A stretch of DNA of 64,000 bases from an uncultured bacterium (GTDB taxonomy: Bacteria; Bacillota_I; Bacilli_A; RFN20; CAG-826). Positions within the stretch are counted from its first letter, which is position 1; every line of letters starts with the position of its first letter. Below, one piece after another: positions 1 to 64,000 of the stretch. The translations under genes and the position numbers were made by a program. The stretch spans positions 1,075 to 65,074 of the forward strand of contig CASGAD010000031.1 in the NCBI GenBank assembly GCA_949299335.1, written 5' to 3'. A model generated the notes under the pieces. It was not told where the DNA came from, made no database searches, and worked only from the letters and a program-made list of their open reading frames with translations.

Positions 1-1687
1 TTAAAGCAATTGAACAATCTGCTTGTCTTAAAGATAAAGTGTCATTTACACCATCCCCAATATATCCAACAGTTTCTCCTTTTTCTTCAAGTGTCTTGAT
101 AATTTCTTGCTTTTGATCTGGACTTGTTCTAGCAAAAATAGTGTATTCATTAGCAATTGATTTAATATCTTCTAGTTTTACATCTTCCATTGATATAGCA
201 TTTTCATAATCCTTAACTCCAGCACTTTTAGAAATTTCTTTAATAGTTGAAACATTATCTCCACTAATTATTTTAATTTTTACTCCTAGTCTAGAAAAGT
301 AATCAAGGGTTTCTTTTATGCCTGTTCTAAGCTCATCTTTAAGCAAAAATAGTGCAATTCCTTCGTTATTTTTTGTTAATGCAAGCACTCGGAACCCATC
401 TTTAGAGTATTTATCTACTAGTTCGATTGCCTTTTTATCTTTAATTATAAAATCAGGTGCTCCTAAAGAATATTCGTCTCCATTTTTAAAAATAACCTTT
501 GAACATTTCTTTTCACTACTAAAAGGTTCAATTGATTTATAGGTAATATTTGTTGTTACGCCAAAATATTTTTTTAAGGCAAATTGGGTAGAATTATCAT
601 CGTTAAACGCACCAAGATATTCTTTCATAATACTATCAATATCTTCTTCCTTTAACTTTATGACTTCATCAACAAAGAAATTTTGAGTTGTCAAAGTACC
701 TGTTTTATCTAAGCATAGCAAAGTTACTCGACTCAAGTTTTCAATAGCGTACAACTCTTGAACCATTGTTTTTTGTCTATATAACTTAATAATCGCTTCA
801 GACAAAGTAATTGAAGATAATAAAATCATGCCAATAGGTATCATCCCAACTAAAGTTGAGGCACTTTTTGTTATAACATCTAGTGTAAAAACCCAATGTC
901 TTCCATCGACACCGACATAATAAATTTTCAAGCCAACAAGAAAAACAGCCGGAAATAAAAATATTAAAAGATACTTAATAATCTTATATATATTAACCAT
1001 TAAAATAGACTTTTTCTTTTTTATAAGACTTACTTTACTTTCCAAACTAGAAATAAAAGTATCATTACCTACTTTATTTGCTAAAGCAACTGCATTCCCA
1101 GCTACAATAAAACTTCCAGATAAAATTTCTTCCCCAACACTCTTTTTTAATGCCTTGCTTTCACCAGTTAACATTGATTCATTAACATAGACTTCACCTT
1201 TTCTAATGATTAAATCACAAGGAACTTCGTTTCCGGTTTTTAAAATTACTAAATCATCTATTACTATATCTTTAACATTAATATTAATGGTTTCACCATT
1301 TCTTAAAACATTAGCTTTAGGATCGCTAATTAATTTCATTTTTTCGACGGTTCTTTTAGAAAGCTCTTGAGAAATTATTGAAGTTAAAGCATTACATAAA
1401 ATTACAAAAAGGAAACCATACTTAGTTATTGGAATAAATTTTAAACCATTAGGATAAAATAATTGGAACATTAAAAAGATAAATGCCAAAGCATATAAAA
1501 TTATATTAAAAAATGTGAAGAAACTAGAAAAAATAATGCTAAGATGAGACTTGCCCTTAACTTTTTTACTAACATTAACTAAGCCATGTTCTTTTCTTAG
1601 TTTTACTTCTTCTTCGTTTAAACCATACTCTAAATTAGGTTCAATTCTTTCAATTTTGCTTTTATTTTCCTTTTTAAATAGACCCAT
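1..1687 (-). CDS. Cation-transporting P-type ATPase (CtpE-like), 3' end runs off the window
   Basis: Not in ORF track (partial). Manual translation from ATG at 1687 (MGLFKKENKSKIERIEPNLEYGL...) shows TGES, LCLDKTGTL phosphorylation motif and GYIGDGVND hinge motif. Confidence 0.93.
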   Translation of the reverse strand, partial: MGLFKKENKSKIERIEPNLEYGLNEEEVKLRKEHGLVNVSKKVKGKSHLSIIFSSFFTFFNIILYALAFIFLMFQLFYPNGLKFIPITKYGFLFVILCNALTSIISQELSKRTVEKMKLISDPKANVLRNGETININVKDIVIDDLVILKTGNEVPCDLIIRKGEVYVNESMLTGESKALKKSVGEEILSGSFIVAGNAVALANKVGNDTFISSLESKVSLIKKKKSILMVNIYKIIKYLLIFLFPAVFLVGLKIYYVGVDGRHWVFTLDVITKSASTLVGMIPIGMILLSSITLSEAIIKLYRQKTMVQELYAIENLSRVTLLCLDKTGTLTTQNFFVDEVIKLKEEDIDSIMKEYLGAFNDDNSTQFALKKYFGVTTNITYKSIEPFSSEKKCSKVIFKNGDEYSLGAPDFIIKDKKAIELVDKYSKDGFRVLALTKNNEGIALFLLKDELRTGIKETLDYFSRLGVKIKIISGDNVSTIKEISKSAGVKDYENAISMEDVKLEDIKSIANEYTIFARTSPDQKQEIIKTLEEKGETVGYIGDGVNDTLSLRQADCSIAL

Positions 1688-1773
1688 ATATTTATTATAT
1701 AAGAAAGATGCTTTTTACTACAGTAATAAAATATATTATTTTTTAAATAAAAAAGCGCAAAACCTTAATTAAT

Positions 1774-3312
1774 TTAGTCTTGCGCATTTTCTCCTTTAAA
1801 ATAATCCCGATTTTCTTCATCAACAACACTAACTTCATTAATATTATTCCAATCAGATAAAATTGTAGCTTTAATGTTAGAGTAATGTTTAATTTCATCA
1901 ATTACTTGCTTTGTAAAAACCTCGCCAGGTACAATAATCGGAATTCCTGGAGGATAAATCATAATCATCTCTTTAGAAATTTTATTTAATGCGTCGTCCA
2001 AAGATGAAACCTTTAAAGGTGCATGGAAAGCAACTCTAGGTCTGATTTTCATAGTTGGGAAACCATCGATAAAATGCTTATTTTCTAAATAAGTAATGGA
2101 TGGATCATAATACATATCACTGATTTCTTTTAAAGTTTCAACTATACGGTCAACATCTTTTTGCTCACTTCCAATTGTAAATAAAAGTAAGAAAACGTAA
2201 GTTTCAGCAAGTTCAATTTGAACTTTATACTTATCCTTTAAAAGTTTATATAATTCAAATCCACTGATTGATAATTTATCTATTTCAACACAAAGTTTTG
2301 TTTCGTCATAACTATATGCATCACAATTAGAAACAAAGTAATCTTTAGAATGAGCTATAAAGCCAGGGATTTTATTAATTCTTTCTTTAGCTTGTCTAGC
2401 TAATTTAATAGCATTATAAATATATCTACTGCCCTTAAATACCAAAAATTTTCTAGCAGCGTCTAAACTTGCTAGCAAAATCGAACTTGGTGAAGTTGTT
2501 GTAATCAAATTAAAAGACTTGTTTACTTCATACATTGAGATTCTTTCGCCTTTTAATAAAAGAACTGATGATTGAGTTAAACTTCCTCCAGTTTTATGAA
2601 TTGATAAAGTAGCCATATCAGCTCCTGCATCCATTGCAGTAATTGGTAACTTATTAGAAAAATAAAAGTGGGTACCATGAGCCTCATCTACTAATACTGA
2701 GATATTATGTAAATGAGCATATCTAACTACTTTTTTTAAATCACATGTAGCACCAAAATATGTTGGATTAATAATAAATATTGCTTTAGCATCGGGATTT
2801 TCATCAATTGCTTTTTTCCATTCTTTGTAAGTTGGTTGATTAACAATTTCAGTAGCTTTATCGACTTCAGGCATTATAAAAACAGGCTTAGCACCACTTA
2901 AAATTAATGCATTTATCGCACTTTTATGAACATTTCTAGGCATTATGATTTTTTCATTAGCTTTAACAGCTGACATAATCATAATTAAATTTCCACTAGT
3001 TGACCCATTAACTAAGAACTTACAAAAATCTGCATGACATGCTTTAGCAAATATTTCTTGAGCTTCTTTAATTGCACCGGTAGGATGTAATAAATTATCC
3101 ATACCTCTAGGACAATTAACATCATTTTTATAAACAATATGACCAAAAATATGATCAAAATCTGTACGTATTTTTCCTTGGTGATGACCTGGAACATCAA
3201 ATACAGTCGTTTGTTCTTTTAAATACTTCGAATAGGCATCAAGATATGGTGTCTCTCTTTGTTCGTTTTTCTCTTTTATAGTCATACTTTTATCAATGTT
3301 TATTATATACAT
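1774..3312 (-). CDS. PLP-dependent Orn/Lys/Arg decarboxylase (SpeA/YaaO-like); true start possibly a few codons downstream
   Basis: FDVPGH, NGSTSG, PRNVHKS, DEAHG, SIHKT (PLP lysine), YPPGIP motifs. Confidence 0.9.
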   Translation of the reverse strand: MYIINIDKSMTIKEKNEQRETPYLDAYSKYLKEQTTVFDVPGHHQGKIRTDFDHIFGHIVYKNDVNCPRGMDNLLHPTGAIKEAQEIFAKACHADFCKFLVNGSTSGNLIMIMSAVKANEKIIMPRNVHKSAINALILSGAKPVFIMPEVDKATEIVNQPTYKEWKKAIDENPDAKAIFIINPTYFGATCDLKKVVRYAHLHNISVLVDEAHGTHFYFSNKLPITAMDAGADMATLSIHKTGGSLTQSSVLLLKGERISMYEVNKSFNLITTTSPSSILLASLDAARKFLVFKGSRYIYNAIKLARQAKERINKIPGFIAHSKDYFVSNCDAYSYDETKLCVEIDKLSISGFELYKLLKDKYKVQIELAETYVFLLLFTIGSEQKDVDRIVETLKEISDMYYDPSITYLENKHFIDGFPTMKIRPRVAFHAPLKVSSLDDALNKISKEMIMIYPPGIPIIVPGEVFTKQVIDEIKHYSNIKATILSDWNNINEVSVVDEENRDYFKGENAQD

Positions 3313-3388
3313 TTAAATTGAAAATAAAATATTCTTTTATCAAAAATAATAATATTGATATACAAAGATAACGAGTTAAAATTATTGT

Positions 3389-3844
3389 ATGAAAATTTTA
3401 GTGTGTAGCGATAGTCATGGAGATTATTTCTCTTTAAATGACATAGTCTTTAAAAATTACGATTGTGACTATTTTTTTCATCTTGGAGATAGTGGATTGC
3501 CTGAGTACTTATTAAGCAATTTTTCAGGGGTCAAAGGCAACTGTGATTTTAATGATTTGCCAAAAATTAGAGAAATCGAAATTGAAGGATTAAAGATTCA
3601 TCTAGAGCATGGTGATTCATTTCATTTTATGACTAATCCAACTAAATATGTCGAATCGTTAGATTGTGATATCTTTTTATTTGGTCATACACATAAAAAA
3701 TTATCAGAAAAAATAAATAACAAATACATCTTTAATCCAGGCAGCCTAACTAGACCTAGAGATGGCGATAAAGGTAGTTATTTAATTATTGAGATTAAAG
3801 ATAAAAAAGTTTTGTCATATAAATTTGTCGAGGTAAAAGAATGA
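3389..3844 (+). CDS. Metallophosphoesterase (YfcE/YsnB/MJ0936 family)
   Basis: SDSHG, HLGD, GNCD, HG, GHTH, NPGS motifs. Confidence 0.92.
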   Translation: MKILVCSDSHGDYFSLNDIVFKNYDCDYFFHLGDSGLPEYLLSNFSGVKGNCDFNDLPKIREIEIEGLKIHLEHGDSFHFMTNPTKYVESLDCDIFLFGHTHKKLSEKINNKYIFNPGSLTRPRDGDKGSYLIIEIKDKKVLSYKFVEVKE

Positions 3845-4410
3845 ATAGAAAGCAAATTAAAGAAGCTCAAGAAAAAATGCTTAGTAATTTTTTCACAATC
3901 AAAGATGATGTAGCCACTTTTGATGTTAATTATAAAAAGATTGATGATATATTAGATCCAAATTTTAAAGGTCAAAAAAAGCCTATTATTTATGGTAACT
4001 TTTTTGAAGATATGAAGCGTTACACTTCTTTGCTTCCTAAAAAATATAAAATAGAAATGAATATAAATATTGAGGATTTACAGGGCTATTCATTAAAAGA
4101 TGTAGAAGAAATCGTTTTCGATAACAAAAATCTATTCTTTATAAAACGCCATCAAACTAAAAAGAATAAAGCCGTTTCATCTATAATTATGCTTATTTTA
4201 GGAACAATCTTCTTCTCTCTTTATTCAATAGGTATTAAATTTGAATGGGAACAAATTTTAAATGAGTTTGTTTATATCGCTTGTTGGGTCTTTTATTGGG
4301 AAGCAGTTAGCATTGTCTTTTTAGAAATATTTGGTGAAGATGCCAAACTAAAACAATTTATTAACCGTATTAATAAAATTAATATTACAAATAATAAAGT
4401 TAATGACTAA
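3841..4410 (+). CDS. Hypothetical membrane protein (two C-terminal TM helices)
   Basis: 189-aa ORF overlapping the previous stop (ATGA); hydrophobic C-terminal segments, WVFYWEAV motif. Confidence 0.75.
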   Translation: MNRKQIKEAQEKMLSNFFTIKDDVATFDVNYKKIDDILDPNFKGQKKPIIYGNFFEDMKRYTSLLPKKYKIEMNINIEDLQGYSLKDVEEIVFDNKNLFFIKRHQTKKNKAVSSIIMLILGTIFFSLYSIGIKFEWEQILNEFVYIACWVFYWEAVSIVFLEIFGEDAKLKQFINRINKINITNNKVND

Positions 4411-5592
4411 TTAATTTAAAACTTTTTTATGGGCTCTATATGCACTAGCTATAGCAAACATAATATTATAGCCACCACAAAGTCCATCAGCATCTAAAAC
4501 TTCTCCTATAAAGAAGACATTCTTTTCAGTTTTAGATTCAAGATTTTCATCTACATCACTAAATTTAATTCCACCAATAGAGACTTGTGAATCATTAAAT
4601 CCATACGATTCTTTATAAGTAAATTCAATATTCTTTAAATAAAGTGCTAATTTTCTTATTTCACTTGGTGTGAAAATGTATAAATTTTTCATTCCAGAAC
4701 TCTTTCTAAGGAATTCTGCGATTTCTTTAGTAAACATACCTGTTAATAAAGACTTTTGGCTAATTACATTAAGTGCAGTTAGTTCTTTATATAATTCATC
4801 AGTAGATTTTTCAGGGAATAAATCAAGTCTAATAATTGCTTTTTTAAATTTTGGACTTCTAGCAAGGATTGATGAAGCGTTAAAAATTGCAATCCCACTT
4901 AGACCATCTTTTTTAAAAAGTACTTCACCATTTTCTTCATAGACTGTTTTTTTATCAATTATTAAAGAGACATTGCATTTAACTCTTTGATTTTCAACCG
5001 TTCTAACATTTTCTTCTACTCTAATTGGACATAATCCTGGCTTAGAATCAATAACATGATAACCTTTTTTAGTAAGCAAAGATAAAACCGAAGTTGATCC
5101 TCCTAGTTGAGGATAGCTTCCATTACCTGAAGCAATTACGAACTTATCAAAACTAAAGTTTTTCTTACTAGTAACAACTTTGACTTTATCGCCAAACATT
5201 TCATAGTTTAATAAGCTTTCATTATTAACAAATTTAATTTTTCTTTGTTTAGCATATTCAACTAAATAATCAACAAAGCTTTTTGCACTTAAAGAATATG
5301 GATAAATTAAATTTCCAATTTCTCTAGTAAGTAAACCTATATTTTCTAGTAATTCTACTTGTTTAGTTACATCAAATTCCTCAACAATTGCTTTTGCTTC
5401 TTCACAATTATACGAATTATCTTCAATTACTTTATTGCCTAAATTACAACGTCCATTTCCTGTTGCTAGTAATTTTCTTCCTGGATTCGCATTTTTGTCG
5501 ATAATTGTAACGTCAATTGATTCATCTTCATACTTGAGCATCAAAGCAAGAAATATTCCTGATGCCCCTTGTCCTAAAATTCCTACTTTCAT
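4411..5592 (-). CDS. HI0933/BaiN-family flavoprotein (NAD(P)/FAD-dependent oxidoreductase)
   Basis: GQGASG dinucleotide fold, GRKLLATGNGRCN, GEVLDADGLCGGYN; start moved to ATG at 5592 behind AGGTG SD. Confidence 0.92.
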   Translation of the reverse strand: MKVGILGQGASGIFLALMLKYEDESIDVTIIDKNANPGRKLLATGNGRCNLGNKVIEDNSYNCEEAKAIVEEFDVTKQVELLENIGLLTREIGNLIYPYSLSAKSFVDYLVEYAKQRKIKFVNNESLLNYEMFGDKVKVVTSKKNFSFDKFVIASGNGSYPQLGGSTSVLSLLTKKGYHVIDSKPGLCPIRVEENVRTVENQRVKCNVSLIIDKKTVYEENGEVLFKKDGLSGIAIFNASSILARSPKFKKAIIRLDLFPEKSTDELYKELTALNVISQKSLLTGMFTKEIAEFLRKSSGMKNLYIFTPSEIRKLALYLKNIEFTYKESYGFNDSQVSIGGIKFSDVDENLESKTEKNVFFIGEVLDADGLCGGYNIMFAIASAYRAHKKVLN

Positions 5593-5649
5593 AATATGCA
5601 CCTTATTTCTTTAATTTTATCATAAATTTTAATATAATGTGTAAATTGT

Positions 5650-6483
5650 ATGATATACGCAATACTTTTTAGTCTTCTAGGCACTATATTTGGCACTTTA
5701 TTAGGTGCTCTTTTTGGTTGTTTCTTCAAATCAATCAATAAAGAAGCTACAAGTTTTTTAACTAGTTTTTCGGTCGGCTCTTTACTCTCACTAACTTTTA
5801 TTGACTTATTTCCAGAGTCCATCGAATTAATGACTGAAACAACCAATAATGAATTTTTATCGACTTTATATGTATTGCTAATAGTTATGTTTGCTGGACT
5901 CTTATTTTACTTTTTACACGAGTGTTTACATCTATTAACTCACCATCATTCTAAAGACCATAGCGATGAAGATACTTGCAAGGATCATGCACATTCAGTC
6001 GAAGTTTTTAATGAAAAATATTTTGCTTTTGCAAGTTTTATTTTTTTTATTGCCATTTCAATTCATAATATTCCAGAAGGTTTAACTCTAGGAATATCTT
6101 TTTCCAAAGAAGTAAATAATGTCCCTCTAAATGGTATTTTAACTAGTGTTGTCTTATTAATTCATAATTTTATTATCGGATTTACTCTTTTTAATTCTTT
6201 TTATAGCCATCAAAAGACTAAATCTTTTTCTTTCATGATGACTTTAATAAGTTCTTTACCTGCCTTTATTTTTGCTTTAATAGGCTACTTTATTACTACA
6301 TTTACAATTAGTGATCTTTACTCAAGCATTTTATTTGCCGTTTCTACTGGAAGCTTATTATATGTTATCTTTATTGAGATGATACCTAGTGCATTTAAAG
6401 AATATAAATCAAAATATACATTTATTTATATACTTGTTGGTATAGTTGCTTTTACTTTACTTCTTGCGATTGGAGGACATTAA
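5650..6483 (+). CDS. ZIP-family (ZupT/GufA) metal transporter
   Basis: Multiple TM helices, His-rich loop (HHHSKDH...HAH), HNIPEG motif. Confidence 0.9.
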   Translation: MIYAILFSLLGTIFGTLLGALFGCFFKSINKEATSFLTSFSVGSLLSLTFIDLFPESIELMTETTNNEFLSTLYVLLIVMFAGLLFYFLHECLHLLTHHHSKDHSDEDTCKDHAHSVEVFNEKYFAFASFIFFIAISIHNIPEGLTLGISFSKEVNNVPLNGILTSVVLLIHNFIIGFTLFNSFYSHQKTKSFSFMMTLISSLPAFIFALIGYFITTFTISDLYSSILFAVSTGSLLYVIFIEMIPSAFKEYKSKYTFIYILVGIVAFTLLLAIGGH

Positions 6484-6485
6484 AT

Positions 6486-7172
6486 ATGAGTAAAAAGATT
6501 GGACTAGTTGTTGCAACAGAAACTGAATTTAACACAATATTTTTTAAGAAAGATTTATCTTATAAAACATTGATAGAAGCGCCTTTTTTAGTTAAAGAAG
6601 TTTTGGTTAACAATAGAACAATTATTGTAATTAATTCAGGCATAGGGGAAATTAATTCTGCTATGGCTACTCAATATTTACTTGACCATTACGAAGTTGA
6701 ATGTGTTTTAAATTATGGAGTTGTTGGTTCATTATCAGATAAAATACCTTTAAATTGCGTGGTTTTTATTGAAAAAATATTTGATTATCAATTTGATTTG
6801 ACTGCAATCGATAAAGTTCCATTAGGTTATCATAAAGAATTTGACTCAACTTATGTTCCTATTGAAAGCGAACTGTTCACTAAAATTAAAAATTCCTTTA
6901 CTAATATTCCTGCTGTCAATTGTGCCTCTAGTAACAAATTTATTGGTGAAATAAAAGAAAAAGAAAAACTACATAATAAATATCATTGTCATATTTGCGA
7001 AATGGAAGCATTAGGAATCGCTTTAACGTGTCACAAAAATAATAAACCGGTAGTATTTATTAAAGGAGTTAGCGATACAAAAAATGGCGGACCTGAAGAA
7101 TATAATAAAATGGTCAGTATATCTTCAAATTTCACATTTGATGTTCTATTAAAAGTATTAACATTAATTTAG
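6486..7172 (+). CDS. mtnN: 5'-methylthioadenosine/S-adenosylhomocysteine nucleosidase
   Basis: SGIGEIN, NYGVVG, CEMEA, KGVSD motifs of PNP/UDP phosphorylase fold. Confidence 0.85.
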   Translation: MSKKIGLVVATETEFNTIFFKKDLSYKTLIEAPFLVKEVLVNNRTIIVINSGIGEINSAMATQYLLDHYEVECVLNYGVVGSLSDKIPLNCVVFIEKIFDYQFDLTAIDKVPLGYHKEFDSTYVPIESELFTKIKNSFTNIPAVNCASSNKFIGEIKEKEKLHNKYHCHICEMEALGIALTCHKNNKPVVFIKGVSDTKNGGPEEYNKMVSISSNFTFDVLLKVLTLI

Positions 7173-7218
7173 CGAAGTTCTTATCTTATTAAAATTTTTA
7201 TACTCTTTAATTAGGCAT

Positions 7219-7250
7219 AAAAAAGGTGGTCCCAACCGGATCACCTTTAT
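7219..7250. terminator. Bidirectional intrinsic terminator between convergent mtnN and tuf
   Basis: AAAGGTGGTCC-caacc-GGATCACCTTT hairpin flanked by A/T tracts. Confidence 0.8.
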
Positions 7251-7267
7251 TTATAAGTATATTTAAA

Positions 7268-8452
7268 TTACTTAATGATTTCGCTAACTGTACCAGCACC
7301 AACGGTTCTTCCGCCTTCACGGATTGAGAACTTAGTACCTTTTTCAATTGCGACTGCGTGGATTAATTCAACTGTGAATGAAACGTTATCACCTGGCATA
7401 ACCATTTCTGTTCCTGCTGGAAGAGTAATTGTTCCAGTAATATCTGTTGTGTGGAAGTAGAATTGTGGTCTGTAGTTGCTTAAGAATGCAGTATGTCTAC
7501 CACCTTCTTCTTTGGTGAGGATGTAACATTGACATGTGAATTTTGAATGTGGTGTGATTGAACCTGGTTTTGCTAAGACTTGTCCTCTAACGACTTGATC
7601 TCTTGCAACACCTCTTAAAAGGATACCTGCGTTATCACCTGCTTCAGCGAAGTCAAGTGTTTTTCTGAACATTTCAATACCAGTAACGACTGAGGAAATT
7701 GTTGGTCTAATACCGACGATTTCAACAGCATCGTTTAATTTAACAGTACCTCTTTCAACTCTACCAGTGACGACTGTACCACGACCTGTAATTGTGATGA
7801 CGTCTTCGATTGGCATTAAGAATGGTTTATCTGTATCTCTTACTGGATCTGGGAAATATGAATCAACAGCATCCATTAATTCTAAGATGCTCTTTTCAGC
7901 TTCTGCATCACCATCGAGAGCTTTTCTAGCACTACCTCTGATGATTGGGATTTCATCACCTGGGAATCCGTATTTGCTTAATAAGTCTCTGACATCCATT
8001 TCGACTAAGTCGATTAATTCTGGGTCATCAACTAAATCACATTTATTTAAGAATACACAGATGTAAGGAACACCAACTTGTCTAGCAAGTAAGATGTGTT
8101 CTCTAGTTTGTGGCATAACACCATCAGTTGCAGCAACAACGAGGATAGCACCATCCATTTGAGCAGCACCAGTAATCATGTTCTTGACATAGTCTGCGTG
8201 CCCTGGACAGTCAACGTGTGCATAGTGTCTTTTTGCTGTTTGGTACTCGATGTGAGCTGTATTAATTGTAATACCTCTTGCTTTTTCTTCTGGAGCAGCA
8301 TCAATTTGGTTATAATCCATTGATTTTGCCATACCAGTCTTTGAAAGGACGTGTGTGATAGCAGCTGTTAAGGTTGTTTTACCATGGTCAACGTGGCCGA
8401 TGGTACCAATGTTCATATGGACCTTACTTCTATCAAATTTTTCTTTTGCCAT
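7268..8452 (-). CDS. tuf: Elongation factor Tu
   Basis: [25 protein letters not shown]; canonical 394 aa. Confidence 0.99.
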
Positions 8453-8500
8453 AAGTAACTTTTTTCCTCCTACTTAATAAATAGCATTTGCAATAAGTAA

Positions 8501-8529
8501 ATTTTACTTAATTTTTGTTTTATAATCAA
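8501..8529 (-). promoter_or_regulatory. Internal sigma70-type promoter for tuf
   Basis: TTGATT-17 bp-TAAAAT on minus strand in the fusA-tuf spacer. Confidence 0.6.
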
Positions 8530-8556
8530 TATTTATCTATCTAGATAAATACACGA

Positions 8557-10629
8557 TTAACGATTGGACATGCCACTCTTTTTGACAATTTCTTCTTGAA
8601 TGAATTTTGGACATTCTCCGAAATGATCAAATTCCATTGAGTAGCTTCCTCTACCTTGAGTAAATGAACGTAAATCTGTGACGTAACCAAACATTTCTGA
8701 TAATGGTACTTCAGCTTCAACGATTTTCGCATTTCCTCTTTGACTTTCACCAGTCATATTTCCTCTTCTACGAGAAATATCACCGATAACATCGCCATAA
8801 TAATTTTCTGGGACTGTAACTTCAACCTTCATAATAGGTTCAAGAATTACAGGATCACACTTTTTAGCAGCTTCTTTAAGTGCCATACTTGCAGCAATCT
8901 TATAAGCGGCTTCACTACTATCAACATCATGGTAAGAACCATCATGTAATGTAGCTTTAATATCAATTACTGGATATCCAGCAATTAAACCTCTTTGTAA
9001 AGCATCAGCTAAACCATCTTGGGTAGGTTTAATATATTCCTTAGGAACTGTACCACCAACAATAGCGTTGACGAATTCAAATCCTTTTCCTGGATTTGGT
9101 TCAAAGTCGATAACGACGTGACCATATTGTCCTCTACCACCAGATTGTTTAATGTATTTACCTTCACAATCTCCTTCTTTTCTGATTGTTTCACGGTAAC
9201 CAACTTGAGGTTTACCAACATTAACTGAAACGTTGAATTCTCTTCTTAATCTATCAACAATAATGTCTAAGTGAAGTTCACCAACACCAGCGATAATTGT
9301 TTGACCACTATCTTCACTTGTGTGAACTTTAAAGGTTGGGTCTTCTTCAGCAAGTTTAGCTAAAGCTAATGACATTCTTTCTTGATCTGCTTTAGTTTTT
9401 GGTTCAACAGCTTCTTCGATAACTGGTTCTGGGAATTCCATCTTCTCTAATGTAACTTCAATTGATTCATCACAAATAGTTTCACCAGTAGTTGTATTTT
9501 TTAAACCGATAATTGCACCAATTTCACCAGCGTGAAGTGCTTCTACTTCTTGTCTATGATTTGAATGCATTAAGACTAAACGTCCGATTCTTTCTTTTGC
9601 ATTCTTATTTGAATTTAAGACATAGCTACCAGCTTTTAAGATACCACTATAGACTCTGACATAAGCTAATCTTCCAACGAATGGGTCTGTTGCAATTTTG
9701 AATACAAGACCGACCATCTTTTCGTCATCACTTGGCTTACAGAAGAATTCTGAACCATCTGGTAAAGTACCTTTTGCTGGAGGTATATCAAGTGGTGAAG
9801 GTAAGTAATCAATAACGCCATCAAGGAGTAATTGAATACCTTTGTTTTTATATGCTGATCCACAGAAAACAGGGTGGAATTCACCTGAAATTGTAGCTTT
9901 TCTAATGACAGCTTTAATTTCTTCGACACTTGGAGTTTCACCTTCAAGGACTTTCATACAGAAATCATCATCAAATCCAGCTAAATCTTCGATTAAATCA
10001 GCTCTTAAAGCTTCACATTTTTCACGATATTCTTCTGGAATATCAATGAGTTTAGGATTTTTGACATCTGCATAATCCCAAGCTTCCATTTTAACTAAAT
10101 CGATAACACCGGATAATGTGTTAGAAATTCCGATTGGGTATTGAACTGGTCTTGCATTTGCACCAAGTTTTTCTTTAATTGAATGCCAGCTCATATCAAA
10201 GTCAGCACCAATTGCATCTAATTTATTAACAAACACGATTCTTGGAACACCATATTTTGTTCCTTGTCTCCAAACTGTTTCAGTTTGTGGTTCAACACCA
10301 TTTTTTCCATCAAGAACTGTAACAGCACCATCAAGAACTCTTAAAGAACGTTCAACTTCAACTGTAAAGTCGACGTGCCCAGGAGTGTCGATGATATTGA
10401 ATCTATTTTCCTTCCAAAAGCAAGTTGTTGCAGCACTAGTAATAGTGATACCTCTTTCTTGCTCTTGAGCCATCCAGTCCATTGTTGCAGCACCTTCGTG
10501 AACTTCACCAATCTTATGAATTTTGTTTGTGAAGAACAAGATACGTTCTGTTGTTGTGGTTTTACCGGCATCAATGTGAGCCATGATACCAATGTTACGA
10601 GTATGTTCTAAATCGTATTCTCTAGCCAT
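8557..10629 (-). CDS. fusA: Elongation factor G
   Basis: [30 protein letters not shown]; follows rpsG. Confidence 0.99.
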
Positions 10630-10643
10630 AAATTGCTCCTAAA

Positions 10644-11114
10644 TTACCATTTATAATGAGCGTAAGCTTTATTAGCTTCAGCCATCTTATGAACGTCTTC
10701 TCTCTTCTTAACACTAGCACCTGTTCCATTAGCTGCATCGATGATTTCGTTACAAAGTTTTTCTTCCATTGATTTTTCTTTTCTTAATCTGGAATAGTTA
10801 ACTAACCATCTTAATCCTAAAGTAACTCTTCTTTCTTTTGAGACTTCAGTAGGAACTTGATAGTTTGCAGCGCCAATTCTTTTAGCCTTTAATTCGACTT
10901 CTGGCATAATGTTATTAATTGCTGTAGCAAAAACGTCCATTGCTGGTTTTTGAGTTTTAGCTTCAATTCTCTTGAAAGCATCGTATAAAATTGTTTGGGC
11001 TGTACCTTTTTTACCATCTAACATAATTTTGTTAATTAATCTTGTAACTAACTTTGAATTATAAATTGGATCTGGTAAAACATCTCTTTTTGTTACATTA
11101 CCTTTTCTTGGCAT
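10644..11114 (-). CDS. rpsG: 30S ribosomal protein S7
   Basis: MPRKG...[20 protein letters not shown]; str operon. Confidence 0.99.
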
Positions 11115-11127
11115 CGTCTATCCCTCC

Positions 11128-11550
11128 CTATTCACTCTTTTCTTTTGGTTTCTTAGTACCATATAAGGATCTACCTTGTCTACGTGATTCAATACCAGCG
11201 CAGTCTAAGCATCCTCTGATAATATGATATCTAACACCTGGAAGGTCCTTGACTCTTCCGCCACGAATCATAACTGTTGAGTGTTCTTGTAAGTTATGTC
11301 CTTCTCCACCGATATAAGCTGTAACTTCATATCCGTTAGAGAGCTTAACTCTAGCGTATTTTCTTAAAGCTGAGTTAGGTTTTTTAGGGGTCATTGTACC
11401 AACACGGGTGCAAACTCCTCTTTTTTGAGCACTATTTTGGTTTGTTTCTTTTTTATTTAAAGAGTCAAATCTTTTTAATAATGCTGGTGATTTTGATTTG
11501 AAAACAGTTTTTGTTCTGCCTTGTCTAACTAATTGATTAATAGTTGGCAT
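11128..11550 (-). CDS. rpsL: 30S ribosomal protein S12
   Basis: MPTINQLVR start (ATG 11550 after GGAGG SD), [22 protein letters not shown]. Confidence 0.99.
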
Positions 11551-11710
11551 TTTCTTCCTCCCTTTTATACACACAATACCTGGTGTATCATCACATTTAC
11601 TAAAAAATAAAAACTTTTCAGTCGCTCCGTTATTTTTTCATAATTATAAATGGTTGTCAAGAGAATTTTTACACACCAGGAAATGTGTGAATAAGCGCAC
11701 TCTAAAAAGA

Positions 11711-12907
11711 CTATTTTATTTTAATTTTTGACATTCCTTTTTCACTAGTCTCACGATATCCTTTTTGTAAATCTAGACCGGTTTCATACATTGTATGAAC
11801 AATTTGATCAAAATTAATTTTGGATGATTTAGATGAAATAGACATAGCTAATGATGCACTATTAATCGCTTTTAAAGCAAATATACCATTTCTTTCGATA
11901 CATGGAATTTGAACATACCCTTGAATCGGATCGCAAGTCAATCCTAAAGAATGTTCTAAAGCGATTTCGCTTGCCTGAGCTATATTTTCGTTATCAAGAT
12001 GAAAAGCATGCATAATCATTGCTGCACCCATTGCAGTTGCAGTTCCGATTTCAGCTTGACATCCAGCCACAGCCCCACTCACTGTAGCATTAGTTTTTAT
12101 TATTTTACCTATTAGACCACCAACCAATAAAGATTCTACTATTCTTTCATCGTTCACACTGTTTTGCCTTAGATAAGCAATGACTCCAGGGATAATTCCA
12201 CAACTACCACAAGTAGGAGCTGTAGCAACTATTCCTCCAGAAGCATTTTCCTCACTAGCAGCATAAGCATTGGACATTATATAAAGTTGCTCTCTAATAA
12301 AAGCATTTTGTTCTTCTTTTGATTTATTTAATATTTCTTTAGCCTTACGCTTTACCTTTAATTTGCCAGGCAAATAATCTTCCTTGTCTAATCCTCGCTT
12401 AACACTATCATCCATAACTTTTAAAACTTCTTTTAAATAGTTAAGAATATCATTGCCTTCTTTACTTAAGGCATATTCATATAAAGATAAATTTCTTTTT
12501 TTGGTAAATCTTAATATGTCAGTTAATGTTGGTAAATCATAAATTTCATTTCTAGAGAAACTAGAATCCTCAGTTAAAATGGTCCCTCCACCTAATGAAA
12601 CTATCATCTCTTCAATAACTTTATCTTTGAGAGTAATCTTAAATGACATTGTATTAGGATGATTGACTTCAGTAGTATAATCAAAAACAATTTCACAAGG
12701 AATTTTATACTCTTTAAAAGTTTTAATAATTATATAATCAGTTAAATGGCCTTTCCCTGTTAAAGCTAGCGACCCAAATAATGTGACCTCAACTTTTTTA
12801 ATGTCTTTATATTTATTAATAATATATTTCGAAGCAAAAGAGGGACCCATCGTATGAGATGAAGATGGACCATTTCCAATTACGTAAATATCCTTAATTG
12901 ATTGCAT
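11711..12907 (-). CDS. sdaA: Iron-sulfur-dependent L-serine dehydratase (single chain)
   Basis: GPSSSHTMGP, GSLALTGKGH, APTCGSCG, GCQAEIG, LGLTCDP, QIPCIERN. Confidence 0.93.
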   Translation of the reverse strand: MQSIKDIYVIGNGPSSSHTMGPSFASKYIINKYKDIKKVEVTLFGSLALTGKGHLTDYIIIKTFKEYKIPCEIVFDYTTEVNHPNTMSFKITLKDKVIEEMIVSLGGGTILTEDSSFSRNEIYDLPTLTDILRFTKKRNLSLYEYALSKEGNDILNYLKEVLKVMDDSVKRGLDKEDYLPGKLKVKRKAKEILNKSKEEQNAFIREQLYIMSNAYAASEENASGGIVATAPTCGSCGIIPGVIAYLRQNSVNDERIVESLLVGGLIGKIIKTNATVSGAVAGCQAEIGTATAMGAAMIMHAFHLDNENIAQASEIALEHSLGLTCDPIQGYVQIPCIERNGIFALKAINSASLAMSISSKSSKINFDQIVHTMYETGLDLQKGYRETSEKGMSKIKIK

Positions 12908-13006
12908 ATAATTTATTATAAATTTAATAAGTAAACTAGAAAATAAGTTTATTAAATTTTATTCCTTTTTAATAAATCTGGCTTATTTAAAGCTTTAAAT
13001 TTATGC

Positions 13007-13035
13007 AAAAAGACCTGCAAATTGCAGGTCTTTTT
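13007..13035. terminator. Intrinsic terminator after rpoC
   Basis: AAAAAGACCTGCA-aat-TGCAGGTCTTTTT perfect hairpin. Confidence 0.88.
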
Positions 13036-13047
13036 ATAAATTTAGTA

Positions 13048-16000
13048 TTAATACTTGGAATTGATGTAATCATCTTCAGTTGGTAATGACTCTAATTCAT
13101 TTAATGATTCATCGCCAACATCGTTTTCATCATATTCGCTATCATGAATACCTATATATTGTTTTTCAACTTCTTTCATTCTTTGAGTGACATCGAAGTT
13201 ATCAACAAGTTCTTTAGCCTTATCACGAGCTAAGAGACCTCTACCGGCAGGAATTAATTTACCAGTAATAACGTTCTCTTTTAAGCCATGTAAACTATCA
13301 ACTTTTCCTTTAATAGCAGCATCTGTTAAGACACGAGTTGTTTCTTGGAAGGATGCAGCTGAGAGGAAGGAATCTGTTTCAAGAGCAGCTTTTGTAATAC
13401 CTAAGACAAGTGGTCTAGCAACTGCTGGACGTTTTCCAGCAAGTAAAGCGACTTTGTTCTTTTCAGTAAATTCAACAATTGAAACTCTTGTTCCAGGAAT
13501 CATCTCAGTGTCACCACCATCGATAATAACAACTTTTCTAAGCATTTGACGTACGATGACTTCAATATGCTTATCACTAATTGCGATACCTTGGACTCTA
13601 TAAACTTTTTGAACTTCTTTAACGATATAACGCTCAACTGAACCAATATCACTAACTTCAAGAAGTTTCTTAGGAGAAATAGCACCTTCAGTAATCTTAT
13701 CACCATTACGGATTGTATCGCCTTCTTTGACTCTTAATCTAGCGCCAAAGTTAGTTGTATATGTTTTTTCTTCTAATTCGTTAGTAACTGTAACAACGAA
13801 TGTACCATTTCTTTCTTCAATACGAGTAACTTTACCTGGGATTTCACTAATTAAAGCTTCACCTTTTGGATTTCTAGATTCAAATAATTCTTGAACTCTA
13901 GGTAAACCTTGAGTGATATCTTCAGTAGTAGCAACACCACCAGAGTGGAAAGTACGCATAGTTAATTGGGTACCAGGTTCACCGATTGATTGAGCAGCCA
14001 TAATACCAACAGCTTCACCAATTTCGACTGGTTTACCAGTAGCTAAGTTACGTCCATAACAATGTTGACAGACACCATCCTTAGTATTACATCCAAATAA
14101 GGATCTAATTTCAACACGAGTAATACCAGCATTAACAATTGCTTTAGCATCTGCTTCTTCAATTAAAGTGTTGCCTTTAACGATGACTTCACCAGTTTGT
14201 GGATGAATAACATCGTGGCAAGCATATCTACCAATTAATCTTTCTTCTAAAGAAACAATAATTGTATTTTGTGCAGTATTAATAATATCGCTAACTACAG
14301 TACCGTGATCAGAATGACAATCTTCTTCTCTAACGATAACATCTTGAGAAACGTCAACAAGTCTACGAGTTAAATAACCAGAGTCAGCAGTCTTTAAAGC
14401 GGTATCAGCACCACCTTTTCTAGCACCGTGGGTACCTGTGAAGAATTCACTAACGTTAAGACCTTCACGGAAACATGATTTAACAGGTAATTCAATAGTA
14501 TCACCACTTGTTGAAGCCATAAGACCTCTCATACCCATTAATTGTGCGAAGTTTGATTTACTTCCTCTAGCTCCAGAGTTCCGCATGATATAAAGTGGGT
14601 TACGATTATCAGCTCTTAAAGTTTCTTCAACTCTATCACCAACTTCTTTATTTACAGCGTTCCAGACATCAACAACCTTTGCATGTCTTTCTGCATCTGT
14701 TAATAAACCTTTTTCGTATAACATTTCAATCTTATTGACTTGTTTATCACCGGTATCAACTAATTTATCTTTGTTATCAATGACATAAATATCACTAATA
14801 GCGACTGTTAAGCCACTAATTGTTGAATATCTATAACCTTGGTCTTTAATCTTATCAAGAACAGCACTTGTTTTAGTTGTACCATAAACTTGATAAATTT
14901 GATTGATTATTGCAGTGATTTGTTTCTTTCCAATAGGATCTTTTGTTGGTAAAGATGCGATATATTCAGGAATATTTGTTCCACGTGGAACAAAGAATTC
15001 TTTCTTGTTATGTAATAAGTTCTCACTTGATCCATCATTAATAAATGGGAAATCTTTAGGAAAAACAAAGTTAAATATGACTTTACCAACTGTAGTAACG
15101 AGGTAAGAATTGTTCATTTCTGGAGTAAACGAAGTTCTCTTCATTTCTCTACCAGGAATTGCAATTCTATTATGTAAATGGATTAATCCCATTTCATAAC
15201 ATTTATAACATTCATCAATATCTTTAAAGACTTTACCTTCCATATTAGCAAAGTTACGATATTGTTCAGCTCTTTCGATATCACCTACAGATTCGTATTT
15301 TGCAGCTTTTTTAAGGAAATCTTCTTTATTGGATTCCATTGTTAAGTAATAGTTGCCAATTAAGATATCTTGAGATGGAGTAACAATTGGTTTTCCATCT
15401 TTTGGAGCAAGAATGTTATTACTTGCTAACATTAAATCTAATGCTTCTTCTTGTGCTGCTTTACTGATTGGTACGTGGACAGCCATTTGGTCACCATCGA
15501 AGTCAGCGTTAAATCCTGTACAAACGAGTGGGTGAAGTCTAATAGCTCTACCTTCAACTAAGATTGGTTGGAAAGCTTGGATACCAAGTCTATGTAATGT
15601 AGGAGCACGGTTTAATAAGACTGGGTGTTTGGAAATAATTTTTTCGATTACATCATAAACATCTGGGTCTTTGTTATCAATTTTCTTATCAGCTTGTCTA
15701 TGTAAAGTACATTTGCCTTCTTTAATTAAGACAGCAGCGATAAATGGTCTAAGTAAATTAATAGCCATTTCACGTGGTAATCCACATTGATACATTCTTA
15801 ATGTTGGTCCAATTGCGATAACCGAACGTCCAGAATAGTCAACACGTTTACCAAGTAAGTTTTGTCTAAATCTACCTTGTTTACCTTTTAATGCACCGCT
15901 CAATGATTTTAATGGTCTTCCGTTTGGTCCAGTGACTGGTTTGCCATTTCTTCTACCATTATCAATTAAAGCATCGACTGCTTCTTGGAGCATTCTCTTT

Positions 16001-17028
16001 TCGTTCATTAAAATGACGTAAGGAGCGTTTAAATCAATCAACTTCTTTAAACGATTATTACGGGTAATAATTCTACGATATAAATCGTTTAAATCGCTTG
16101 TTGCAAATCTTCCACCATCAAGTTGTAACATTGGTCTTAAATCTGGTGGTATGACTGGTAATGCATCTAAAATCATCCATTCAGGTTTGTTATTTGATTT
16201 TCTAAATGCATCTAATACTTCTAATCTTTTGATTAATTTTTGTAATTTTTGACCGCTAGCTAATTTGATTTCTTTGCTAACTTTTGTAAACTCGCCTTCA
16301 ACTAAGACTTCATTTCCAAATTCATCTCTTACTTTATAATCATTGATTTTGATTTCTTTTAATAAACGTTTAATAGCTTCAGCACCTTCGCCAAATTCAG
16401 CTCCAGTGTATTCACTAATATAGGAAGCACATCCAAAGAAATCGAATGGTTCGTTTGGATTGCCTAATCTATCAAGTAACTCATCTGCATAATTATAACC
16501 AGTTGAACCAGTTTCTAATCCTGCTTGAATTTCTTTGATTGCCATGATGAAAGTTTCTCTACCAACTTTATCATCAAGGAATTGCTTATAATAAAGTGAT
16601 TTACAAGTGCCTGGATTTAAGCAAATATGAGCACTAAAATAAATAACTTCTTCAAGGTTTTTTGGTGAAACATCAAGAACTAAGCCCATTCTTGATGGAA
16701 TACCTTTTAAATACCAAATATGAGAACAAGGTGAAGCAAGTTCAATGTGGCCCATACGTTCTCTTCTAACTTCTTTAGAAATAACTTCAACACCACATTT
16801 TTCACAAACGACACCTGCGTATCTAATTTTCTTATATTTTCCGCAATGACATTCGTAATCCTTACTAGGTCCAAATATTTTTTCGCAGAATAAGCCATCC
16901 ATTTCTGGTTTTTGGCTTCTATAGTTAATAGTCTCTGGTTTTGTAACTTCACCATGTGACCATTCTCTAATTTTTTCAGGAGAAGCTAGTCCGACTTTAA
17001 TACTAGCTAATTTTTCTACATCAAACAT
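13048..17028 (-). CDS. rpoC: RNA polymerase beta' subunit
   Basis: Zn-finger CHCGKYK...CEKC, NADFDGD catalytic motif, [15 protein letters not shown]. Confidence 0.99.
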
Positions 17029-17041
17029 TCCTTTGTCCTCC

Positions 17042-20000
17042 TTAGTTTAAAAATTCACTCATATCACTGTCATTAAAGTTAATACTGTCATCAACTTCAA
17101 CATCATCAGAATTTCTCATAGAAGATGAAGTTTCATTTCCAATATTTCTTAATGATCTTAAGGAACGTTGCTCTTCTTGTTGAGTTTGCCTTGCTAAACT
17201 ATCCATATCAATGACTTTGCCATCTTTATCGAATAATTCAACATCCATACCTAAACCCATAAGTTCTTTTGTTAAAACTTTGAAAGCTTCTGGAATTGAT
17301 GGTTTTGGTAAAGCTTTACCTTTAATAATTGATTCATAGGTTCTTCTTCTACCAACTCTATCATCGGATTTAATAGTCATCATTTCTTGGAGAATATTTG
17401 CAGCACCATAAGCTTCAAGTGCCCAAACTTCCATTTCACCAAATCTTTGACCACCATTTTGTGCCTTACCACCTAAAGGTTGTTGTGTAACCATTGAATA
17501 TGGTCCAGTTGCACGAGCATGTAACTTATCATCAACCATGTGGACAAGTTTAATCATGTACATGACACCAACATTGATTCTATCATCGAATTTTTCGCCG
17601 GTTCTGCCATCATATAAGGTATATTTACCATCTTTTGGCATCTTTGCTTCTTCCATCATGCTCATGATTTCATCATTTGAGATACCATCAAAAACTGGGG
17701 TTGCAATCTTTAATCCACCTAAAGCTTTACAAGCCATACCTAAGTGAACTTCAAGAATTTGTCCGATATTCATACGGGAAGGGACACCTTGAGGATTTAA
17801 TAAAATATCAACTGGTGTACCATCTGGAAGGAATGGCATATCTTCAACAGGAACAATACGTGAAATAACACCTTTGTTACCGTGACGTCCACTCATCTTA
17901 TCACCTTCAGAAATCTTACGTTTTTGAACGATATAGACTCTGACTTTTTTATTTACATCTGGTGGTAATTCATCACCATTTTCTCTAGTGAAAACTTTGA
18001 CATCTAATACTGTACCAGCACCACCATGAGGTACTCTTAATGAAGTATCTTTACCATCTTTTGATTTATCACCAAAAATAGCATCAAGTAATTTTTGATC
18101 TGGTGAAGGTTCTGTTGTACCTTTTGGTGTAACTTTACCTACTAAGATATCTCCTTCATTAACATCTGTTCCTGGATAAACAATACCATCAGCATCAAGA
18201 TGTGCTCTTGCTTCTAATGATTGATTTGGAACATCTGGAGTAATAATTTCTTCACCATTTTTTGTATTTCTGCATTCTATTTCGTAGGAATCAATATGAA
18301 TTGTTGTATAAACATCGTCCTTAACTAATCTTTCACTCATAATAACAGCGTCTTCATAGTTAAGACCTTCCCAAGTCATAAATGCAACAACAACGTTTTG
18401 ACCTAAAGCTAAATCACCATTATCCATTGAAGGTCCATCAGCAATAATTTGACCTTTTTTAATCTTATCGCCGACATGAACAATACTTCTTTGATTTATA
18501 CAAGTACCTTGGTTACTTCCTTCGTACTTTTGTAAATGATATGTTCTTTCGCCTTCTTTTTCTAATATTCTAATTTCTAATGAATCGACATATGTACATG
18601 TACCATCTTCGCAAGCAACAACTGCTAAACCACAGTCATGAGCGATTGTGTGCTCAAGACCAGTTCCAACGTAAGGAGCGTGTGGTCTTAATAATGGTAA
18701 TGCTTGTCTTTGCATGTTAGCACCCATAAGAGCACGAGTGTTATCATCGTTTTCAAGGAAAGGAATACAAGCAGCAGCAACAGAAACGATTTGCATTGGT
18801 GATTCATCAATGTAATCGACATCTTTTCTATCAGCTAAAATGTTTTTGCCATTGAAACGAGCAACAACTTTATCATTAGCTAAATGATGATCGGCAATAT
18901 CTTCTCTTGTTGCTTGAGCAATAACGTGATTGCTTTCTTCATCTGCTGAAAGATATACTGCTTTTTCTGTAATTTCACCTGTTTCTTTATCAACAATTCT
19001 ATATGGAGTTTCAATGAATCCATATTTATCAATCTTAGCATATGTAGCTAAGTTATTGATTAAACCAATGTTTTGTCCTTCAGGAGTTTCAATAGGACAG
19101 ATACGTCCATAGTGAGTAAAGTGAACGTCTCTAACTTCCATACTTGCTCTATCACGAGTTAATCCACCAGGACCAAGAGCACTAATTCTTCTCTTATTAG
19201 CAAGTTCTGCTAATGGGTTAGTTTGATCCATAAATTGTGAAAGTTGTGATGAAGAGAAGAACTCTCTTATTTCACTAGCAAGTGGTTTTATATTAATAAG
19301 TGATTTTGGAGTTAAATCTTTAGTTTCACCTGTGGTAATTGACATCTTTTGAGTAATGTTCTTTGCCATTTTGGTTAAACCAATTCTAAATTGAGTTTGA
19401 ATTAATTCTCCAACACATCTAATACGTCTATTGCTTAAGTTATCAATATCATCAACATCTCCAAAGCCATCCATTAAATTCATGAAATAGCTAAAGATTG
19501 CTATCATATCTGAAATTGTAACTCTAGAAACTGACAAATTTAAATCTGTTCCAATGATATTAGAAACAAATTCTTTTTTATCGTTTGTGTAAACCTTAAC
19601 AATGTTTACTGTGCCATATTGATCAATTTTGGTGTTAATTGGTATTGAAAATTGATGAGCACCTTTTTCAAAAAATTCCTCATCACGTAATTCATCAACC
19701 ATTTCTTTAGTAATGTATGTACCTTTTGTGTATTTAATTTCACCATCAGCACTTACTAAATCTTCAGCTAATGTTCTACCTTCAAGTCTATTATAAACAC
19801 CTAATTTCTTAGCGTATTTAAATCTTCCTGCACGACCTAAATCGTATCTTTTTGCATCAAAGAACTTTTGTACTAAGAAGGTATGAACACCTTCGTCAGT
19901 AATTGGTTCACCTGGCTTTAATTTCTTAAAGATTTCTTTTAATGCTTTAAGACTGCTTTTTGTATCTTGGTCTTTAGCAAGAGTTTGTTTTAAACTTTCT

Positions 20001-20644
20001 CTATCACCAAAAAGTTTTAATATATCTTCATCTGTTTCAATTCCTAAGGCCTTTAATAAAATTGTTGCAGGCATTTTTCTTTGACGGTCAATTCTAACCC
20101 AAAGGAAACCTTTTACATCGCTTTCAAATTCAAGCCAAGTACCTCTTGTAGGAATTAAGTCAGCGTTATATGTATAATGTCCAATCTTGTTATCAAATGT
20201 TTTTGATAAATATGCACCTGGAGATCTAACAATTTGTGAAACGATAACTCTTTCTGCACCATTAACGATAAATGTACCGCTATCAGTCATAAGAGGTATT
20301 TCGCCCATGAAGACATCACTATCAACAAATTCTCCAGTAACTTTATCTAAAAGTCTAAGATTAACAGTAAGTGGTGAACTATATGTTAAATCTTTTTCTT
20401 TACACTCTAAATATGTATGTTTTGGTTGATCTAATCTAAATGAGTTATAAATAATTGACATTGTTTGACTATAGTTGTCAATTGGGAAAACATCTTTAAA
20501 AACCTCATCAATACCATCTTTTAAGAAGTTTTTATAAGATTCTGTTTGAATTTCAACCAAATAAGGGAGTGGCAATGTACCACTAATTTTAGAGAAATTA
20601 ATACGATCATTATTGATTTTTGGGTAATCTTTATATGATTTCAT
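17042..20644 (-). CDS. rpoB: RNA polymerase beta subunit
   Basis: [46 protein letters not shown]. Confidence 0.99.
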
Positions 20645-20650
20645 TCAATA

Positions 20651-21247
20651 CTACTCCTTATTAATACATTCGATTATTAAATATCCTTTTTCTTTATATA
20701 TGACACTTGTTTCGAATAAAGAAGAAAGATATTTTTGGTGAGATAATCCGCCTTTATCTTTTCGAATAACAAGATAAAAGTGTCCATTAACTACTAGATT
20801 TTGTTTAGTATCCCTATAGATCTCATATATTTTATTTTTTCCAACTGAGATTGGTGGATTAAACAAAATGTAATCAAATTTATCTCCATCGTTTAAGTAG
20901 CCATCACTTGTAGAGCATTTACCATCCAAATCGTAATACTTTAAGTTTCTACTAGTTAATTCTATACATTTAGGATTTATGTCTATAAAGGACACCTCAA
21001 TATTATCTTTAAATAAAAGTTTTAATGATATACCAATAGGTCCATAGCCACATCCAAGGTCGAGAACTTTACCTTTTAAATCAAGTGTAGATAGGAACTT
21101 TATAAATATCAAAGTTCCAGTATCAATGCTTTTATTTGAGAATACGCCAGAATCACTAATAAGATGAACATTCAAAGAACCGATAGAAAAATCAATATTT
21201 CTTTCATGTTTTTTTAGTGTTGGATCTTCAATAAAATAGTGACTCAT
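20651..21247 (-). CDS. RsmC/YbxB-like class I SAM methyltransferase
   Basis: GVFS, LDLGCGYG, NPP motifs; same position (rplL-rpoB) as B. subtilis ybxB. Confidence 0.9.
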   Translation of the reverse strand: MSHYFIEDPTLKKHERNIDFSIGSLNVHLISDSGVFSNKSIDTGTLIFIKFLSTLDLKGKVLDLGCGYGPIGISLKLLFKDNIEVSFIDINPKCIELTSRNLKYYDLDGKCSTSDGYLNDGDKFDYILFNPPISVGKNKIYEIYRDTKQNLVVNGHFYLVIRKDKGGLSHQKYLSSLFETSVIYKEKGYLIIECINKE

Positions 21248-21266
21248 TTTATTCTCTTAAATAGGC

Positions 21267-21299
21267 AAAAACCTGCCCTCAAAAATTGGTGGCAGGTTT
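21267..21299 (-). terminator. Terminator after rplL
   Basis: AAACCTGCC...GGCAGGTTT inverted repeat followed by T-run on minus strand. Confidence 0.7.
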
Positions 21300-21318
21300 C
21301 AAGTTTCGTAATTAAAAA

Positions 21319-21693
21319 CTACTTAATTTCAACTTGAGCACCAGCAGCTTCTAAAGCTTTCTTGTGTTCTTCTGCTTCAACAGGTGAAATGTGTTCTTTA
21401 ATGATACTTGGGACAGCATCGACTAATTTCTTAGCATCCATTAATCCTAAACCTGTGATAGCTTGGACTGCTTTAATACAAGCAACTTTGTTAGCACCGA
21501 TTCCTTTTAATGTTAATGTAACTTCAGCTGGTCCTTTCTTTTCTTCTTCTTCAGCTGGAGCAGCAGCTGCAGCGACTGGAGCAGCAGCAGTAACGCCAAA
21601 TTCTGCTTCGATTGCTTTAACTAAATCATTTAATTCGACAACTGTCATTTCTTTAACAGCATTGATAATTTCTTCGTTTGTTAATTTTGCCAT
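21319..21693 (-). CDS. rplL: 50S ribosomal protein L7/L12
   Basis: [31 protein letters not shown]. Confidence 0.98.
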
Positions 21694-21721
21694 TTTTCTA
21701 TCCTCCTAATAATTAGCAAAT

Positions 21722-22210
21722 TTATTTCTTTTCAGCGACTTGGCTTAAGCTATAAGCTAAGTTTCTCATAGGTGCTTGTAATACGCTTAATAACATAGAT
21801 ACAAGTCCTTCTTTTCCTGGCAATTGTGAAATTGCTTTAACTGTGTCAGCATCACTTACTTTGCCTTCGATAATCCCACCTTTGATTTGGAAGGATTCGT
21901 GTTTCTTTGCAAATTTTGCAACATACTTTAATGAACCATTTGAATAATCATCCATAAAAATGAATAAATTTGGTCCGCTTAAGTATGAATCGAATTCTTT
22001 GTGGTCAAGAGAATTAACTGCTCTTGTAACTAAGCTATTTTTATAGACATTAGCTCTAGCATTCTTTTCTCTTAATTCCTTTCTTAATGTAGTAATTTCT
22101 GCAACTGATAATCCACGATATTCGCAGACAACAACTGCTTTGCTATTCTTCATTAAGTCAGTAACTTCTGAAACCACTGCTTCTTTTTGCTTTAAAACAT
22201 CTTGATTCAT
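21722..22210 (-). CDS. rplJ: 50S ribosomal protein L10
   Basis: EYRGLSV, VYKNSL, LLSVLQAPMRNLA; synteny. Confidence 0.97.
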   Translation of the reverse strand: MNQDVLKQKEAVVSEVTDLMKNSKAVVVCEYRGLSVAEITTLRKELREKNARANVYKNSLVTRAVNSLDHKEFDSYLSGPNLFIFMDDYSNGSLKYVAKFAKKHESFQIKGGIIEGKVSDADTVKAISQLPGKEGLVSMLLSVLQAPMRNLAYSLSQVAEKK

Positions 22211-22224
22211 TTTCTACCTCCTTA

Positions 22225-22320
22225 ATATATTTTGAGGCTAAATATACATGAGGAATCTATTTCTAACCTCGGTAACATTATTAAGGTTTATAACCCGTTA
22301 CTGTCTATGGTATATTCGCC
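22225..22320 (-). ncRNA. L10 leader (autoregulatory cis RNA element)
   Basis: Minus strand TAGACAGTAAC...TAATAATGTTACCGAGG matches the Firmicute L10-leader pattern upstream of rplJ; boundaries approximate. Confidence 0.75.
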
Positions 22321-22335
22321 TACTAAACAATTTAA

Positions 22336-23010
22336 TTAGAGACTAATCTTAATTGATGGTCCCATTGTGGAACTAATGTAACAGCTAATTACATAGTTTC
22401 CTTTAACTGTGCTTGGTCTAACTTTTAAGATTTGGTTAACTAAAGTTTTTGCATTTTCAACGAGTTTTTCTGTATCAAATGAACTCTTGCCAATACCAAC
22501 ATTGACGTTTCCATCTCTATCAGCTCTATATTCAACTTTACCAGCTTTTAATTCTTTTACCATCTTAGCGATGTCAGGACCGACTGTACCTGTTTTTGGG
22601 TTTGGCATTAAACCTTTTGGACCTAAAACTCTACCATTTTTACCAATTTCACCCATCATTTCAGGTGTTGCACACATAACATCGAAATCAAACCATTTTT
22701 CAGTAACGATTTTTTCGAGTAATTCTTTACCACCAGCATAATCTGCACCTGCTTTGAGAGCATCATCTACTTTATTTGTAATTGCAACTACTCTAACGTT
22801 TTTACCAGTTCCAGCTGGAAGAATAACAGTTCCTCTGACTTGTTGATCAGCTTTCTTTGTATTAATGTTTAATCTCATCGATAAACCGATTGTTGAATCG
22901 AATTTAGTAACTGTTGTTTTCTTAATTAATTCGCAAGCTTCTTCAATTGTGTAAGCCTTTGTTTTGTCGACTAACTTTAAAGCTGCTTCATATTTCTTAC
23001 CATGTTTCAT
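22336..23010 (-). CDS. rplA: 50S ribosomal protein L1
   Basis: LGPKGLMPNPKTGTV, SSTMGPS. Confidence 0.98.
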   Translation of the reverse strand: MKHGKKYEAALKLVDKTKAYTIEEACELIKKTTVTKFDSTIGLSMRLNINTKKADQQVRGTVILPAGTGKNVRVVAITNKVDDALKAGADYAGGKELLEKIVTEKWFDFDVMCATPEMMGEIGKNGRVLGPKGLMPNPKTGTVGPDIAKMVKELKAGKVEYRADRDGNVNVGIGKSSFDTEKLVENAKTLVNQILKVRPSTVKGNYVISCYISSTMGPSIKISL

Positions 23011-23025
23011 TTAGCATCCCTCCAA

Positions 23026-23439
23026 TTAATCAACAACCTTAATGCCCATATTTCTTGCGCTACCTTCAATAATTCTCATAGCACTTTCAATGTCATTAGC
23101 ATTTAAATCAGGCATTTTGTATTCAGCTATTTTCTTGATGTCAGCCTTTGTAACTTGGCCAACAATAGTTGATTTACTATTAGCACTACCCTTTTTAATT
23201 CCGGCAGCTTTTAATAATAAACCTGTAACTGGTGATGTTTTGATATCCATGCTGAATGTTTTGTCTTCGTAAGCTGTAATAATTACAGGTACGACTTCAC
23301 CTTTTCTATCAGCAGTTTTTGCGTTAAATTCTGTACAGAACTTAGGCATAACAACGCCAGCACTTGCAAGTTTTGGTCCTGGTTTAGCTTCACCACCAGG
23401 TAATTCCATCTTGACTACTTTTGCGACTTTTTTACCCAT
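23026..23439 (-). CDS. rplK: 50S ribosomal protein L11
   Basis: IAEYKMPDLNA, IEGSARNMG; ATG at 23439 after AAGGAG. Confidence 0.97.
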   Translation of the reverse strand: MGKKVAKVVKMELPGGEAKPGPKLASAGVVMPKFCTEFNAKTADRKGEVVPVIITAYEDKTFSMDIKTSPVTGLLLKAAGIKKGSANSKSTIVGQVTKADIKKIAEYKMPDLNANDIESAMRIIEGSARNMGIKVVD

Positions 23440-23454
23440 TGTCAAATTCTCCTT

Positions 23455-23500
23455 TCAATGTGTTCGTGGTTCGAAGTAGTTCGCCTCTTCTCCCACCAAT
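23455..23500 (-). promoter_or_regulatory. Putative L1-binding rplK leader hairpin
   Basis: Minus strand GTGGGAG...ACCAC motif typical of Firmicute rplK leaders; boundaries approximate. Confidence 0.55.
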
Positions 23501-23528
23501 ATACGCACATAAATATACGCGCTCGTAA

Positions 23529-23557
23529 ATTATATATATCTATAAAGTAATTGTCAA
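23529..23557 (-). promoter_or_regulatory. Consensus sigma70 promoter for rplK-rplA
   Basis: TTGACA-17 bp-TATAAT exact consensus. Confidence 0.88.
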
Positions 23558-23626
23558 TGGAAAATAAAAATTATTATACAACATTTTAAAAACATATCTA
23601 TATTTATTGTATAATTAAAGAGCATA

Positions 23627-23652
23627 GAAAAAGAGACCCGAGGGTCCCTTTT
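23627..23652 (-). terminator. Terminator after nusG
   Basis: GACCC-ga-GGGTC stem extended by A/T tracts right after the nusG stop. Confidence 0.7.
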
Positions 23653-23656
23653 ATTT

Positions 23657-24253
23657 TTAGATTTTAACAATTTCACTAAAGTCAACTTCAACAGGTGTAC
23701 GTCTACCAAAGAACATAGTTTCAACTGTTACAGTGCCGTTTTCCTTATTGATTGAAATAATCTTTCCTTCAACTGAGTCAAATGTACCATGAATGACTTT
23801 AATTAAATCACCAACATGATAGCCTTCATACATTGAACTATCGACCATACCCATTCTCTTAAGAACTGCTTCAATTTCTCTACTAGAAACTGGGGTTGGT
23901 TTTTGTCCTCCACCACTTGATCCAGCAATACCAGTAACTCCTGGAGTATTTCTAATCATGAACCAACTTTCATCAGTCATAATCATTTCAACAAATACAT
24001 ATCCTGGATAAAGATTAATGACTTTCATTTTTGGTTCTTCAATTCCTGTTTCAGGATTTTTAACCATTAATTGTTGGCCATCTTTACCTTTAGCTGGTAT
24101 TTCTTCTTCAGCGACTACAATTCTGAAAATGTAGTCTTTTAAATTCATACTTTCAATACGTCTTTTTATGTTGTCAGCAACTTTTTGTTCGTGTCCACTA
24201 TAAGTAGTAGCAATATACCATTGCTTCTCTGCTAATTTATTTGTTTGATCCAT
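23657..24253 (-). CDS. nusG: Transcription termination/antitermination factor NusG
   Basis: WYIATTYSGHE, YPGYVFVEM, IRNTPGVTG, FGRRTPVEV. Confidence 0.97.
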   Translation of the reverse strand: MDQTNKLAEKQWYIATTYSGHEQKVADNIKRRIESMNLKDYIFRIVVAEEEIPAKGKDGQQLMVKNPETGIEEPKMKVINLYPGYVFVEMIMTDESWFMIRNTPGVTGIAGSSGGGQKPTPVSSREIEAVLKRMGMVDSSMYEGYHVGDLIKVIHGTFDSVEGKIISINKENGTVTVETMFFGRRTPVEVDFSEIVKI

Positions 24254-24259
24254 ACTTTC

Positions 24260-24463
24260 TTACCCTCTAATTGATTCAAAAGCATCTCTAAGTTGAGCAA
24301 CTAAAATTCCACTAGCATAATCTTCCAAAACAAGGAATATTGCAGCAAATAAAGTAATGCATATAACGACGGCAACCGCAGGAAAGAAAACATCCTTTTT
24401 AGGCCATCTTACACGCTTTCCTTCTCTAAAAACACCTTTGAAATAATTTCCGATTTTTTTCAT
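24260..24463 (-). CDS. secE: Preprotein translocase subunit SecE
   Basis: EGKRVRWP motif plus single TM helix, upstream of nusG. Confidence 0.9.
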   Translation of the reverse strand: MKKIGNYFKGVFREGKRVRWPKKDVFFPAVAVVICITLFAAIFLVLEDYASGILVAQLRDAFESIRG

Positions 24464-24474
24464 TGCTAATTCTC

Positions 24475-24624
24475 CTATTTGCTCTCTTTATGAACTGTAT
24501 ATTTTCCACAATGAGGACAAAACTTTCGAAATTCAAGTCGAGTTGTACTATCTTCAACTCTTTTGGTAGTTGTATAATTTCTAGAAAGACATTCAGAGCA
24601 AATTAAAATAACTTTTTTTCTCAT
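24475..24624 (-). CDS. rpmG: 50S ribosomal protein L33 (Zn-binding C+ type), 49 aa
   Basis: Below ORF-track cutoff. Manual translation [49 protein letters not shown]; GAGGA SD; synteny. Confidence 0.95.
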
Positions 24625-24656
24625 AATTCATCCTCTATATTTATAAACTATCATAA

Positions 24657-24685
24657 ATGATAAATATAAGTAAGCACATTGTCAA
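24657..24685 (-). promoter_or_regulatory. Sigma70 promoter for rpmG-secE-nusG
   Basis: TTGACA-17 bp-TATCAT. Confidence 0.7.
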
Positions 24686-24723
24686 ATGATATAAATTAGC
24701 AGAGAGCATTTTTAAAGTTTCGT

Positions 24724-25308
24724 TTAGTATTCTTCTGTTACTAAAATATTACGTAATTTAAATATCATGTTATCGAACATTCTTTTGGTCTTATTATAAC
24801 TAAAATGTAATTTTTGAGAAATTTCATTAATATTGTATCCAAGATGATAAAAATTAATAATTGCTACTTCGTTATAATCGAATTTTTCACGATTATTATC
24901 AACAAATTTTAAAACTTCTGCATCTGATAAAGCTTTTCTAGTAGGATCAAAAGAAATATTTTTGTTTTTAGCACTTATTTCTTCTTGATCTTCTAGTCTT
25001 TCAAATGGAACTTGTCCCTTATAGTAATTTCTATTTTTAAGTATCAAGTTTAAAATACAATATTCATATCTTTTTCTAAGGTATGATTCAAAATTTTCAA
25101 AATGCATATTTTCATTTTTAAAAATGATATAAATTGCATCAGCGATACAACTAAAAATATCGGCTTCATTACATCCGTATTTTTGACCAATTCTTACATA
25201 TCTTGCGTACACAGGATATAAAATCTTTACGCAATCGTTATAAAAAACTTTTTGATAAGCTATTTCTGTTCGAGCTCTCTCTAGTAATATCTCGTAATTA
25301 CCTTTCAT
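24724..25308 (-). CDS. Divergent sigma70-family factor at the sigH locus
   Basis: About 194 aa from ATG 25308 (GGTGA SD); C-terminal region-4 HTH (LGYNINEISQKLHFSYNKTKRMFDNMIFKLR); sits between rlmB and rpmG like sigH. Confidence 0.65.
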   Translation of the reverse strand: MKGNYEILLERARTEIAYQKVFYNDCVKILYPVYARYVRIGQKYGCNEADIFSCIADAIYIIFKNENMHFENFESYLRKRYEYCILNLILKNRNYYKGQVPFERLEDQEEISAKNKNISFDPTRKALSDAEVLKFVDNNREKFDYNEVAIINFYHLGYNINEISQKLHFSYNKTKRMFDNMIFKLRNILVTEEY

Positions 25309-25315
25309 TTCACCA

Positions 25316-26020
25316 CTACTGGCCATTTCGAATTGCATACAATGCGATTCCACAAGCAACGCTAGCATTCAAGCAATTTACTTTACCAAACATAGGAATT
25401 TTAAGGATTAAATCACAATTTTCCTTAACTAGTCTAGAAATTCCAAAGCCCTCTGAACCTGTTACAATTAATAACGGGACATCTTTTGGAGTATCTTTTA
25501 AAGTTTGGTTACTATCTCCATCAAGACCTATGACCCAAAAGCCATTTTCTTTAAATTTCTTAATAGCTTGAGTTAAATTGGTTACTTCCGCACATTTAAC
25601 AAAGTTTGCCGCACCTGTTGAAACTTTTATAACAGTATCATTAAGTGATACTTGACCTCTTTTTTTATAAACTATTCCACTAACATCAAAAGCATCACTG
25701 CTTCTTAAAATAGCACCTAGGTTATGAGGATCATTTAATTCATCAAGCATGACAACAATAGGGTTTTTCTTCTTTTTGGCGATAGCAAAAATTTCATCCA
25801 GTCCAACTGTATGAATATCTTTTACTTGTGCTACAGCACCTTGTGATCCCTTAAATATAGTGTCCAGTTTATCTTTAGACACAATTTCATAATTTACGTG
25901 TAACTCTTTTATTAATTTCAAGACGCTGTCATTTTTAAAATTTTCTGTCATGAAAACCTTAATAACAGTCCTTGCTTCTAGAGCAGCTCTAATAGAGTTA
26001 GTATTCCCAATTATACGCAT
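25316..26020 (-). CDS. rlmB: 23S rRNA (Gm2251) 2'-O-methyltransferase, TrmH family
   Basis: DPHNLGAILRS, GSEGFG, IPMFGKVNCLNASVA; ATG 26020 after AAGGAG. Confidence 0.92.
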   Translation of the reverse strand: MRIIGNTNSIRAALEARTVIKVFMTENFKNDSVLKLIKELHVNYEIVSKDKLDTIFKGSQGAVAQVKDIHTVGLDEIFAIAKKKKNPIVVMLDELNDPHNLGAILRSSDAFDVSGIVYKKRGQVSLNDTVIKVSTGAANFVKCAEVTNLTQAIKKFKENGFWVIGLDGDSNQTLKDTPKDVPLLIVTGSEGFGISRLVKENCDLILKIPMFGKVNCLNASVACGIALYAIRNGQ

Positions 26021-26072
26021 TTCTAATCTCCTTTTAAACACTTTTTTGCAAAAAAGTTAAAAATTTTTAAAT

Positions 26073-27422
26073 TTATAAGATTTTTTTCTCAAAAAGTTGT
26101 TTTCTTAACGTGTCCGATTTTTCAAAATCTTTATTTTTCTTAGCCTCAATATATTCGTTATAAAGGTCTAGATCATCTTTATTGAACTTATTAGGTTTAA
26201 AGCTAAGTCCTAAAATGAATGATATATTCACAAGTGTATAAAAATATTCCTTAATTGCTTTAAAGTCTTTTTCACGTTTTCTCAATTCAATGTTTGAATT
26301 TTTAATTACTTCAAGCATGGCGGTAATACCATTAGCAATATTTATGTCATTACTTAATGCTTCTAAAAATGGTTCAATGCCATTCGAAGGCTTATATCCC
26401 TCTTGGAAAAGGTTATTTACATTCATTTCAAGGTTTAATTGCTTGAAAACAGTTTCAAATTTTTGAAGAATTGAGTGGGAATCTGCAATGGTTTCGTCGC
26501 TAAAATTGATGATACTTCTATATGGGGCATTTAATAAAGTTAATCTAATTAAATCTCCTCCATATTCTTTAATAGCATCTTTAGCTAATATAACATTGCC
26601 TAAAGATTTAGACATTTTTTCACCCTTGATATTCATCATGGCGTTATGGATCCAATAGTTTGCTAGATGATTATGATGCATTGCTTCCGCTTGAGCAATT
26701 TCATTCTCATGATGAGGGAAACGTAAATCCATTCCTCCTCCATGAATGTCAATCATACCGTTAAAAATCGTATCAATCATGACACAACATTCTGTATGCC
26801 ATCCAGGTCTACCATCACACCAAGGGGTATGCCATTTTATGCCTTTTTCTGTTTTCTTCCATAATAAGAAGTCTAAAGGGCTCTTTTTCTTTGTGTTTTC
26901 TTCAACACGAGCTCCACTTATCAAACTATCTTTGTCTATTTTTGAGAGCTCACCATATTTATCATCCTTTAAAACATCAAAGAATACCTCTCCATCATTA
27001 ACATAAGCAGCATCTAATTGAACTAATTTATCAATATAACTGATAATTGAATCCATATAATCCGTAACTTTAGGATTTGCGTATGCTTTTTGAACATTTA
27101 ACTCTCTTAAACAATTAAAGTATTCATTTATATAATGAGTAGTAATCTCTTTTTCAGTAGTATTATTTTCAATGGCTTTATTGATAATTTTATCATCTAC
27201 ATCTGTAATGTTAGAAACGTACTTTACATTATATCCGATATATTTAAGAAACCTAGAAAATGTGTCGAAGAAAACTACCGGTCTCATATTTCCAATATGT
27301 GGATCGTTATAAACTGTTGGTCCACATACATACATACTGACCTCCCCTTCTTTAATAGGTTTAAATACTTCAATATCGTTTGTAAGCGTGTTATAAAATT
27401 TAATCTCTCTCATAATCTTCAT
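26073..27422 (-). CDS. cysS: Cysteine--tRNA ligase (start may be ATG 27413)
   Basis: CGPTVY, HIGN, GRPGWHTEC, FPHHENE, KMSKS. Confidence 0.98.
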   Translation of the reverse strand: MKIMREIKFYNTLTNDIEVFKPIKEGEVSMYVCGPTVYNDPHIGNMRPVVFFDTFSRFLKYIGYNVKYVSNITDVDDKIINKAIENNTTEKEITTHYINEYFNCLRELNVQKAYANPKVTDYMDSIISYIDKLVQLDAAYVNDGEVFFDVLKDDKYGELSKIDKDSLISGARVEENTKKKSPLDFLLWKKTEKGIKWHTPWCDGRPGWHTECCVMIDTIFNGMIDIHGGGMDLRFPHHENEIAQAEAMHHNHLANYWIHNAMMNIKGEKMSKSLGNVILAKDAIKEYGGDLIRLTLLNAPYRSIINFSDETIADSHSILQKFETVFKQLNLEMNVNNLFQEGYKPSNGIEPFLEALSNDINIANGITAMLEVIKNSNIELRKREKDFKAIKEYFYTLVNISFILGLSFKPNKFNKDDLDLYNEYIEAKKNKDFEKSDTLRKQLFEKKIL

Positions 27423-27570
27423 CCAATCTAATAAATAATATCATAATGTATCGTTTCCTTCATTAATTAACATTAAAATCAATATTTAGACTTTTAATTT
27501 TGCTCTCCTTAAAGTCTATATTTTTATACTTGTTTCCGTTATAATATTTGAGACACACAGGAGGATGACT

Positions 27571-28572
27571 ATGGAAGAAAGGAAAAGAGCTTTAAGTGGT
27601 ATTAAACCAACAGGTAACCTAACATTAGGTAACTATATAGGTGCATTAAGGGAATTTAAGAAATTTCAAGATGATTATGAAACTTTCATTTTTATTGCTG
27701 ATTTACACGCATTAACCTTGCCAATAGAACCTTCTTTTTTAAAAAATAATACAAAAGATATCGTGGCTTTTTATTTAGCAGCTGGTTTGGATCCTCAGAA
27801 AACGACAATCTTTTTGCAAAGTGACGTAAGTGCTCACGCTGAATTAAATTCAATTTTGATTAACTTCTTATACATGGGCGAACTTAGTAGAATGACTCAA
27901 TTCAAAGAGAAATCTCAAAAGTTAAATCATGAAGCAATTGGTGTTGGTTTATTTGCTTACCCAGTTTTAATGGCTAGTGACATTCTTTTATACAACGCTG
28001 ACATTGTTCCGGTTGGCGATGATCAAACTCAACACGTTGAATTAACACGTGACCTAGTCCATAGATTTAATGAACGTTATAAAAAAGAAGTCTTCATTAT
28101 GCCTAAAGCTGTTAAACCAAAGGTAGGCTCTCGAATCATGTCCCTTTCTGATCCTACTAGAAAAATGTCAAAGTCCGACCCAAAAGGTGATATCTTCTTA
28201 AAAGATGATATAAACATAATTAGAAAAAAGATAATGTCTGCTGTAACCGATACAGGTCACGAAATTAAATATGACCCAGAAAATAAACCTGGTATCTCAA
28301 ATTTATTGACAATTTATGCTTCTTTAAGTGATATCACTATTGAAGAAGCTGAAAATAAATTCAAAGATATAACCCAATATGGTGAATTTAAGAAAACTGT
28401 TGCAGATAAAGTTATTGAAGTAATTGAACCATTTCAACAAAGATATAAAGAAATCTTAAATAGTGGCGTGATTGACCAAGTTTTGAGCGAAGGTGCTAAA
28501 AGAGCTTCCTATATAGCAAATAAAACTTTGCGTAAAGTTAAAAAAACTGTAGGACTATATTTACATGAGTAG
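27571..28572 (+). CDS. trpS: Tryptophan--tRNA ligase
   Basis: SGIKPTG, TLGNYIGA, YPVLMASDIL, VPVGDDQ, KMSKS; start chosen from GGAGG spacing. Confidence 0.97.
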   Translation: MEERKRALSGIKPTGNLTLGNYIGALREFKKFQDDYETFIFIADLHALTLPIEPSFLKNNTKDIVAFYLAAGLDPQKTTIFLQSDVSAHAELNSILINFLYMGELSRMTQFKEKSQKLNHEAIGVGLFAYPVLMASDILLYNADIVPVGDDQTQHVELTRDLVHRFNERYKKEVFIMPKAVKPKVGSRIMSLSDPTRKMSKSDPKGDIFLKDDINIIRKKIMSAVTDTGHEIKYDPENKPGISNLLTIYASLSDITIEEAENKFKDITQYGEFKKTVADKVIEVIEPFQQRYKEILNSGVIDQVLSEGAKRASYIANKTLRKVKKTVGLYLHE

Positions 28573-29398
28573 GAAACAAGCCAAATATTTAATTGCTTTA
28601 GACCTTGATGGTACACTTTTAAATGATGAAAAAACCATTTCACCACTAAATCAAAAAATTCTTACATACTTAGAAAACCAAGGAAACAAAGTAGTTTTAT
28701 GTAGTGGGCGTGCTTTACGAAGCGTTTCTTATTATTATGACATTTTAAATTTAAAACATTCTCCAGTCATAACTTACAATGGACATTTAGTAAAAGATTT
28801 ACATGATATAAATTTTCCAGAAATTTCCTATTCTTTAAACCAAAATACAGTAAAGTTAATTTATAAGGAACTATTCGAAAAGAAATTAATTACTTCAGCT
28901 ATGAGCGAAAGCTTATCTACCATTTATTGCGATGACACAGAAGACAATTTTCTTTTTGCCTTTTATGACACTAAAAACATGGTGGTAAAACCAGGACTAT
29001 TGCATGAAACAATCGATGAAAATGTTTTTACTTGTGTCTTTAAATATGAAACCGGTCACGGGCACGAAGAAAAAATAAAATGCGTAGTAGAAAAATTTCC
29101 AGATGTTAAAGTTCGTTTTTGGTTTGGAGGTAACTATTGCGAGCTTTACATTGAAGATGTTTCTAAAGCTAGAGCTATAAAACATGTCGCTAAATATTAC
29201 GGTATCCCGGAAGACAACATTTATGCCTTTGGAGATTCTGATAACGACAGAGAAATGTTAAGAGAACTTAAAAATTCTTATTTAATGAAAAACGGAAACC
29301 CAACTTTAATACCTGATGCAAAGCATATAACTACTTACACAAATAATGACGATGGAGTTGGTGTCGAGCTTATAAAGATTTTCAAATTAAAAATTTAA
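28565..29398 (+). CDS. Cof-type HAD-IIB hydrolase
   Basis: DLDGTLL, SGR, SKA, FGDSDND, NNDDGV. Confidence 0.93.
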   Translation: MSRKQAKYLIALDLDGTLLNDEKTISPLNQKILTYLENQGNKVVLCSGRALRSVSYYYDILNLKHSPVITYNGHLVKDLHDINFPEISYSLNQNTVKLIYKELFEKKLITSAMSESLSTIYCDDTEDNFLFAFYDTKNMVVKPGLLHETIDENVFTCVFKYETGHGHEEKIKCVVEKFPDVKVRFWFGGNYCELYIEDVSKARAIKHVAKYYGIPEDNIYAFGDSDNDREMLRELKNSYLMKNGNPTLIPDAKHITTYTNNDDGVGVELIKIFKLKI

Positions 29399-29455
29399 AA
29401 AGTACGTCCTAATTGCTGCTCTTACTAGTACAACAAGTCGAAACGTACTTTTTTT
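29397..29455. terminator. Long inverted repeat / probable bidirectional terminator between convergent genes
   Basis: AAAAAGTACGT...ACGTACTTTTT arms with a partly paired interior. Confidence 0.6.
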
Positions 29456-29473
29456 CTATTTTATTTAATTGTT

Positions 29474-31168
29474 TTAAAAATTTTTATCATCAAAAGAATT
29501 AAGAACCTTCACTTGAGGCTTAATAACTTTTTTTACATTTCCATCAACGAATGGATTTCTTAATTTAGCTTTTTCTAATAAAGTTAAGAAAGGATATTTT
29601 CCACCCATTTTAAGCAATTTTATATATTTTTTCCAGGCTCTTGCATGGTTTTTATCCATAATACACTTAAATTCCAAAGCAATTACTTGTGCTAAAGTAT
29701 AGTCAATATAATAGAAAGGGGTGCAGAAAATATGAGATTGTTTAACCCGATACTTTCCATTTTTTAAATAATCAAAGCCCTCATAATTAAGCCATGGTCT
29801 ATATTTTTTCTCGAGTTCGGACCATTTTTTGCACCTCTCTTCATGAGTTGCATTTGGATTTTCATAAACATAATGTTGGAATTCATCCACTTCCACACCA
29901 TAAGGTAAAAATGAAATTGCGCTATCTAAATGTGAAAATTTATACTTCTCTGCTTGATCTTTAAAGAAAAGATTCATCCAAGGCCATGCAAAGAATTCCA
30001 TAGACATAGAATCAATTTCACAAGCTTCTAAAGTAGGCATTCTATATTCTGGTACCATGACATTGGCACATAAGTATCCTTGGAAAGCGTGACCAACTTC
30101 ATGAGTTAATGTATCAACATCATTACTTGTTCCATTACTATTTGCAAATATAAATGGTGACTTATACTTAGGAATAAAGGTCATATAGCCTCCGCCTCTT
30201 TTCCCGGCCTTAGCGTCTAAATCCATCAAGTGATTATCAACCATAAAGTCAAAAAATTTACCAGATGTTTCACTCATTTCATGATACATTTTACTAGCGC
30301 ACGAAACCAAATATTCTGTGTCTCCACATGGCTTTGCATTTCCACTTAAATAGTCTAAATTATAATCTAAAAATAATGGCTTTTTGATTCCTAATCTTTC
30401 TGCTTGTCTTTTTCTTAATTTTTTAACTACAGGGACAACTGTTTCATAAATTTGATCTCTATAGCCTTTAACCATCTCGCTATTATAATCTAATCTTTCA
30501 AGTCTTAAATAACCTAGTTCCGTATAACTTTTAAATCCTAATTTATGAGCGATTTCTGTCCTTGTTTTAACAAGTTCATCATATATTTCTCCAAATCTTT
30601 TATCGTTTTCTTCTAAGAATCCATAAAATAATTTGGCTGCTTCAATTCTTGTATTTCTATCAGAATCACTTAAAAACTTACCTAATTGACTAAGATTTCT
30701 TTTTTCACCTTTATACTCAATTTGAGCACTAGCCATAAGTTTTTCATATTCAGTTACAAGTTTATTTTCCTTTTGCAAATCTGGGATAATACTTTCATTA
30801 AAAGTTTTGAAACTTGCTTCAATTTTATCAAAATAAAATTTACCGAATTTTTCTTCTAATTCAGGTTTAAATTTAGAGGCTACTAATGCTTTTTTAAAGT
30901 TTTGTGTATATCCATTGATTATTGGAAAAATTTCATCGCATACTTCCATAGCTTTTTCATAAACTTCATCTTGTGTATTTATTGAATTCCTAATAGAAAT
31001 AATTGTAATCTCACTTTCCAATTCATCAGAAACTTTAAAAAAGTCTTTAACGACTTTAATAGCCTCTTCTTTAGTTGACGCATTGTTAATTCTTTCTACA
31101 AGTTTTTTAAATGTTTTTTCTGCCTTTTTTAAATTTGGCACAATTAATGGCATTTCTTCAAATTTCAT
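29474..31168 (-). CDS. M3B oligoendopeptidase (PepF/Pz-peptidase family)
   Basis: HEVGH zinc motif, EIDSMSMEF, QSHIF...PFYYIDYTLAQ; contains the diagnostic CGG codon at 29747-29749. Confidence 0.95.
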   Translation of the reverse strand: MKFEEMPLIVPNLKKAEKTFKKLVERINNASTKEEAIKVVKDFFKVSDELESEITIISIRNSINTQDEVYEKAMEVCDEIFPIINGYTQNFKKALVASKFKPELEEKFGKFYFDKIEASFKTFNESIIPDLQKENKLVTEYEKLMASAQIEYKGEKRNLSQLGKFLSDSDRNTRIEAAKLFYGFLEENDKRFGEIYDELVKTRTEIAHKLGFKSYTELGYLRLERLDYNSEMVKGYRDQIYETVVPVVKKLRKRQAERLGIKKPLFLDYNLDYLSGNAKPCGDTEYLVSCASKMYHEMSETSGKFFDFMVDNHLMDLDAKAGKRGGGYMTFIPKYKSPFIFANSNGTSNDVDTLTHEVGHAFQGYLCANVMVPEYRMPTLEACEIDSMSMEFFAWPWMNLFFKDQAEKYKFSHLDSAISFLPYGVEVDEFQHYVYENPNATHEERCKKWSELEKKYRPWLNYEGFDYLKNGKYRVKQSHIFCTPFYYIDYTLAQVIALEFKCIMDKNHARAWKKYIKLLKMGGKYPFLTLLEKAKLRNPFVDGNVKKVIKPQVKVLNSFDDKNF

Positions 31169-31179
31169 CGATTACATCC

Positions 31180-31737
31180 TCACTTTATCGTATTAATATT
31201 TTTAATAAATAACAAATTTTTAATCCATCTTGTTGAAAATAAATTTCTCCAATAGTTATATCCGATTACGTTGGTATTATATAACTGTATAGCTTGTAAA
31301 TATTTGTTATTTAATTCACTAATAGTTAAAAATAAATCCCTTACAAAAGACTCTTTATCTTCAATAGCGTATGTAACATATGCTTTTTGAACATAACTAA
31401 GCATTTTTTCAAGAAAATTATAAAAGTCTTCAAATTCTTCTACTTTAAGTTCGGTGAATTTTTTATACTCTTCGTTATTTAAATATCTAACTATTGGTGT
31501 GTCGTTTGCCAATTTATCTCGATATAATGCAGATAATTTTAACAAACAATCATTTTTTTGGTATAAAATTAAATTAATTGATTGTTTCCCTTTTTTTAAT
31601 TTACGTTTAAAGACATGCATAAAAGTAAATGATAGAACCACTACCATTACATACACTAGTAAGCATAATACTACCAAGACAATAATCGCAATTAAAATCG
31701 CGGTATAATCAACACTTATTAACTTTTCCAAAAACAT
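31180..31737 (-). CDS. Membrane protein, divergent LemA-like
   Basis: N-terminal TM helix, helical body, C-terminal LYNTNVIGYN resembling the LemA YNxxVxxYN motif. Confidence 0.55.
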   Translation of the reverse strand: MFLEKLISVDYTAILIAIIVLVVLCLLVYVMVVVLSFTFMHVFKRKLKKGKQSINLILYQKNDCLLKLSALYRDKLANDTPIVRYLNNEEYKKFTELKVEEFEDFYNFLEKMLSYVQKAYVTYAIEDKESFVRDLFLTISELNNKYLQAIQLYNTNVIGYNYWRNLFSTRWIKNLLFIKNINTIK

Positions 31738-31808
31738 ATTGTTAAAATATCACCTTTTTTGACTAAAATCCATTATTTTGATAGAGTTTACATAGGAGAT
31801 TAGATGAA

Positions 31809-32642
31809 ATGAATAAACCAATTATTGCTTTAATGTACGATTTTGATAGGACTTTAGCACTCTCAGATATGCAAAATTTTTCATTCATTCCTAAACTAGG
31901 CTACACTCCAGAAGAATTTTGGGGACTTACTGAAGAATTTTGTAAAAAATATGACATGGACAAAATATTAGGTTACTTGTACATGATGATAAAACTCTCT
32001 AAAGTAAAAAATATAAAATTAACAAAAGAGTTCTTATATGAATGTGGTAAAAATATTAAATTCTACGATGGAGTCACAACCTGGTTTAATAGAATAAACG
32101 AATATGCAAAAAGTAAAGGTATAATTTGTGAACACTATTTAATCACTAGCGGTAATAAAGAAATAGTTGAAGGCTGTCCTATATATAAAGAATTTAAACA
32201 AGTTTTTGGATGCGAATACTTGTTTGACGAATCTGGAGAAGCTTTCTGGCCACGTTCTATGATTAATTACACTTTAAAAACTCAATATATTTTTAGAGTT
32301 TCGAAAAACGCTATTGATTCTAACGATGATAGAAAAGTAAACGAAAAAACACCTCAAAGACGTATCATTTATCAAAATATGATTTATCTCGGTGACGGAA
32401 TGACTGATGTTCCTTGTATGGTTTTAGTTAAGCAAAACGGAGGAACAAGTATAGCTGTTTATCCAAAAGGAAAGAGCCAACAAGTTGCCCACTTATTTGA
32501 GGATGGCAGAGTAAATTATATTTGTAAAGCAGACTATAGCGCAGGCTCTGAATTGGAAAAAGTTGTTAAATTGATTATTGACGGCATTTCTGTTAGAGAA
32601 ACTCTTGAGGAAAAAAGAGAAAGAACAGAAAAAATATTATGA
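31809..32642 (+). CDS. HAD-like hydrolase
   Basis: YDFDRTL, ITSG, KTQ, YLGDGMTDVP; GGAG SD. Confidence 0.9.
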   Translation: MNKPIIALMYDFDRTLALSDMQNFSFIPKLGYTPEEFWGLTEEFCKKYDMDKILGYLYMMIKLSKVKNIKLTKEFLYECGKNIKFYDGVTTWFNRINEYAKSKGIICEHYLITSGNKEIVEGCPIYKEFKQVFGCEYLFDESGEAFWPRSMINYTLKTQYIFRVSKNAIDSNDDRKVNEKTPQRRIIYQNMIYLGDGMTDVPCMVLVKQNGGTSIAVYPKGKSQQVAHLFEDGRVNYICKADYSAGSELEKVVKLIIDGISVRETLEEKRERTEKIL

Positions 32643-33334
32643 TTTATGCTCTTCTAATGATGGCTGGCTCATCATCACGAATGGGCCTTGATATTCCTAA
32701 GCAATACATCGAAATCAATGGAAAATATTTATTTGAGTATCCATTAGAAACTTTTGATAACAATAAATCAATTGACCGTATTGTTTTAATTATCAATGAA
32801 GACTATAAAGAAAAAGTAAAATCCATTATAAATTCTAGAAATTATAGACATGAAATTGAAATTATAATTGGTGGATCAACTCGCCAAGAAAGTGTTTTTA
32901 ATGGCCTTAAATATTTATACGAAGACGAAAAATCATCAGAAAAGGATTATGTCTTAATTCACGACGCTTGTAGAACCTTATTAACTGATAAATTAATTAA
33001 TGAAATCATAAATAATCTTCAAGAAAATGTTTCAGTTGTCCCTGCACTTGGTTCTTCTGATTCCATTTGTCTTAGTGATGAAGGAAATTATATTGAAAAG
33101 TCATTAGATCGCTCTAATTATTATCTACTACAAACTCCTCAAGCTTTTAATCTTTACTTTATTTTTAAAGCGCATAAAAACGCTATTAAAGATAACATAA
33201 ACAATTTTACAGACGACACTTCACTTGCTATAATATGCGGTGGTAAAGTTAAAATTATCAAGGGTGACAAATTTAACTTTAAAGTTACAACTTTTGAAGA
33301 TTTGTTTATAATCAAAAAAATAATTGGAAATTAG
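32639..33334 (+). CDS. ispD: 2-C-methyl-D-erythritol 4-phosphate cytidylyltransferase (IspD/TarI family)
   Basis: AGSSSRM, PKQY, GGSTRQESV, IHDACR, QTPQ, TDD, KVTT. Confidence 0.85.
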   Translation: MIYALLMMAGSSSRMGLDIPKQYIEINGKYLFEYPLETFDNNKSIDRIVLIINEDYKEKVKSIINSRNYRHEIEIIIGGSTRQESVFNGLKYLYEDEKSSEKDYVLIHDACRTLLTDKLINEIINNLQENVSVVPALGSSDSICLSDEGNYIEKSLDRSNYYLLQTPQAFNLYFIFKAHKNAIKDNINNFTDDTSLAIICGGKVKIIKGDKFNFKVTTFEDLFIIKKIIGN

Positions 33335-33335
33335 T

Positions 33336-33725
33336 ATGTATCAATCAATAAGTTATAAGGAAAACGACATTACAAAGGGGATAGTAACCAGTATTAAAAA
33401 ATATGGTGCTTTTTTATCTTTTGAAGGCGGATACATCGGCTTATTGCATATTAGCGAAATTTCTACAAACTTCGTTAATAACATTGGTACATTTTTCAAA
33501 GTTGGAGATGTAATTACTGTCTTAATTAAGTCTATTGATAAAAATACAAAATTCCTTAAATTATCCATTAAAGATTTACCAGATGATTTGAACGAATTTA
33601 AAGAGATTTTGCCATCAAAAAAAGTAACTACATACATTAAGGATATTGATTTTTCTAAACTAGAAAAAATCTTACCTAAAATGATACAAGACGAGCTTGA
33701 GAGGGAGAAACACTATGAAGTTTGA
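33336..33725 (+). CDS. S1 RNA-binding domain protein (YugI/CvfD-like)
   Basis: GIVTSIKKYGAF, GLLHISEIS, LSIK; adjacent to pgi. Confidence 0.88.
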   Translation: MYQSISYKENDITKGIVTSIKKYGAFLSFEGGYIGLLHISEISTNFVNNIGTFFKVGDVITVLIKSIDKNTKFLKLSIKDLPDDLNEFKEILPSKKVTTYIKDIDFSKLEKILPKMIQDELEREKHYEV

Positions 33726-35004
33726 TTTGAGGTTTGATTATGTTAAGAAAGACAAATTATTTGATCCTGAAAGTTATCGAGAACTAGTCAAAAAATACGA
33801 CAAAATGTTAATCGATGGCACAGGACCAGGTCATGAATTTCTTGGTTGGATGCATTATGCTTCTGAAATAACAGATGATTTTATCGATGCAATCAACGCA
33901 AAAGCCCAATATTTTCGTGAAAATTACGACACATTTGTTGTTTGTGGAATTGGCGGAAGCTATTTAGGATCAAGAGCTGTTATTGAAGCTATTAATGGTA
34001 TTTATAGCAATGATAAAATGAAGATTCTTTATTTAGGTCACACACTTGATAGCAACTACACTGCACAAGTTATTGATTATCTTAAAGATAAGAATTTCTG
34101 CGTTTGTGTCATTTCTAAGTCCGGAACAACAACTGAAACAAGTATCGCTTTTAGAATTTTAAAGGAGATGCTTGAGAAAAAACTAGGCAAAGAAAAAACT
34201 AGAGATGCAATAGTTGCTGTTACTGACAAAGAAAAAGGTGCTTTAAGAACTCTTGCTAACCAAGAAGGTTACACCACATTCGAATTACCTGGAAATATCG
34301 GTGGAAGATATTCAGTAATTTCCGCTGTTGGCTTATTCCCAATCGCAGTTGCAGGAATTAATATTAGAGAATTTATAAAAGGTTTCATTGAAGGTGAAAA
34401 AATGTTTGGTAGTGATAATCTTGATGAAAACCCTGCTTATCAATATGCTTGTCAAAAAAATACACTATACAAGATGGGCTATAAAGTCGAATTTGCTGTA
34501 ACTTATGAACCACGCTTAGCTATGTTAAACGAATGGGCTAAACAGTTATTTGATGAATCTAACGGTAAAGAAGATAAAGGATTGTTAATTATGAGTTCTG
34601 TCTTCACTACTGATCTTCATTCTATTGGTCAATTTATACAAGAAGGAAGCAAGATTTTATTTGAAACAGTCCTTACATTTAAAAATCCTAACGAAGACAT
34701 TGTCATACCTTATGATGAAGAAAATTTAGATGGTTTAAATTATATAGCCGGTAAGAAACTTTCTTATGTATGTGAGAAAGCTCATGAAGGAACTACTATT
34801 GCACATGCTTTCAATGGTAATGTACCAAACATTTCCCTTCAAATTGATAAATTAACACCTGAATCTTTAGGCGCATATATGTACTTCTCAATGAAAGCTT
34901 GCGCTATGGGTGGATATTTATTAGGAATAAATCCATTTAACCAACCAGGCGTTGAAGTATATAAACGCAATATGTTCCACCTTTTAGGTAAAAAAGGTTA
35001 TTAA
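33715..35004 (+). CDS. pgi: Glucose-6-phosphate isomerase
   Basis: GIGGSYLG, SKSGTTTE, GGRYSV, DLHSIGQ, FNQPGVEVYK; ATG 33715 after GGGAG. Confidence 0.97.
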   Translation: MKFDLRFDYVKKDKLFDPESYRELVKKYDKMLIDGTGPGHEFLGWMHYASEITDDFIDAINAKAQYFRENYDTFVVCGIGGSYLGSRAVIEAINGIYSNDKMKILYLGHTLDSNYTAQVIDYLKDKNFCVCVISKSGTTTETSIAFRILKEMLEKKLGKEKTRDAIVAVTDKEKGALRTLANQEGYTTFELPGNIGGRYSVISAVGLFPIAVAGINIREFIKGFIEGEKMFGSDNLDENPAYQYACQKNTLYKMGYKVEFAVTYEPRLAMLNEWAKQLFDESNGKEDKGLLIMSSVFTTDLHSIGQFIQEGSKILFETVLTFKNPNEDIVIPYDEENLDGLNYIAGKKLSYVCEKAHEGTTIAHAFNGNVPNISLQIDKLTPESLGAYMYFSMKACAMGGYLLGINPFNQPGVEVYKRNMFHLLGKKGY

Positions 35005-35056
35005 AATTATCTGCTAATTTTTGGAAAATCCTCTACACGAAATTGTTAAAAAAATA

Positions 35057-35086
35057 TTGACAATGTTCGCCCTACTTTGATATATT
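35057..35086 (+). promoter_or_regulatory. Promoter of the tRNA operon
   Basis: TTGACA at 35057, extended -10 TGnTATATT ending at 35086, A-rich UP-like element upstream. Confidence 0.75.
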
Positions 35087-35118
35087 ATTAAAGCACGCGT
35101 AGGTCGTGTAGATAGGAT

Positions 35119-35194
35119 GGATGTTTAGCTCAGTTGGGAGAGCATCGCCTTTACACGGCGGAGGTCAGAGGTTCGAGCCCTCTAACATCCACCA
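35119..35194 (+). tRNA. tRNA-Val(TAC)
   Basis: GGATGTT/AACATCC acceptor stem, anticodon loop TTTACAC, GTTCGAG T-loop, encoded CCA. Confidence 0.97.
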
Positions 35195-35207
35195 GTGTGT
35201 TAGCCTT

Positions 35208-35291
35208 GGGAGGGTAGCGAAGTGGCTAAACGCGGTTGACTGTAAATCAATTCCTTCGGGTTCGGCAGTTCGAATCTGCCCCCTCCCACCA
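35208..35291 (+). tRNA. tRNA-Tyr(GTA)
   Basis: GGGAGGG/CCCTCCC stem, CTGTAAA loop, long variable arm, CCA. Confidence 0.97.
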
Positions 35292-35299
35292 CAAAAGCT

Positions 35300-35375
35300 T
35301 GGGGTGTAGCCAAGAGGTAAGGCAACAGACTTTGACTCTGTCATTTCGCTGGTTCGAGTCCAGCCACCCCAGCCA
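35300..35375 (+). tRNA. tRNA-Gln(TTG)
   Basis: TGGGGTG/CACCCCA stem (U1-A72), CTTTGAC loop, G73, CCA. Confidence 0.96.
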
Positions 35376-35381
35376 ATACTT

Positions 35382-35457
35382 GACTCATTAGCTCAGTCGG
35401 TAGAGCACTTGACTTTTAATCAAGGGGTCTGGAGTTCGAATCTCCAATGAGTCACCA
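35382..35457 (+). tRNA. tRNA-Lys(TTT)
   Basis: GACTCAT/ATGAGTC stem, CTTTTAA loop, CCA. Confidence 0.97.
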
Positions 35458-35468
35458 ACCAAAATGAT

Positions 35469-35555
35469 GCCCAGGTGGCGGAATAGGTAGACGCGCAGGA
35501 CTTAAAATCCTGTGGTAGCAATACCGTACCGGTTCGATTCCGGTCCCGGGCACCA
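35469..35555 (+). tRNA. tRNA-Leu(TAA)
   Basis: CTTAAAA loop, long variable arm, A73, CCA; one A-C mismatch in the acceptor stem. Confidence 0.95.
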
Positions 35556-35567
35556 TCTCAAAAAATA

Positions 35568-35596
35568 TGAGGTCTCTTAAAAGGGTCTTTTTTTTA
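35568..35596 (+). terminator. Probable terminator of the tRNA operon
   Basis: Weak G-U-rich hairpin followed by a T-run. Confidence 0.45.
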
Positions 35597-35641
35597 CCAT
35601 AAAAGTTGAAATTACTATAGGAATGCATTTAAACTAATACC

Positions 35642-35917
35642 ATGGAAAACGAAGAAACGATTAAATTAATTATTAAAACATTAGATAAAATAAGACCATT
35701 TTTGCAAAGAGATGGCGGAGACGTCACTTTTGATAGTTATGAAGATGGTATCGTTTATGTTAATGTTTCTGGAGCCTGTGAAGGTTGTGCATTAATTAAT
35801 GAAGATATTGAAAGTGGTGTTGAAGTTATATTAATGGAAGAGGTGCCTGGAGTAATTGCTGTAAGATTAGCAAGCGAAAAAGAACTCGTTAAAGAGGCAT
35901 TAAAAAAAGCAAATTAA
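35642..35917 (+). CDS. NifU C-terminal/Nfu-type Fe-S cluster carrier (YutI-like)
   Basis: IRPFLQRDGGDV, GACEGC motif. Confidence 0.92.
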   Translation: MENEETIKLIIKTLDKIRPFLQRDGGDVTFDSYEDGIVYVNVSGACEGCALINEDIESGVEVILMEEVPGVIAVRLASEKELVKEALKKAN

Positions 35918-35947
35918 AAAGATTGGATGCAAATTCCAATCTTTTTT
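35916..35947. terminator. Bidirectional terminator between nfu and cysQ-like gene
   Basis: AAAAAGATTGGA-tgcaaat-TCCAATCTTTTT. Confidence 0.82.
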
Positions 35948-36726
35948 TATAATAAAATATTTTCTTTATTATTTATAACTATATATCCACCTCTATTATA
36001 TACATCTTCTCGATTATATCTTATTGGTGTACCATCAAGTTTTAAAACATAACCACCCGCTTCTTCTACTATAATTTGGAAAGCACAAGTATCCCATTCC
36101 TTTGTTCCGTCAGATAATCTATATGTTAGTTCAGCAGTTCCTTCGGCAATATCACAAGCTTTAATACTTGAGCCTCTTTTTGAAACATGTGTTATCTTAT
36201 CTTTGTGTTTTTCAATCAAATCAATTTCAACTTGTGAAAGGTGAAATACACTTGTCAAACAAGTCAAATCGCTTGTTTTGTTTGAAACATGAATTCTAGT
36301 AATGTTTCCATTTTTATCGATTTTATAAGCACCATTTCCTTTTACTGCATAATAAATTTCATTTTTTGCTGGTATTCCAACAACGCCCATTACAGCTTCA
36401 TGCTTATAGCTTAATCCAACATTACAAGTAAATTCATCATCTTTATGAACAAAGTCTTTTGTGCCATCGAGCGGATCAACTATAAAGACATAATCATTAT
36501 CTAATCTTGATTTATCATCTTCGCTCTCTTCTGTTAAAAAAGCATATTTAGGAAATAATTTTGACAAATATTCTCTTATCATTTTATCAGTGGTTTTATC
36601 TGCTTCTGTAACAGGGCTATTATCAGACTTAATTTCAGTGTGGAAGCCATGGGTATAATAATTCATTATATTCTTCATCGCTTCTTTGACAATACATAAA
36701 GTTGCTTCCAATTCTCTTTCAAACAT
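35947..36726 (-). CDS. cysQ: 3'(2'),5'-bisphosphate nucleotidase CysQ / inositol monophosphatase family
   Basis: SPVTEAD, TEES, DPLDGTKDF, WDTCA; start MFEREL at 36726 after AAGGA. Confidence 0.85.
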   Translation of the reverse strand: MFERELEATLCIVKEAMKNIMNYYTHGFHTEIKSDNSPVTEADKTTDKMIREYLSKLFPKYAFLTEESEDDKSRLDNDYVFIVDPLDGTKDFVHKDDEFTCNVGLSYKHEAVMGVVGIPAKNEIYYAVKGNGAYKIDKNGNITRIHVSNKTSDLTCLTSVFHLSQVEIDLIEKHKDKITHVSKRGSSIKACDIAEGTAELTYRLSDGTKEWDTCAFQIIVEEAGGYVLKLDGTPIRYNREDVYNRGGYIVINNKENILL

Positions 36727-36742
36727 AAAAGAATTCCTTTCT

Positions 36743-36774
36743 AAAAAATAAGTCGCCTTTATGAGGCGACTTAT
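36743..36774 (-). terminator. Terminator after fba
   Basis: ATAAGTCGCCT-ttatg-AGGCGACTTAT perfect 11-bp stem with T-run on minus strand. Confidence 0.82.
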
Positions 36775-36785
36775 CACTTATTTAA

Positions 36786-37661
36786 TTATTCAGCTTTTCC
36801 GTAACTACCGAATTCTTTAAGTAATTCAGTAACTTTAGCTTCGATTGCATCGCATCCTGGTTTTAATACTTTACGAGGATCAAATCCTTTATTCTTTTTA
36901 TCAAGATCTTTTCCTGCTTCGAAATAAGCTCTCTCACCTTCTGCAAATACAAGTTGTAATTCTGTATTAATATTGACTTTAGATACACCAAGTTTAATTG
37001 CTTGTCTTACCATATCATATGGAATTCCTGTACCACCATGTAAGACTAATGGTTTACCATTTGTAGCTTCTTGAATTTTCTTTAAGACTTCAAAATCAAG
37101 ACCCTTCCAATCAGCTGGATAAATTCCGTGAATATTGCCAATACCTGCAGCTAAAAAATCAACACCTAAGTTAGCAATGATTCTACATTCTTCTGGATCT
37201 GCCTTTTCACCAGCACTTGTAACACCATCTTCACTTCCGCCAATTCCACCGACTTCACATTCAACTGAAACACCTTTTGCATGAGCTAAATCAATAATTT
37301 CTTTTGATTTTGCGAGGTTTTCTTCGAAATCATAGTGTGAGCCATCAAACATAACTGATGTATATCCGGCTTCAATACAAGCCTTTGCTCCATCATATGT
37401 GCCATGGTCTAAATGTAATGCTACTGGGACAGTAATTTTTAAATAGTCATGAATATTTTTGACCATATTAGCAACTGTCTTATATCCACACATATATTTA
37501 TTAGCGCCTTCGCTAACTTCTAAAATAACAGGTGCTTTTGCTTTTTCACAAGCGATTAAAATTGATTTTGTCCATTCTAAATTATTGATATTGAATGCAC
37601 AAATTGCGTAATGACCTTCATGAGCTTTTTTGATCATTTCTGTTGCACTAACTAATGCCAT
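36786..37661 (-). CDS. fba: Fructose-1,6-bisphosphate aldolase class II
   Basis: FNINNLEW, LHLDHG, SVMFDGSH, GNIHG, LVLHGGTG, KVNINTE. Confidence 0.97.
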   Translation of the reverse strand: MALVSATEMIKKAHEGHYAICAFNINNLEWTKSILIACEKAKAPVILEVSEGANKYMCGYKTVANMVKNIHDYLKITVPVALHLDHGTYDGAKACIEAGYTSVMFDGSHYDFEENLAKSKEIIDLAHAKGVSVECEVGGIGGSEDGVTSAGEKADPEECRIIANLGVDFLAAGIGNIHGIYPADWKGLDFEVLKKIQEATNGKPLVLHGGTGIPYDMVRQAIKLGVSKVNINTELQLVFAEGERAYFEAGKDLDKKNKGFDPRKVLKPGCDAIEAKVTELLKEFGSYGKAE

Positions 37662-37688
37662 ATTTGTTACTCCTTTTAAATTATATTA

Positions 37689-38102
37689 TTACAAATCTTC
37701 TTTTGAAGATCTGTCATAATCTTCTTCATCTTCAGAATCTTCATCTAACTCGTCGCTTAATCCTTCAGCTTCGATTTCTTCGTTATCAAATTCTTCAAGA
37801 TCTCTATTGCCTTTAGTTTCTTCTTCAATATCGCTATAAACATCGTTCATATCAATATGTACTTTATCGTATGTTTGATTTACTCTTAAATCCCATTCAT
37901 TATCGCCTAAATTGACAAAACGACCATCAAGGGATAAGCATGTATAAAAATTAGAAATATAATCTGATTTTTGTTCCTCAGTTAATTCTAATCTTAAAGC
38001 AACTTCGTTAAATAAATCAGAAAATTTAATAATTTCACCTTTTTCTTTTAATACACTATAAGCAATGTCAACCATTGATTCATTTCTATAATTTTCTGCC
38101 AT
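37689..38102 (-). CDS. rpoE: RNA polymerase delta subunit
   Basis: SMVDIAY, FYTCLSLDGRF, WDLR and acidic C-terminal tail. Confidence 0.93.
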   Translation of the reverse strand: MAENYRNESMVDIAYSVLKEKGEIIKFSDLFNEVALRLELTEEQKSDYISNFYTCLSLDGRFVNLGDNEWDLRVNQTYDKVHIDMNDVYSDIEEETKGNRDLEEFDNEEIEAEGLSDELDEDSEDEEDYDRSSKEDL

Positions 38103-38155
38103 CTTATTTTCCTCTTTCTCTCAATAATTATAATTAATCACATTTAAAATTACTA

Positions 38156-39598
38156 CTAGATTAAACGTGAAAGGGTTTCCTCTTTTCCCAAAATATCAAT
38201 AATATTAAACATTTCTATTCCATGCATAGAACCAGTAAGTTTAATTCTTATTGGCATATACAAATCTTTGCCTTTAAATCCAGTTTCTTTTTGTACTTCT
38301 TTAAAAATTGATTTAACTGTATCTTGATTGATTAAAGTAAGTTCCTCAAGTTTCTTTTTAAAAGCAGGGATAACAATCTTTGCACTATTTGAATTAACTA
38401 TCATAGCTTCTTCTTCGCCTAATTCAGTTTTTCTAACAAAGATGTCATTTAACATATCAGTAATATTTTGACCAATTTCGATTTCATTTTTGAAAATTAA
38501 ACTAATATTTTTTAATTCATCATCACTTAATGTTTCAGGAATGTTAGCTTTTTTTACAAAAGGCATTATGAATTCAAAATATTTTTCATTATCCATATGC
38601 TTGATGTAATATTGGTTGGTCCATAGCAAACGTTTATTATCAAACATAGATGGTGAAGATGATAATCTTGAAGGATCAAAAGCCTTTATAGCTTCTTCCT
38701 TTGTAAAAATTTCTTTATTATCATCACTAGTCCAGCCAAGTAAGAACAAGAAGTTGAAAATTGCTTCTGGAACATAACCTAAGTTTTTATATTGCGACAT
38801 AAATTGAAGAATATCATGATCACGTTTTGATAACTTCTTACCGTTTGAATTAACAATAATTGTCATATGTCCAAATTGAGGTGGTTCCCATCCAAAGTAT
38901 TCATAGATTTGTAATTGTTTTGGGGTGTTAGACAAATGTTCTTCGCCTCTTAATACATGTGTAATTTCCATTAAATGGTCATCAATTACAACAGCAAAGT
39001 TATAAGTTGGGATGCCATTGGATTTCATAATGACAAAGTCACCAATATCATTACTATTAAATTTAACATCGCCTCTTACTAAGTCATGGAATTTAAATTC
39101 ATGATTTTCCATCATCTTAATACGAATAGTTGGTTTTCTTCCTTCTTTTCTGTATTTTTCTTTTTCCTCTTCGGTTAAATTTAAACAATGTCTATTGTAC
39201 TTGAATGATTTTACACCATTAGCAAGTTGATCTTCCTTCATTTCAGCGAGTTCTTCTTCTGTACAATAACATTCATATGCAACACCCATATCAACTAATT
39301 TTTGTGCATATTTTTTATAAATATCGAGTTTCTCGGTTTGACGATATGGACCATATTTAGGATTAGGATTTTCTGTAGATTCATCAGGAATAATTCCAAG
39401 CCAAATTAAATCGTGTAATTGACTTTCTTCAGCACCAGGAATATTTCTTTCGATATCAGTATCCTCGATACGAAATACAAAATCCCCATTATATTTCTTA
39501 GCATAAAGAAAATTAAACAAAGCGCTTCTTGCTCCTCCAATATGCAAATATCCAGTTGGGGAAGGAGCATATCTTACTCTTACTTTTTTATCTCCCAT
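38156..39598 (-). CDS. gltX: Glutamate--tRNA ligase
   Basis: RYAPSPTGYLHIGG, RIEDTD, RGEEH, KLSKR. Confidence 0.98.
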   Translation of the reverse strand: MGDKKVRVRYAPSPTGYLHIGGARSALFNFLYAKKYNGDFVFRIEDTDIERNIPGAEESQLHDLIWLGIIPDESTENPNPKYGPYRQTEKLDIYKKYAQKLVDMGVAYECYCTEEELAEMKEDQLANGVKSFKYNRHCLNLTEEEKEKYRKEGRKPTIRIKMMENHEFKFHDLVRGDVKFNSNDIGDFVIMKSNGIPTYNFAVVIDDHLMEITHVLRGEEHLSNTPKQLQIYEYFGWEPPQFGHMTIIVNSNGKKLSKRDHDILQFMSQYKNLGYVPEAIFNFLFLLGWTSDDNKEIFTKEEAIKAFDPSRLSSSPSMFDNKRLLWTNQYYIKHMDNEKYFEFIMPFVKKANIPETLSDDELKNISLIFKNEIEIGQNITDMLNDIFVRKTELGEEEAMIVNSNSAKIVIPAFKKKLEELTLINQDTVKSIFKEVQKETGFKGKDLYMPIRIKLTGSMHGIEMFNIIDILGKEETLSRLI

Positions 39599-40073
39599 CG
39601 TTTTTCTCCTTTAATAAACATACGCAATAAGCTTCAATAGCTTCACCTTTTCCTACGGCATCCATTTTTTCATTAGTACCTGCTTTTATTGAGACATTCT
39701 TTATGTCGGTGCCTAATAATTCACTAACTTTTTGACGCATTGGATAAATATAATCTTTAAGTTTAGGCTTTTCACACGAAATAAATAAATCTATATTTCC
39801 AATTGTATAACCTTCTTCATCCATAATTTTTTTAGCATCTTCTAAAAAATATGTAGATGAAATATTTTTATATTTATCATCATTTGGTGGATAATGTGCA
39901 CCTAGGTCACCAACATTCATTGCGCCAAATATTGCTTCTACAATCGCATGTATTGCACAATCACCATCACTATGTGATTCTAAGCCAAACGAAGAAGGGA
40001 TATTAACTCCGCATAGAATTAAAGGTTTACCTTCAGTGATTTTATGAATATCTTTACTAAATCCGACTCTCAT
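39588..40073 (-). CDS. ispF: 2-C-methyl-D-erythritol 2,4-cyclodiphosphate synthase
   Basis: DIH, HSDGD, GDLGAHYP, VSIKA; start MRVG at 40073 just after the ychF stop. Confidence 0.93.
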   Translation of the reverse strand: MRVGFSKDIHKITEGKPLILCGVNIPSSFGLESHSDGDCAIHAIVEAIFGAMNVGDLGAHYPPNDDKYKNISSTYFLEDAKKIMDEEGYTIGNIDLFISCEKPKLKDYIYPMRQKVSELLGTDIKNVSIKAGTNEKMDAVGKGEAIEAYCVCLLKEKNDGR

Positions 40074-40074
40074 A

Positions 40075-41178
40075 CTAAACATTAAATCTAAAAAAGAAGA
40101 TGTCTCCATCTTTAGCTACATAATCTTTTCCTTCAATTCTAATTTTACCTGCTTCTTTTAATGCGGTCTCGTTTTTATACTTCATAATATCTTCATAAGT
40201 ATAAACTTCAGCTTTAATAAATCCTTTTTTAAAATCTGTATGAATGATACCTGCACAATCAGGTGCTAACATACCATTTTTAAAAGTCCAAGCCCTAACT
40301 TCATCAGCCCCAACAGTAAAAAACGTAGATAAATTTAATAATTTATATGCGCTCTTAACAAGTTTATCAAGTCCACTACTTGTAGCTCCTAAACTTCTTA
40401 AAAATTCTTCTTTTTCTTCTTTTGAATACTTAGAAAGTTCTGATTCAATTTCACATGAAACTGGTATGCATTCAGCGTTTTCATTTTTTGCGTATTCTTT
40501 TACTAGCTTATATAATTTGCAATTCTCTATGTCTATTAAATCACTATCACTAACATTAGCGACGTAAATAATAGGTTTAGCAGTCAAAAAATTGAAATTT
40601 TTAAGTATTTTTGTTTCTTCTTCGTTAAAAGAAAGCCCTCTAATAGACTTGCCCTCTTGTAATCTTTCTTTTAGCTTTGTTAATAAGTTGACTTCTATTA
40701 AACTTTCTTTATCTTTAGATATTCGTGCTTTGTTTTCAATCTTACCAAGTCTATTAGAACATGTATCTAAATCAGCCATGACGAGTTCTAAATTAATAAT
40801 TTCTATGTCTCTAATTGGATCAATTGTATTTTCAACATGAATTATTTCGCTATCTTCAAAGCATCTAACAACCTCAATAATTGCATCTGTTTCTCTAATA
40901 TGAGAAAGGAATTGGTTACCTAAGCCTTCGCCTTTGCTAGCACCTTTAACAAGCCCAGCAATATCATAGAATTCGAATGTTGTATATATAGTCTTCTTTG
41001 GGTTAAATAACTTTGATAAGTTATCCACTCTTTCATCAGGAACAATAACTGTGCCAACATTAGGATTGATTGTAGCAAAAGGATAGTTTGCTGATTCAAC
41101 ATTGCTATTTGTAATTGCATTAAACAAAGTTGACTTCCCAACATTTGGTAATCCAACTATACCAGCCTTTAATCCCAT
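40075..41178 (-). CDS. ychF: Ribosome-binding ATPase YchF
   Basis: GLPNVGKST, NYPFATI, DIAGLVKGAS, IHTDF, FRFNV. Confidence 0.98.
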   Translation of the reverse strand: MGLKAGIVGLPNVGKSTLFNAITNSNVESANYPFATINPNVGTVIVPDERVDNLSKLFNPKKTIYTTFEFYDIAGLVKGASKGEGLGNQFLSHIRETDAIIEVVRCFEDSEIIHVENTIDPIRDIEIINLELVMADLDTCSNRLGKIENKARISKDKESLIEVNLLTKLKERLQEGKSIRGLSFNEEETKILKNFNFLTAKPIIYVANVSDSDLIDIENCKLYKLVKEYAKNENAECIPVSCEIESELSKYSKEEKEEFLRSLGATSSGLDKLVKSAYKLLNLSTFFTVGADEVRAWTFKNGMLAPDCAGIIHTDFKKGFIKAEVYTYEDIMKYKNETALKEAGKIRIEGKDYVAKDGDIFFFRFNV

Positions 41179-41254
41179 AAATCATCCTCCTAAAAGCGCA
41201 TTTAATTATTACATAATTAAATACAAAAATCATTAAAAAAACAATTTTTAGGAA

Positions 41255-44032
41255 TTAATGTAAGTTTTTTTCTAATTCAATATGTGAAATTGTCCCTAAT
41301 GTTGCAATTGAAGATGCAATACTTAAAAATAAAATTATTAAGAAATTTACTAATAAATACATAGGATTTGCGAGGTTTATTGTAGATAATCCATAGCTTG
41401 ATGACAACAAATTACCGACAATTGAAATAATAAATAATAGAGAAATAGAACTTAAAATATAAGATGCGAAACATTGAACCATGTTATCAATTACAAATAT
41501 CTTTAATATTTGATATCGGTCAAAACCAAGGATTGTAAAAATAGCAATTTCTTTTTTCGATTCTAAAGCATTTACTAAGCTAATAATAACAAGAAGAATT
41601 AAAGAAGAAATTATTGAAACAATAGTAAATGCGTATAATAGATAATTTAAAAATTTCATTGACTCGTTGACGCTTTCTTCTATAGCTAAAATCGGATTTC
41701 TAATTTCATACTCAGCAAAGTATCCGTTTAATTTCTCAATGTCCTTTTTTGACATGCTTCCATTAGTTTCAAATATGATTGAGGTAGGTATTAACGAAAA
41801 GGCAGAAATTTTAAAAAGATCTCTAAACAAAGATAATGAAAATTCCTTATTTTGGTAAATAGAAACACTATTGTCTTCTTTCACAACATCTTTAATTGTT
41901 AATGTGATAGTTTCAAAACTATTTCTTATTTCGCCGTTATATTCTTCACTTCCAACAAGCATTGATATATAAATTTCTTGATTGACAACTTCTTCACCGA
42001 TAATATTTTTGAATCCATTACTAACAATTATTTCATTAGGCAAAAGTTCAACTTCAGATGACTTTAGCTTAAGATTACTTGTAGATGGTTTGAATGCATA
42101 ACCATCCACAACATTATCTGGAACTTTAATGTTTAAATAATCTTCCTCACTAACCTTAGAATGAGCATCTATAACACTTTCAATTTTTGAAATGTCTTTG
42201 CTTAAAAATACAGGCCTAGAAAATCCAGTAAATAACGATGTACCGTTATTAAAATATCCTTGGCTTGTAGAAAAATAATAGCTTTTGTACTTAAAACCAA
42301 TGTCATTTAAATGATTAATTATTCCAATATCTAAACTATCTTTAAAAATATTATAAACATAAAGTTTATTAGTCGATTGGGTATTATACGCACATGTTAA
42401 TGGCGAATAATAGTTATTATCGCTATCAAATAAATAATCTTTATAATCTTGATCATAAAGAATTTCATTTAAAAAATATGTTTGAAATTTTTTGGTATGA
42501 ACATAAAACACTTTCTTGAATATCCAAGGATACTCTTCTATTTTATTTAAACGATTTGAAACCGGGAATTTCATATTCTCTTCAAAAAGGACTGTATTAA
42601 ATAAGGGATTTGTATGATATATCCTATTTTTTGTATCAAGGATAAATGCTTTGATTTTAAATATTTGTTCATCACTATATTGCCGTGAGTCATTTTTAAC
42701 TCTTAGATTCACATACAAATTATGAGTTTTAAGATAATTAGATAATGAAGAAATCGTTCTTTCGATCTTTAAATCAAAACAAATTGATTTTAATGTATCA
42801 AAATTAAAAGAGATTATAATTTCATCATCGTTTAAATCATCAACTATTAAAGGATATGTTTCTAAATTATTGTAATCAGTAATGTATACAAATTCATTGA
42901 ACATTCTAATATTAAACCCACTAATTTCACTTGTTTTTCCTGAATTTAATAAAAATAAATTATTTACATCAGGAAAAAAGTTTTCAAAATCAACAATATA
43001 ATTGCATCCAAAATAATCTAAATATTCCTTGTATTTATTCATTAAAGAAGCAACATCGTTAATCCCACTCGAATAAAAATCAAAAATTTCATTCTTAGAG
43101 TTTTTCTTATTTAACACTACTACATTTTGGTCAATGATATTTTTAAACGACTCGACTAAAGAATTATTAATACCACTTGATAAACAAATTGATAAACCAC
43201 TTGAAATTAAAGAAATTGATAGAAATATGCTTTTTATAATATTCCTAAACTTTCTTACTTTAAATCTTGATTGAAGATATCTAAAAATGTATTTAAATCT
43301 TAATTTTGAAGAATTGTTTTTATTCAATAATTTCATTATTTTTAAAGGTGGATTCTTTTTGCTTCTTTTAATTTTGATAATTTTAATTCTTCTATGTTTT
43401 AATTCAAGGATGTAATCAGCATATTTATATGCACTTTCCCTATCATGAGTAACACAAATCACAGCTGCATTAATTGAAAGATTTCTAAGAATTTCAAATA
43501 TGTTCTCTGTATTATTTGTATCTAAAGCACCTGTAGGTTCATCACAAAAAATAACTTCTGGATCAATTACTATTGATCTAGCTATTGCAACTCTTTGCTT
43601 TTCGCCTCCGCTTAAATTTCTAACATATTCATTTTTTAAATTATCTATTTTTAATAATTTTAAAATTTCATTAACTTTATTCAATCTGAATTCTTTATTG
43701 AGATTTGAAATCGCATCAAGCATTAACAAGACATTATTTTCCACTGTATCATCTTCAAGCAAATTATAATTTTGAAAAATGTAACTAAATTTTGTCGACC
43801 TAATCGTACATTTTTCTTTATATTGAAAATTTGATGTATTTTTATTATCGATAAGTAATTTCCCTCTATAATCATTATCAATTAAAGATAATATGTTTAA
43901 TAGAGTTGTTTTCCCACTTCCAGAATCGCCTAATATGACATAAAATCCGCTATCTTTAAATTCAAAAGAAAAATCTTTAAATAAAGGTTCATCTTCATAT
44001 TGCTTTGTTAATTTGTCTATTTTAATAATCAT
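41255..44032 (-). CDS. Fused ABC ATPase + FtsX-type permease (MacB-like)
   Basis: GDSGSGKT, LSGGEKQR, DEPTGALD, TH; large extracytoplasmic domain; C-terminal FtsX-like TMs. Confidence 0.88.
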   Translation of the reverse strand: MIIKIDKLTKQYEDEPLFKDFSFEFKDSGFYVILGDSGSGKTTLLNILSLIDNDYRGKLLIDNKNTSNFQYKEKCTIRSTKFSYIFQNYNLLEDDTVENNVLLMLDAISNLNKEFRLNKVNEILKLLKIDNLKNEYVRNLSGGEKQRVAIARSIVIDPEVIFCDEPTGALDTNNTENIFEILRNLSINAAVICVTHDRESAYKYADYILELKHRRIKIIKIKRSKKNPPLKIMKLLNKNNSSKLRFKYIFRYLQSRFKVRKFRNIIKSIFLSISLISSGLSICLSSGINNSLVESFKNIIDQNVVVLNKKNSKNEIFDFYSSGINDVASLMNKYKEYLDYFGCNYIVDFENFFPDVNNLFLLNSGKTSEISGFNIRMFNEFVYITDYNNLETYPLIVDDLNDDEIIISFNFDTLKSICFDLKIERTISSLSNYLKTHNLYVNLRVKNDSRQYSDEQIFKIKAFILDTKNRIYHTNPLFNTVLFEENMKFPVSNRLNKIEEYPWIFKKVFYVHTKKFQTYFLNEILYDQDYKDYLFDSDNNYYSPLTCAYNTQSTNKLYVYNIFKDSLDIGIINHLNDIGFKYKSYYFSTSQGYFNNGTSLFTGFSRPVFLSKDISKIESVIDAHSKVSEEDYLNIKVPDNVVDGYAFKPSTSNLKLKSSEVELLPNEIIVSNGFKNIIGEEVVNQEIYISMLVGSEEYNGEIRNSFETITLTIKDVVKEDNSVSIYQNKEFSLSLFRDLFKISAFSLIPTSIIFETNGSMSKKDIEKLNGYFAEYEIRNPILAIEESVNESMKFLNYLLYAFTIVSIISSLILLVIISLVNALESKKEIAIFTILGFDRYQILKIFVIDNMVQCFASYILSSISLLFIISIVGNLLSSSYGLSTINLANPMYLLVNFLIILFLSIASSIATLGTISHIELEKNLH

Positions 44033-46035
44033 TCTTCTTTTAATTCCTCTGCAATCCCATTAATTTTCGTAAACTTCAAAGGTATATAATTAGCGAGAGC
44101 GACAAATATAATGCTTAAGACAATAATAAATATAATGGCCGCTTCATTAAAAATTATTAAATTACTCGTTATAAAATAATTCTTTAAGAACATATTTAGG
44201 AAGTCTTTCAAAAGGTAAGAAATCCCTAGTCCCATTACTATTCCTGAAATCGAATATACTAAATGTTCAATTAAATAGATTTCAAGAATATTATTTTCAT
44301 GTCCTCCTAGACATCTAAGTATTGCTATCTCTTTTCTATTTGAAACTATTGAAGAGTAAGCTAAAAACCCACTAATAAATAAAGAAGTTAAAACTAGGAG
44401 TATTATAAAAAAATTCATTCCTAGGAATAAGCTCTCACTGATTGTAATAAATGAAGTTACTAAAGTATAACCTCGACTAGTCAATTCAAGATTTATTAAA
44501 GATAGCTCATCACTATTAATAAATTTTCTCAACTTAAGATTAGTTTCTTTCCCAAAAGAAAATATATTGTATGAGTAATTAGATATTTCACTATCATCTT
44601 TTGCTTCACTTACTAGATCATAAAAGCTAACATTCTTATTTCTATCAATTGATGAATTTAACGCGATTGTATTTTTTAATATTTCCTCAAAATATAATTG
44701 TGAATAATAAATACATGGACTATTCATGTAATTAAATTCTTTTACTATTTCCTTCACATTAAATGGTATTTCCGCCTCAAAAGTTTCAATAATAGTTATG
44801 TTTGTTCTTTCACTAATATAGTTATAGTCACATTTAATATTTATGCTTAGATCTTGTCCCAAAATACCTTCACCAAGTAAGTCGGCCATTTTATCATTAA
44901 TAATCAATGAGTTAATTGGCAAGTTTAAATCTATATAAGGTTTAATTTCAAAATCTTCAAAACTTTTATTATTGAATTTTATCCTTTTAGTCGATTTGAA
45001 AAAATAATCGTATGAGTAACCAATCATGCAATTATAATCACTAAAAATAGGATAAATTGAACTATAAGATGGTCTTTCACTCCTCACTAAATCAATCGGA
45101 GAATCTTTAATTTCTTCAGTTTTCGTTAAAGAAATCTCATAAGTATTTGCGTCGCCATATGATTCTAATAGCACATCCTTGCATTCAATTATAGAGGAAT
45201 TAAAAAATATCGAAATTACAAGTACTACCATTGAAAAGCATGCAGAAATAAGATTAATTATATCTTTTTTCCAATTATTTCTTACATTTTTCTCTGCAAT
45301 TTTATAGATGTATTTTCGATTTAGTTTATTTTCATGGCTTTTAATAGTACAGTCTTTCTCATTTATATTTTTAAAACATTTTTCTTTAATTTCTCCATTT
45401 TCTAAAATTAAGTATTCGCATTTATAGAGTTCAAACAACTTTAAATTGTGTGTAACAACAATTACCAAGAATTCTTCAGATAAAGCTTTTAAATCATCCA
45501 TAAGTTTTAATGAATTTTCTTCATCTAAAGCTCCTGTAGGTTCATCACAAAACAATATTTTAGGCTTATTAATTAAAGCTCTAATTAATGAAAGACGTTG
45601 TTTTTCTCCTCCGCTTAATTTTTTAACAAGTTGATTCTTTTTATTATCTAATTTATATCGAATTAATAAATCCTCAACGAATTTATTATCATTAATTCCT
45701 TTAATAGACTTTGCTATTTGTATGTTTTGAAGAACAGTCATATCTTCAAATAAATTATATTTTTGAAACAAAATAGAAACGTCTTTTTCAAGATAATTTC
45801 TTATTTGCTTTTTATTAAATTTTAAAATATCTTTATCATTAAATAAAACTTCACCGGAATCAGCTTTAATCAAACCACTTAAAATATTTATTAATGTAGA
45901 TTTCCCACTACCACTTTTTCCCAATACAAAATAAAGACCCTTACTATTAAAAGTAAAGTTTATATTATTTAAAATTAAACTGTTTCTAGTAGAAGAAACT
46001 TTATAAGATTTTTTTAATTGCTTAATGACTAACAC
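44029..46035 (-). CDS. Fused ABC ATPase + FtsX-type permease (MacB-like), GTG start
   Basis: GKSGSGKS, LSGGEKQR, DEPTGALD, VTHN; EIAILRCLG permease motif. Confidence 0.88.
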   Translation of the reverse strand: MLVIKQLKKSYKVSSTRNSLILNNINFTFNSKGLYFVLGKSGSGKSTLINILSGLIKADSGEVLFNDKDILKFNKKQIRNYLEKDVSILFQKYNLFEDMTVLQNIQIAKSIKGINDNKFVEDLLIRYKLDNKKNQLVKKLSGGEKQRLSLIRALINKPKILFCDEPTGALDEENSLKLMDDLKALSEEFLVIVVTHNLKLFELYKCEYLILENGEIKEKCFKNINEKDCTIKSHENKLNRKYIYKIAEKNVRNNWKKDIINLISACFSMVVLVISIFFNSSIIECKDVLLESYGDANTYEISLTKTEEIKDSPIDLVRSERPSYSSIYPIFSDYNCMIGYSYDYFFKSTKRIKFNNKSFEDFEIKPYIDLNLPINSLIINDKMADLLGEGILGQDLSINIKCDYNYISERTNITIIETFEAEIPFNVKEIVKEFNYMNSPCIYYSQLYFEEILKNTIALNSSIDRNKNVSFYDLVSEAKDDSEISNYSYNIFSFGKETNLKLRKFINSDELSLINLELTSRGYTLVTSFITISESLFLGMNFFIILLVLTSLFISGFLAYSSIVSNRKEIAILRCLGGHENNILEIYLIEHLVYSISGIVMGLGISYLLKDFLNMFLKNYFITSNLIIFNEAAIIFIIVLSIIFVALANYIPLKFTKINGIAEELKEE

Positions 46036-46088
46036 TTGTGTAATTATTACCTTTCACTAGTTACAACAAGTGCAAATTTAATTTTTTT

Positions 46089-46736
46089 CTAATATTTTAT
46101 ATTTTCAATAACATTTAATAATTCTTGATAAGTCGAAACGATAGCAAATGGTTTAGTTTCATTGTCATATACTCTAGGAGCTCCTTTGAAAAGAATGCAC
46201 TTGATATTAGCATTTTGTGCAGCTAAAAAATCATACTTAGTATCGCCTATCATAAGAGCTTCTTCTTTATTAATACCCAAGTTATTTATTATAAAATTAA
46301 TCATTTCTGGATTTGGTTTAGTTTTAAAATGATCAGAACTAGTTAAGATATAAGAAAAATATTGATTTATATTATATTTTTCTAGTGTTTTAATTGCCAT
46401 TTCGCGATTTTTGCTTGTCGCAATAGCAAAGATATATCCATCTTCTTTTAATTTTTTAAGAACTTCCAACTCTCCTGGAAATATATTCAAATATAAATCG
46501 TAATACTTTTTAGTTCTTTATCTATATTCGTTTAAAATGAATTTTGGATCTTTTTCAGGGAAAGCTCGAGCTATCGACTCCTCAACGGGTGGCCCAGAAA
46601 ATCCTCTTACAAACTCTCTATCAATTACATAATCTTTGGGCTTGTATAAAAGAAATAATTCTTTCCATGTTTGAAATAGCACTTCATCAGTATCAATCAA
46701 AGTACCATCCATATCAAAAATTAAAAGTTTTACCAT
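46089..46736 (-). pseudogene. PpaX-like HAD-IA hydrolase interrupted by one in-frame TAA at 46518-46520
   Basis: Both ORF-track fragments share a frame: ...NEYR*RTKKYYDLYLNIFPGE...; DMDGTL, TSK, KPNP, IGDT motifs span the stop. Confidence 0.8.
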
Positions 46737-48268
46737 ATATTAAATAAAATGATTATTGCCAAAACAATCAATAATGCGATAGAAGCGACAATAATAATAT
46801 CTCTTCTTAGTGTCTTTTCATCTCTAGTATCTTGTACAAGTACTTCATCTACAAAATTATAATTTTTAAATAGCCATAATTTCTTTTCTCTAAGATACTT
46901 TAAAATTGCAAAAACTAAAACAATGAATAAGCCAGCTCCAATCATAAAATAGGAAGATGAAATACTTAAATCATATTGGAAAGTTCCACTTCTAAGTGGT
47001 TCCAAAAGTGCTCTAGTTGCTCCATACCATACTAAATACCATCCAGCACCACTTCCTTCAGCATGATATTTTCCTAATCCTCTGCATATACCAAAATAAA
47101 TAAAGAAGTAACCAATTAAATTTGTGATTGTTTCTATTGTTGCTAAAGGAAGGTAAGCCATAGTGGTATTACTAATTTGAGTGGCGTAATTATATTGATA
47201 ATTTGTCTTTATAAAAGTAGGAAGCCAAGCGATGCTATCAAGTGGGATTTGATTCCCGTGAACTTCACAATTAAAGAAATTTCCAATTCTTCCAATTGCT
47301 TGTGCTACTAAGATTGTAGGAATAATAATGTCTGCTAGTCTTAAGTAACTTATTTTTTGATATACAGGGTCTTTTTTCCAATACTTTATAATTAGCATTA
47401 CACTAACTCCAGCAATAATGCCTAAAATTGCTCCACCCATAATGCCTAATCCGCCATCCCACACACTAAATATTTTTGTCCAATCTCTAACATATTGGGA
47501 TGAGGCACCTTCTTTAGAAATGTCCAAAACAACATACCATAATCTTGCACCAACTAATCCAGAAGGAAAAGCGACAAAAAAGCAAGTTGTTACAATATCA
47601 TGTTTTCCATAAATTTTATAAATGAAATGATCACAAATCGCTAAAACTAAAAATGCTCCGCTTAGAATAAAAATAGCGTAAAAAGCAATTGAAATGCCAC
47701 CATCTAGTGAATAACTTTCTCCACTATAAGTGTAATATGGTTCTGGATGAACATAACTATTAATAAACTTAATTCCATGTTTACCGATATATATTGAATT
47801 ACATAACGGATAACTTAAATAAGGAGCATTCCCTTCGGAAAATAAAATAAAAGTTACAACCATTAAAGGTATCGATGAATACATTATTATTTTAAATACT
47901 TTTCTTAATGAAGAATCTAATTCTGGCAAATAAAAATAATATAAAAAAGAAGTCAAAAAAGTGAAACAAAATACGCTAAATAAAATAATAAAAAAATATG
48001 AGAGAAATTGATGACCAGCATCAACTGTTAAATTATTATTTTCAACCAAACTTATCGTTGCAGGATCAAGATAAAAGGCCACAGTAAAAAGGACTAGTCC
48101 AATTAAAATACCAAAAAAACATATTCCAAGATAAACTAGACATTTTGTTATTAAAATGTTTCCTTGGAGACGAAGTTTATTTTTTACCATAAAATTAAAA
48201 TATACTCCGTAACTAACTGCCCCTATAACAAACAATGCCATTGCTAAATAATAAATAACTTCACTCAT
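46730..48268 (-). CDS. lgt: Prolipoprotein diacylglyceryl transferase with long N-terminal membrane extension
   Basis: GARLWYV, WDGGLGIMGG, AQAIGRIGNFFNCE, RALLEPLR in the C-terminal ~320 aa. Confidence 0.88.
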   Translation of the reverse strand: MSEVIYYLAMALFVIGAVSYGVYFNFMVKNKLRLQGNILITKCLVYLGICFFGILIGLVLFTVAFYLDPATISLVENNNLTVDAGHQFLSYFFIILFSVFCFTFLTSFLYYFYLPELDSSLRKVFKIIMYSSIPLMVVTFILFSEGNAPYLSYPLCNSIYIGKHGIKFINSYVHPEPYYTYSGESYSLDGGISIAFYAIFILSGAFLVLAICDHFIYKIYGKHDIVTTCFFVAFPSGLVGARLWYVVLDISKEGASSQYVRDWTKIFSVWDGGLGIMGGAILGIIAGVSVMLIIKYWKKDPVYQKISYLRLADIIIPTILVAQAIGRIGNFFNCEVHGNQIPLDSIAWLPTFIKTNYQYNYATQISNTTMAYLPLATIETITNLIGYFFIYFGICRGLGKYHAEGSGAGWYLVWYGATRALLEPLRSGTFQYDLSISSSYFMIGAGLFIVLVFAILKYLREKKLWLFKNYNFVDEVLVQDTRDEKTLRRDIIIVASIALLIVLAIIILFNIW

Positions 48269-48471
48269 ACATAGTCTCTTTCATTTAATAGTAAATCTTA
48301 TTTACTATTGAATATCATATAACATTTTGATTGTTCAAGTCTTTAAAAAATATTTTAAATATTTCAACTTGTTTATAAATTTAAAAAACAATTCTATATA
48401 ATTAAAGAAAAATGCACTTTTTTGTAGCTGTTTTGCAACGTTTTATAGTCAAAAGTGCTTAATTTAAATTA

Positions 48472-51324
48472 TTATATTTTGCTCTTTCTGCTTTTATCCT
48501 CTTCTAAGACTTTCTTTAAATAATGTCCTGTATAGCTTTTTTCAATCTTGCTGATTTCCTCAGGTGTTCCTGTTGCTATAATTTGTCCACCTTTATCTCC
48601 ACCTTCAGGTCCTAAATCAATAATATAGTCAGCTACTTTAATAACATCTAAATTGTGCTCAATAACTAATATTGTATCTCCATTATTTACGATTCTTTCT
48701 AATACTTCGAGCAACTTTTTAACATCATCGGTATGTAAACCTGTTGTAGGTTCATCAAGAATATATAATGTTTTGCCGGTTGGTCTTTTTTGCAAATAGT
48801 AAGCAAGTTTTACTCTTTGAGCCTCTCCACCACTTAAAGTTGTGGCTGGTTGTCCAACCTTAATATAACCAAGTCCAACATCAATTAAAGTTTTTAATTT
48901 CCTTGCTAGACTTATATGAGGCTTAAAAAATTCATAAGCATCTTCAATAGTCATTTCTAAAACATCATAAATATTTTTCCCTTTATATGTACATAATAAT
49001 GTTTCATCATTATATCTTTTGCCATCACATTCATCACATTTTACATATACATCAGGCAAAAAATTCATCGGAATTCTAGTTACACCAGCACCTTGGCAGT
49101 GTTCACATCTTCCACCAGGAATGTTAAATGAGAATCTAGATTTATCAAAACCATGAGCTTTTGCTTCGATTGTTTGGCTAAAAATATCTCTAATATCATC
49201 AAACGCTTTTACATATGTTGCAGGATTGCTTCGTGGAGTTCTACCAATTGGTTCCTGGGAAATATTTATAACTTTATCAATATTTTCAAGTCCTTTTATG
49301 GATTTATATACACCAACATCAACATTTTTGTTTTCAACAATTTTTAATATAGCGTTATATAAAGTTTCATTAATAAGCGATGATTTACCACTTCCACTAA
49401 CACCTGTAACACAAACAAAATCTCCTAAAGGGATTTTAACATCAACATTCTTTAAGTTATTAACTTTGCATCCAAAAAGTTCGATAAATTTACCGTTTCC
49501 TTTTCTGCGTTCCAAAGGAACTGGAATATATTTTTTCCCAGATAAATATTGGCCAGTCAAACTTTTTTCGCAATTTTCAACATCTTCTAAAGTCCCTGAA
49601 ACAACAACTTCTCCACCATGCACTCCAGCACGAGGTCCAATATCTACAATATAATCGGCACTTCTAATCATTTCATCATCATGTTCGACAACAATTAAAG
49701 TGTTTCCCAAATCTCTCATTTCTTTTAGAGAATTAATTAATTTTTCACTATCCCTTTGGTGTAATCCGATTGATGGCTCATCTAGTACATATAAGACACC
49801 ACTAAGTTTAGATCCAATCTGGGTAGCTAATCTAATTCTTTGACTTTCACCACCGCTTAAAGTCATAGACATTCTGGCCAAAGTCAAATATTCAAGTCCT
49901 ACATCGATTAAAAATTTTAAACGATTTAAAATTTCGTTAATTACCATTGAAGAAATAGTTAATTGGTAAGGAGTTAGCTTACTTTTTAACGAATCTATGA
50001 AGTCGTAAAGTTTGTCTAACGATAAACATGTCATTTCATAAATGTTTAGTCCTTCAATCTTAACACTTAGAACTTTTTCACTTAATCTTGCGCCATGGCA
50101 TTTTGTGCATTCCTTATCTTTTAAAAATGAACCATACCACTCTCTAGAAAATTCACTAGTCGTTTCTTTATATAACCTTTCAATTCTAGTTTTAATTCCT
50201 TCAACAAAACCTCTTCTATGTGAAATATTCCCACTTGAACTTTTTAAAGTAATATCTAATGGCTCTTTGCTTCCATTTAAAATAATATCAACTTCTTCAT
50301 CAGTTAAGTCTTTAAAAGGTTTATCTAGAGAAATGTGATAATGATTTAACACGGCTTCAAAGGTTTGCCAATCTAAATTATTTGTTCCAACAACATTTTT
50401 ATAATAAACAATAGCTCCTTCGTTAATACTTTTATTCATATCAGGAACAAGCAAAGATAAGTCAACTTCTTGAGAAATTCCTAGTCCATTACAACTTGGG
50501 CAGCATCCCATAGGTGAGTTAAAAGAAAATAATCTTGGTTCAAGTTTAGGAACAGTAAAACCACAAATTGGACAAGCGTTGTGTTCACTGTATAAATGTT
50601 CCTCATCGTTAATTAAAGTCAAAACAAAACCATTTGCCCACTCACTTGCAAGTTCAACAGCCTCGAAAATTCTACTCCTACTTTCTTCTTTTAATACAAT
50701 TCTATCAATAACAATATCGATATTGTGTCTTTTATTTTTTTCAAGTTCAGGAACATCTTCAATCAAATAATTTTCTCCATCAATTCTGACTCTAGTAAAA
50801 CCATTCGTTTTAATTTTTGTTAATGTGTCCTTAAATGTACCTTTTTCGCCTCTAACTATAGGTGAAAGGATTTGAATTCTTGAGTTTTGCGGACTTTTCA
50901 TTATAATATCAGTAATTTTTTGAATTGAAAAAGCGATAATTGGAACATTATGTGTAGGACAATAAGGAACGCCTATGCGAGCATATAAAAGTCTTAAATA
51001 ATCATAAATTTCAGTAACTGTGCCAACAGTACTTCTAGGGTTATGAGAAACACTTTTTTGATCAATAGCAATTGCTGGTGAAAGTCCTTCAATACCTTCA
51101 ACATCAGGCTTTTCATAATTTCCTAAAAATTGTCTAGCATAACTTGATAACGATTCGATATATCTTCTTTGTCCTTCTGCGAAAATAGTGTCAAAAGCTA
51201 GAGTGGATTTCCCACTTCCGCTTACACCTGTAAAGACAATCAACTTTTCTTTTGGCAAAGTTACATCAATATTCTTTAAATTGTTAACTTTAGCCTTTCT
51301 AACCTTAATCTCATTTATAGCCAT
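48472..51324 (-). CDS. uvrA: Excinuclease ABC subunit A
   Basis: Two Walker A motifs GVSGSGKS, Zn fingers, LSGGESQRIRLATQIG, LSGGEAQRVKLA. Confidence 0.99.
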   Translation of the reverse strand: MAINEIKVRKAKVNNLKNIDVTLPKEKLIVFTGVSGSGKSTLAFDTIFAEGQRRYIESLSSYARQFLGNYEKPDVEGIEGLSPAIAIDQKSVSHNPRSTVGTVTEIYDYLRLLYARIGVPYCPTHNVPIIAFSIQKITDIIMKSPQNSRIQILSPIVRGEKGTFKDTLTKIKTNGFTRVRIDGENYLIEDVPELEKNKRHNIDIVIDRIVLKEESRSRIFEAVELASEWANGFVLTLINDEEHLYSEHNACPICGFTVPKLEPRLFSFNSPMGCCPSCNGLGISQEVDLSLLVPDMNKSINEGAIVYYKNVVGTNNLDWQTFEAVLNHYHISLDKPFKDLTDEEVDIILNGSKEPLDITLKSSSGNISHRRGFVEGIKTRIERLYKETTSEFSREWYGSFLKDKECTKCHGARLSEKVLSVKIEGLNIYEMTCLSLDKLYDFIDSLKSKLTPYQLTISSMVINEILNRLKFLIDVGLEYLTLARMSMTLSGGESQRIRLATQIGSKLSGVLYVLDEPSIGLHQRDSEKLINSLKEMRDLGNTLIVVEHDDEMIRSADYIVDIGPRAGVHGGEVVVSGTLEDVENCEKSLTGQYLSGKKYIPVPLERRKGNGKFIELFGCKVNNLKNVDVKIPLGDFVCVTGVSGSGKSSLINETLYNAILKIVENKNVDVGVYKSIKGLENIDKVINISQEPIGRTPRSNPATYVKAFDDIRDIFSQTIEAKAHGFDKSRFSFNIPGGRCEHCQGAGVTRIPMNFLPDVYVKCDECDGKRYNDETLLCTYKGKNIYDVLEMTIEDAYEFFKPHISLARKLKTLIDVGLGYIKVGQPATTLSGGEAQRVKLAYYLQKRPTGKTLYILDEPTTGLHTDDVKKLLEVLERIVNNGDTILVIEHNLDVIKVADYIIDLGPEGGDKGGQIIATGTPEEISKIEKSYTGHYLKKVLEEDKSRKSKI

Positions 51325-51531
51325 AGTAAAAATTATATATTCAAAACAATCTAAATAAAAGTGTGATGCCTTAAATTGGGTTTCTCTGTATTTATTGAAA
51401 ACTTAAATTTCCAATATTTTTAATGAGTAAATCACGAAAAGTCTATTTTTTTGATGGCAAATATACATTTATGTATATTTTTACATTAATTTGTGATATT
51501 TTTATATCTAGTTTTTTTGGAGGTATTTAGT

Positions 51532-53355
51532 ATGAAGATGAGAAATGTCGCTATTATCGCTCACGTTGACCATGGAAAAACAACTTTAGTCAATCAACTT
51601 CTTAAATGTAGCGGAACATTTAGAGAAAATGAAAAATTAGAAGATAGAGCCATGGATAGTAACGCAATTGAAAGAGAAAGAGGCATTACAATCTTAGCTA
51701 AAACAACAAGTATCAAATATAAGGACTATAAAATTAACATTTTAGACACTCCCGGACACGCTGATTTTGGAGGAGAAGTCGAAAGAATCATGCATATGGT
51801 TGATGGCTGCTTGCTACTTGTTGATGCTTTTGAAGGAACGATGCCACAAACAAGATTTGTCTTAAAAAAAGCTATCGAAGCTGGTGTAAAACCTGTTGTT
51901 ATTGTTAACAAAGTTGACCGCCCTAATGCTAACGCTGATAAAGCTGTTGATGAAGTTTTACAATTATTTATGGAATTAGGTGCACCTGATAATTTCCTTG
52001 ATTTCAAGGTAGCTTATACTAGTGCTTTAAACGGAACAAGCTCATTAAGTAGTGATCCATCTACTCAACAACCTGGTATGGATCCTGTATACGAATTAAT
52101 TATTAATGAAATTCCTGAGCCAAAGGTAGAGGAAAATGGACCACTTCAACTTCAAGCTGCTTTATTAGATTACAATGATTATGTTGGAAGAATGGGTATT
52201 GGTAGAATTCAAAGAGGAACTATAAAAGTAGGTTCTACCGTATCATGTGCAAGACTTGATGGAACTTCCAAACAATTCAAAATACTTAAATTAATCGGAT
52301 ATTATGGTTTAAAGAAGATTGAAATTGAAGAAGCTCATGCTGGCGAAATTGTCGCTGTTGCTGGTTTACCAGATATAAACATTGGTGAAACAATTTGTGA
52401 TACTACTAATGTTGAACCACTTCCATTACTACACATCGATGAACCAACCTTACAAATGACATTTGGTACAAACAGCTCACCTTTCGCTGGACAAGATGGA
52501 AAACTATTAACTGCAAGGCAAATCGAAGAAAGGCTTTATAAAGAAGCTCAAAAAGATGTCTCTTTAAAAGTTAAAAGAGTTCCTAATAGTGAGACCTGGA
52601 TTGTCAGTGGAAGAGGCGAATTACATTTAGGCATTCTAATTGAAAACATGCGTAGAGAAGGCTACGAAATTGAAGTAAGCAGACCTCAAGTTATCATTAA
52701 AGAAGTAAATGGTGTCAAACAAGAGCCTTACGAAGATTTAAGTGTTGAAGTCCCTAACGAATTTGTTGGTGATATTATGACTTCTTTAGGATCAAGAGAC
52801 GCTGAATTAATTGATATGGATGCTGGTGATGTTAATACAAAAATTAATTATGTCATTCCATCAAGAGGACTTATTGGTTTTGTAACAAACTTCTTAACAC
52901 TTACTAAAGGATACGGAATTATAGCTCATACATTTAAAGAGTACCGCCCTATTGCTCAAGGTAAAATTGGTGAAAGAGCTGTTGGTGTATTAGTTGCTAC
53001 CGAAAACGGACAATCAACCCCATACGCAATTCAACACGTTGAAGAAAGAGGCGTAATGTTTATTTACCCAGGCACTCAAATCTATGAAGGTATGATTGTT
53101 GGGGAAAATAAATATGATACTGATTTAAGTGTAAATGTTTGTCAAACCAAAAATTTAACAAACCAAAGAAGCGCTAATAAAGACCAAACTGTCGTTTTAA
53201 AATCACCTAGAAAAATGACCCTTGAAGCATGCTTAGATTATATTAATAGCGATGAACTTGTAGAAGTTACTCCAAATAATTTTAGAATGAGGAAGAAAAT
53301 TTTAAATAATGCTGAGCGTAAAAAACGGGAAGCAAAATTTAAAGTTCAACAATAA
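51532..53355 (+). CDS. typA: Translational GTPase TypA/BipA
   Basis: [38 protein letters not shown]; ATG 51532 after GGAGG. Confidence 0.97.
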   Translation: MKMRNVAIIAHVDHGKTTLVNQLLKCSGTFRENEKLEDRAMDSNAIERERGITILAKTTSIKYKDYKINILDTPGHADFGGEVERIMHMVDGCLLLVDAFEGTMPQTRFVLKKAIEAGVKPVVIVNKVDRPNANADKAVDEVLQLFMELGAPDNFLDFKVAYTSALNGTSSLSSDPSTQQPGMDPVYELIINEIPEPKVEENGPLQLQAALLDYNDYVGRMGIGRIQRGTIKVGSTVSCARLDGTSKQFKILKLIGYYGLKKIEIEEAHAGEIVAVAGLPDINIGETICDTTNVEPLPLLHIDEPTLQMTFGTNSSPFAGQDGKLLTARQIEERLYKEAQKDVSLKVKRVPNSETWIVSGRGELHLGILIENMRREGYEIEVSRPQVIIKEVNGVKQEPYEDLSVEVPNEFVGDIMTSLGSRDAELIDMDAGDVNTKINYVIPSRGLIGFVTNFLTLTKGYGIIAHTFKEYRPIAQGKIGERAVGVLVATENGQSTPYAIQHVEERGVMFIYPGTQIYEGMIVGENKYDTDLSVNVCQTKNLTNQRSANKDQTVVLKSPRKMTLEACLDYINSDELVEVTPNNFRMRKKILNNAERKKREAKFKVQQ

Positions 53356-53370
53356 TTATTATATTTACGA

Positions 53371-53397
53371 AAAAAAGGCCACAAATGTGGTCTTTTT
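53371..53397. terminator. Bidirectional terminator between typA and the ABC permease
   Basis: AAAAAGGCCAC-aaat-GTGGTCTTTTT. Confidence 0.82.
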
Positions 53398-53404
53398 ATT
53401 TGCT

Positions 53405-56164
53405 TTATTCAATGCTCTTTAGTGACTCAGCCATTGATACTTTATTTACTCTTGATGATATTAATAAATTAACAACAAATGCCGTCAAAAAACTTATTAG
53501 GAAAGCAATCACATATGTCATTGGGTAAATCACATATTCCCAATCTATTAAATCAACCTTGTTAATTCCTAAAACTAACATTTCTACAGGGAGTCCAAAG
53601 AAAAGCCCAAGCACAGCGCCAAGAGTTGTTAATATCATAACCTCATAAACTAAGCTTGAAGAAATTTCAAAAACTGAAAAGCCTAGAACTCTTAATGTTG
53701 CAATATCTCTTCTTCTTTCATTAAAGTTTAAAATGGCTAAATTGATTAATACAACTACAGCTAACAAAATTGCAAACACTTTAATAGTATTAGTCATCTG
53801 ACTAACGCTAGACATATAACCATCTATTCTTTCAATTGTCTCATCATTAGTCATTATGCTATAGGCTACTTTAGATTCATTAAGGATTGTCTCTTTTACT
53901 GCATCAGCAGAATATCCTTCTTTAACTGTTACCCATGCAATATTTGGAGTTCTTAAAAATGCTGGCTGTGATTCTTGGTAAACAATCAAGCCATTAGTTG
54001 AAAATGCATAATATATTGCTCCAATTTCGTATTCATATATCTCACCATCAATATTAAAAGAAGCAATATCTCCAACACTTACACCTAATTTTTCTGCTTT
54101 TTGTGTTGTTAAAATTACTTTTTCTAAATCGCCATGTCCATCTCCAAGATAATCGTCATATTTATAGTATTGAGATTCGGCAGAAACAAAATATACATTA
54201 GTATTAATAGATTTATTATTACAAGTTACTTGTGTTTGAGCTAAAGAATATTCTTCTGCGTAAGCAACACCTTCTATAGTCATAAGTTCTTCAGCAGCTT
54301 CACCTGGTGTTAATCCAGTATTTAAATTAATAACTAAATCACTATTATAGAAATTAATTAAATCTTGGTCTTTTCCATAATTAATTGTATCATCTACACC
54401 CATTCCACAAATTAATAAAGCCGTACAACCCAATACACCAATTATGACCATGATGGATTTAGTAAAATGAACTTTAATATTTCTAAAAGTCATCATTAAT
54501 GATGTATTTTTGATACTCTTTTTACCAGCTTTCAAATTAAAGGAAGGAGCTGCGACCCTCATAGATTCACTCGCTGAATAACTTAACTCTTTTTTAATTA
54601 ACATAAATGTCAAAAATGAAACTAATAAAAGAATTATCGCAAAAAGAATTAAAGCAACCTTAGTTGGAAAAACATATGATAGTTCAGGTAATGTATATAA
54701 TATTCCATATTTAATATTCATGACCTGTGGAAGAATTAAAGGTCCACAAATAAAACCAATTACCAATCCAACAGCAGCAACTATATTCATTATTGTCATA
54801 TAGAAAAGAAGAATTTTTCCTTTAGATATGCCTAAAGCTTTCATTGTTCCAATTTGTGTTCTTTCTCTTAATATTAACTGAGCAATAGTAGTCAAAACTA
54901 TCAATATTGCAACAATAAAGAAAATAACAGGAAATACATATGTTAATTGTTTTGCTTGTTTAATATCGTTAGTAACACTAGCAATACTACTATTAGTTTC
55001 TCTATCAAAAACAGCTAATAAATTATTATTTTCTTTTCTTTTAAAATATGAAGAAATTTGATTAGTAATTAGAGTAACATCAAGCTCAGAATCAACTTTT
55101 AACACTATTTGGTTATAAAGATGTGTAAGTAACTCTTCAATCATCGAATTTGTTTTATGATTTATTGCATAAGTTATATCGCTCGAGACTAACATCATAA
55201 TTTGATCAAGAGTTTGACTGTTGCTCTCATCACTAAGAATATTAATTACTTCATCTAATAGCAAAACCACAATAGCGTTGTTGGCATATGCTTCTTTATA
55301 GTCATTTAAAGTTTCAATAATATTTGCGCTACTAATATTATCAAAAATGTCTTCTGTTATTGTAGAAAGTAACATTCTAGAACTTAATAAATAATACGAT
55401 GAAGAAAACTGCCCGTTATCAACATTTTCAGGATGTTCCATTATTCCATTAATTTGTATATTAAATGTTATTGTATCTTCACTTAAATAGTTGTTAATAG
55501 AATTTGATAAAAGTTCCTGAATAAGCGGCACATCAGATAACAAAATAGACTTAAGTAAACCATATGTTGTATCAGAAACTTCCAAATTATCTAATAAAGA
55601 TGTAACAAGCAATTCAATTGTTTCCTCATTACTTACGACTTGTAAAGCTGTGCTTTTTAAAGTAGATGTTTCAAAAGTTACTGGTAAAAAATCCCCTAAA
55701 CTAATTGTTTTCCCTGTAGAATCCTTATATTTTTGTGCTAATGTTTCATCTATAAAGAAGAAATTATTATCATTATAGTCATTAGAACTATATTCAGATG
55801 GTTTATTAATTGTTGGGAAAGACTCACTAATTAAGCCGTACGTACTAAAACTAAAAATTTCTGAAGGTATGTATAATCTAGTTTCACTTGAAGAATTCTC
55901 TCCACCAATAGATTCAACATACAATAAATCCTCATCCATTTCATTAAAATCATTTAATATAGGATTCACAGTAACCCAAATGTCACTCAAGTTTCCGTTT
56001 ATAAAAACTTGATTTACTCTTTTTTCAAAGCCCTCAGCATTAGCTTCAAGACCTATATAAAGTGTACAAGAAATAGCGATAATAAAAATAATAGAAATAA
56101 ATTGCTTTATATTTCTAAAAATATCTCTAATGCACTTTTTAAATAACGATTTAGCCAATCTCAT
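53405..56164 (-). CDS. ABC transporter permease with two FtsX domains
   Basis: ERTQIGTMKALG and ERRRDIATLRVLGF FtsX motifs; large acidic extracytoplasmic loops. Confidence 0.9.
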   Translation of the reverse strand: MRLAKSLFKKCIRDIFRNIKQFISIIFIIAISCTLYIGLEANAEGFEKRVNQVFINGNLSDIWVTVNPILNDFNEMDEDLLYVESIGGENSSSETRLYIPSEIFSFSTYGLISESFPTINKPSEYSSNDYNDNNFFFIDETLAQKYKDSTGKTISLGDFLPVTFETSTLKSTALQVVSNEETIELLVTSLLDNLEVSDTTYGLLKSILLSDVPLIQELLSNSINNYLSEDTITFNIQINGIMEHPENVDNGQFSSSYYLLSSRMLLSTITEDIFDNISSANIIETLNDYKEAYANNAIVVLLLDEVINILSDESNSQTLDQIMMLVSSDITYAINHKTNSMIEELLTHLYNQIVLKVDSELDVTLITNQISSYFKRKENNNLLAVFDRETNSSIASVTNDIKQAKQLTYVFPVIFFIVAILIVLTTIAQLILRERTQIGTMKALGISKGKILLFYMTIMNIVAAVGLVIGFICGPLILPQVMNIKYGILYTLPELSYVFPTKVALILFAIILLLVSFLTFMLIKKELSYSASESMRVAAPSFNLKAGKKSIKNTSLMMTFRNIKVHFTKSIMVIIGVLGCTALLICGMGVDDTINYGKDQDLINFYNSDLVINLNTGLTPGEAAEELMTIEGVAYAEEYSLAQTQVTCNNKSINTNVYFVSAESQYYKYDDYLGDGHGDLEKVILTTQKAEKLGVSVGDIASFNIDGEIYEYEIGAIYYAFSTNGLIVYQESQPAFLRTPNIAWVTVKEGYSADAVKETILNESKVAYSIMTNDETIERIDGYMSSVSQMTNTIKVFAILLAVVVLINLAILNFNERRRDIATLRVLGFSVFEISSSLVYEVMILTTLGAVLGLFFGLPVEMLVLGINKVDLIDWEYVIYPMTYVIAFLISFLTAFVVNLLISSRVNKVSMAESLKSIE

Positions 56165-56167
56165 AAA

Positions 56168-56887
56168 CTACCACTTAATATCATCAACAGTTTTAGGATT
56201 TTTAATTATCAAATTGCTAACAACTTTGCCATCTTGAATCTCGATTATACGGTCAGCAACAACAGTCAAAGCTCTATTATGAGTAACAATTATTACTGTT
56301 TTACCTTCTTGCTTAGCAACTTTATATAATAAATTTAAAATAGAGGCTCCTGTTTTACTATCAAGCGCTCCTGTTGGTTCATCACAAAGTAATAATGTAG
56401 GATTTTTAACTAAAGCTCTAGCAATTGCTACACGTTGTTGTTCCCTGCCTGATAATTGACTTGGGAAATTTTTAGCTCTATCTTTTAATCCAACAAGTTC
56501 TAGCATTTTTGCTGCATCATAATGCTTTTCAACTAATGCGGATGCAATATAAACATTCTCATATGCGGTCAAAGAAGGCATTAGATTATAAAACTGGAAA
56601 ACAAAACCTATATCATTTCTTCTAAATTTAGCGAGTTCCTTCTCGTTCATTTTTGTTACATCTTTGCCATCAAGAATGTATTTTCCACCTGTAGCTTTAT
56701 CCATACCACCAAGAATATTTAATAAGGTCGATTTGCCTGCTCCGCTAGGCCCTAAAATAAAAACTAGTTCTCCTTTTCGAATTGAAAAAGTTGCACCTTT
56801 TAAAGCAGTAATTTCAGCTTCATTTTTCTTGGCGTTGCCATAAACTTTAGAAATATTTTCTATAATTAGTTGTCTTTCTTCTTCCAT
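56168..56887 (-). CDS. ABC transporter ATP-binding protein (LolD/MacB family), signature LSGRE
   Basis: GPSGAGKST, GFVFQFYNL, DEPTGALD, VTHN. Confidence 0.92.
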   Translation of the reverse strand: MEEERQLIIENISKVYGNAKKNEAEITALKGATFSIRKGELVFILGPSGAGKSTLLNILGGMDKATGGKYILDGKDVTKMNEKELAKFRRNDIGFVFQFYNLMPSLTAYENVYIASALVEKHYDAAKMLELVGLKDRAKNFPSQLSGREQQRVAIARALVKNPTLLLCDEPTGALDSKTGASILNLLYKVAKQEGKTVIIVTHNRALTVVADRIIEIQDGKVVSNLIIKNPKTVDDIKW

Positions 56888-56896
56888 ATCTCAACC

Positions 56897-58492
56897 TCAC
56901 AATAAAGGAACAATAATTCTTAAAAATGCCCATAATAACTTAGTTCTAAATGGCTTATTTAGATAATCAGTTGCAAGTTGCCTCTTACCTTTTCTTGTCA
57001 TTTCTTCTAAGTCATCTCGCATATTTTGAATAACAGGAGAATCTGCAATAAAAACACAATTTTCAAAGTGCAAATAAAAGCTTCTAAAATCAAAGTTGCA
57101 TGTTCCTGTTAAGGCAATCTCATCATCACATACCATCATTTTAGTATGGTTAAATCCTGGTGTATATTCATATATTTTTACACCACTAGCTAAAAGTTTT
57201 GCATAATAACTGCGTGTGGCACAATAGACCATTTTTTTATCTGGGATACCAGGAGTAACAATTCGAACATCAACTCCACTTTTTGCAGCATTTTGCAAAG
57301 CTGTAATCAATTCACTGTCTGGAATCAAATATGGAGTTGATAAATAGCAATATTTTCTTGACCTACTAATCATTGCTAGATAAACATCTCTACACGTATT
57401 TTCTCCATCAAACGGCACTTCACCAAATGCTTGATAGTATCCTGCTAATGGGGTAAATTTTTCTGTTAAATCCTTATTATATTCATAATGAAATTGTTTA
57501 GGATCTTCATCTTTATTTTCAAATCTGCTATTTAAAGCCCAAGAGCTTAGGAATACATTTGTAAGGCCATTAACAGCCTCACCTTTAAACATAATTATAT
57601 TATCTTTCCACTGACCAAATCTTTCTACTTTATTAATATATTCATCAGCAAGGTTACATCCCCCCGTAAAACCAACGCAGCCATCAATTACCAAAATCTT
57701 TCTATGATCACGCATGTTTTGTCTAATATCAACTATTGGCCTTACTCGATTGAAAACTAAACATTTAATACCATCGGCTCTAACCGTTTTATAAAAATAT
57801 TTATCAATTTTAGCGACGCTACCAAAATCATCATAAATAAAACGTACTTCAACGCCCTCTTTTACTTTTTGCTTTAAGATTTCATAGATAGTGTCAAAAA
57901 ATTCACCGCTCTCAATAATGAAATATTCAATAAAAATGAATTTCTTTGCTTTTTTAAGTTCAGACACCATTTTTGGAAATCCTAACTCACCTAATTTAAA
58001 GTATTCACAATAAGTATTTTGATACACTCCACTAAGCGCACTTCGATAAATATAACGTGAAATTGAATATGCGTTTTTATCTTCCTCTTTTAATTGATTT
58101 AATACTTTAGATGTATCATCAACACTTTGTCTTAATTGAAGATTTATTTTGCTTAGTCTTCTTCTTTTTAATCTTTGGGTAGTTACTTTTTGAGCAAAAA
58201 GTAAATACAAAAAAGCACCTGCATAAGGCAAGCACAAAAGAACTGTCAACCAACTAACTTTAAAATCGACTTGGACATCACTATTAGCTATAAATATTCC
58301 ACAACACAAATCTAAAGCCAAAAGTATACCTAAAGAAATGTAAATTGAAATAGTGAACGCACTACCAACTGCAACCAAAGTTAAAGGCACTACTATTATT
58401 AAGGTTCCAAGAAAAAAAGCTAAAACAGATATTAAAAGTCTAACAGGTGAATTTTTCTTTACTTTTCTTAAAACCTTTTCTTTTTTCTTCAT
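56897..58492 (-). CDS. cls: Cardiolipin synthase
   Basis: Two HKD motifs (HRKILVID, HTKMMVCD), N-terminal TM helices. Confidence 0.93.
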   Translation of the reverse strand: MKKKEKVLRKVKKNSPVRLLISVLAFFLGTLIIVVPLTLVAVGSAFTISIYISLGILLALDLCCGIFIANSDVQVDFKVSWLTVLLCLPYAGAFLYLLFAQKVTTQRLKRRRLSKINLQLRQSVDDTSKVLNQLKEEDKNAYSISRYIYRSALSGVYQNTYCEYFKLGELGFPKMVSELKKAKKFIFIEYFIIESGEFFDTIYEILKQKVKEGVEVRFIYDDFGSVAKIDKYFYKTVRADGIKCLVFNRVRPIVDIRQNMRDHRKILVIDGCVGFTGGCNLADEYINKVERFGQWKDNIIMFKGEAVNGLTNVFLSSWALNSRFENKDEDPKQFHYEYNKDLTEKFTPLAGYYQAFGEVPFDGENTCRDVYLAMISRSRKYCYLSTPYLIPDSELITALQNAAKSGVDVRIVTPGIPDKKMVYCATRSYYAKLLASGVKIYEYTPGFNHTKMMVCDDEIALTGTCNFDFRSFYLHFENCVFIADSPVIQNMRDDLEEMTRKGKRQLATDYLNKPFRTKLLWAFLRIIVPLL

Positions 58493-58563
58493 GAAATAAT
58501 TATAACAATAGTTTTTTTTAAAATGTTAAAAAATAACCTTTTTTAACTAAAAAAGAACTAAAA

Positions 58564-59208
58564 CTATAAATTTTTAAGGTAATCGTAAAACTCATCAAAA
58601 CTATCTATAACTTTAGCATTAGTAGTTTGAAGGAGAGCTTTTGAATTGTGCCCTTTCGAAAATAATATTGGCTTAAGTTCTAATTCATTAGCCACTTCAT
58701 AATCATGTAATGTATCTCCAATCATTATAGATTCATCGACATTAATATTATGGTTTTTGATAAATAACTTTCCGTATTCAATTTTTCCAAGAGCAGCGAT
58801 ATTATTACTAGCACTAAAGCCATCAAAATATTCAAGTATTCCTAATTGCTTTAATTGATTAATAAGAATGCTTTCTTCAGAAGCGGTTAAAATGTATAAA
58901 TTATAGCCATCTTTTTTTAACTTTTTAAGAAGTTCTTCGATTCCTTCATGTAAACAAGTTTCTTGCTTTTCACGAGACAAATATTTACTAAAAAACTTCT
59001 CTGAAATACGATGATAATTTTCTCCGGAGATGTCAAATCCGACCAATTTATAATAATTTTTTACAGGAAAACAAAAATTATTAAGGTAAAAATCTTTAGT
59101 AACGGGCGCGAGGCCTTCTTCTTTTATCATCTCATCTTCAATATCAAAACAAAGATCAGTATCATCTAAAATGGTCCCGTTGAAATCAAAAAATATATTT
59201 TTAATCAT
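58564..59208 (-). CDS. HAD-IA hydrolase (phosphoglycolate phosphatase-like)
   Basis: FDFNGTILDD, LTAS, GK, IGDTLHD. Confidence 0.88.
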   Translation of the reverse strand: MIKNIFFDFNGTILDDTDLCFDIEDEMIKEEGLAPVTKDFYLNNFCFPVKNYYKLVGFDISGENYHRISEKFFSKYLSREKQETCLHEGIEELLKKLKKDGYNLYILTASEESILINQLKQLGILEYFDGFSASNNIAALGKIEYGKLFIKNHNINVDESIMIGDTLHDYEVANELELKPILFSKGHNSKALLQTTNAKVIDSFDEFYDYLKNL

Positions 59209-60470
59209 TAGCGTGAACCCATCGCTTTCTCAATATCATCAATCTCTTTAATAATTGAACCACTTAAACAATAACTTCCATCTTCCGTAACTAATATATC
59301 ATCTTCGATTCTTACACCGATTCCTAATTCCTTAAAATATAATCCAGGTTCGTCTGTAATAATATTGCCAGGAACTAATGGAAGGTCTCTATTAGCAGGA
59401 TCGTGTGTATCCAACCCTAGATGGTGTCCAATTGAATGGAAATAATACTTACGAATTTCAGACTCATTACTCATTAATCCTTCTTCGACGCAGCGTCTAG
59501 CCATAAAGTTTGTAGCTATATCGTTTAATTCTTTTATTGTGATTCCAGGCTTAATAGAATCAATTATTAATTTGTTACATGCTAAAACAATGCCGTAAAT
59601 TTTCTTTTGTAAATCAGTAAATCTTCCATTTGCAGGATATGTTCTAGAAATATCGGCGCAATATAAATTGTTTTGACTACCTAAATCAAATAAAACAAGG
59701 TCTCCGTCCTTAATCTTTGCTACAGGAGTTGGATAATGCAAGCATGTTGCATTAACACCACTGGCACAAATTGTTGAGAAACTTAATTCACTATTATCGT
59801 AGTCTTGAATCGTGTAATAAAATAAACTTGATAATTGATATTCATAAAGACCAGGTCTAATTTTCTTAAGAATATTTTTTAAGCCAATGTTAGTTTTATT
59901 AATCGCTTCTTTTAATTCGGCTATTTCATCTTTACTTTTAACCATTCTTAGACTAATGATTCTATTGTAAATATCCTTAGCTTCAAGCCGAGGATAATTC
60001 ATTAATAAAACATCTTTAGCTTCCTCGATGGTCTTAAATCCATCAATTAGATTCTCAGGTTCTAAATCAAAGTATATGGTTGAAATCTTTGCAAAAGCGC
60101 TATCTTTTTTGCAAATTAATAAGTCTAATTCGCTTTCAAAAACATTTAAATACATTACATTATCGATACCACTTAAATCACGAGCTTCATTTGGTCTTAA
60201 TCTTTTCCCGGTCCATTTTTCTTTAACTTCATCGTATTCGCTAATGAATAAATATTCTTTAATTATGCCATCTTGTTTTGCGACTAATAAAATTGAACCT
60301 TCTTGTTTAATATTCGTTAGATAATAAAAATTTCTATTTACAACAAATGGATATGTTTCATCAGCACTTCTTTTTTTACTTACTCCAGCATAAAGAATTA
60401 GGATTGAATTATCCTCAAGTGACTCATATAATTTCTCTCTTCGAGAAGCAATTTCCTTAACTTCAATCAT
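59208..60470 (-). CDS. pepP: Xaa-Pro aminopeptidase (aminopeptidase P, M24B)
   Basis: RNFYYLT, LHY, DLG...ADISRT, HSIGHHLGLDTHD, EPGLY, GVRIEDD. Confidence 0.93.
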   Translation of the reverse strand: MIEVKEIASRREKLYESLEDNSILILYAGVSKKRSADETYPFVVNRNFYYLTNIKQEGSILLVAKQDGIIKEYLFISEYDEVKEKWTGKRLRPNEARDLSGIDNVMYLNVFESELDLLICKKDSAFAKISTIYFDLEPENLIDGFKTIEEAKDVLLMNYPRLEAKDIYNRIISLRMVKSKDEIAELKEAINKTNIGLKNILKKIRPGLYEYQLSSLFYYTIQDYDNSELSFSTICASGVNATCLHYPTPVAKIKDGDLVLFDLGSQNNLYCADISRTYPANGRFTDLQKKIYGIVLACNKLIIDSIKPGITIKELNDIATNFMARRCVEEGLMSNESEIRKYYFHSIGHHLGLDTHDPANRDLPLVPGNIITDEPGLYFKELGIGVRIEDDILVTEDGSYCLSGSIIKEIDDIEKAMGSR

Positions 60471-60471
60471 A

Positions 60472-61296
60472 TTATTTCTCCAATACTTTTACCACACTAT
60501 CGATTTCTGGCATTAAATCTACAATACTTTCTGTATCTCCTTCATCAATGAGTGCTGCAACACTTTGACGAATTGGTAATCTTGTTAACGCTTTTAATCC
60601 TGTTTCAGCAGCAAACTCATCTAATCTTGATTTGCCATAAATATCGATATGTTCACCACATTTTGGACATTCAACGTAACTCATATTTTCAACTACGCCC
60701 AAAATAGGTATATTCATCATTTTAGCCATGTTAATTGCTTTTTTAACGATTAAAGAAACTAGATCTTGTGGGGATGTAACAACAATAATTCCATCTAATG
60801 GAATAGATTGGAAGGTAGTCAAAGTTACATCGCTTGTTCCAGGTGGCATATCAATTAATAAATACTCTAATTCGCCCCAAGCAACCTCTGTATAGAACTG
60901 TTTTAATAATGAGGATACTAGTCCACCACGCCAAATAATAGGGTCTTCTTCATGCTCTAATAAAAGATTTGAAGAAATAATTTTTATACCACTTAATGTT
61001 TCGGCAGGAATAATGTGTTGAAAATCATTTCCATATGCACTTTGATGAATATTAAAGGAATTTGGAATTGATGGACCAACAATGTCACCATCCAAAATTC
61101 CAACTTTATGTCCGTTTTTATTTAGTTTAGCAGCTAACAAAGAGGTAACAAATGATTTACCAACACCTCCCTTACCACTAACAACAGCTATCGTTTTCTT
61201 TATTTTTGTCTCATTATTAGGCTTAACCTTCTCTATTCTATCGTGGCAGCCTTCTACTCCACATGTTTCACAGTTATGTGTACAACCTTCACTCAT
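60472..61296 (-). CDS. Mrp/NBP35 (ApbC) Fe-S carrier ATPase
   Basis: N-terminal CxxxCxxCxxxxC, SGKGGVGKS, WRG, DMPPGTSD, ENMS...CPKC. Confidence 0.93.
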   Translation of the reverse strand: MSEGCTHNCETCGVEGCHDRIEKVKPNNETKIKKTIAVVSGKGGVGKSFVTSLLAAKLNKNGHKVGILDGDIVGPSIPNSFNIHQSAYGNDFQHIIPAETLSGIKIISSNLLLEHEEDPIIWRGGLVSSLLKQFYTEVAWGELEYLLIDMPPGTSDVTLTTFQSIPLDGIIVVTSPQDLVSLIVKKAINMAKMMNIPILGVVENMSYVECPKCGEHIDIYGKSRLDEFAAETGLKALTRLPIRQSVAALIDEGDTESIVDLMPEIDSVVKVLEK

Positions 61297-61298
61297 TT

Positions 61299-61907
61299 TT
61301 ATATATCCTTTCCGTATAAATACTCTATTTTCCCAATTACATCGATTTTTCCATAGAACATAGAATTCAAATCATCTTTAAATTCTAGAGGTGTTAAAAA
61401 ATCTAATGATATTCTATCATTAAATGACTGTTTCATAATAATAAAACACTGCTTATTTAGGAAACTAAGAAATTTTTGATATGTGTCAATATCAATTTGT
61501 ACTCTCCATTTATACATTTTATGTAACTCTTGTTTCTTAGCTAAATTAATCACCTCTTTAGCACTAGCTAAATATGTTCTTAAAAGGCGACCACTTCCTA
61601 GCAAAGTTCCACCAAAATATCTAACTACAATAAGCAATGTAAACTTTAACTTATTAACTTCTAATTGACTTAAAATTGGTTTACCAGCTGTTCCTTGAGG
61701 CTCACCATCATCACTATATTTTTCCGCTTTGTCTAAAATGTATGCATAACAATAATGTCTAGCTTTTGGATACTCTTTTTTTACTTCTTCTAATACTTTT
61801 GAGATATCATCTTCTGTTTTTACAGGGCAAATAATAGAGATAAATTTTGATTTATCCACTTCTATTTCATTAATCTTTCTTTCTTTAATCGTTAAAATTG
61901 TTTCCAT
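61299..61907 (-). CDS. YigZ/IMPACT family protein
   Basis: KSKFI, ARHYCYAY, SDDGEPQGTAG, VVRYFGGTLLG. Confidence 0.93.
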   Translation of the reverse strand: METILTIKERKINEIEVDKSKFISIICPVKTEDDISKVLEEVKKEYPKARHYCYAYILDKAEKYSDDGEPQGTAGKPILSQLEVNKLKFTLLIVVRYFGGTLLGSGRLLRTYLASAKEVINLAKKQELHKMYKWRVQIDIDTYQKFLSFLNKQCFIIMKQSFNDRISLDFLTPLEFKDDLNSMFYGKIDVIGKIEYLYGKDI

Positions 61908-61937
61908 TTTGCTATTTTATTATATAATAATAAAATC

Positions 61938-62831
61938 ATGAAAGAAAAAATTAAGTGCAAGAAATGTGGTCTTTTGATTGATGATGATTTAGAAACCTGC
62001 CCTTATTGTGGATATTCACAAAAAGATGACACAGAAACTCATCCAATTGAAAATAAAAATGAAGAAATTAAAGAGGCACCAAATACAAAAAGCCATTCTT
62101 TTTTTAGTTTTCCTTCAAGAACTTTGGATATAAGCATAACTAAATCAATTGTTTTATTTTTATTTGGTTTAATAGGATTAAAATTTATAGGGTTACTATT
62201 TGAATTAATTAGTATAACTACTGGCAATCTTTATTTTATTAATAACCTTGAAGCGAGTGCTGCAATTAACTTTTCATGTTACGCAATCCTTTTTGGTGCT
62301 TTTCTCATTATATTAAATTTTGATTTAGACAAATTTTTTAAATCATTTAAAAGTAAAACTCTAGCACTTGATGGCATAGGCTTTGGATTCTTCTTAATGA
62401 TAGTCTCAAGTGCTGTAACCTTATTATTTAAATTTTTCGATACCTCAACCGGATCAAACGCAAACGAGCAAGGTGTTGATGCAATTACTGATATTTATCC
62501 TGTTCTTTCATTGCTTATTTTTGGAATAATAGGTCCAATTTGCGAAGAATTGACTTATAGAGCTGGATTATTCACTGCTATAAAAAAGTACAATAGAACA
62601 GCTGCCTATATTGTGACTGCTATAATATTTGGCTTAATTCACTTCGACTTTGGAAGTATTGGTGGCGAAAGTTTTGTAAGTGAGCTTATTAATATTCCAA
62701 GTTATATAGTTAGTGGCTTGCTCCTCTGTTATTTTTATGACTATAAAGGGATTGGAGTAAGCACAGTTGCTCATGTCACCAATAATTTTATTGCTATATT
62801 AGTTCAAATTTTGAGTTCTGCTTTATTATGA
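61938..62831 (+). CDS. CAAX protease/Abi (CPBP) intramembrane metalloprotease with N-terminal zinc ribbon
   Basis: CKKC...CPYC; EELTYR, FGLIH, HVTNN motifs. Confidence 0.9.
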   Translation: MKEKIKCKKCGLLIDDDLETCPYCGYSQKDDTETHPIENKNEEIKEAPNTKSHSFFSFPSRTLDISITKSIVLFLFGLIGLKFIGLLFELISITTGNLYFINNLEASAAINFSCYAILFGAFLIILNFDLDKFFKSFKSKTLALDGIGFGFFLMIVSSAVTLLFKFFDTSTGSNANEQGVDAITDIYPVLSLLIFGIIGPICEELTYRAGLFTAIKKYNRTAAYIVTAIIFGLIHFDFGSIGGESFVSELINIPSYIVSGLLLCYFYDYKGIGVSTVAHVTNNFIAILVQILSSALL

Positions 62832-63718
62832 AAAGAATATTAACTCACTTTGATTTGAAATTAATTGCAGTAATTTCAATGACATTAGACCATATAGGAA
62901 GAATGATTCTTTTGTTTTTTCCTACAAATGAAAGTTTAAGCATCTTAAGTTATATTCTTACTATTTTTGGAAGACTAGCTTTTCCAATATTTTTATTCTT
63001 AGTAATCGAAGGATTTTATCATACTAAAAATATTAAACTCTATTTTCTTAGGTTGGGCATAATGGCTCTAATCGTTTATCTAGGTTTACTTACATTGTCC
63101 TTAGTCTCTATAGATTCATTAAATATTGAGCCGTTAAAAATTGGAAATATATTTATCGATCTAATTCTTGCTTTGTTATTTGTATACTTAATAAATAAAA
63201 AGGGGCGGCTATATAAATTGCTTTTAATTCCTTTAATAGGATACTTTGTTATATTTTTATTATTACAAATAAATATATTTTCAATAAATAATAGCTTATT
63301 AAAAGCTTTGGTTTCAGGATTAGCTCCACAATATTCTTTTGTAACTCCTCTATTACTTGTTATATTTTTTGTAATCACTTTTTCATATAATTTTTATGAC
63401 ATTAAAAAACTAAATATTGTTGATAAAAATGATTTAAATTACGCATATACTCCTAGTGTTATTAAAAGAGAATACATTTACTCTTTTGCTGTTATCATTT
63501 TAATTCTTATTTTATACGCATTAACCTATGTTGAGGGATTAAATTTAAATACTGATTTGGCTTTGAATACCTATTTTATTTTCGCTATTATTCCTATTAT
63601 TCTATATAATGGCGGTATCGGTAAAAATAGCAAAATAATTCAGGGTGCATTTTATTTGTATTACCCTATATCTATTTGTATTATCTATTTAGTATTCTAT
63701 TTAATTAGTTTAATTTAA
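62828..63718 (+). CDS. TraX-like membrane protein (putative acyltransferase)
   Basis: LKLIAVISMTLDHIG, GRLAFPIF, EGFYHT, YNG, FYLYYP. Confidence 0.82.
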   Translation: MKRILTHFDLKLIAVISMTLDHIGRMILLFFPTNESLSILSYILTIFGRLAFPIFLFLVIEGFYHTKNIKLYFLRLGIMALIVYLGLLTLSLVSIDSLNIEPLKIGNIFIDLILALLFVYLINKKGRLYKLLLIPLIGYFVIFLLLQINIFSINNSLLKALVSGLAPQYSFVTPLLLVIFFVITFSYNFYDIKKLNIVDKNDLNYAYTPSVIKREYIYSFAVIILILILYALTYVEGLNLNTDLALNTYFIFAIIPIILYNGGIGKNSKIIQGAFYLYYPISICIIYLVFYLISLI

Positions 63719-63730
63719 GGAGGATAAAAT

Positions 63731-64000
63731 ATGTTAATTCATTTAGGAAATACAAATCAATTTAAAGAAATCGTCAGTAAGGGTGTCGTTTTAGTCGACT
63801 TCTTTGCAACATGGTGTGGACCATGTAGAATGTTAGGACCTGAATTAGAAAAACTTGCTGAAAAAGATCCTACAATTAACGTTGTAAAAATTGATGTTGA
63901 TGAATTTCAAGAACTTGCTGCAGAATTTAATGTAAGAGCTGTGCCTACACTTGTTTTATTTAAAGATGGCGAAGCTATTACTACTGCTTCTGGCTTTAGA
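63731..64000 (+). CDS. trxA: Thioredoxin (3' end beyond window)
   Basis: AGGAGG SD, MLIHL...VDFFATWCGPCRML...VRAVPTL. Confidence 0.93.
   Translation, partial: MLIHLGNTNQFKEIVSKGVVLVDFFATWCGPCRMLGPELEKLAEKDPTINVVKIDVDEFQELAAEFNVRAVPTLVLFKDGEAITTASGFR

Follow-up and report, generated by a model that had tools for sequence, protein, structure and literature searches.

A dedicated tRNA with anticodon CCG very probably reads the codon CGG as tryptophan in the genome of an uncultured Bacilli bacterium (probably Candidatus Onthovivens, RFN20), a reassignment already published for this lineage; judging from sequence, we put the probability of this reading at about 0.9. The original prediction, that CGG has passed from arginine to tryptophan, was made from one stretch of 64,000 nucleotides of this genome (the window), and it is supported by alignments, log-likelihoods and the tRNA set. 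Codons were compared with those of a congener (G009) and of an outgroup genome (G041), whose genus belongs to the same family and uses the standard code; the window's own genome is G000.

An independent ORF caller (at least 80 aa, greedy non-overlap) reproduced the seven in-frame CGG codons of the original prediction, with their positions and peptide contexts, and no further in-frame CGG was found in the remaining window ORFs of at least 80 aa. The ORFs that the original prediction had labelled tuf, fusA and rpoB (7271-8452, 8560-10629, and 17045-20644) have no CGG, as it had said. Shortly beyond the window end, the contig carries an eighth CGG. The seven codons are listed here with the codons opposite them in relatives (labels in quotation marks are those of the original prediction):

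1807-1809, minus strand: CGG, residue 502 of a 512-aa ORF (1777-3312, "decarboxylase"); TGG in both G009 and G041
14581-14583, minus strand: CGG, residue 816 of RpoC (13051-17028); TGG in G009, AGC in G041
29747-29749, minus strand: CGG, residue 474 of an "M3 (PepF-like) peptidase" (29477-31168); TGG in 28/28 relatives
42683-42685, minus strand: CGG, residue 450 of a 925-aa ORF (41258-44032, "ABC protein"); TGG in G009, unaligned in G041
53326-53328, plus strand: CGG, residue 612 of a 620-aa ORF (51493-53352, "typA"); TGG in G009, TAC (Tyr) in G041
59988-59990, minus strand: CGG, residue 161 of a 420-aa ORF (59211-60470, "pepP"); TGG in G009, CAT in G041
63206-63208, plus strand: CGG, residue 127 of a 296-aa ORF (62828-63715, "TraX-like"); AAA in G009, GTA in G041, uninformative

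The congener thus has TGG opposite six of the seven sites, the exception being 63206, where the flanks are weakly conserved (2/10 residues identical in G009 and 4/10 in G041). At the RpoC site, arginine occurs in 0/80 homologs and TGG in three of the five closest. The M3 site, which the original prediction matched to a conserved tryptophan of the M3B motif, is covered in 28 of 29 relatives' loci, and all 28 have TGG.

Among all called ORFs of the genome (98.3% complete; GC ~29%, individual contigs 24-31%), CGG accounts for 121 of 427,446 codons, i.e., 0.28 per 1000; the same genome has 2493 TGG, 9343 AGA, 1731 CGT, 836 AGG, 596 CGA, and 268 CGC codons. Three of the 121 belong to two spurious ORFs (one lies within a 16S fragment, the other overlaps tRNA-His) and were set aside, which left 118 credible CGG codons in 105 ORFs (4.5% of Trp-type codons, 118 versus 2493 TGG). 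TGA is a stop, as predicted, and terminates 136 ORFs; TAA and TAG do so in 804 and 206.

The original prediction had proposed asking whether CGG codons fall mostly at Arg/Lys columns. They do not; Trp columns predominate in both references and in single genes. Opposite 62 CGG sites aligned to the congener there were 44 TGG, 4 CGG, and no other Arg codon, whereas real Arg codons meet Arg there at 50-72% of sites. Against the outgroup, 27 of 47 aligned sites had Trp and 3 had Arg. Where at least 6 of 10 flanking residues were identical, Trp was found at 30 of 36 sites in the congener (the other six being CGG three times, Ile, Thr, and Gly) and at 13 of 16 in the outgroup. The TGG control in the same runs matched Trp at 77% (G009) and 71% (G041) of sites, and the Arg-codon controls (CGT, AGA, CGA, AGG, and CGC) matched Arg at 42-72%, with Trp at no more than 8 of 6631 sites. 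Summed over both references, the log-likelihood was -162 for Trp, -426 for Tyr, -433 for Phe, and -618 for Arg, a difference of 456 units between Arg and Trp. Site by site, 51 of the 118 CGG codons had TGG/Trp in one or both references, 2 had Arg only, 16 had other residues, and 49 were unalignable; these last lie in accessory genes without a homolog in either reference, and three of them were examined further. A DNA methylase has two CGG sites, both of which gave 119/119 Trp, and a ribonucleotide reductase site has TGG in all of only three close homologs.

The reverse comparison gave the same picture. The 74 CGG codons of the congener, aligned back to G000, met TGG 35 times, TTT 9 times, TAT 7 times, and AGA at most once. 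The 151 CGG codons of the outgroup met AGA 40, AAA 38, CGT 9, AGG 6, and CGA 5 times, and on this alignment the sister genus uses CGG as arginine. CGA, by the same kind of comparison, keeps its arginine meaning in G000: it matched Arg at 193 of 332 sites (58%) in the congener and at 51% in the outgroup, with no Trp in either.

ARAGORN found 42 tRNAs in G000, in which the arginine set consists of ACG, CCU, and UCU; tRNA(UCG) was not found in this 98.3%-complete genome, nor in the congener. A tRNA(CCG) with G73 and without A20, anticipated by the original prediction, is present at G000:C19:5031-5104 (+), and tRNA-Trp(CCA) is at G000:C21:891-964 (-), both outside the window. This tRNA(CCG) is 74 nt long, with the short D-loop AAUGGUA (U at position 20), a 4-nt variable loop, and a G1·U72 pair. 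It carries a C in place of the usual U55, and ARAGORN calls it "Arg", from the anticodon alone. The predicted lack of an Arg-type tRNA(CCG) also held for G000, and an Arg-type tRNA(CCG) pattern matched 0 of 60 genus genomes. The pattern does find the gene of the outgroup, which carries both tRNA(UCG) and a 77-nt Arg-type tRNA(CCG).

We compared nine tRNA(CCG) genes. All nine have an invariant UCCGAA loop, G73, and G3:C70, and all lack A20. The cloverleaf is kept, and 17 of 21 pairs show compensatory changes; the 1:72 pair is A:U in five genes, G·U in two, and G:C in two. A covariance model built from the tRNA(CCG) genes only placed tRNA-Trp(CCA) at the top in five congeners (75-76 bits versus at most 68.5) and gave the Arg-type tRNA(CCG) of the outgroup just 54.7 bits; in the outgroup, tRNA-Gly(CCC) scored 69.5 bits, about the same as tRNA-Trp (69.6). 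Plain identity between tRNA(CCG) and tRNA-Trp(CCA) is only 55-65%, and by this measure the closest isotype of the congener's tRNA(CCG) is Thr. The Trp-like tRNA(CCG) lies downstream of a hydrogenase-like operon, at a site that carries no tRNA in the outgroup, whose own Arg tRNA(CCG) is in a different place, after tRNA-Leu(CAG). The window holds the synthetase gene, one of a single copy each found by tblastn in G000, G009, and G041:

27565-28569, plus strand: trpS, the sole tryptophanyl-tRNA synthetase gene of the genome (tblastn; PF00579 on its database twin)

We infer from this gene set that the 74-nt tRNA(CCG), with its tryptophan-type build, would decode CGG, and that the single TrpRS presumably charges both it and tRNA-Trp(CCA). 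CGU, CGC, and CGA would be read as Arg by tRNA(ACG), whose anticodon is presumably converted to ICG by deamination. Since there is neither a tRNA(UCG) nor an Arg-type tRNA(CCG), no arginine tRNA would read CGG. The history may have begun with AT pressure stripping CGG from the genome and continued with loss of the Arg tRNAs for CGG; a Trp-like tRNA(CCG) would then have appeared at a new locus, with TGG-to-CGG transitions afterwards. Such a course of AT pressure and codon capture fits the 29% GC of G000, the 36.5% GC of the outgroup, and one congener nearly without CGG.

The anticodon nucleotides C35 and G36 are arginine identity elements, and tRNA(CCG) retains both, so some charging by ArgRS and hence ambiguous decoding are possible. 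CGG would then be read mainly as Trp and partly as Arg, through ArgRS or through a near-cognate Arg tRNA, which we consider unlikely. Arg stands opposite 3 of 47 CGG sites in the outgroup, as compared with 7 of 926 TGG control sites, and CGG is still rare among Trp-type codons. However, all three Arg-aligned sites lie in poorly conserved stretches (at most 3 of 10 flanking residues identical), and Arg was found at 0/36 (G009) and 0/16 (G041) well-conserved sites. CGG also occupies invariant Trp positions of enzymes, such as those conserved in 119/119 and 28/28 sequences, where frequent insertion of Arg would be costly. The further Arg identity element on which PMC8629427 relies, A20, is missing in 9/9 tRNA(CCG) genes; section 11 of that paper leaves ambiguity of this kind to experiment alone.

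Shulgina and Eddy (2021, PMC8629427) described the reassignment of CGG to Trp in uncultivated Bacilli that form a clade in the GTDB order RFN20, and a 2026 paper (PMC13092985) describes Onthovivens as the RFN20 lineage with this change. For its Firmicute CGG clades, PMC8629427 gives a GC content of 0.26-0.38, CGG below 6 per 10,000 codons, a missing tRNA(UCG), and a tRNA(CCG) that has G73 but lacks A20; its methods rule is likewise G73 without A20, with A/G1:U72 as support. G000 shows every one of these descriptors, at 2.8 CGG per 10,000 codons over all ORFs, a basis slightly different from the Pfam-aligned codons counted in PMC8629427. Of the two origins left open by the original prediction, a known clade or an independent event, the evidence favours the first. 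TrpRS sequences under two NCBI protein labels reading "Candidatus Onthovivens sp." share 80-82% identity with that of G000, inside the range of congeners (72-86%) and above other genera (67-68%); it is on these labels and identity ranges, rather than a phylogeny, that the genus assignment is based. The closest RpoC relatives (62-77% identity) are mostly Bacilli-labelled MAGs, and among named genomes the nearest are gut MAGs labelled "uncultured Bacilli/Bacillales", in line with the clade as PMC8629427 describes it. We regard it as very unlikely, against this background, that the same reassignment arose independently in a genome outside the published RFN20/Onthovivens clade. Gains and losses of the tRNA do look patchy, given that the genus has two sequence types of tRNA(CCG), that a Trp-like tRNA(CCG) also occurs in a second genus (g150), and that tRNA(CCG) went undetected in five congeners (G017, G201, G023, G003, and G012).

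A standard code, with CGG as Arg, the Trp-to-Arg differences as substitutions, errors, or pseudogenes, and tRNA(CCG) as an odd arginine tRNA, would suit the anticodon-based ARAGORN label and the frames, which are open under table-11 translation too, but it is almost certainly wrong, being contradicted by the M3 and methylase sites, the genome-wide alignments with no non-CGG Arg codon at 62 sites, the log-likelihood gap, the short Trp-type build of tRNA(CCG) without A20, and the poor score of the outgroup's normal Arg-type gene under the tRNA(CCG) model.

Compared with known codes, tryptophan decoding of CGG in G000 has its nearest match in RFN20/Onthovivens, as described in PMC8629427 and PMC13092985: codon, amino acid, low GC, rarity of CGG, the missing tRNA(UCG), tRNA(ACG) for CGU/CGC/CGA, the form of tRNA(CCG), and the gut MAG setting all agree. 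There appears to be no difference in kind, and G000 may simply represent one more species of this genus. Anaerococcus shares the CGG-to-Trp change, the Trp-like type of tRNA(CCG), and low GC; PMC8629427 reports no supporting conserved positions for it, whereas G000 has dozens. The other CGG cases of that paper belong to class Clostridia, according to a 2026 preprint, unlike the mostly Bacilli-labelled RpoC relatives of G000. The Absconditabacteria code (CGA and CGG to Trp, UGA to Gly; PMC8629427) also has CGG as Trp through tRNA(CCG), but in G000 CGA aligns as Arg, TGA ends ORFs, and the tRNA set includes ACG and lacks UCG. Peptacetobacter (CGG to Gln) and RGIG3102 (CGG to Ala), as described in PMC8629427 and bioRxiv 10.64898/2026.04.02.715157, resemble G000 in rare CGG, a low-GC Bacillota background, and capture by a tRNA(CCG) that is not of Arg type. 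In G000, the six top-scoring amino acids (down to about -556, versus -162 for Trp) include neither Gln nor Ala, and the G3:C70 of the nine tRNA(CCG) genes differs from the G3:U70 pair that marks alanine tRNAs. In Enterosoma (UBA7642, family CAG-288), of the same order RFN20, AGG, another Arg codon, was reassigned to Met through a dedicated tRNA whose anticodon starts with C; there, by the account in PMC8629427, an Arg tRNA switched identity at its old locus, whereas in G000 the Trp-like tRNA(CCG) sits at a locus that is tRNA-less in the outgroup. The unassigned CGG of Mycoplasma capricolum (Oba et al., 1991, cited in section 11 of PMC8629427) resembles the congener G017, which has one CGG in 34,910 aligned codons and may be in such a state. 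With its tRNA(CCG) and 118 in-frame CGG codons, G000 would, in contrast, have CGG assigned.

Every stage of codon capture may be held within one genus and its family, a tentative idea that we think somewhat doubtful. First, the outgroup, with its Arg-type tRNA(CCG) and tRNA(UCG), may stand for the state in which CGG is Arg. Second, the five congeners without a detectable tRNA(CCG) may represent an intermediate state, with CGG almost gone in G017. Third, G000, whose Trp-like tRNA(CCG) occupies a new locus, may show CGG returning at Trp sites. If this is true, and goes beyond the published figure, the lineage would offer a natural time series on which to test the codon-capture model, and it might preserve traces of the new tRNA having been gained or lost more than once.

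CGG, an Arg codon in the standard code, was originally predicted to be read as Trp in this genome, and seven in-frame CGG codons had been noted in the window. ORFs of at least 80 aa in the window (G000:C31:1075-65074) contain exactly those seven and no others. We applied our own ORF caller to the whole assembly (G000; 1.417 Mb, 37 contigs, ~29% GC), obtaining 1149 ORFs of at least 80 aa that cover 90.5% of it. Of 427,446 codons, 121 are CGG, compared with 2493 TGG and 9343 AGA. Three CGG codons were dropped since they lie within two spurious ORFs (a 16S rRNA fragment at the end of contig C22, and an ORF covering tRNA-His), leaving a credible set of 118 codons in 105 ORFs. ORFs end in TAA (804), TAG (206), and TGA (136); all three terminate ORFs, and TGA is therefore a stop codon, as originally stated. 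Separately, the 16S fragment (G000:C22:9900-10415) has a 515F site reading GTGCCAGCAGTCGCGGTAA, with T for the usual C, and an RF00177 search of the whole genome returned no 16S match despite the evident 16S at this contig end.

We aligned all G000 ORFs by tblastn to two whole genomes, a congener (G009; 1.408 Mb, 31% GC) and a member of another genus of the same family (G041; 0.976 Mb, 36.5% GC), and recorded the codon beneath each aligned residue.

Codons or residues found beneath G000 codons in the two reference genomes
CGG: in G009, 62 aligned (44 TGG, 4 CGG, 14 other, 0 other Arg codon); in G041, 47 aligned (27 Trp, 5 Phe, 3 Arg, 12 other)
TGG: Trp, 77% in G009 and 71% in G041
CGT: Arg, 72% in G009 and 62% in G041
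AGA: Arg, 69% in G009 and 62% in G041
CGA: Arg, 58% in G009 and 51% in G041
AGG: Arg, 58% in G009 and 42% in G041
CGC: Arg, 50% in G009 and 48% in G041

G000 Arg codons lie opposite Trp at no more than 8 of 6631 sites. With empirical alignment profiles, the log-likelihood of the CGG meaning is -162 for Trp, against -426 for Tyr, -433 for Phe, and -618 for Arg. At sites with 6 or more identical residues among the 10 that flank them, Trp is found at 30 of 36 in G009 (the remaining six being three CGG, Ile, Thr, and Gly) and at 13 of 16 in G041, with Arg at 0 of 16. Sorted by outcome, 51 of the 118 sites match Trp in one or both references, 2 match Arg only, 16 match other residues, and 49 are unalignable because they lie in accessory genes. 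In G009, TGG stands at six of the window sites; the seventh, at 63206 in a TraX-like ORF, is uninformative. The reverse test separates the two references. CGG codons of G009 (74 aligned) lie opposite G000 TGG (35), TTT (9), TAT (7), and AGA (at most 1), whereas those of G041 (151 aligned) lie opposite AGA (40), AAA (38), CGT (9), AGG (6), and CGA (5). Hence, the new meaning is shared by the congener, and the standard one is retained in G041. CGG also stands at conserved Arg columns in two named outgroup MAGs (RpoC 65-68% identical).

Individual genes were also inspected. Of 29 M3 peptidase loci examined in relatives, 28 cover the CGG site and every one of these has TGG, and each of two CGG sites in a DNA methylase, an accessory gene, is Trp in 119 of 119 homologs. 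Residue 816 of RpoC is Arg in none of 80 homologs and TGG in three of the five closest; no CGG was found in RpoC of the nearest relatives, which is hence silent on their own code. Alignment of the H+-pyrophosphatase with the PDB places CGG site 91 against an Ile where a membrane helix begins and does not extend to site 690; it is uninformative. Only three homologs of the ribonucleotide reductase are close (42-44% identical), and each has TGG at the CGG site, which varies among 26 distant ones. This class-I-like large subunit with an ATP cone belongs to a gene block at G000:C17:47595-59955 (L250, L268). Its nearest relatives, at 42-44% identity, are in other Bacilli families; no homolog was found in G009, in G041, or in 10 other genomes of its own family. 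The block was probably acquired, yet its CGG stands at a Trp position.

ARAGORN found 42 tRNAs in G000, with Arg anticodons ACG, CCU, and UCU and no tRNA(UCG). The CCG-anticodon tRNA with G73 and without A20 that the original prediction called for is present outside the window (74 nt; G000:C19:5031-5104). Its short D-loop (AAUGGUA), lack of A20, 4-nt variable loop, G73, and G1·U72 match the genome's own tRNA-Trp(CCA); its Arg tRNAs measure 76-77 nt and have GGAUAGAGC. By the criteria of Shulgina and Eddy (PMC8629427), A20 with A/G73 marks the Arg type and G73 without A20 the Trp type, A/G1:U72 being supportive. The tRNA set of G009 is the same as that of G000; G041 has a 77-nt Arg-type tRNA(CCG) with A20 and A73, plus tRNA-Arg(UCG). 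The expected absence of an Arg-type tRNA(CCG) was borne out: a combined Arg/Trp pattern, valid for the Arg type only, matched none of 60 genus genomes and did match the positive control, G041.

Plain identity between tRNA(CCG) and tRNA-Trp is only 55-65%, giving no clear tie, and the G009 copy is nearest to Thr. A common cloverleaf is shared by nine tRNA(CCG) genes, of which eight come from the genus and one from another genus, g150; 17 of 21 pairs have changed in a compensatory way, and the UCCGAA loop and G73 do not vary. Selection therefore acts on the gene as a tRNA. Made from these nine genes alone, a covariance model ranked tRNA-Trp(CCA) first in five congeners (75-76 bits versus at most 68.5 for the next match). 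In G041, tRNA-Trp again came first at 69.6 bits, level with tRNA-Gly(CCC) at 69.5; the score of its Arg-type tRNA(CCG) was only 54.7. The T-loop of the G000 gene, UCCGAUU, has C in place of the near-universal U55. Another congener (G240) has the same C55 together with compensatory T-stem changes, so this base (G000:C19:5031-5104; L314:126-199) was inherited and is not an assembly error. Elsewhere, the window carries a tRNA cluster at 35119-35555, Val(UAC)-Tyr(GUA)-Gln(UUG)-Lys(UUU)-Leu(UAA), located at the sole window stretch with positive GC skew; the order is the same in G041, and the same five are consecutive in G009.

The tRNA(CCG) gene of both G000 and G009 comes immediately after a conserved hydrogenase-like operon of three genes. 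The same operon in G041 is separated from the next gene by ~116 bp that hold no tRNA, and the Arg tRNA(CCG) of G041 is elsewhere, after tRNA-Leu(CAG). Judged from this single outgroup, the arrangement suggests that the tRNA arose as a new gene and not through conversion of an Arg tRNA at its old site. All three genomes have one copy of trpS.

We then considered whether this is the published CGG-to-Trp lineage or an independent event. The published description gives low GC, fewer than 6 CGG per 10,000, a missing tRNA(UCG), and a consistent tRNA(CCG) (PMC8629427), and G000 fits all of these descriptors. By RpoC, the closest relatives that carry a name are MAGs from the gut, labelled Bacillales, Bacilli, or "uncultured bacterium". 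TrpRS is 72-86% identical to that of G000 in congeners and 67-68% in two other family genera; only two of its best 120 relatives are named, both "Candidatus Onthovivens sp." (82% and 80% identity), and a 2026 paper uses Onthovivens for the lineage (PMC13092985). Since the published descriptors all fit, we rate CGG-to-Trp in G000, on comparative evidence, as real and very probably already known; TrpRS presumably charges the tRNA(CCG), and ambiguous decoding of CGG is unlikely. The prediction thus stands as to the reassignment, and of the two origins that it had left open, the known clade is favoured over an independent event. The bins of two close relatives (L005 and L018), deposited as unrelated Clostridia (Gemmiger formicilis and Lachnospiraceae bacterium), were probably mislabelled; L018 comes from a genome with a Trp-like tRNA(CCG).

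The distribution of tRNA(CCG) is uneven. Among 250 genomes drawn from the family, the 11 matches within the genus (in 10 of 15 sampled congeners) were all of the short form, and a long-variable-loop form prevails in other genera (g25, 15/16; g20, 14/16; g155, 13/16). Neither form was matched in g30 (0/16), g34 (0/7), g27 (0/7), or g24 (0/6) of this low-GC family, f1, in which tRNA(CCG) may often have been lost. A D-arm pattern, with listed matches read by hand, placed tRNA(CCG) in 35 (or 36) of 60 genus genomes, against ~20 chance matches for the reversed pattern; of 12 matches cut out from this search and the 250-genome draw, six were not tRNAs. BLAST of the 74-nt gene against 200 order genomes was insensitive (three true genus matches and one chance match to tRNA-Gly(CCC)). 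Five congeners that are 85-96% complete gave no tRNA(CCG) by pattern or covariance model (G017, G201, G023, and G003 with both patterns; G012 with the D-arm pattern). In one of them, G017, a single CGG occurs in 34,910 aligned codons (104.7 kb of one partial genome; L298-L302, L101), and 13 aligned G000 CGG sites are Trp at six and otherwise include Tyr, Val, Phe, Gln, and Asp. Judged from this one partial genome, CGG may be unassigned in part of the genus. We also observed a second Trp-like sequence type in the genus (G1:C72, anticodon stem CUAGA/UCUAG), in G136 (L307:141-215) and G015 (L308:146-219 and G015:C31), the latter having both types. A Trp-like tRNA(CCG) in genus g150 (G398, L303:123-197), with A1:U72, G73, and no A20, sits between tRNA-Glu(CUC) and tRNA-Ala(CGC).

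Sense-codon reassignments are very rare in bacteria, the 2021 screen reporting five (PMC8629427), and G000 offers a clean, internally controlled example. As anticipated, table-11 translation would place Arg for Trp at 118 positions in 105 proteins, seven of these positions being in the window, among them one in RpoC and one at a Trp that is invariant in the M3 peptidase. A code with CGG as W should be used for this genus in annotation, in structure prediction, and when proteomes are searched. The Trp reading predicts peptides such as NPLYIMWNSGAR (RpoC) and DVLLMNYPWLEAK; the Arg reading predicts cleavage after ...NPLYIMR. We suggest that the greater scientific value lies less in the published reassignment itself than in the apparent mixed states among close relatives, which could render the order of events (codon loss, tRNA loss, tRNA gain, and codon return) testable.

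Follow-up and report, generated by a model that had tools for sequence, protein, structure and literature searches.

The window analysed here, a stretch of 64,000 nucleotides, holds an intact oligoendopeptidase gene in which the codon CGG occupies a position that is tryptophan in every homologue compared. From this codon, from the CGG codons of the rest of the genome and from the tRNA that reads them, all of them sequence evidence, we conclude that the host (RFN20, genus UBA4855/Onthovivens, one of the small, AT-rich, uncultivated Bacilli) very probably decodes CGG as tryptophan. The initial annotation had proposed this meaning for the peptidase codon, in preference to a damaging Trp-to-Arg substitution in a decaying gene, and the homologous column, the genome-wide tally and tRNA(CCG) all support it. 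What has been found is a code variant already published for this genus, here rediscovered correctly; the initial annotation does not mention that it was known.

CGG at an invariant tryptophan position of an intact peptidase gene

On the minus strand, positions 29749-29747 read CGG (C at 29749, G at 29748 and 29747), embedded in AAT GGA AAG TAT CGG GTT AAA CAA TCT CAT ATT TTC, which confirms the codon that had been picked out from the peptidase motif. It is in frame with the open reading frame 29474..31168(-), where 31168-29749 = 1419 = 473 x 3 makes it codon 474, and translation table 11 gives NGKYRVKQSHIF and then CTPFYYIDYTLAQ around it. The two features concerned are:

29474..31168, minus strand: intact gene for a 564-aa oligoendopeptidase of the M3B (non-PepF), Pz-peptidase-like type (PF01432, TIGR02289, 3ahm_A)
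29747..29749, minus strand: codon 474 of the peptidase, CGG where the column is otherwise invariably Trp (from the sequence and the ortholog columns)

The initial annotation had described the rest of this gene as intact, and so we found it. The reading frame is open across 564 aa and matches PF01432 (E 6.3e-28), TIGR02289 'M3_not_pepF' over profile positions 2-547 of 549 (622.6 bits, 180 bits above the cut-off of 442.35) and the Pz-peptidase 3ahm_A over residues 1-563 (E 8.5e-176). Its HEVGH and LEACEIDSMSME align to HEAGH and LEACEIHSMSME in 3ahm_A, with the Glu region after HEVGH intact; we take the HEVGH/HEAGH motif and this downstream Glu region to be the zinc ligands of the peptidase. A full-length TIGR02289 match above the curated cut-off, together with the HExxH site, places the protein among the M3B oligoendopeptidases.

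The proposed residue-for-residue match of the segment around codon 474 to the M3B/Pz-peptidase motif holds as well, as 3ahm_A has GGFWQRQSHIY...FYYIDYTLAQ at the same place, and it exceeds chance, given that 1 of 5957 aligned sites of the genome's other Arg codons has Trp as its counterpart. In all 29 orthologous loci from relatives of the same genus and order, the codon aligned to peptidase position 474 is TGG. With 80 further loci, taken from named genomes of several phyla (a few others besides Bacilli, Clostridia, Paenibacillus and Bacillus), TGG fills the column in 109 of 109 other loci, 44-85% identical to the peptidase; since some sequence is shared between the two sets (L055 contains L011), independent genomes number somewhat fewer than 109. 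TGG is also found in the closest relative, L048, at 85% identity (NGKYWIRQSHIF), and at L022 the aligner placed a gap at the column, yet the W is present: QKHLWLRQSHIF. The three PDB homologues (3ahm_A, 3sks_A and 2h1j_A) all have W there, within GGFWQRQ[S/G]HIY. Arginine, the residue to look for if the standard meaning were to hold, was never seen among these homologues. Moreover, translating the peptidase with CGG as W raises its TIGR02289 score from 622.6 to 630.6 bits (+8.0). The uniform W of the column and the gain in score with W argue that Arg is not tolerated at this column in any of the homologues examined.

CGG codons across the genome lie mostly opposite tryptophan

The genome of the window (G000) comprises 1,417,171 bases in 37 contigs, with 28.8% GC and 98% completeness. 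All of its stop-to-stop open reading frames of at least 100 aa were compared by tblastn with 948 kb of the congeneric genome G020, about 86% of its rounded size, and the tally rests on this single reference genome. Well-aligned stretches contained 45 CGG sites, of which 26 lay opposite TGG, 5 opposite R, 3 each opposite L and Y, 2 each opposite K and F, and 1 each opposite N, E, S and T. For the remaining Arg codons, five in number, W was the counterpart at 1 of 6046 sites and R at 4018 (Fisher p 1e-58 versus CGG).

Upon inspection, some of the odd CGG sites proved to lie in spurious frames (antisense shadows, a frame across the tRNA cluster on contig C4, a codon before the first ATG of a gene on contig C14). 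Dropping the open reading frames that are overshadowed by a longer one left 42 CGG sites (26 W, 3 Y, 2 F, 2 K, 4 R and T, L, N, E, S 1 each), with the other five Arg codons meeting W at 1 of 5957. All 4 sites opposite R are also CGG in G020 and lie in non-coding frames, 3 of them in the frame of the tRNA cluster and 1 upstream of a start. An apparent CGG opposite Arg(CGT) on contig C3, in an antisense-looking shadow frame rich in Ser, Pro and Leu, was removed by the same filter. In real genes, none of the 38 CGG codons lies opposite a non-CGG Arg codon of G020.

At about 11 of these 38 coding sites the counterpart is not W (Y3, F2, K2, T, L, N, E, S), a fraction somewhat above that of the TGG control, where 155 of 885 sites were not W (730 W, 54 Y, 28 F). 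Some of these non-W sites could be tolerated substitutions or sites of ambiguous decoding. In its profile, CGG resembles a Trp codon and is unlike the Arg codons (R 48-69%, K 14-22%); it corresponds to Trp, and not to Arg, columns across many genes.

The same relation is seen in the reverse direction. Loci of other genus members, 291 kb in all, gave 9 CGG sites, of which 6 lie opposite a TGG of G000 (5 of 8 when one site of G009 that was seen twice is counted once); one is in the same peptidase at another Trp (the KKYRPW site), and one at a GRPGWHTECC motif. Genus members with CGG at other Trp columns are represented by the loci L005/L204 (G009), L219 (G042) and L206 (G058).

Codon usage in the open reading frames of at least 100 aa of G000 amounts to 3.25 CGG and 59.4 TGG per 10,000 codons, and there are 141 in-frame CGG codons, noise included. 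CGA is still Arg in this genome (R opposite 115 of 192 sites, W absent among the top residues listed), and TGA serves as a stop, ending 115 of 973 ORFs.

Further in-frame CGG codons of the window are:

14581..14583, minus strand: CGG codon 816 of rpoC (ORF 13048..17028; TIGR02386), opposite TGG in G020 (PLYIMWNSGAR)
42683..42685, minus strand: CGG codon 450 in ORF 41255..44032, which encodes an ABC-transporter protein of 925 aa; the G020 counterpart is TGG
53326..53328, plus strand: CGG codon 612 of typA/bipA (ORF 51493..53355), opposite TAC (Tyr) in G020
59988..59990, minus strand: CGG codon 161 in ORF 59208..60470, which is Xaa-Pro aminopeptidase-like; its counterpart AAA (Lys) stands in a variable stretch with gaps, and the site is uninformative and was counted as non-Trp
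63206..63208, plus strand: CGG codon 127 in ORF 62828..63718 (296 aa, unannotated); its counterpart, from a match of 41% identity, is TCT (Ser), and the site is uninformative
1807..1809, minus strand: CGG codon 502 in ORF 1774..3312 (512 aa, PLP-decarboxylase-like); nothing in G020 aligned to this codon

The aromatic Tyr opposite the typA/bipA codon would fit Trp better than Arg. Three more CGG triplets, at 25161-25163(+), 27279-27281(+) and 61312-61314(-), are non-coding: two are antisense to longer genes that contain them, and the third precedes the ATG of ORF 60472..61296. The window also carries five tRNA genes (Val-UAC, Tyr-GUA, Gln-UUG, Lys-UUU, Leu-UAA) at 35119-35555(+), after the region's only plus-strand gene block, and this cluster coincides with the sole positive GC-skew bin, 32001-36000.

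A tRNA(CCG) with tryptophan identity elements

ARAGORN detected 42 tRNA genes in the whole of G000, among them one tRNA-Trp(CCA) and, for the Arg boxes, the anticodons ACG, CCU, UCU and CCG; tRNA(UCG) was not found in this 98%-complete genome. With tRNA(ACG) present and tRNA(UCG) not found, tRNA(CCG) is the dedicated decoder of CGG. It is encoded outside the window, on contig C19 at 5031-5104, and is 74 nt long. Its D loop, AATGGTA, is the same as that of tRNA-Trp and gives U20, not A20, whereas the three true Arg tRNAs of the genome have A20 in a longer D loop. It has the discriminator G73 and the first pair G1:U72, and its anticodon stem consists of five pairs, the last of them U:G. Under the rule of Shulgina & Eddy, a provisional Trp acceptor has G73 and lacks A20, with A/G1:U72 as a supportive element (PMC8629427); tRNA(CCG) of G000 shows G73, no A20 and also the weaker A/G1:U72 element. 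In pairwise comparison within G000, raw counts of identity to tRNA(CCG) were highest for the long Ser and Leu tRNAs, and tRNA-Trp reached 50/77, so that this comparison singles out no parent tRNA.

Of 60 genomes in the genus, 27, G000 among them, gave a tRNA(CCG) in a BLAST search with this tRNA. G73 is present in all 27 and A20 in none. Among the 21 distinct sequences, the 1:72 pair is A:U or G:U in 16 and G:C in 5, and the nearest tRNA of G000 is tRNA-Trp for 16 and an Arg tRNA for none; it was at this level of the genus, and not within G000 alone, that tRNA-Trp came first.

In G000 the T loop of tRNA(CCG) is TCCGATT, which puts C at position 55. G063 and G050 share this feature, and G002 and others have TTCGATT or TTCAATT. 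Position 55 of tRNAs is almost always U (pseudouridine), and C55 is unusual for a working tRNA.

Beyond the genus, the short 74-nt BLAST query, run over 201 genomes of the order, found no tRNA(CCG), and nothing comparable in 190 further genomes of the order; a match in G237 turned out to be tRNA-Gly(CCC) and one in G241 to span 19 nt, neither being tRNA(CCG). Within the genus, G020 has 23.5% GC and 0.61 CGG per 10,000 codons, and both tRNA(CCG) and tRNA(UCG) are absent among the 38 tRNAs in its 948 kb. G020 looks like a genome at the stage of unassigned CGG. G023 likewise gave no BLAST match to tRNA(CCG). G058 has CGG at a Trp column, yet tRNA(CCG) was not found by BLAST in its 92%-complete assembly.

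Tryptophanyl-tRNA synthetases of the genus

A single gene for tryptophanyl-tRNA synthetase (TrpRS) was found in G000, and it lies in the window, with the 3' end of the peptidase gene some 0.9 kb away:

27565..28572, plus strand: trpS, the only tryptophanyl-tRNA synthetase gene found in G000 (TIGR00233, 365.6 bits versus a cut-off of 176.75)

In the genus, 57 genomes gave a match to trpS. The enzyme is G000-like in 50 of them (65-89% identical, two as fragments), and the remaining 7 (G020, G021, G023, G052, G070, G071 and G074) have only a TrpRS of 33-35% identity. Of these seven, G021, G052, G070, G071 and G074 have tRNA(CCG), and in G020 and G023 it was not found. Since tRNA(CCG) thus occurs beside both types of TrpRS, the idea of a special TrpRS that goes with tRNA(CCG) was dropped. 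Recognition by TrpRS reportedly includes A36 as a rule; we assume that the enzyme would nevertheless charge tRNA(CCG), which has G36.

Proposed mechanism of CGG capture

We propose that AT pressure would have made CGG rare in this lineage. In tRNA-Arg(ACG), I34 reads U, C and A and not G, and PMC8629427 likewise argues that this I34 leaves CGG unread. As I34 forms no pair with G and no tRNA(UCG) was found, CGG is read by tRNA(CCG) alone, and its meaning can hence shift while CGU, CGC and CGA stay Arg. This tRNA(CCG) has lost A20, the arginine mark, and bears G73 and G1:U72, the tryptophan marks. With the mark for ArgRS gone and those for TrpRS present, it is presumably charged by the single TrpRS, which would then serve both tRNA-Trp(CCA) and tRNA(CCG). 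Under such a code the transition from TGG to CGG would be silent, which would explain how CGG came to stand at the otherwise invariant Trp474 of an intact peptidase. We infer that Trp is the only residue inserted at CGG in vivo.

It is also possible, albeit somewhat doubtful, that the genus forms a natural series of all stages of sense-codon capture, in which G000 would have gone furthest and reached a 'rebound' stage. Some congeners, such as G020 and G023, show almost no CGG and no decoder for it, and others have a Trp-type tRNA(CCG). G000, where CGG use is about 5 times that of G020, may be gaining new CGG codons by silent TGG-to-CGG changes at invariant Trp sites, codon 474 being TGG in every other locus examined, the 85%-identical one included. 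If true, the coexistence of tRNA(CCG) with two unrelated types of TrpRS would mean that G36 is tolerated without a specialised synthetase.

Alternative explanations

Of the alternatives to a code in which CGG is fully Trp, the one that survives best is a partial capture of the codon, in which decoding is ambiguous (Trp with some Arg) or inefficient and position 474 is heterogeneous in vivo. It would agree with the continued rarity of CGG, with the coding sites that are not opposite W and with the unusual C55 of the decoding tRNA; G020 and G023, which seem to have no CGG decoder, would make the state a young one in the genus, and the authors of PMC8629427 themselves hold ambiguity to be possible short of experiment. 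However, the complete lack of CGG opposite non-CGG Arg codons in real genes speaks against it, as does the loss of A20, the main mark for ArgRS, from every tRNA(CCG) of the genus. Furthermore, genes of an essential type, rpoC among them, have CGG at Trp positions that are otherwise invariant, and an Arg there would probably do harm. We therefore regard partial capture as improbable.

Less probable still, and made very unlikely by the genome-wide tally, is that the standard code holds and that codon 474 is a real Trp-to-Arg missense change in a decaying or tolerant peptidase gene. Table 11 does give R at this codon, TGG to CGG is a single transition, and the TGG of L048, at 85% identity, would make the change recent. 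Against this, the reading frame is intact and scores well above the family cut-off, and the same 'error' would have had to hit 25 other Trp columns while sparing every Arg column, although the other Arg codons hardly ever meet W; besides, the sole tRNA that reads CGG is without A20.

As to the letter itself, a 5406-nt contig built independently from run X2 (depth 11.3), which comes from the study of the possible source but was built on a different sample, covers 29552-30100 with one difference (29993) and carries CGG, not TGG; at the level of contigs this goes against the consensus error that the initial annotation had named as a refutation. Run X6, from another study, covers 29724-30100 with the codon 23-25 nt from the contig end and 5 differences, one of them unplaced, and was not counted; run X5 covers 29685-29719, outside the codon. 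A consensus error with TGG as the true sequence, conceivable in a 37-contig draft for which the possible source run X1 gave no coverage of the stretch, is very unlikely indeed in view of the X2 contig and the genome-wide pattern, as random T-to-C errors would not choose Trp codons 26 times and relatives have CGG at other Trp columns.

Relation to known reassignments of CGG

CGG as Trp has been described for a clade of RFN20 Bacilli whose genomes are low in GC, seldom use CGG, lack tRNA(UCG) and encode a tRNA(CCG) of Trp-like kind (Shulgina & Eddy, eLife 2021, PMC8629427). The sheet 'Bacilli CGG->Trp' of that work gives the genus UBA4855, with GC of 0.26-0.30 and one each of tRNA(ACG), tRNA(CCG) and tRNA(CCA); for 'Bacillales bacterium UBA6380' (s__UBA4855) it lists the call '?' and no tRNA(CCG) found. 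The locus L055, which bears this very name, contains L011, a locus of G023 from the same genus as G000, which places G000 in the published clade by way of a shared locus rather than a tree; the lack of a tRNA(CCG) match in G023 agrees with the table on UBA6380. The lineage has since been named Onthovivens (NAR 2026, PMC13092985), and the related locus L060 is titled 'Candidatus Onthovivens sp.'; UBA4855 and Onthovivens would appear to be one genus. The reassignment is also among the known ones recovered in a 2026 preprint (10.64898/2026.04.02.715157).

On the points covered by the sheet, nothing differs in kind between the published clade and G000. The reassignment is the same, and so is the tRNA set (ACG 1, UCG 0, CCG 1, CCA 1); the GC of 0.288 lies within 0.26-0.30, and in both some congeners are without tRNA(CCG). 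CGG use in G000, a raw ORF count of 3.25 per 10,000, equals or slightly exceeds the 0.86-2.5 per 10,000 of the table, which was measured differently, in Pfam-aligned columns. The values of G000 likewise lie within a GC of 0.26-0.38 and a CGG use below 6 per 10,000.

Other lineages described in PMC8629427 share parts of this pattern. Anaerococcus, likewise a low-GC member of the Bacillota without tRNA(UCG), has CGG as Trp through a tRNA(CCG) with Trp marks; it differs in belonging to the unrelated class Clostridia and in that its CGG is too rare for supporting conserved positions, versus 26 in G000. In Absconditabacteria, whose genomes are AT-rich too, Arg codons of the CGN box have been captured by Trp, but there CGA and CGG are both Trp, via tRNA(UCG) and tRNA(CCG), and UGA is Gly, whereas G000 keeps CGA as Arg and TGA as stop. 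In Peptacetobacter (CGG as Gln) and Mycoplasma capricolum (CGG unassigned), both cited in PMC8629427, the same codon was freed by AT pressure and loss of tRNA(UCG), but its new meaning is Gln or none.

The present analysis adds no biology beyond PMC8629427. Sense-codon reassignments are rare in bacteria, and G000 is a clean, checkable instance; it also illustrates that a code change of this kind is detectable by a reader of raw sequence. None of the NCBI translation tables available to the analysis reads CGG as Trp. Annotation of this genome with table 11 writes Arg where Trp is most likely, at up to about 140 codons that include invariant residues of the peptidase and of rpoC, and CGG codons misannotated in this way corrupt database entries, structure predictions and heterologous expression.
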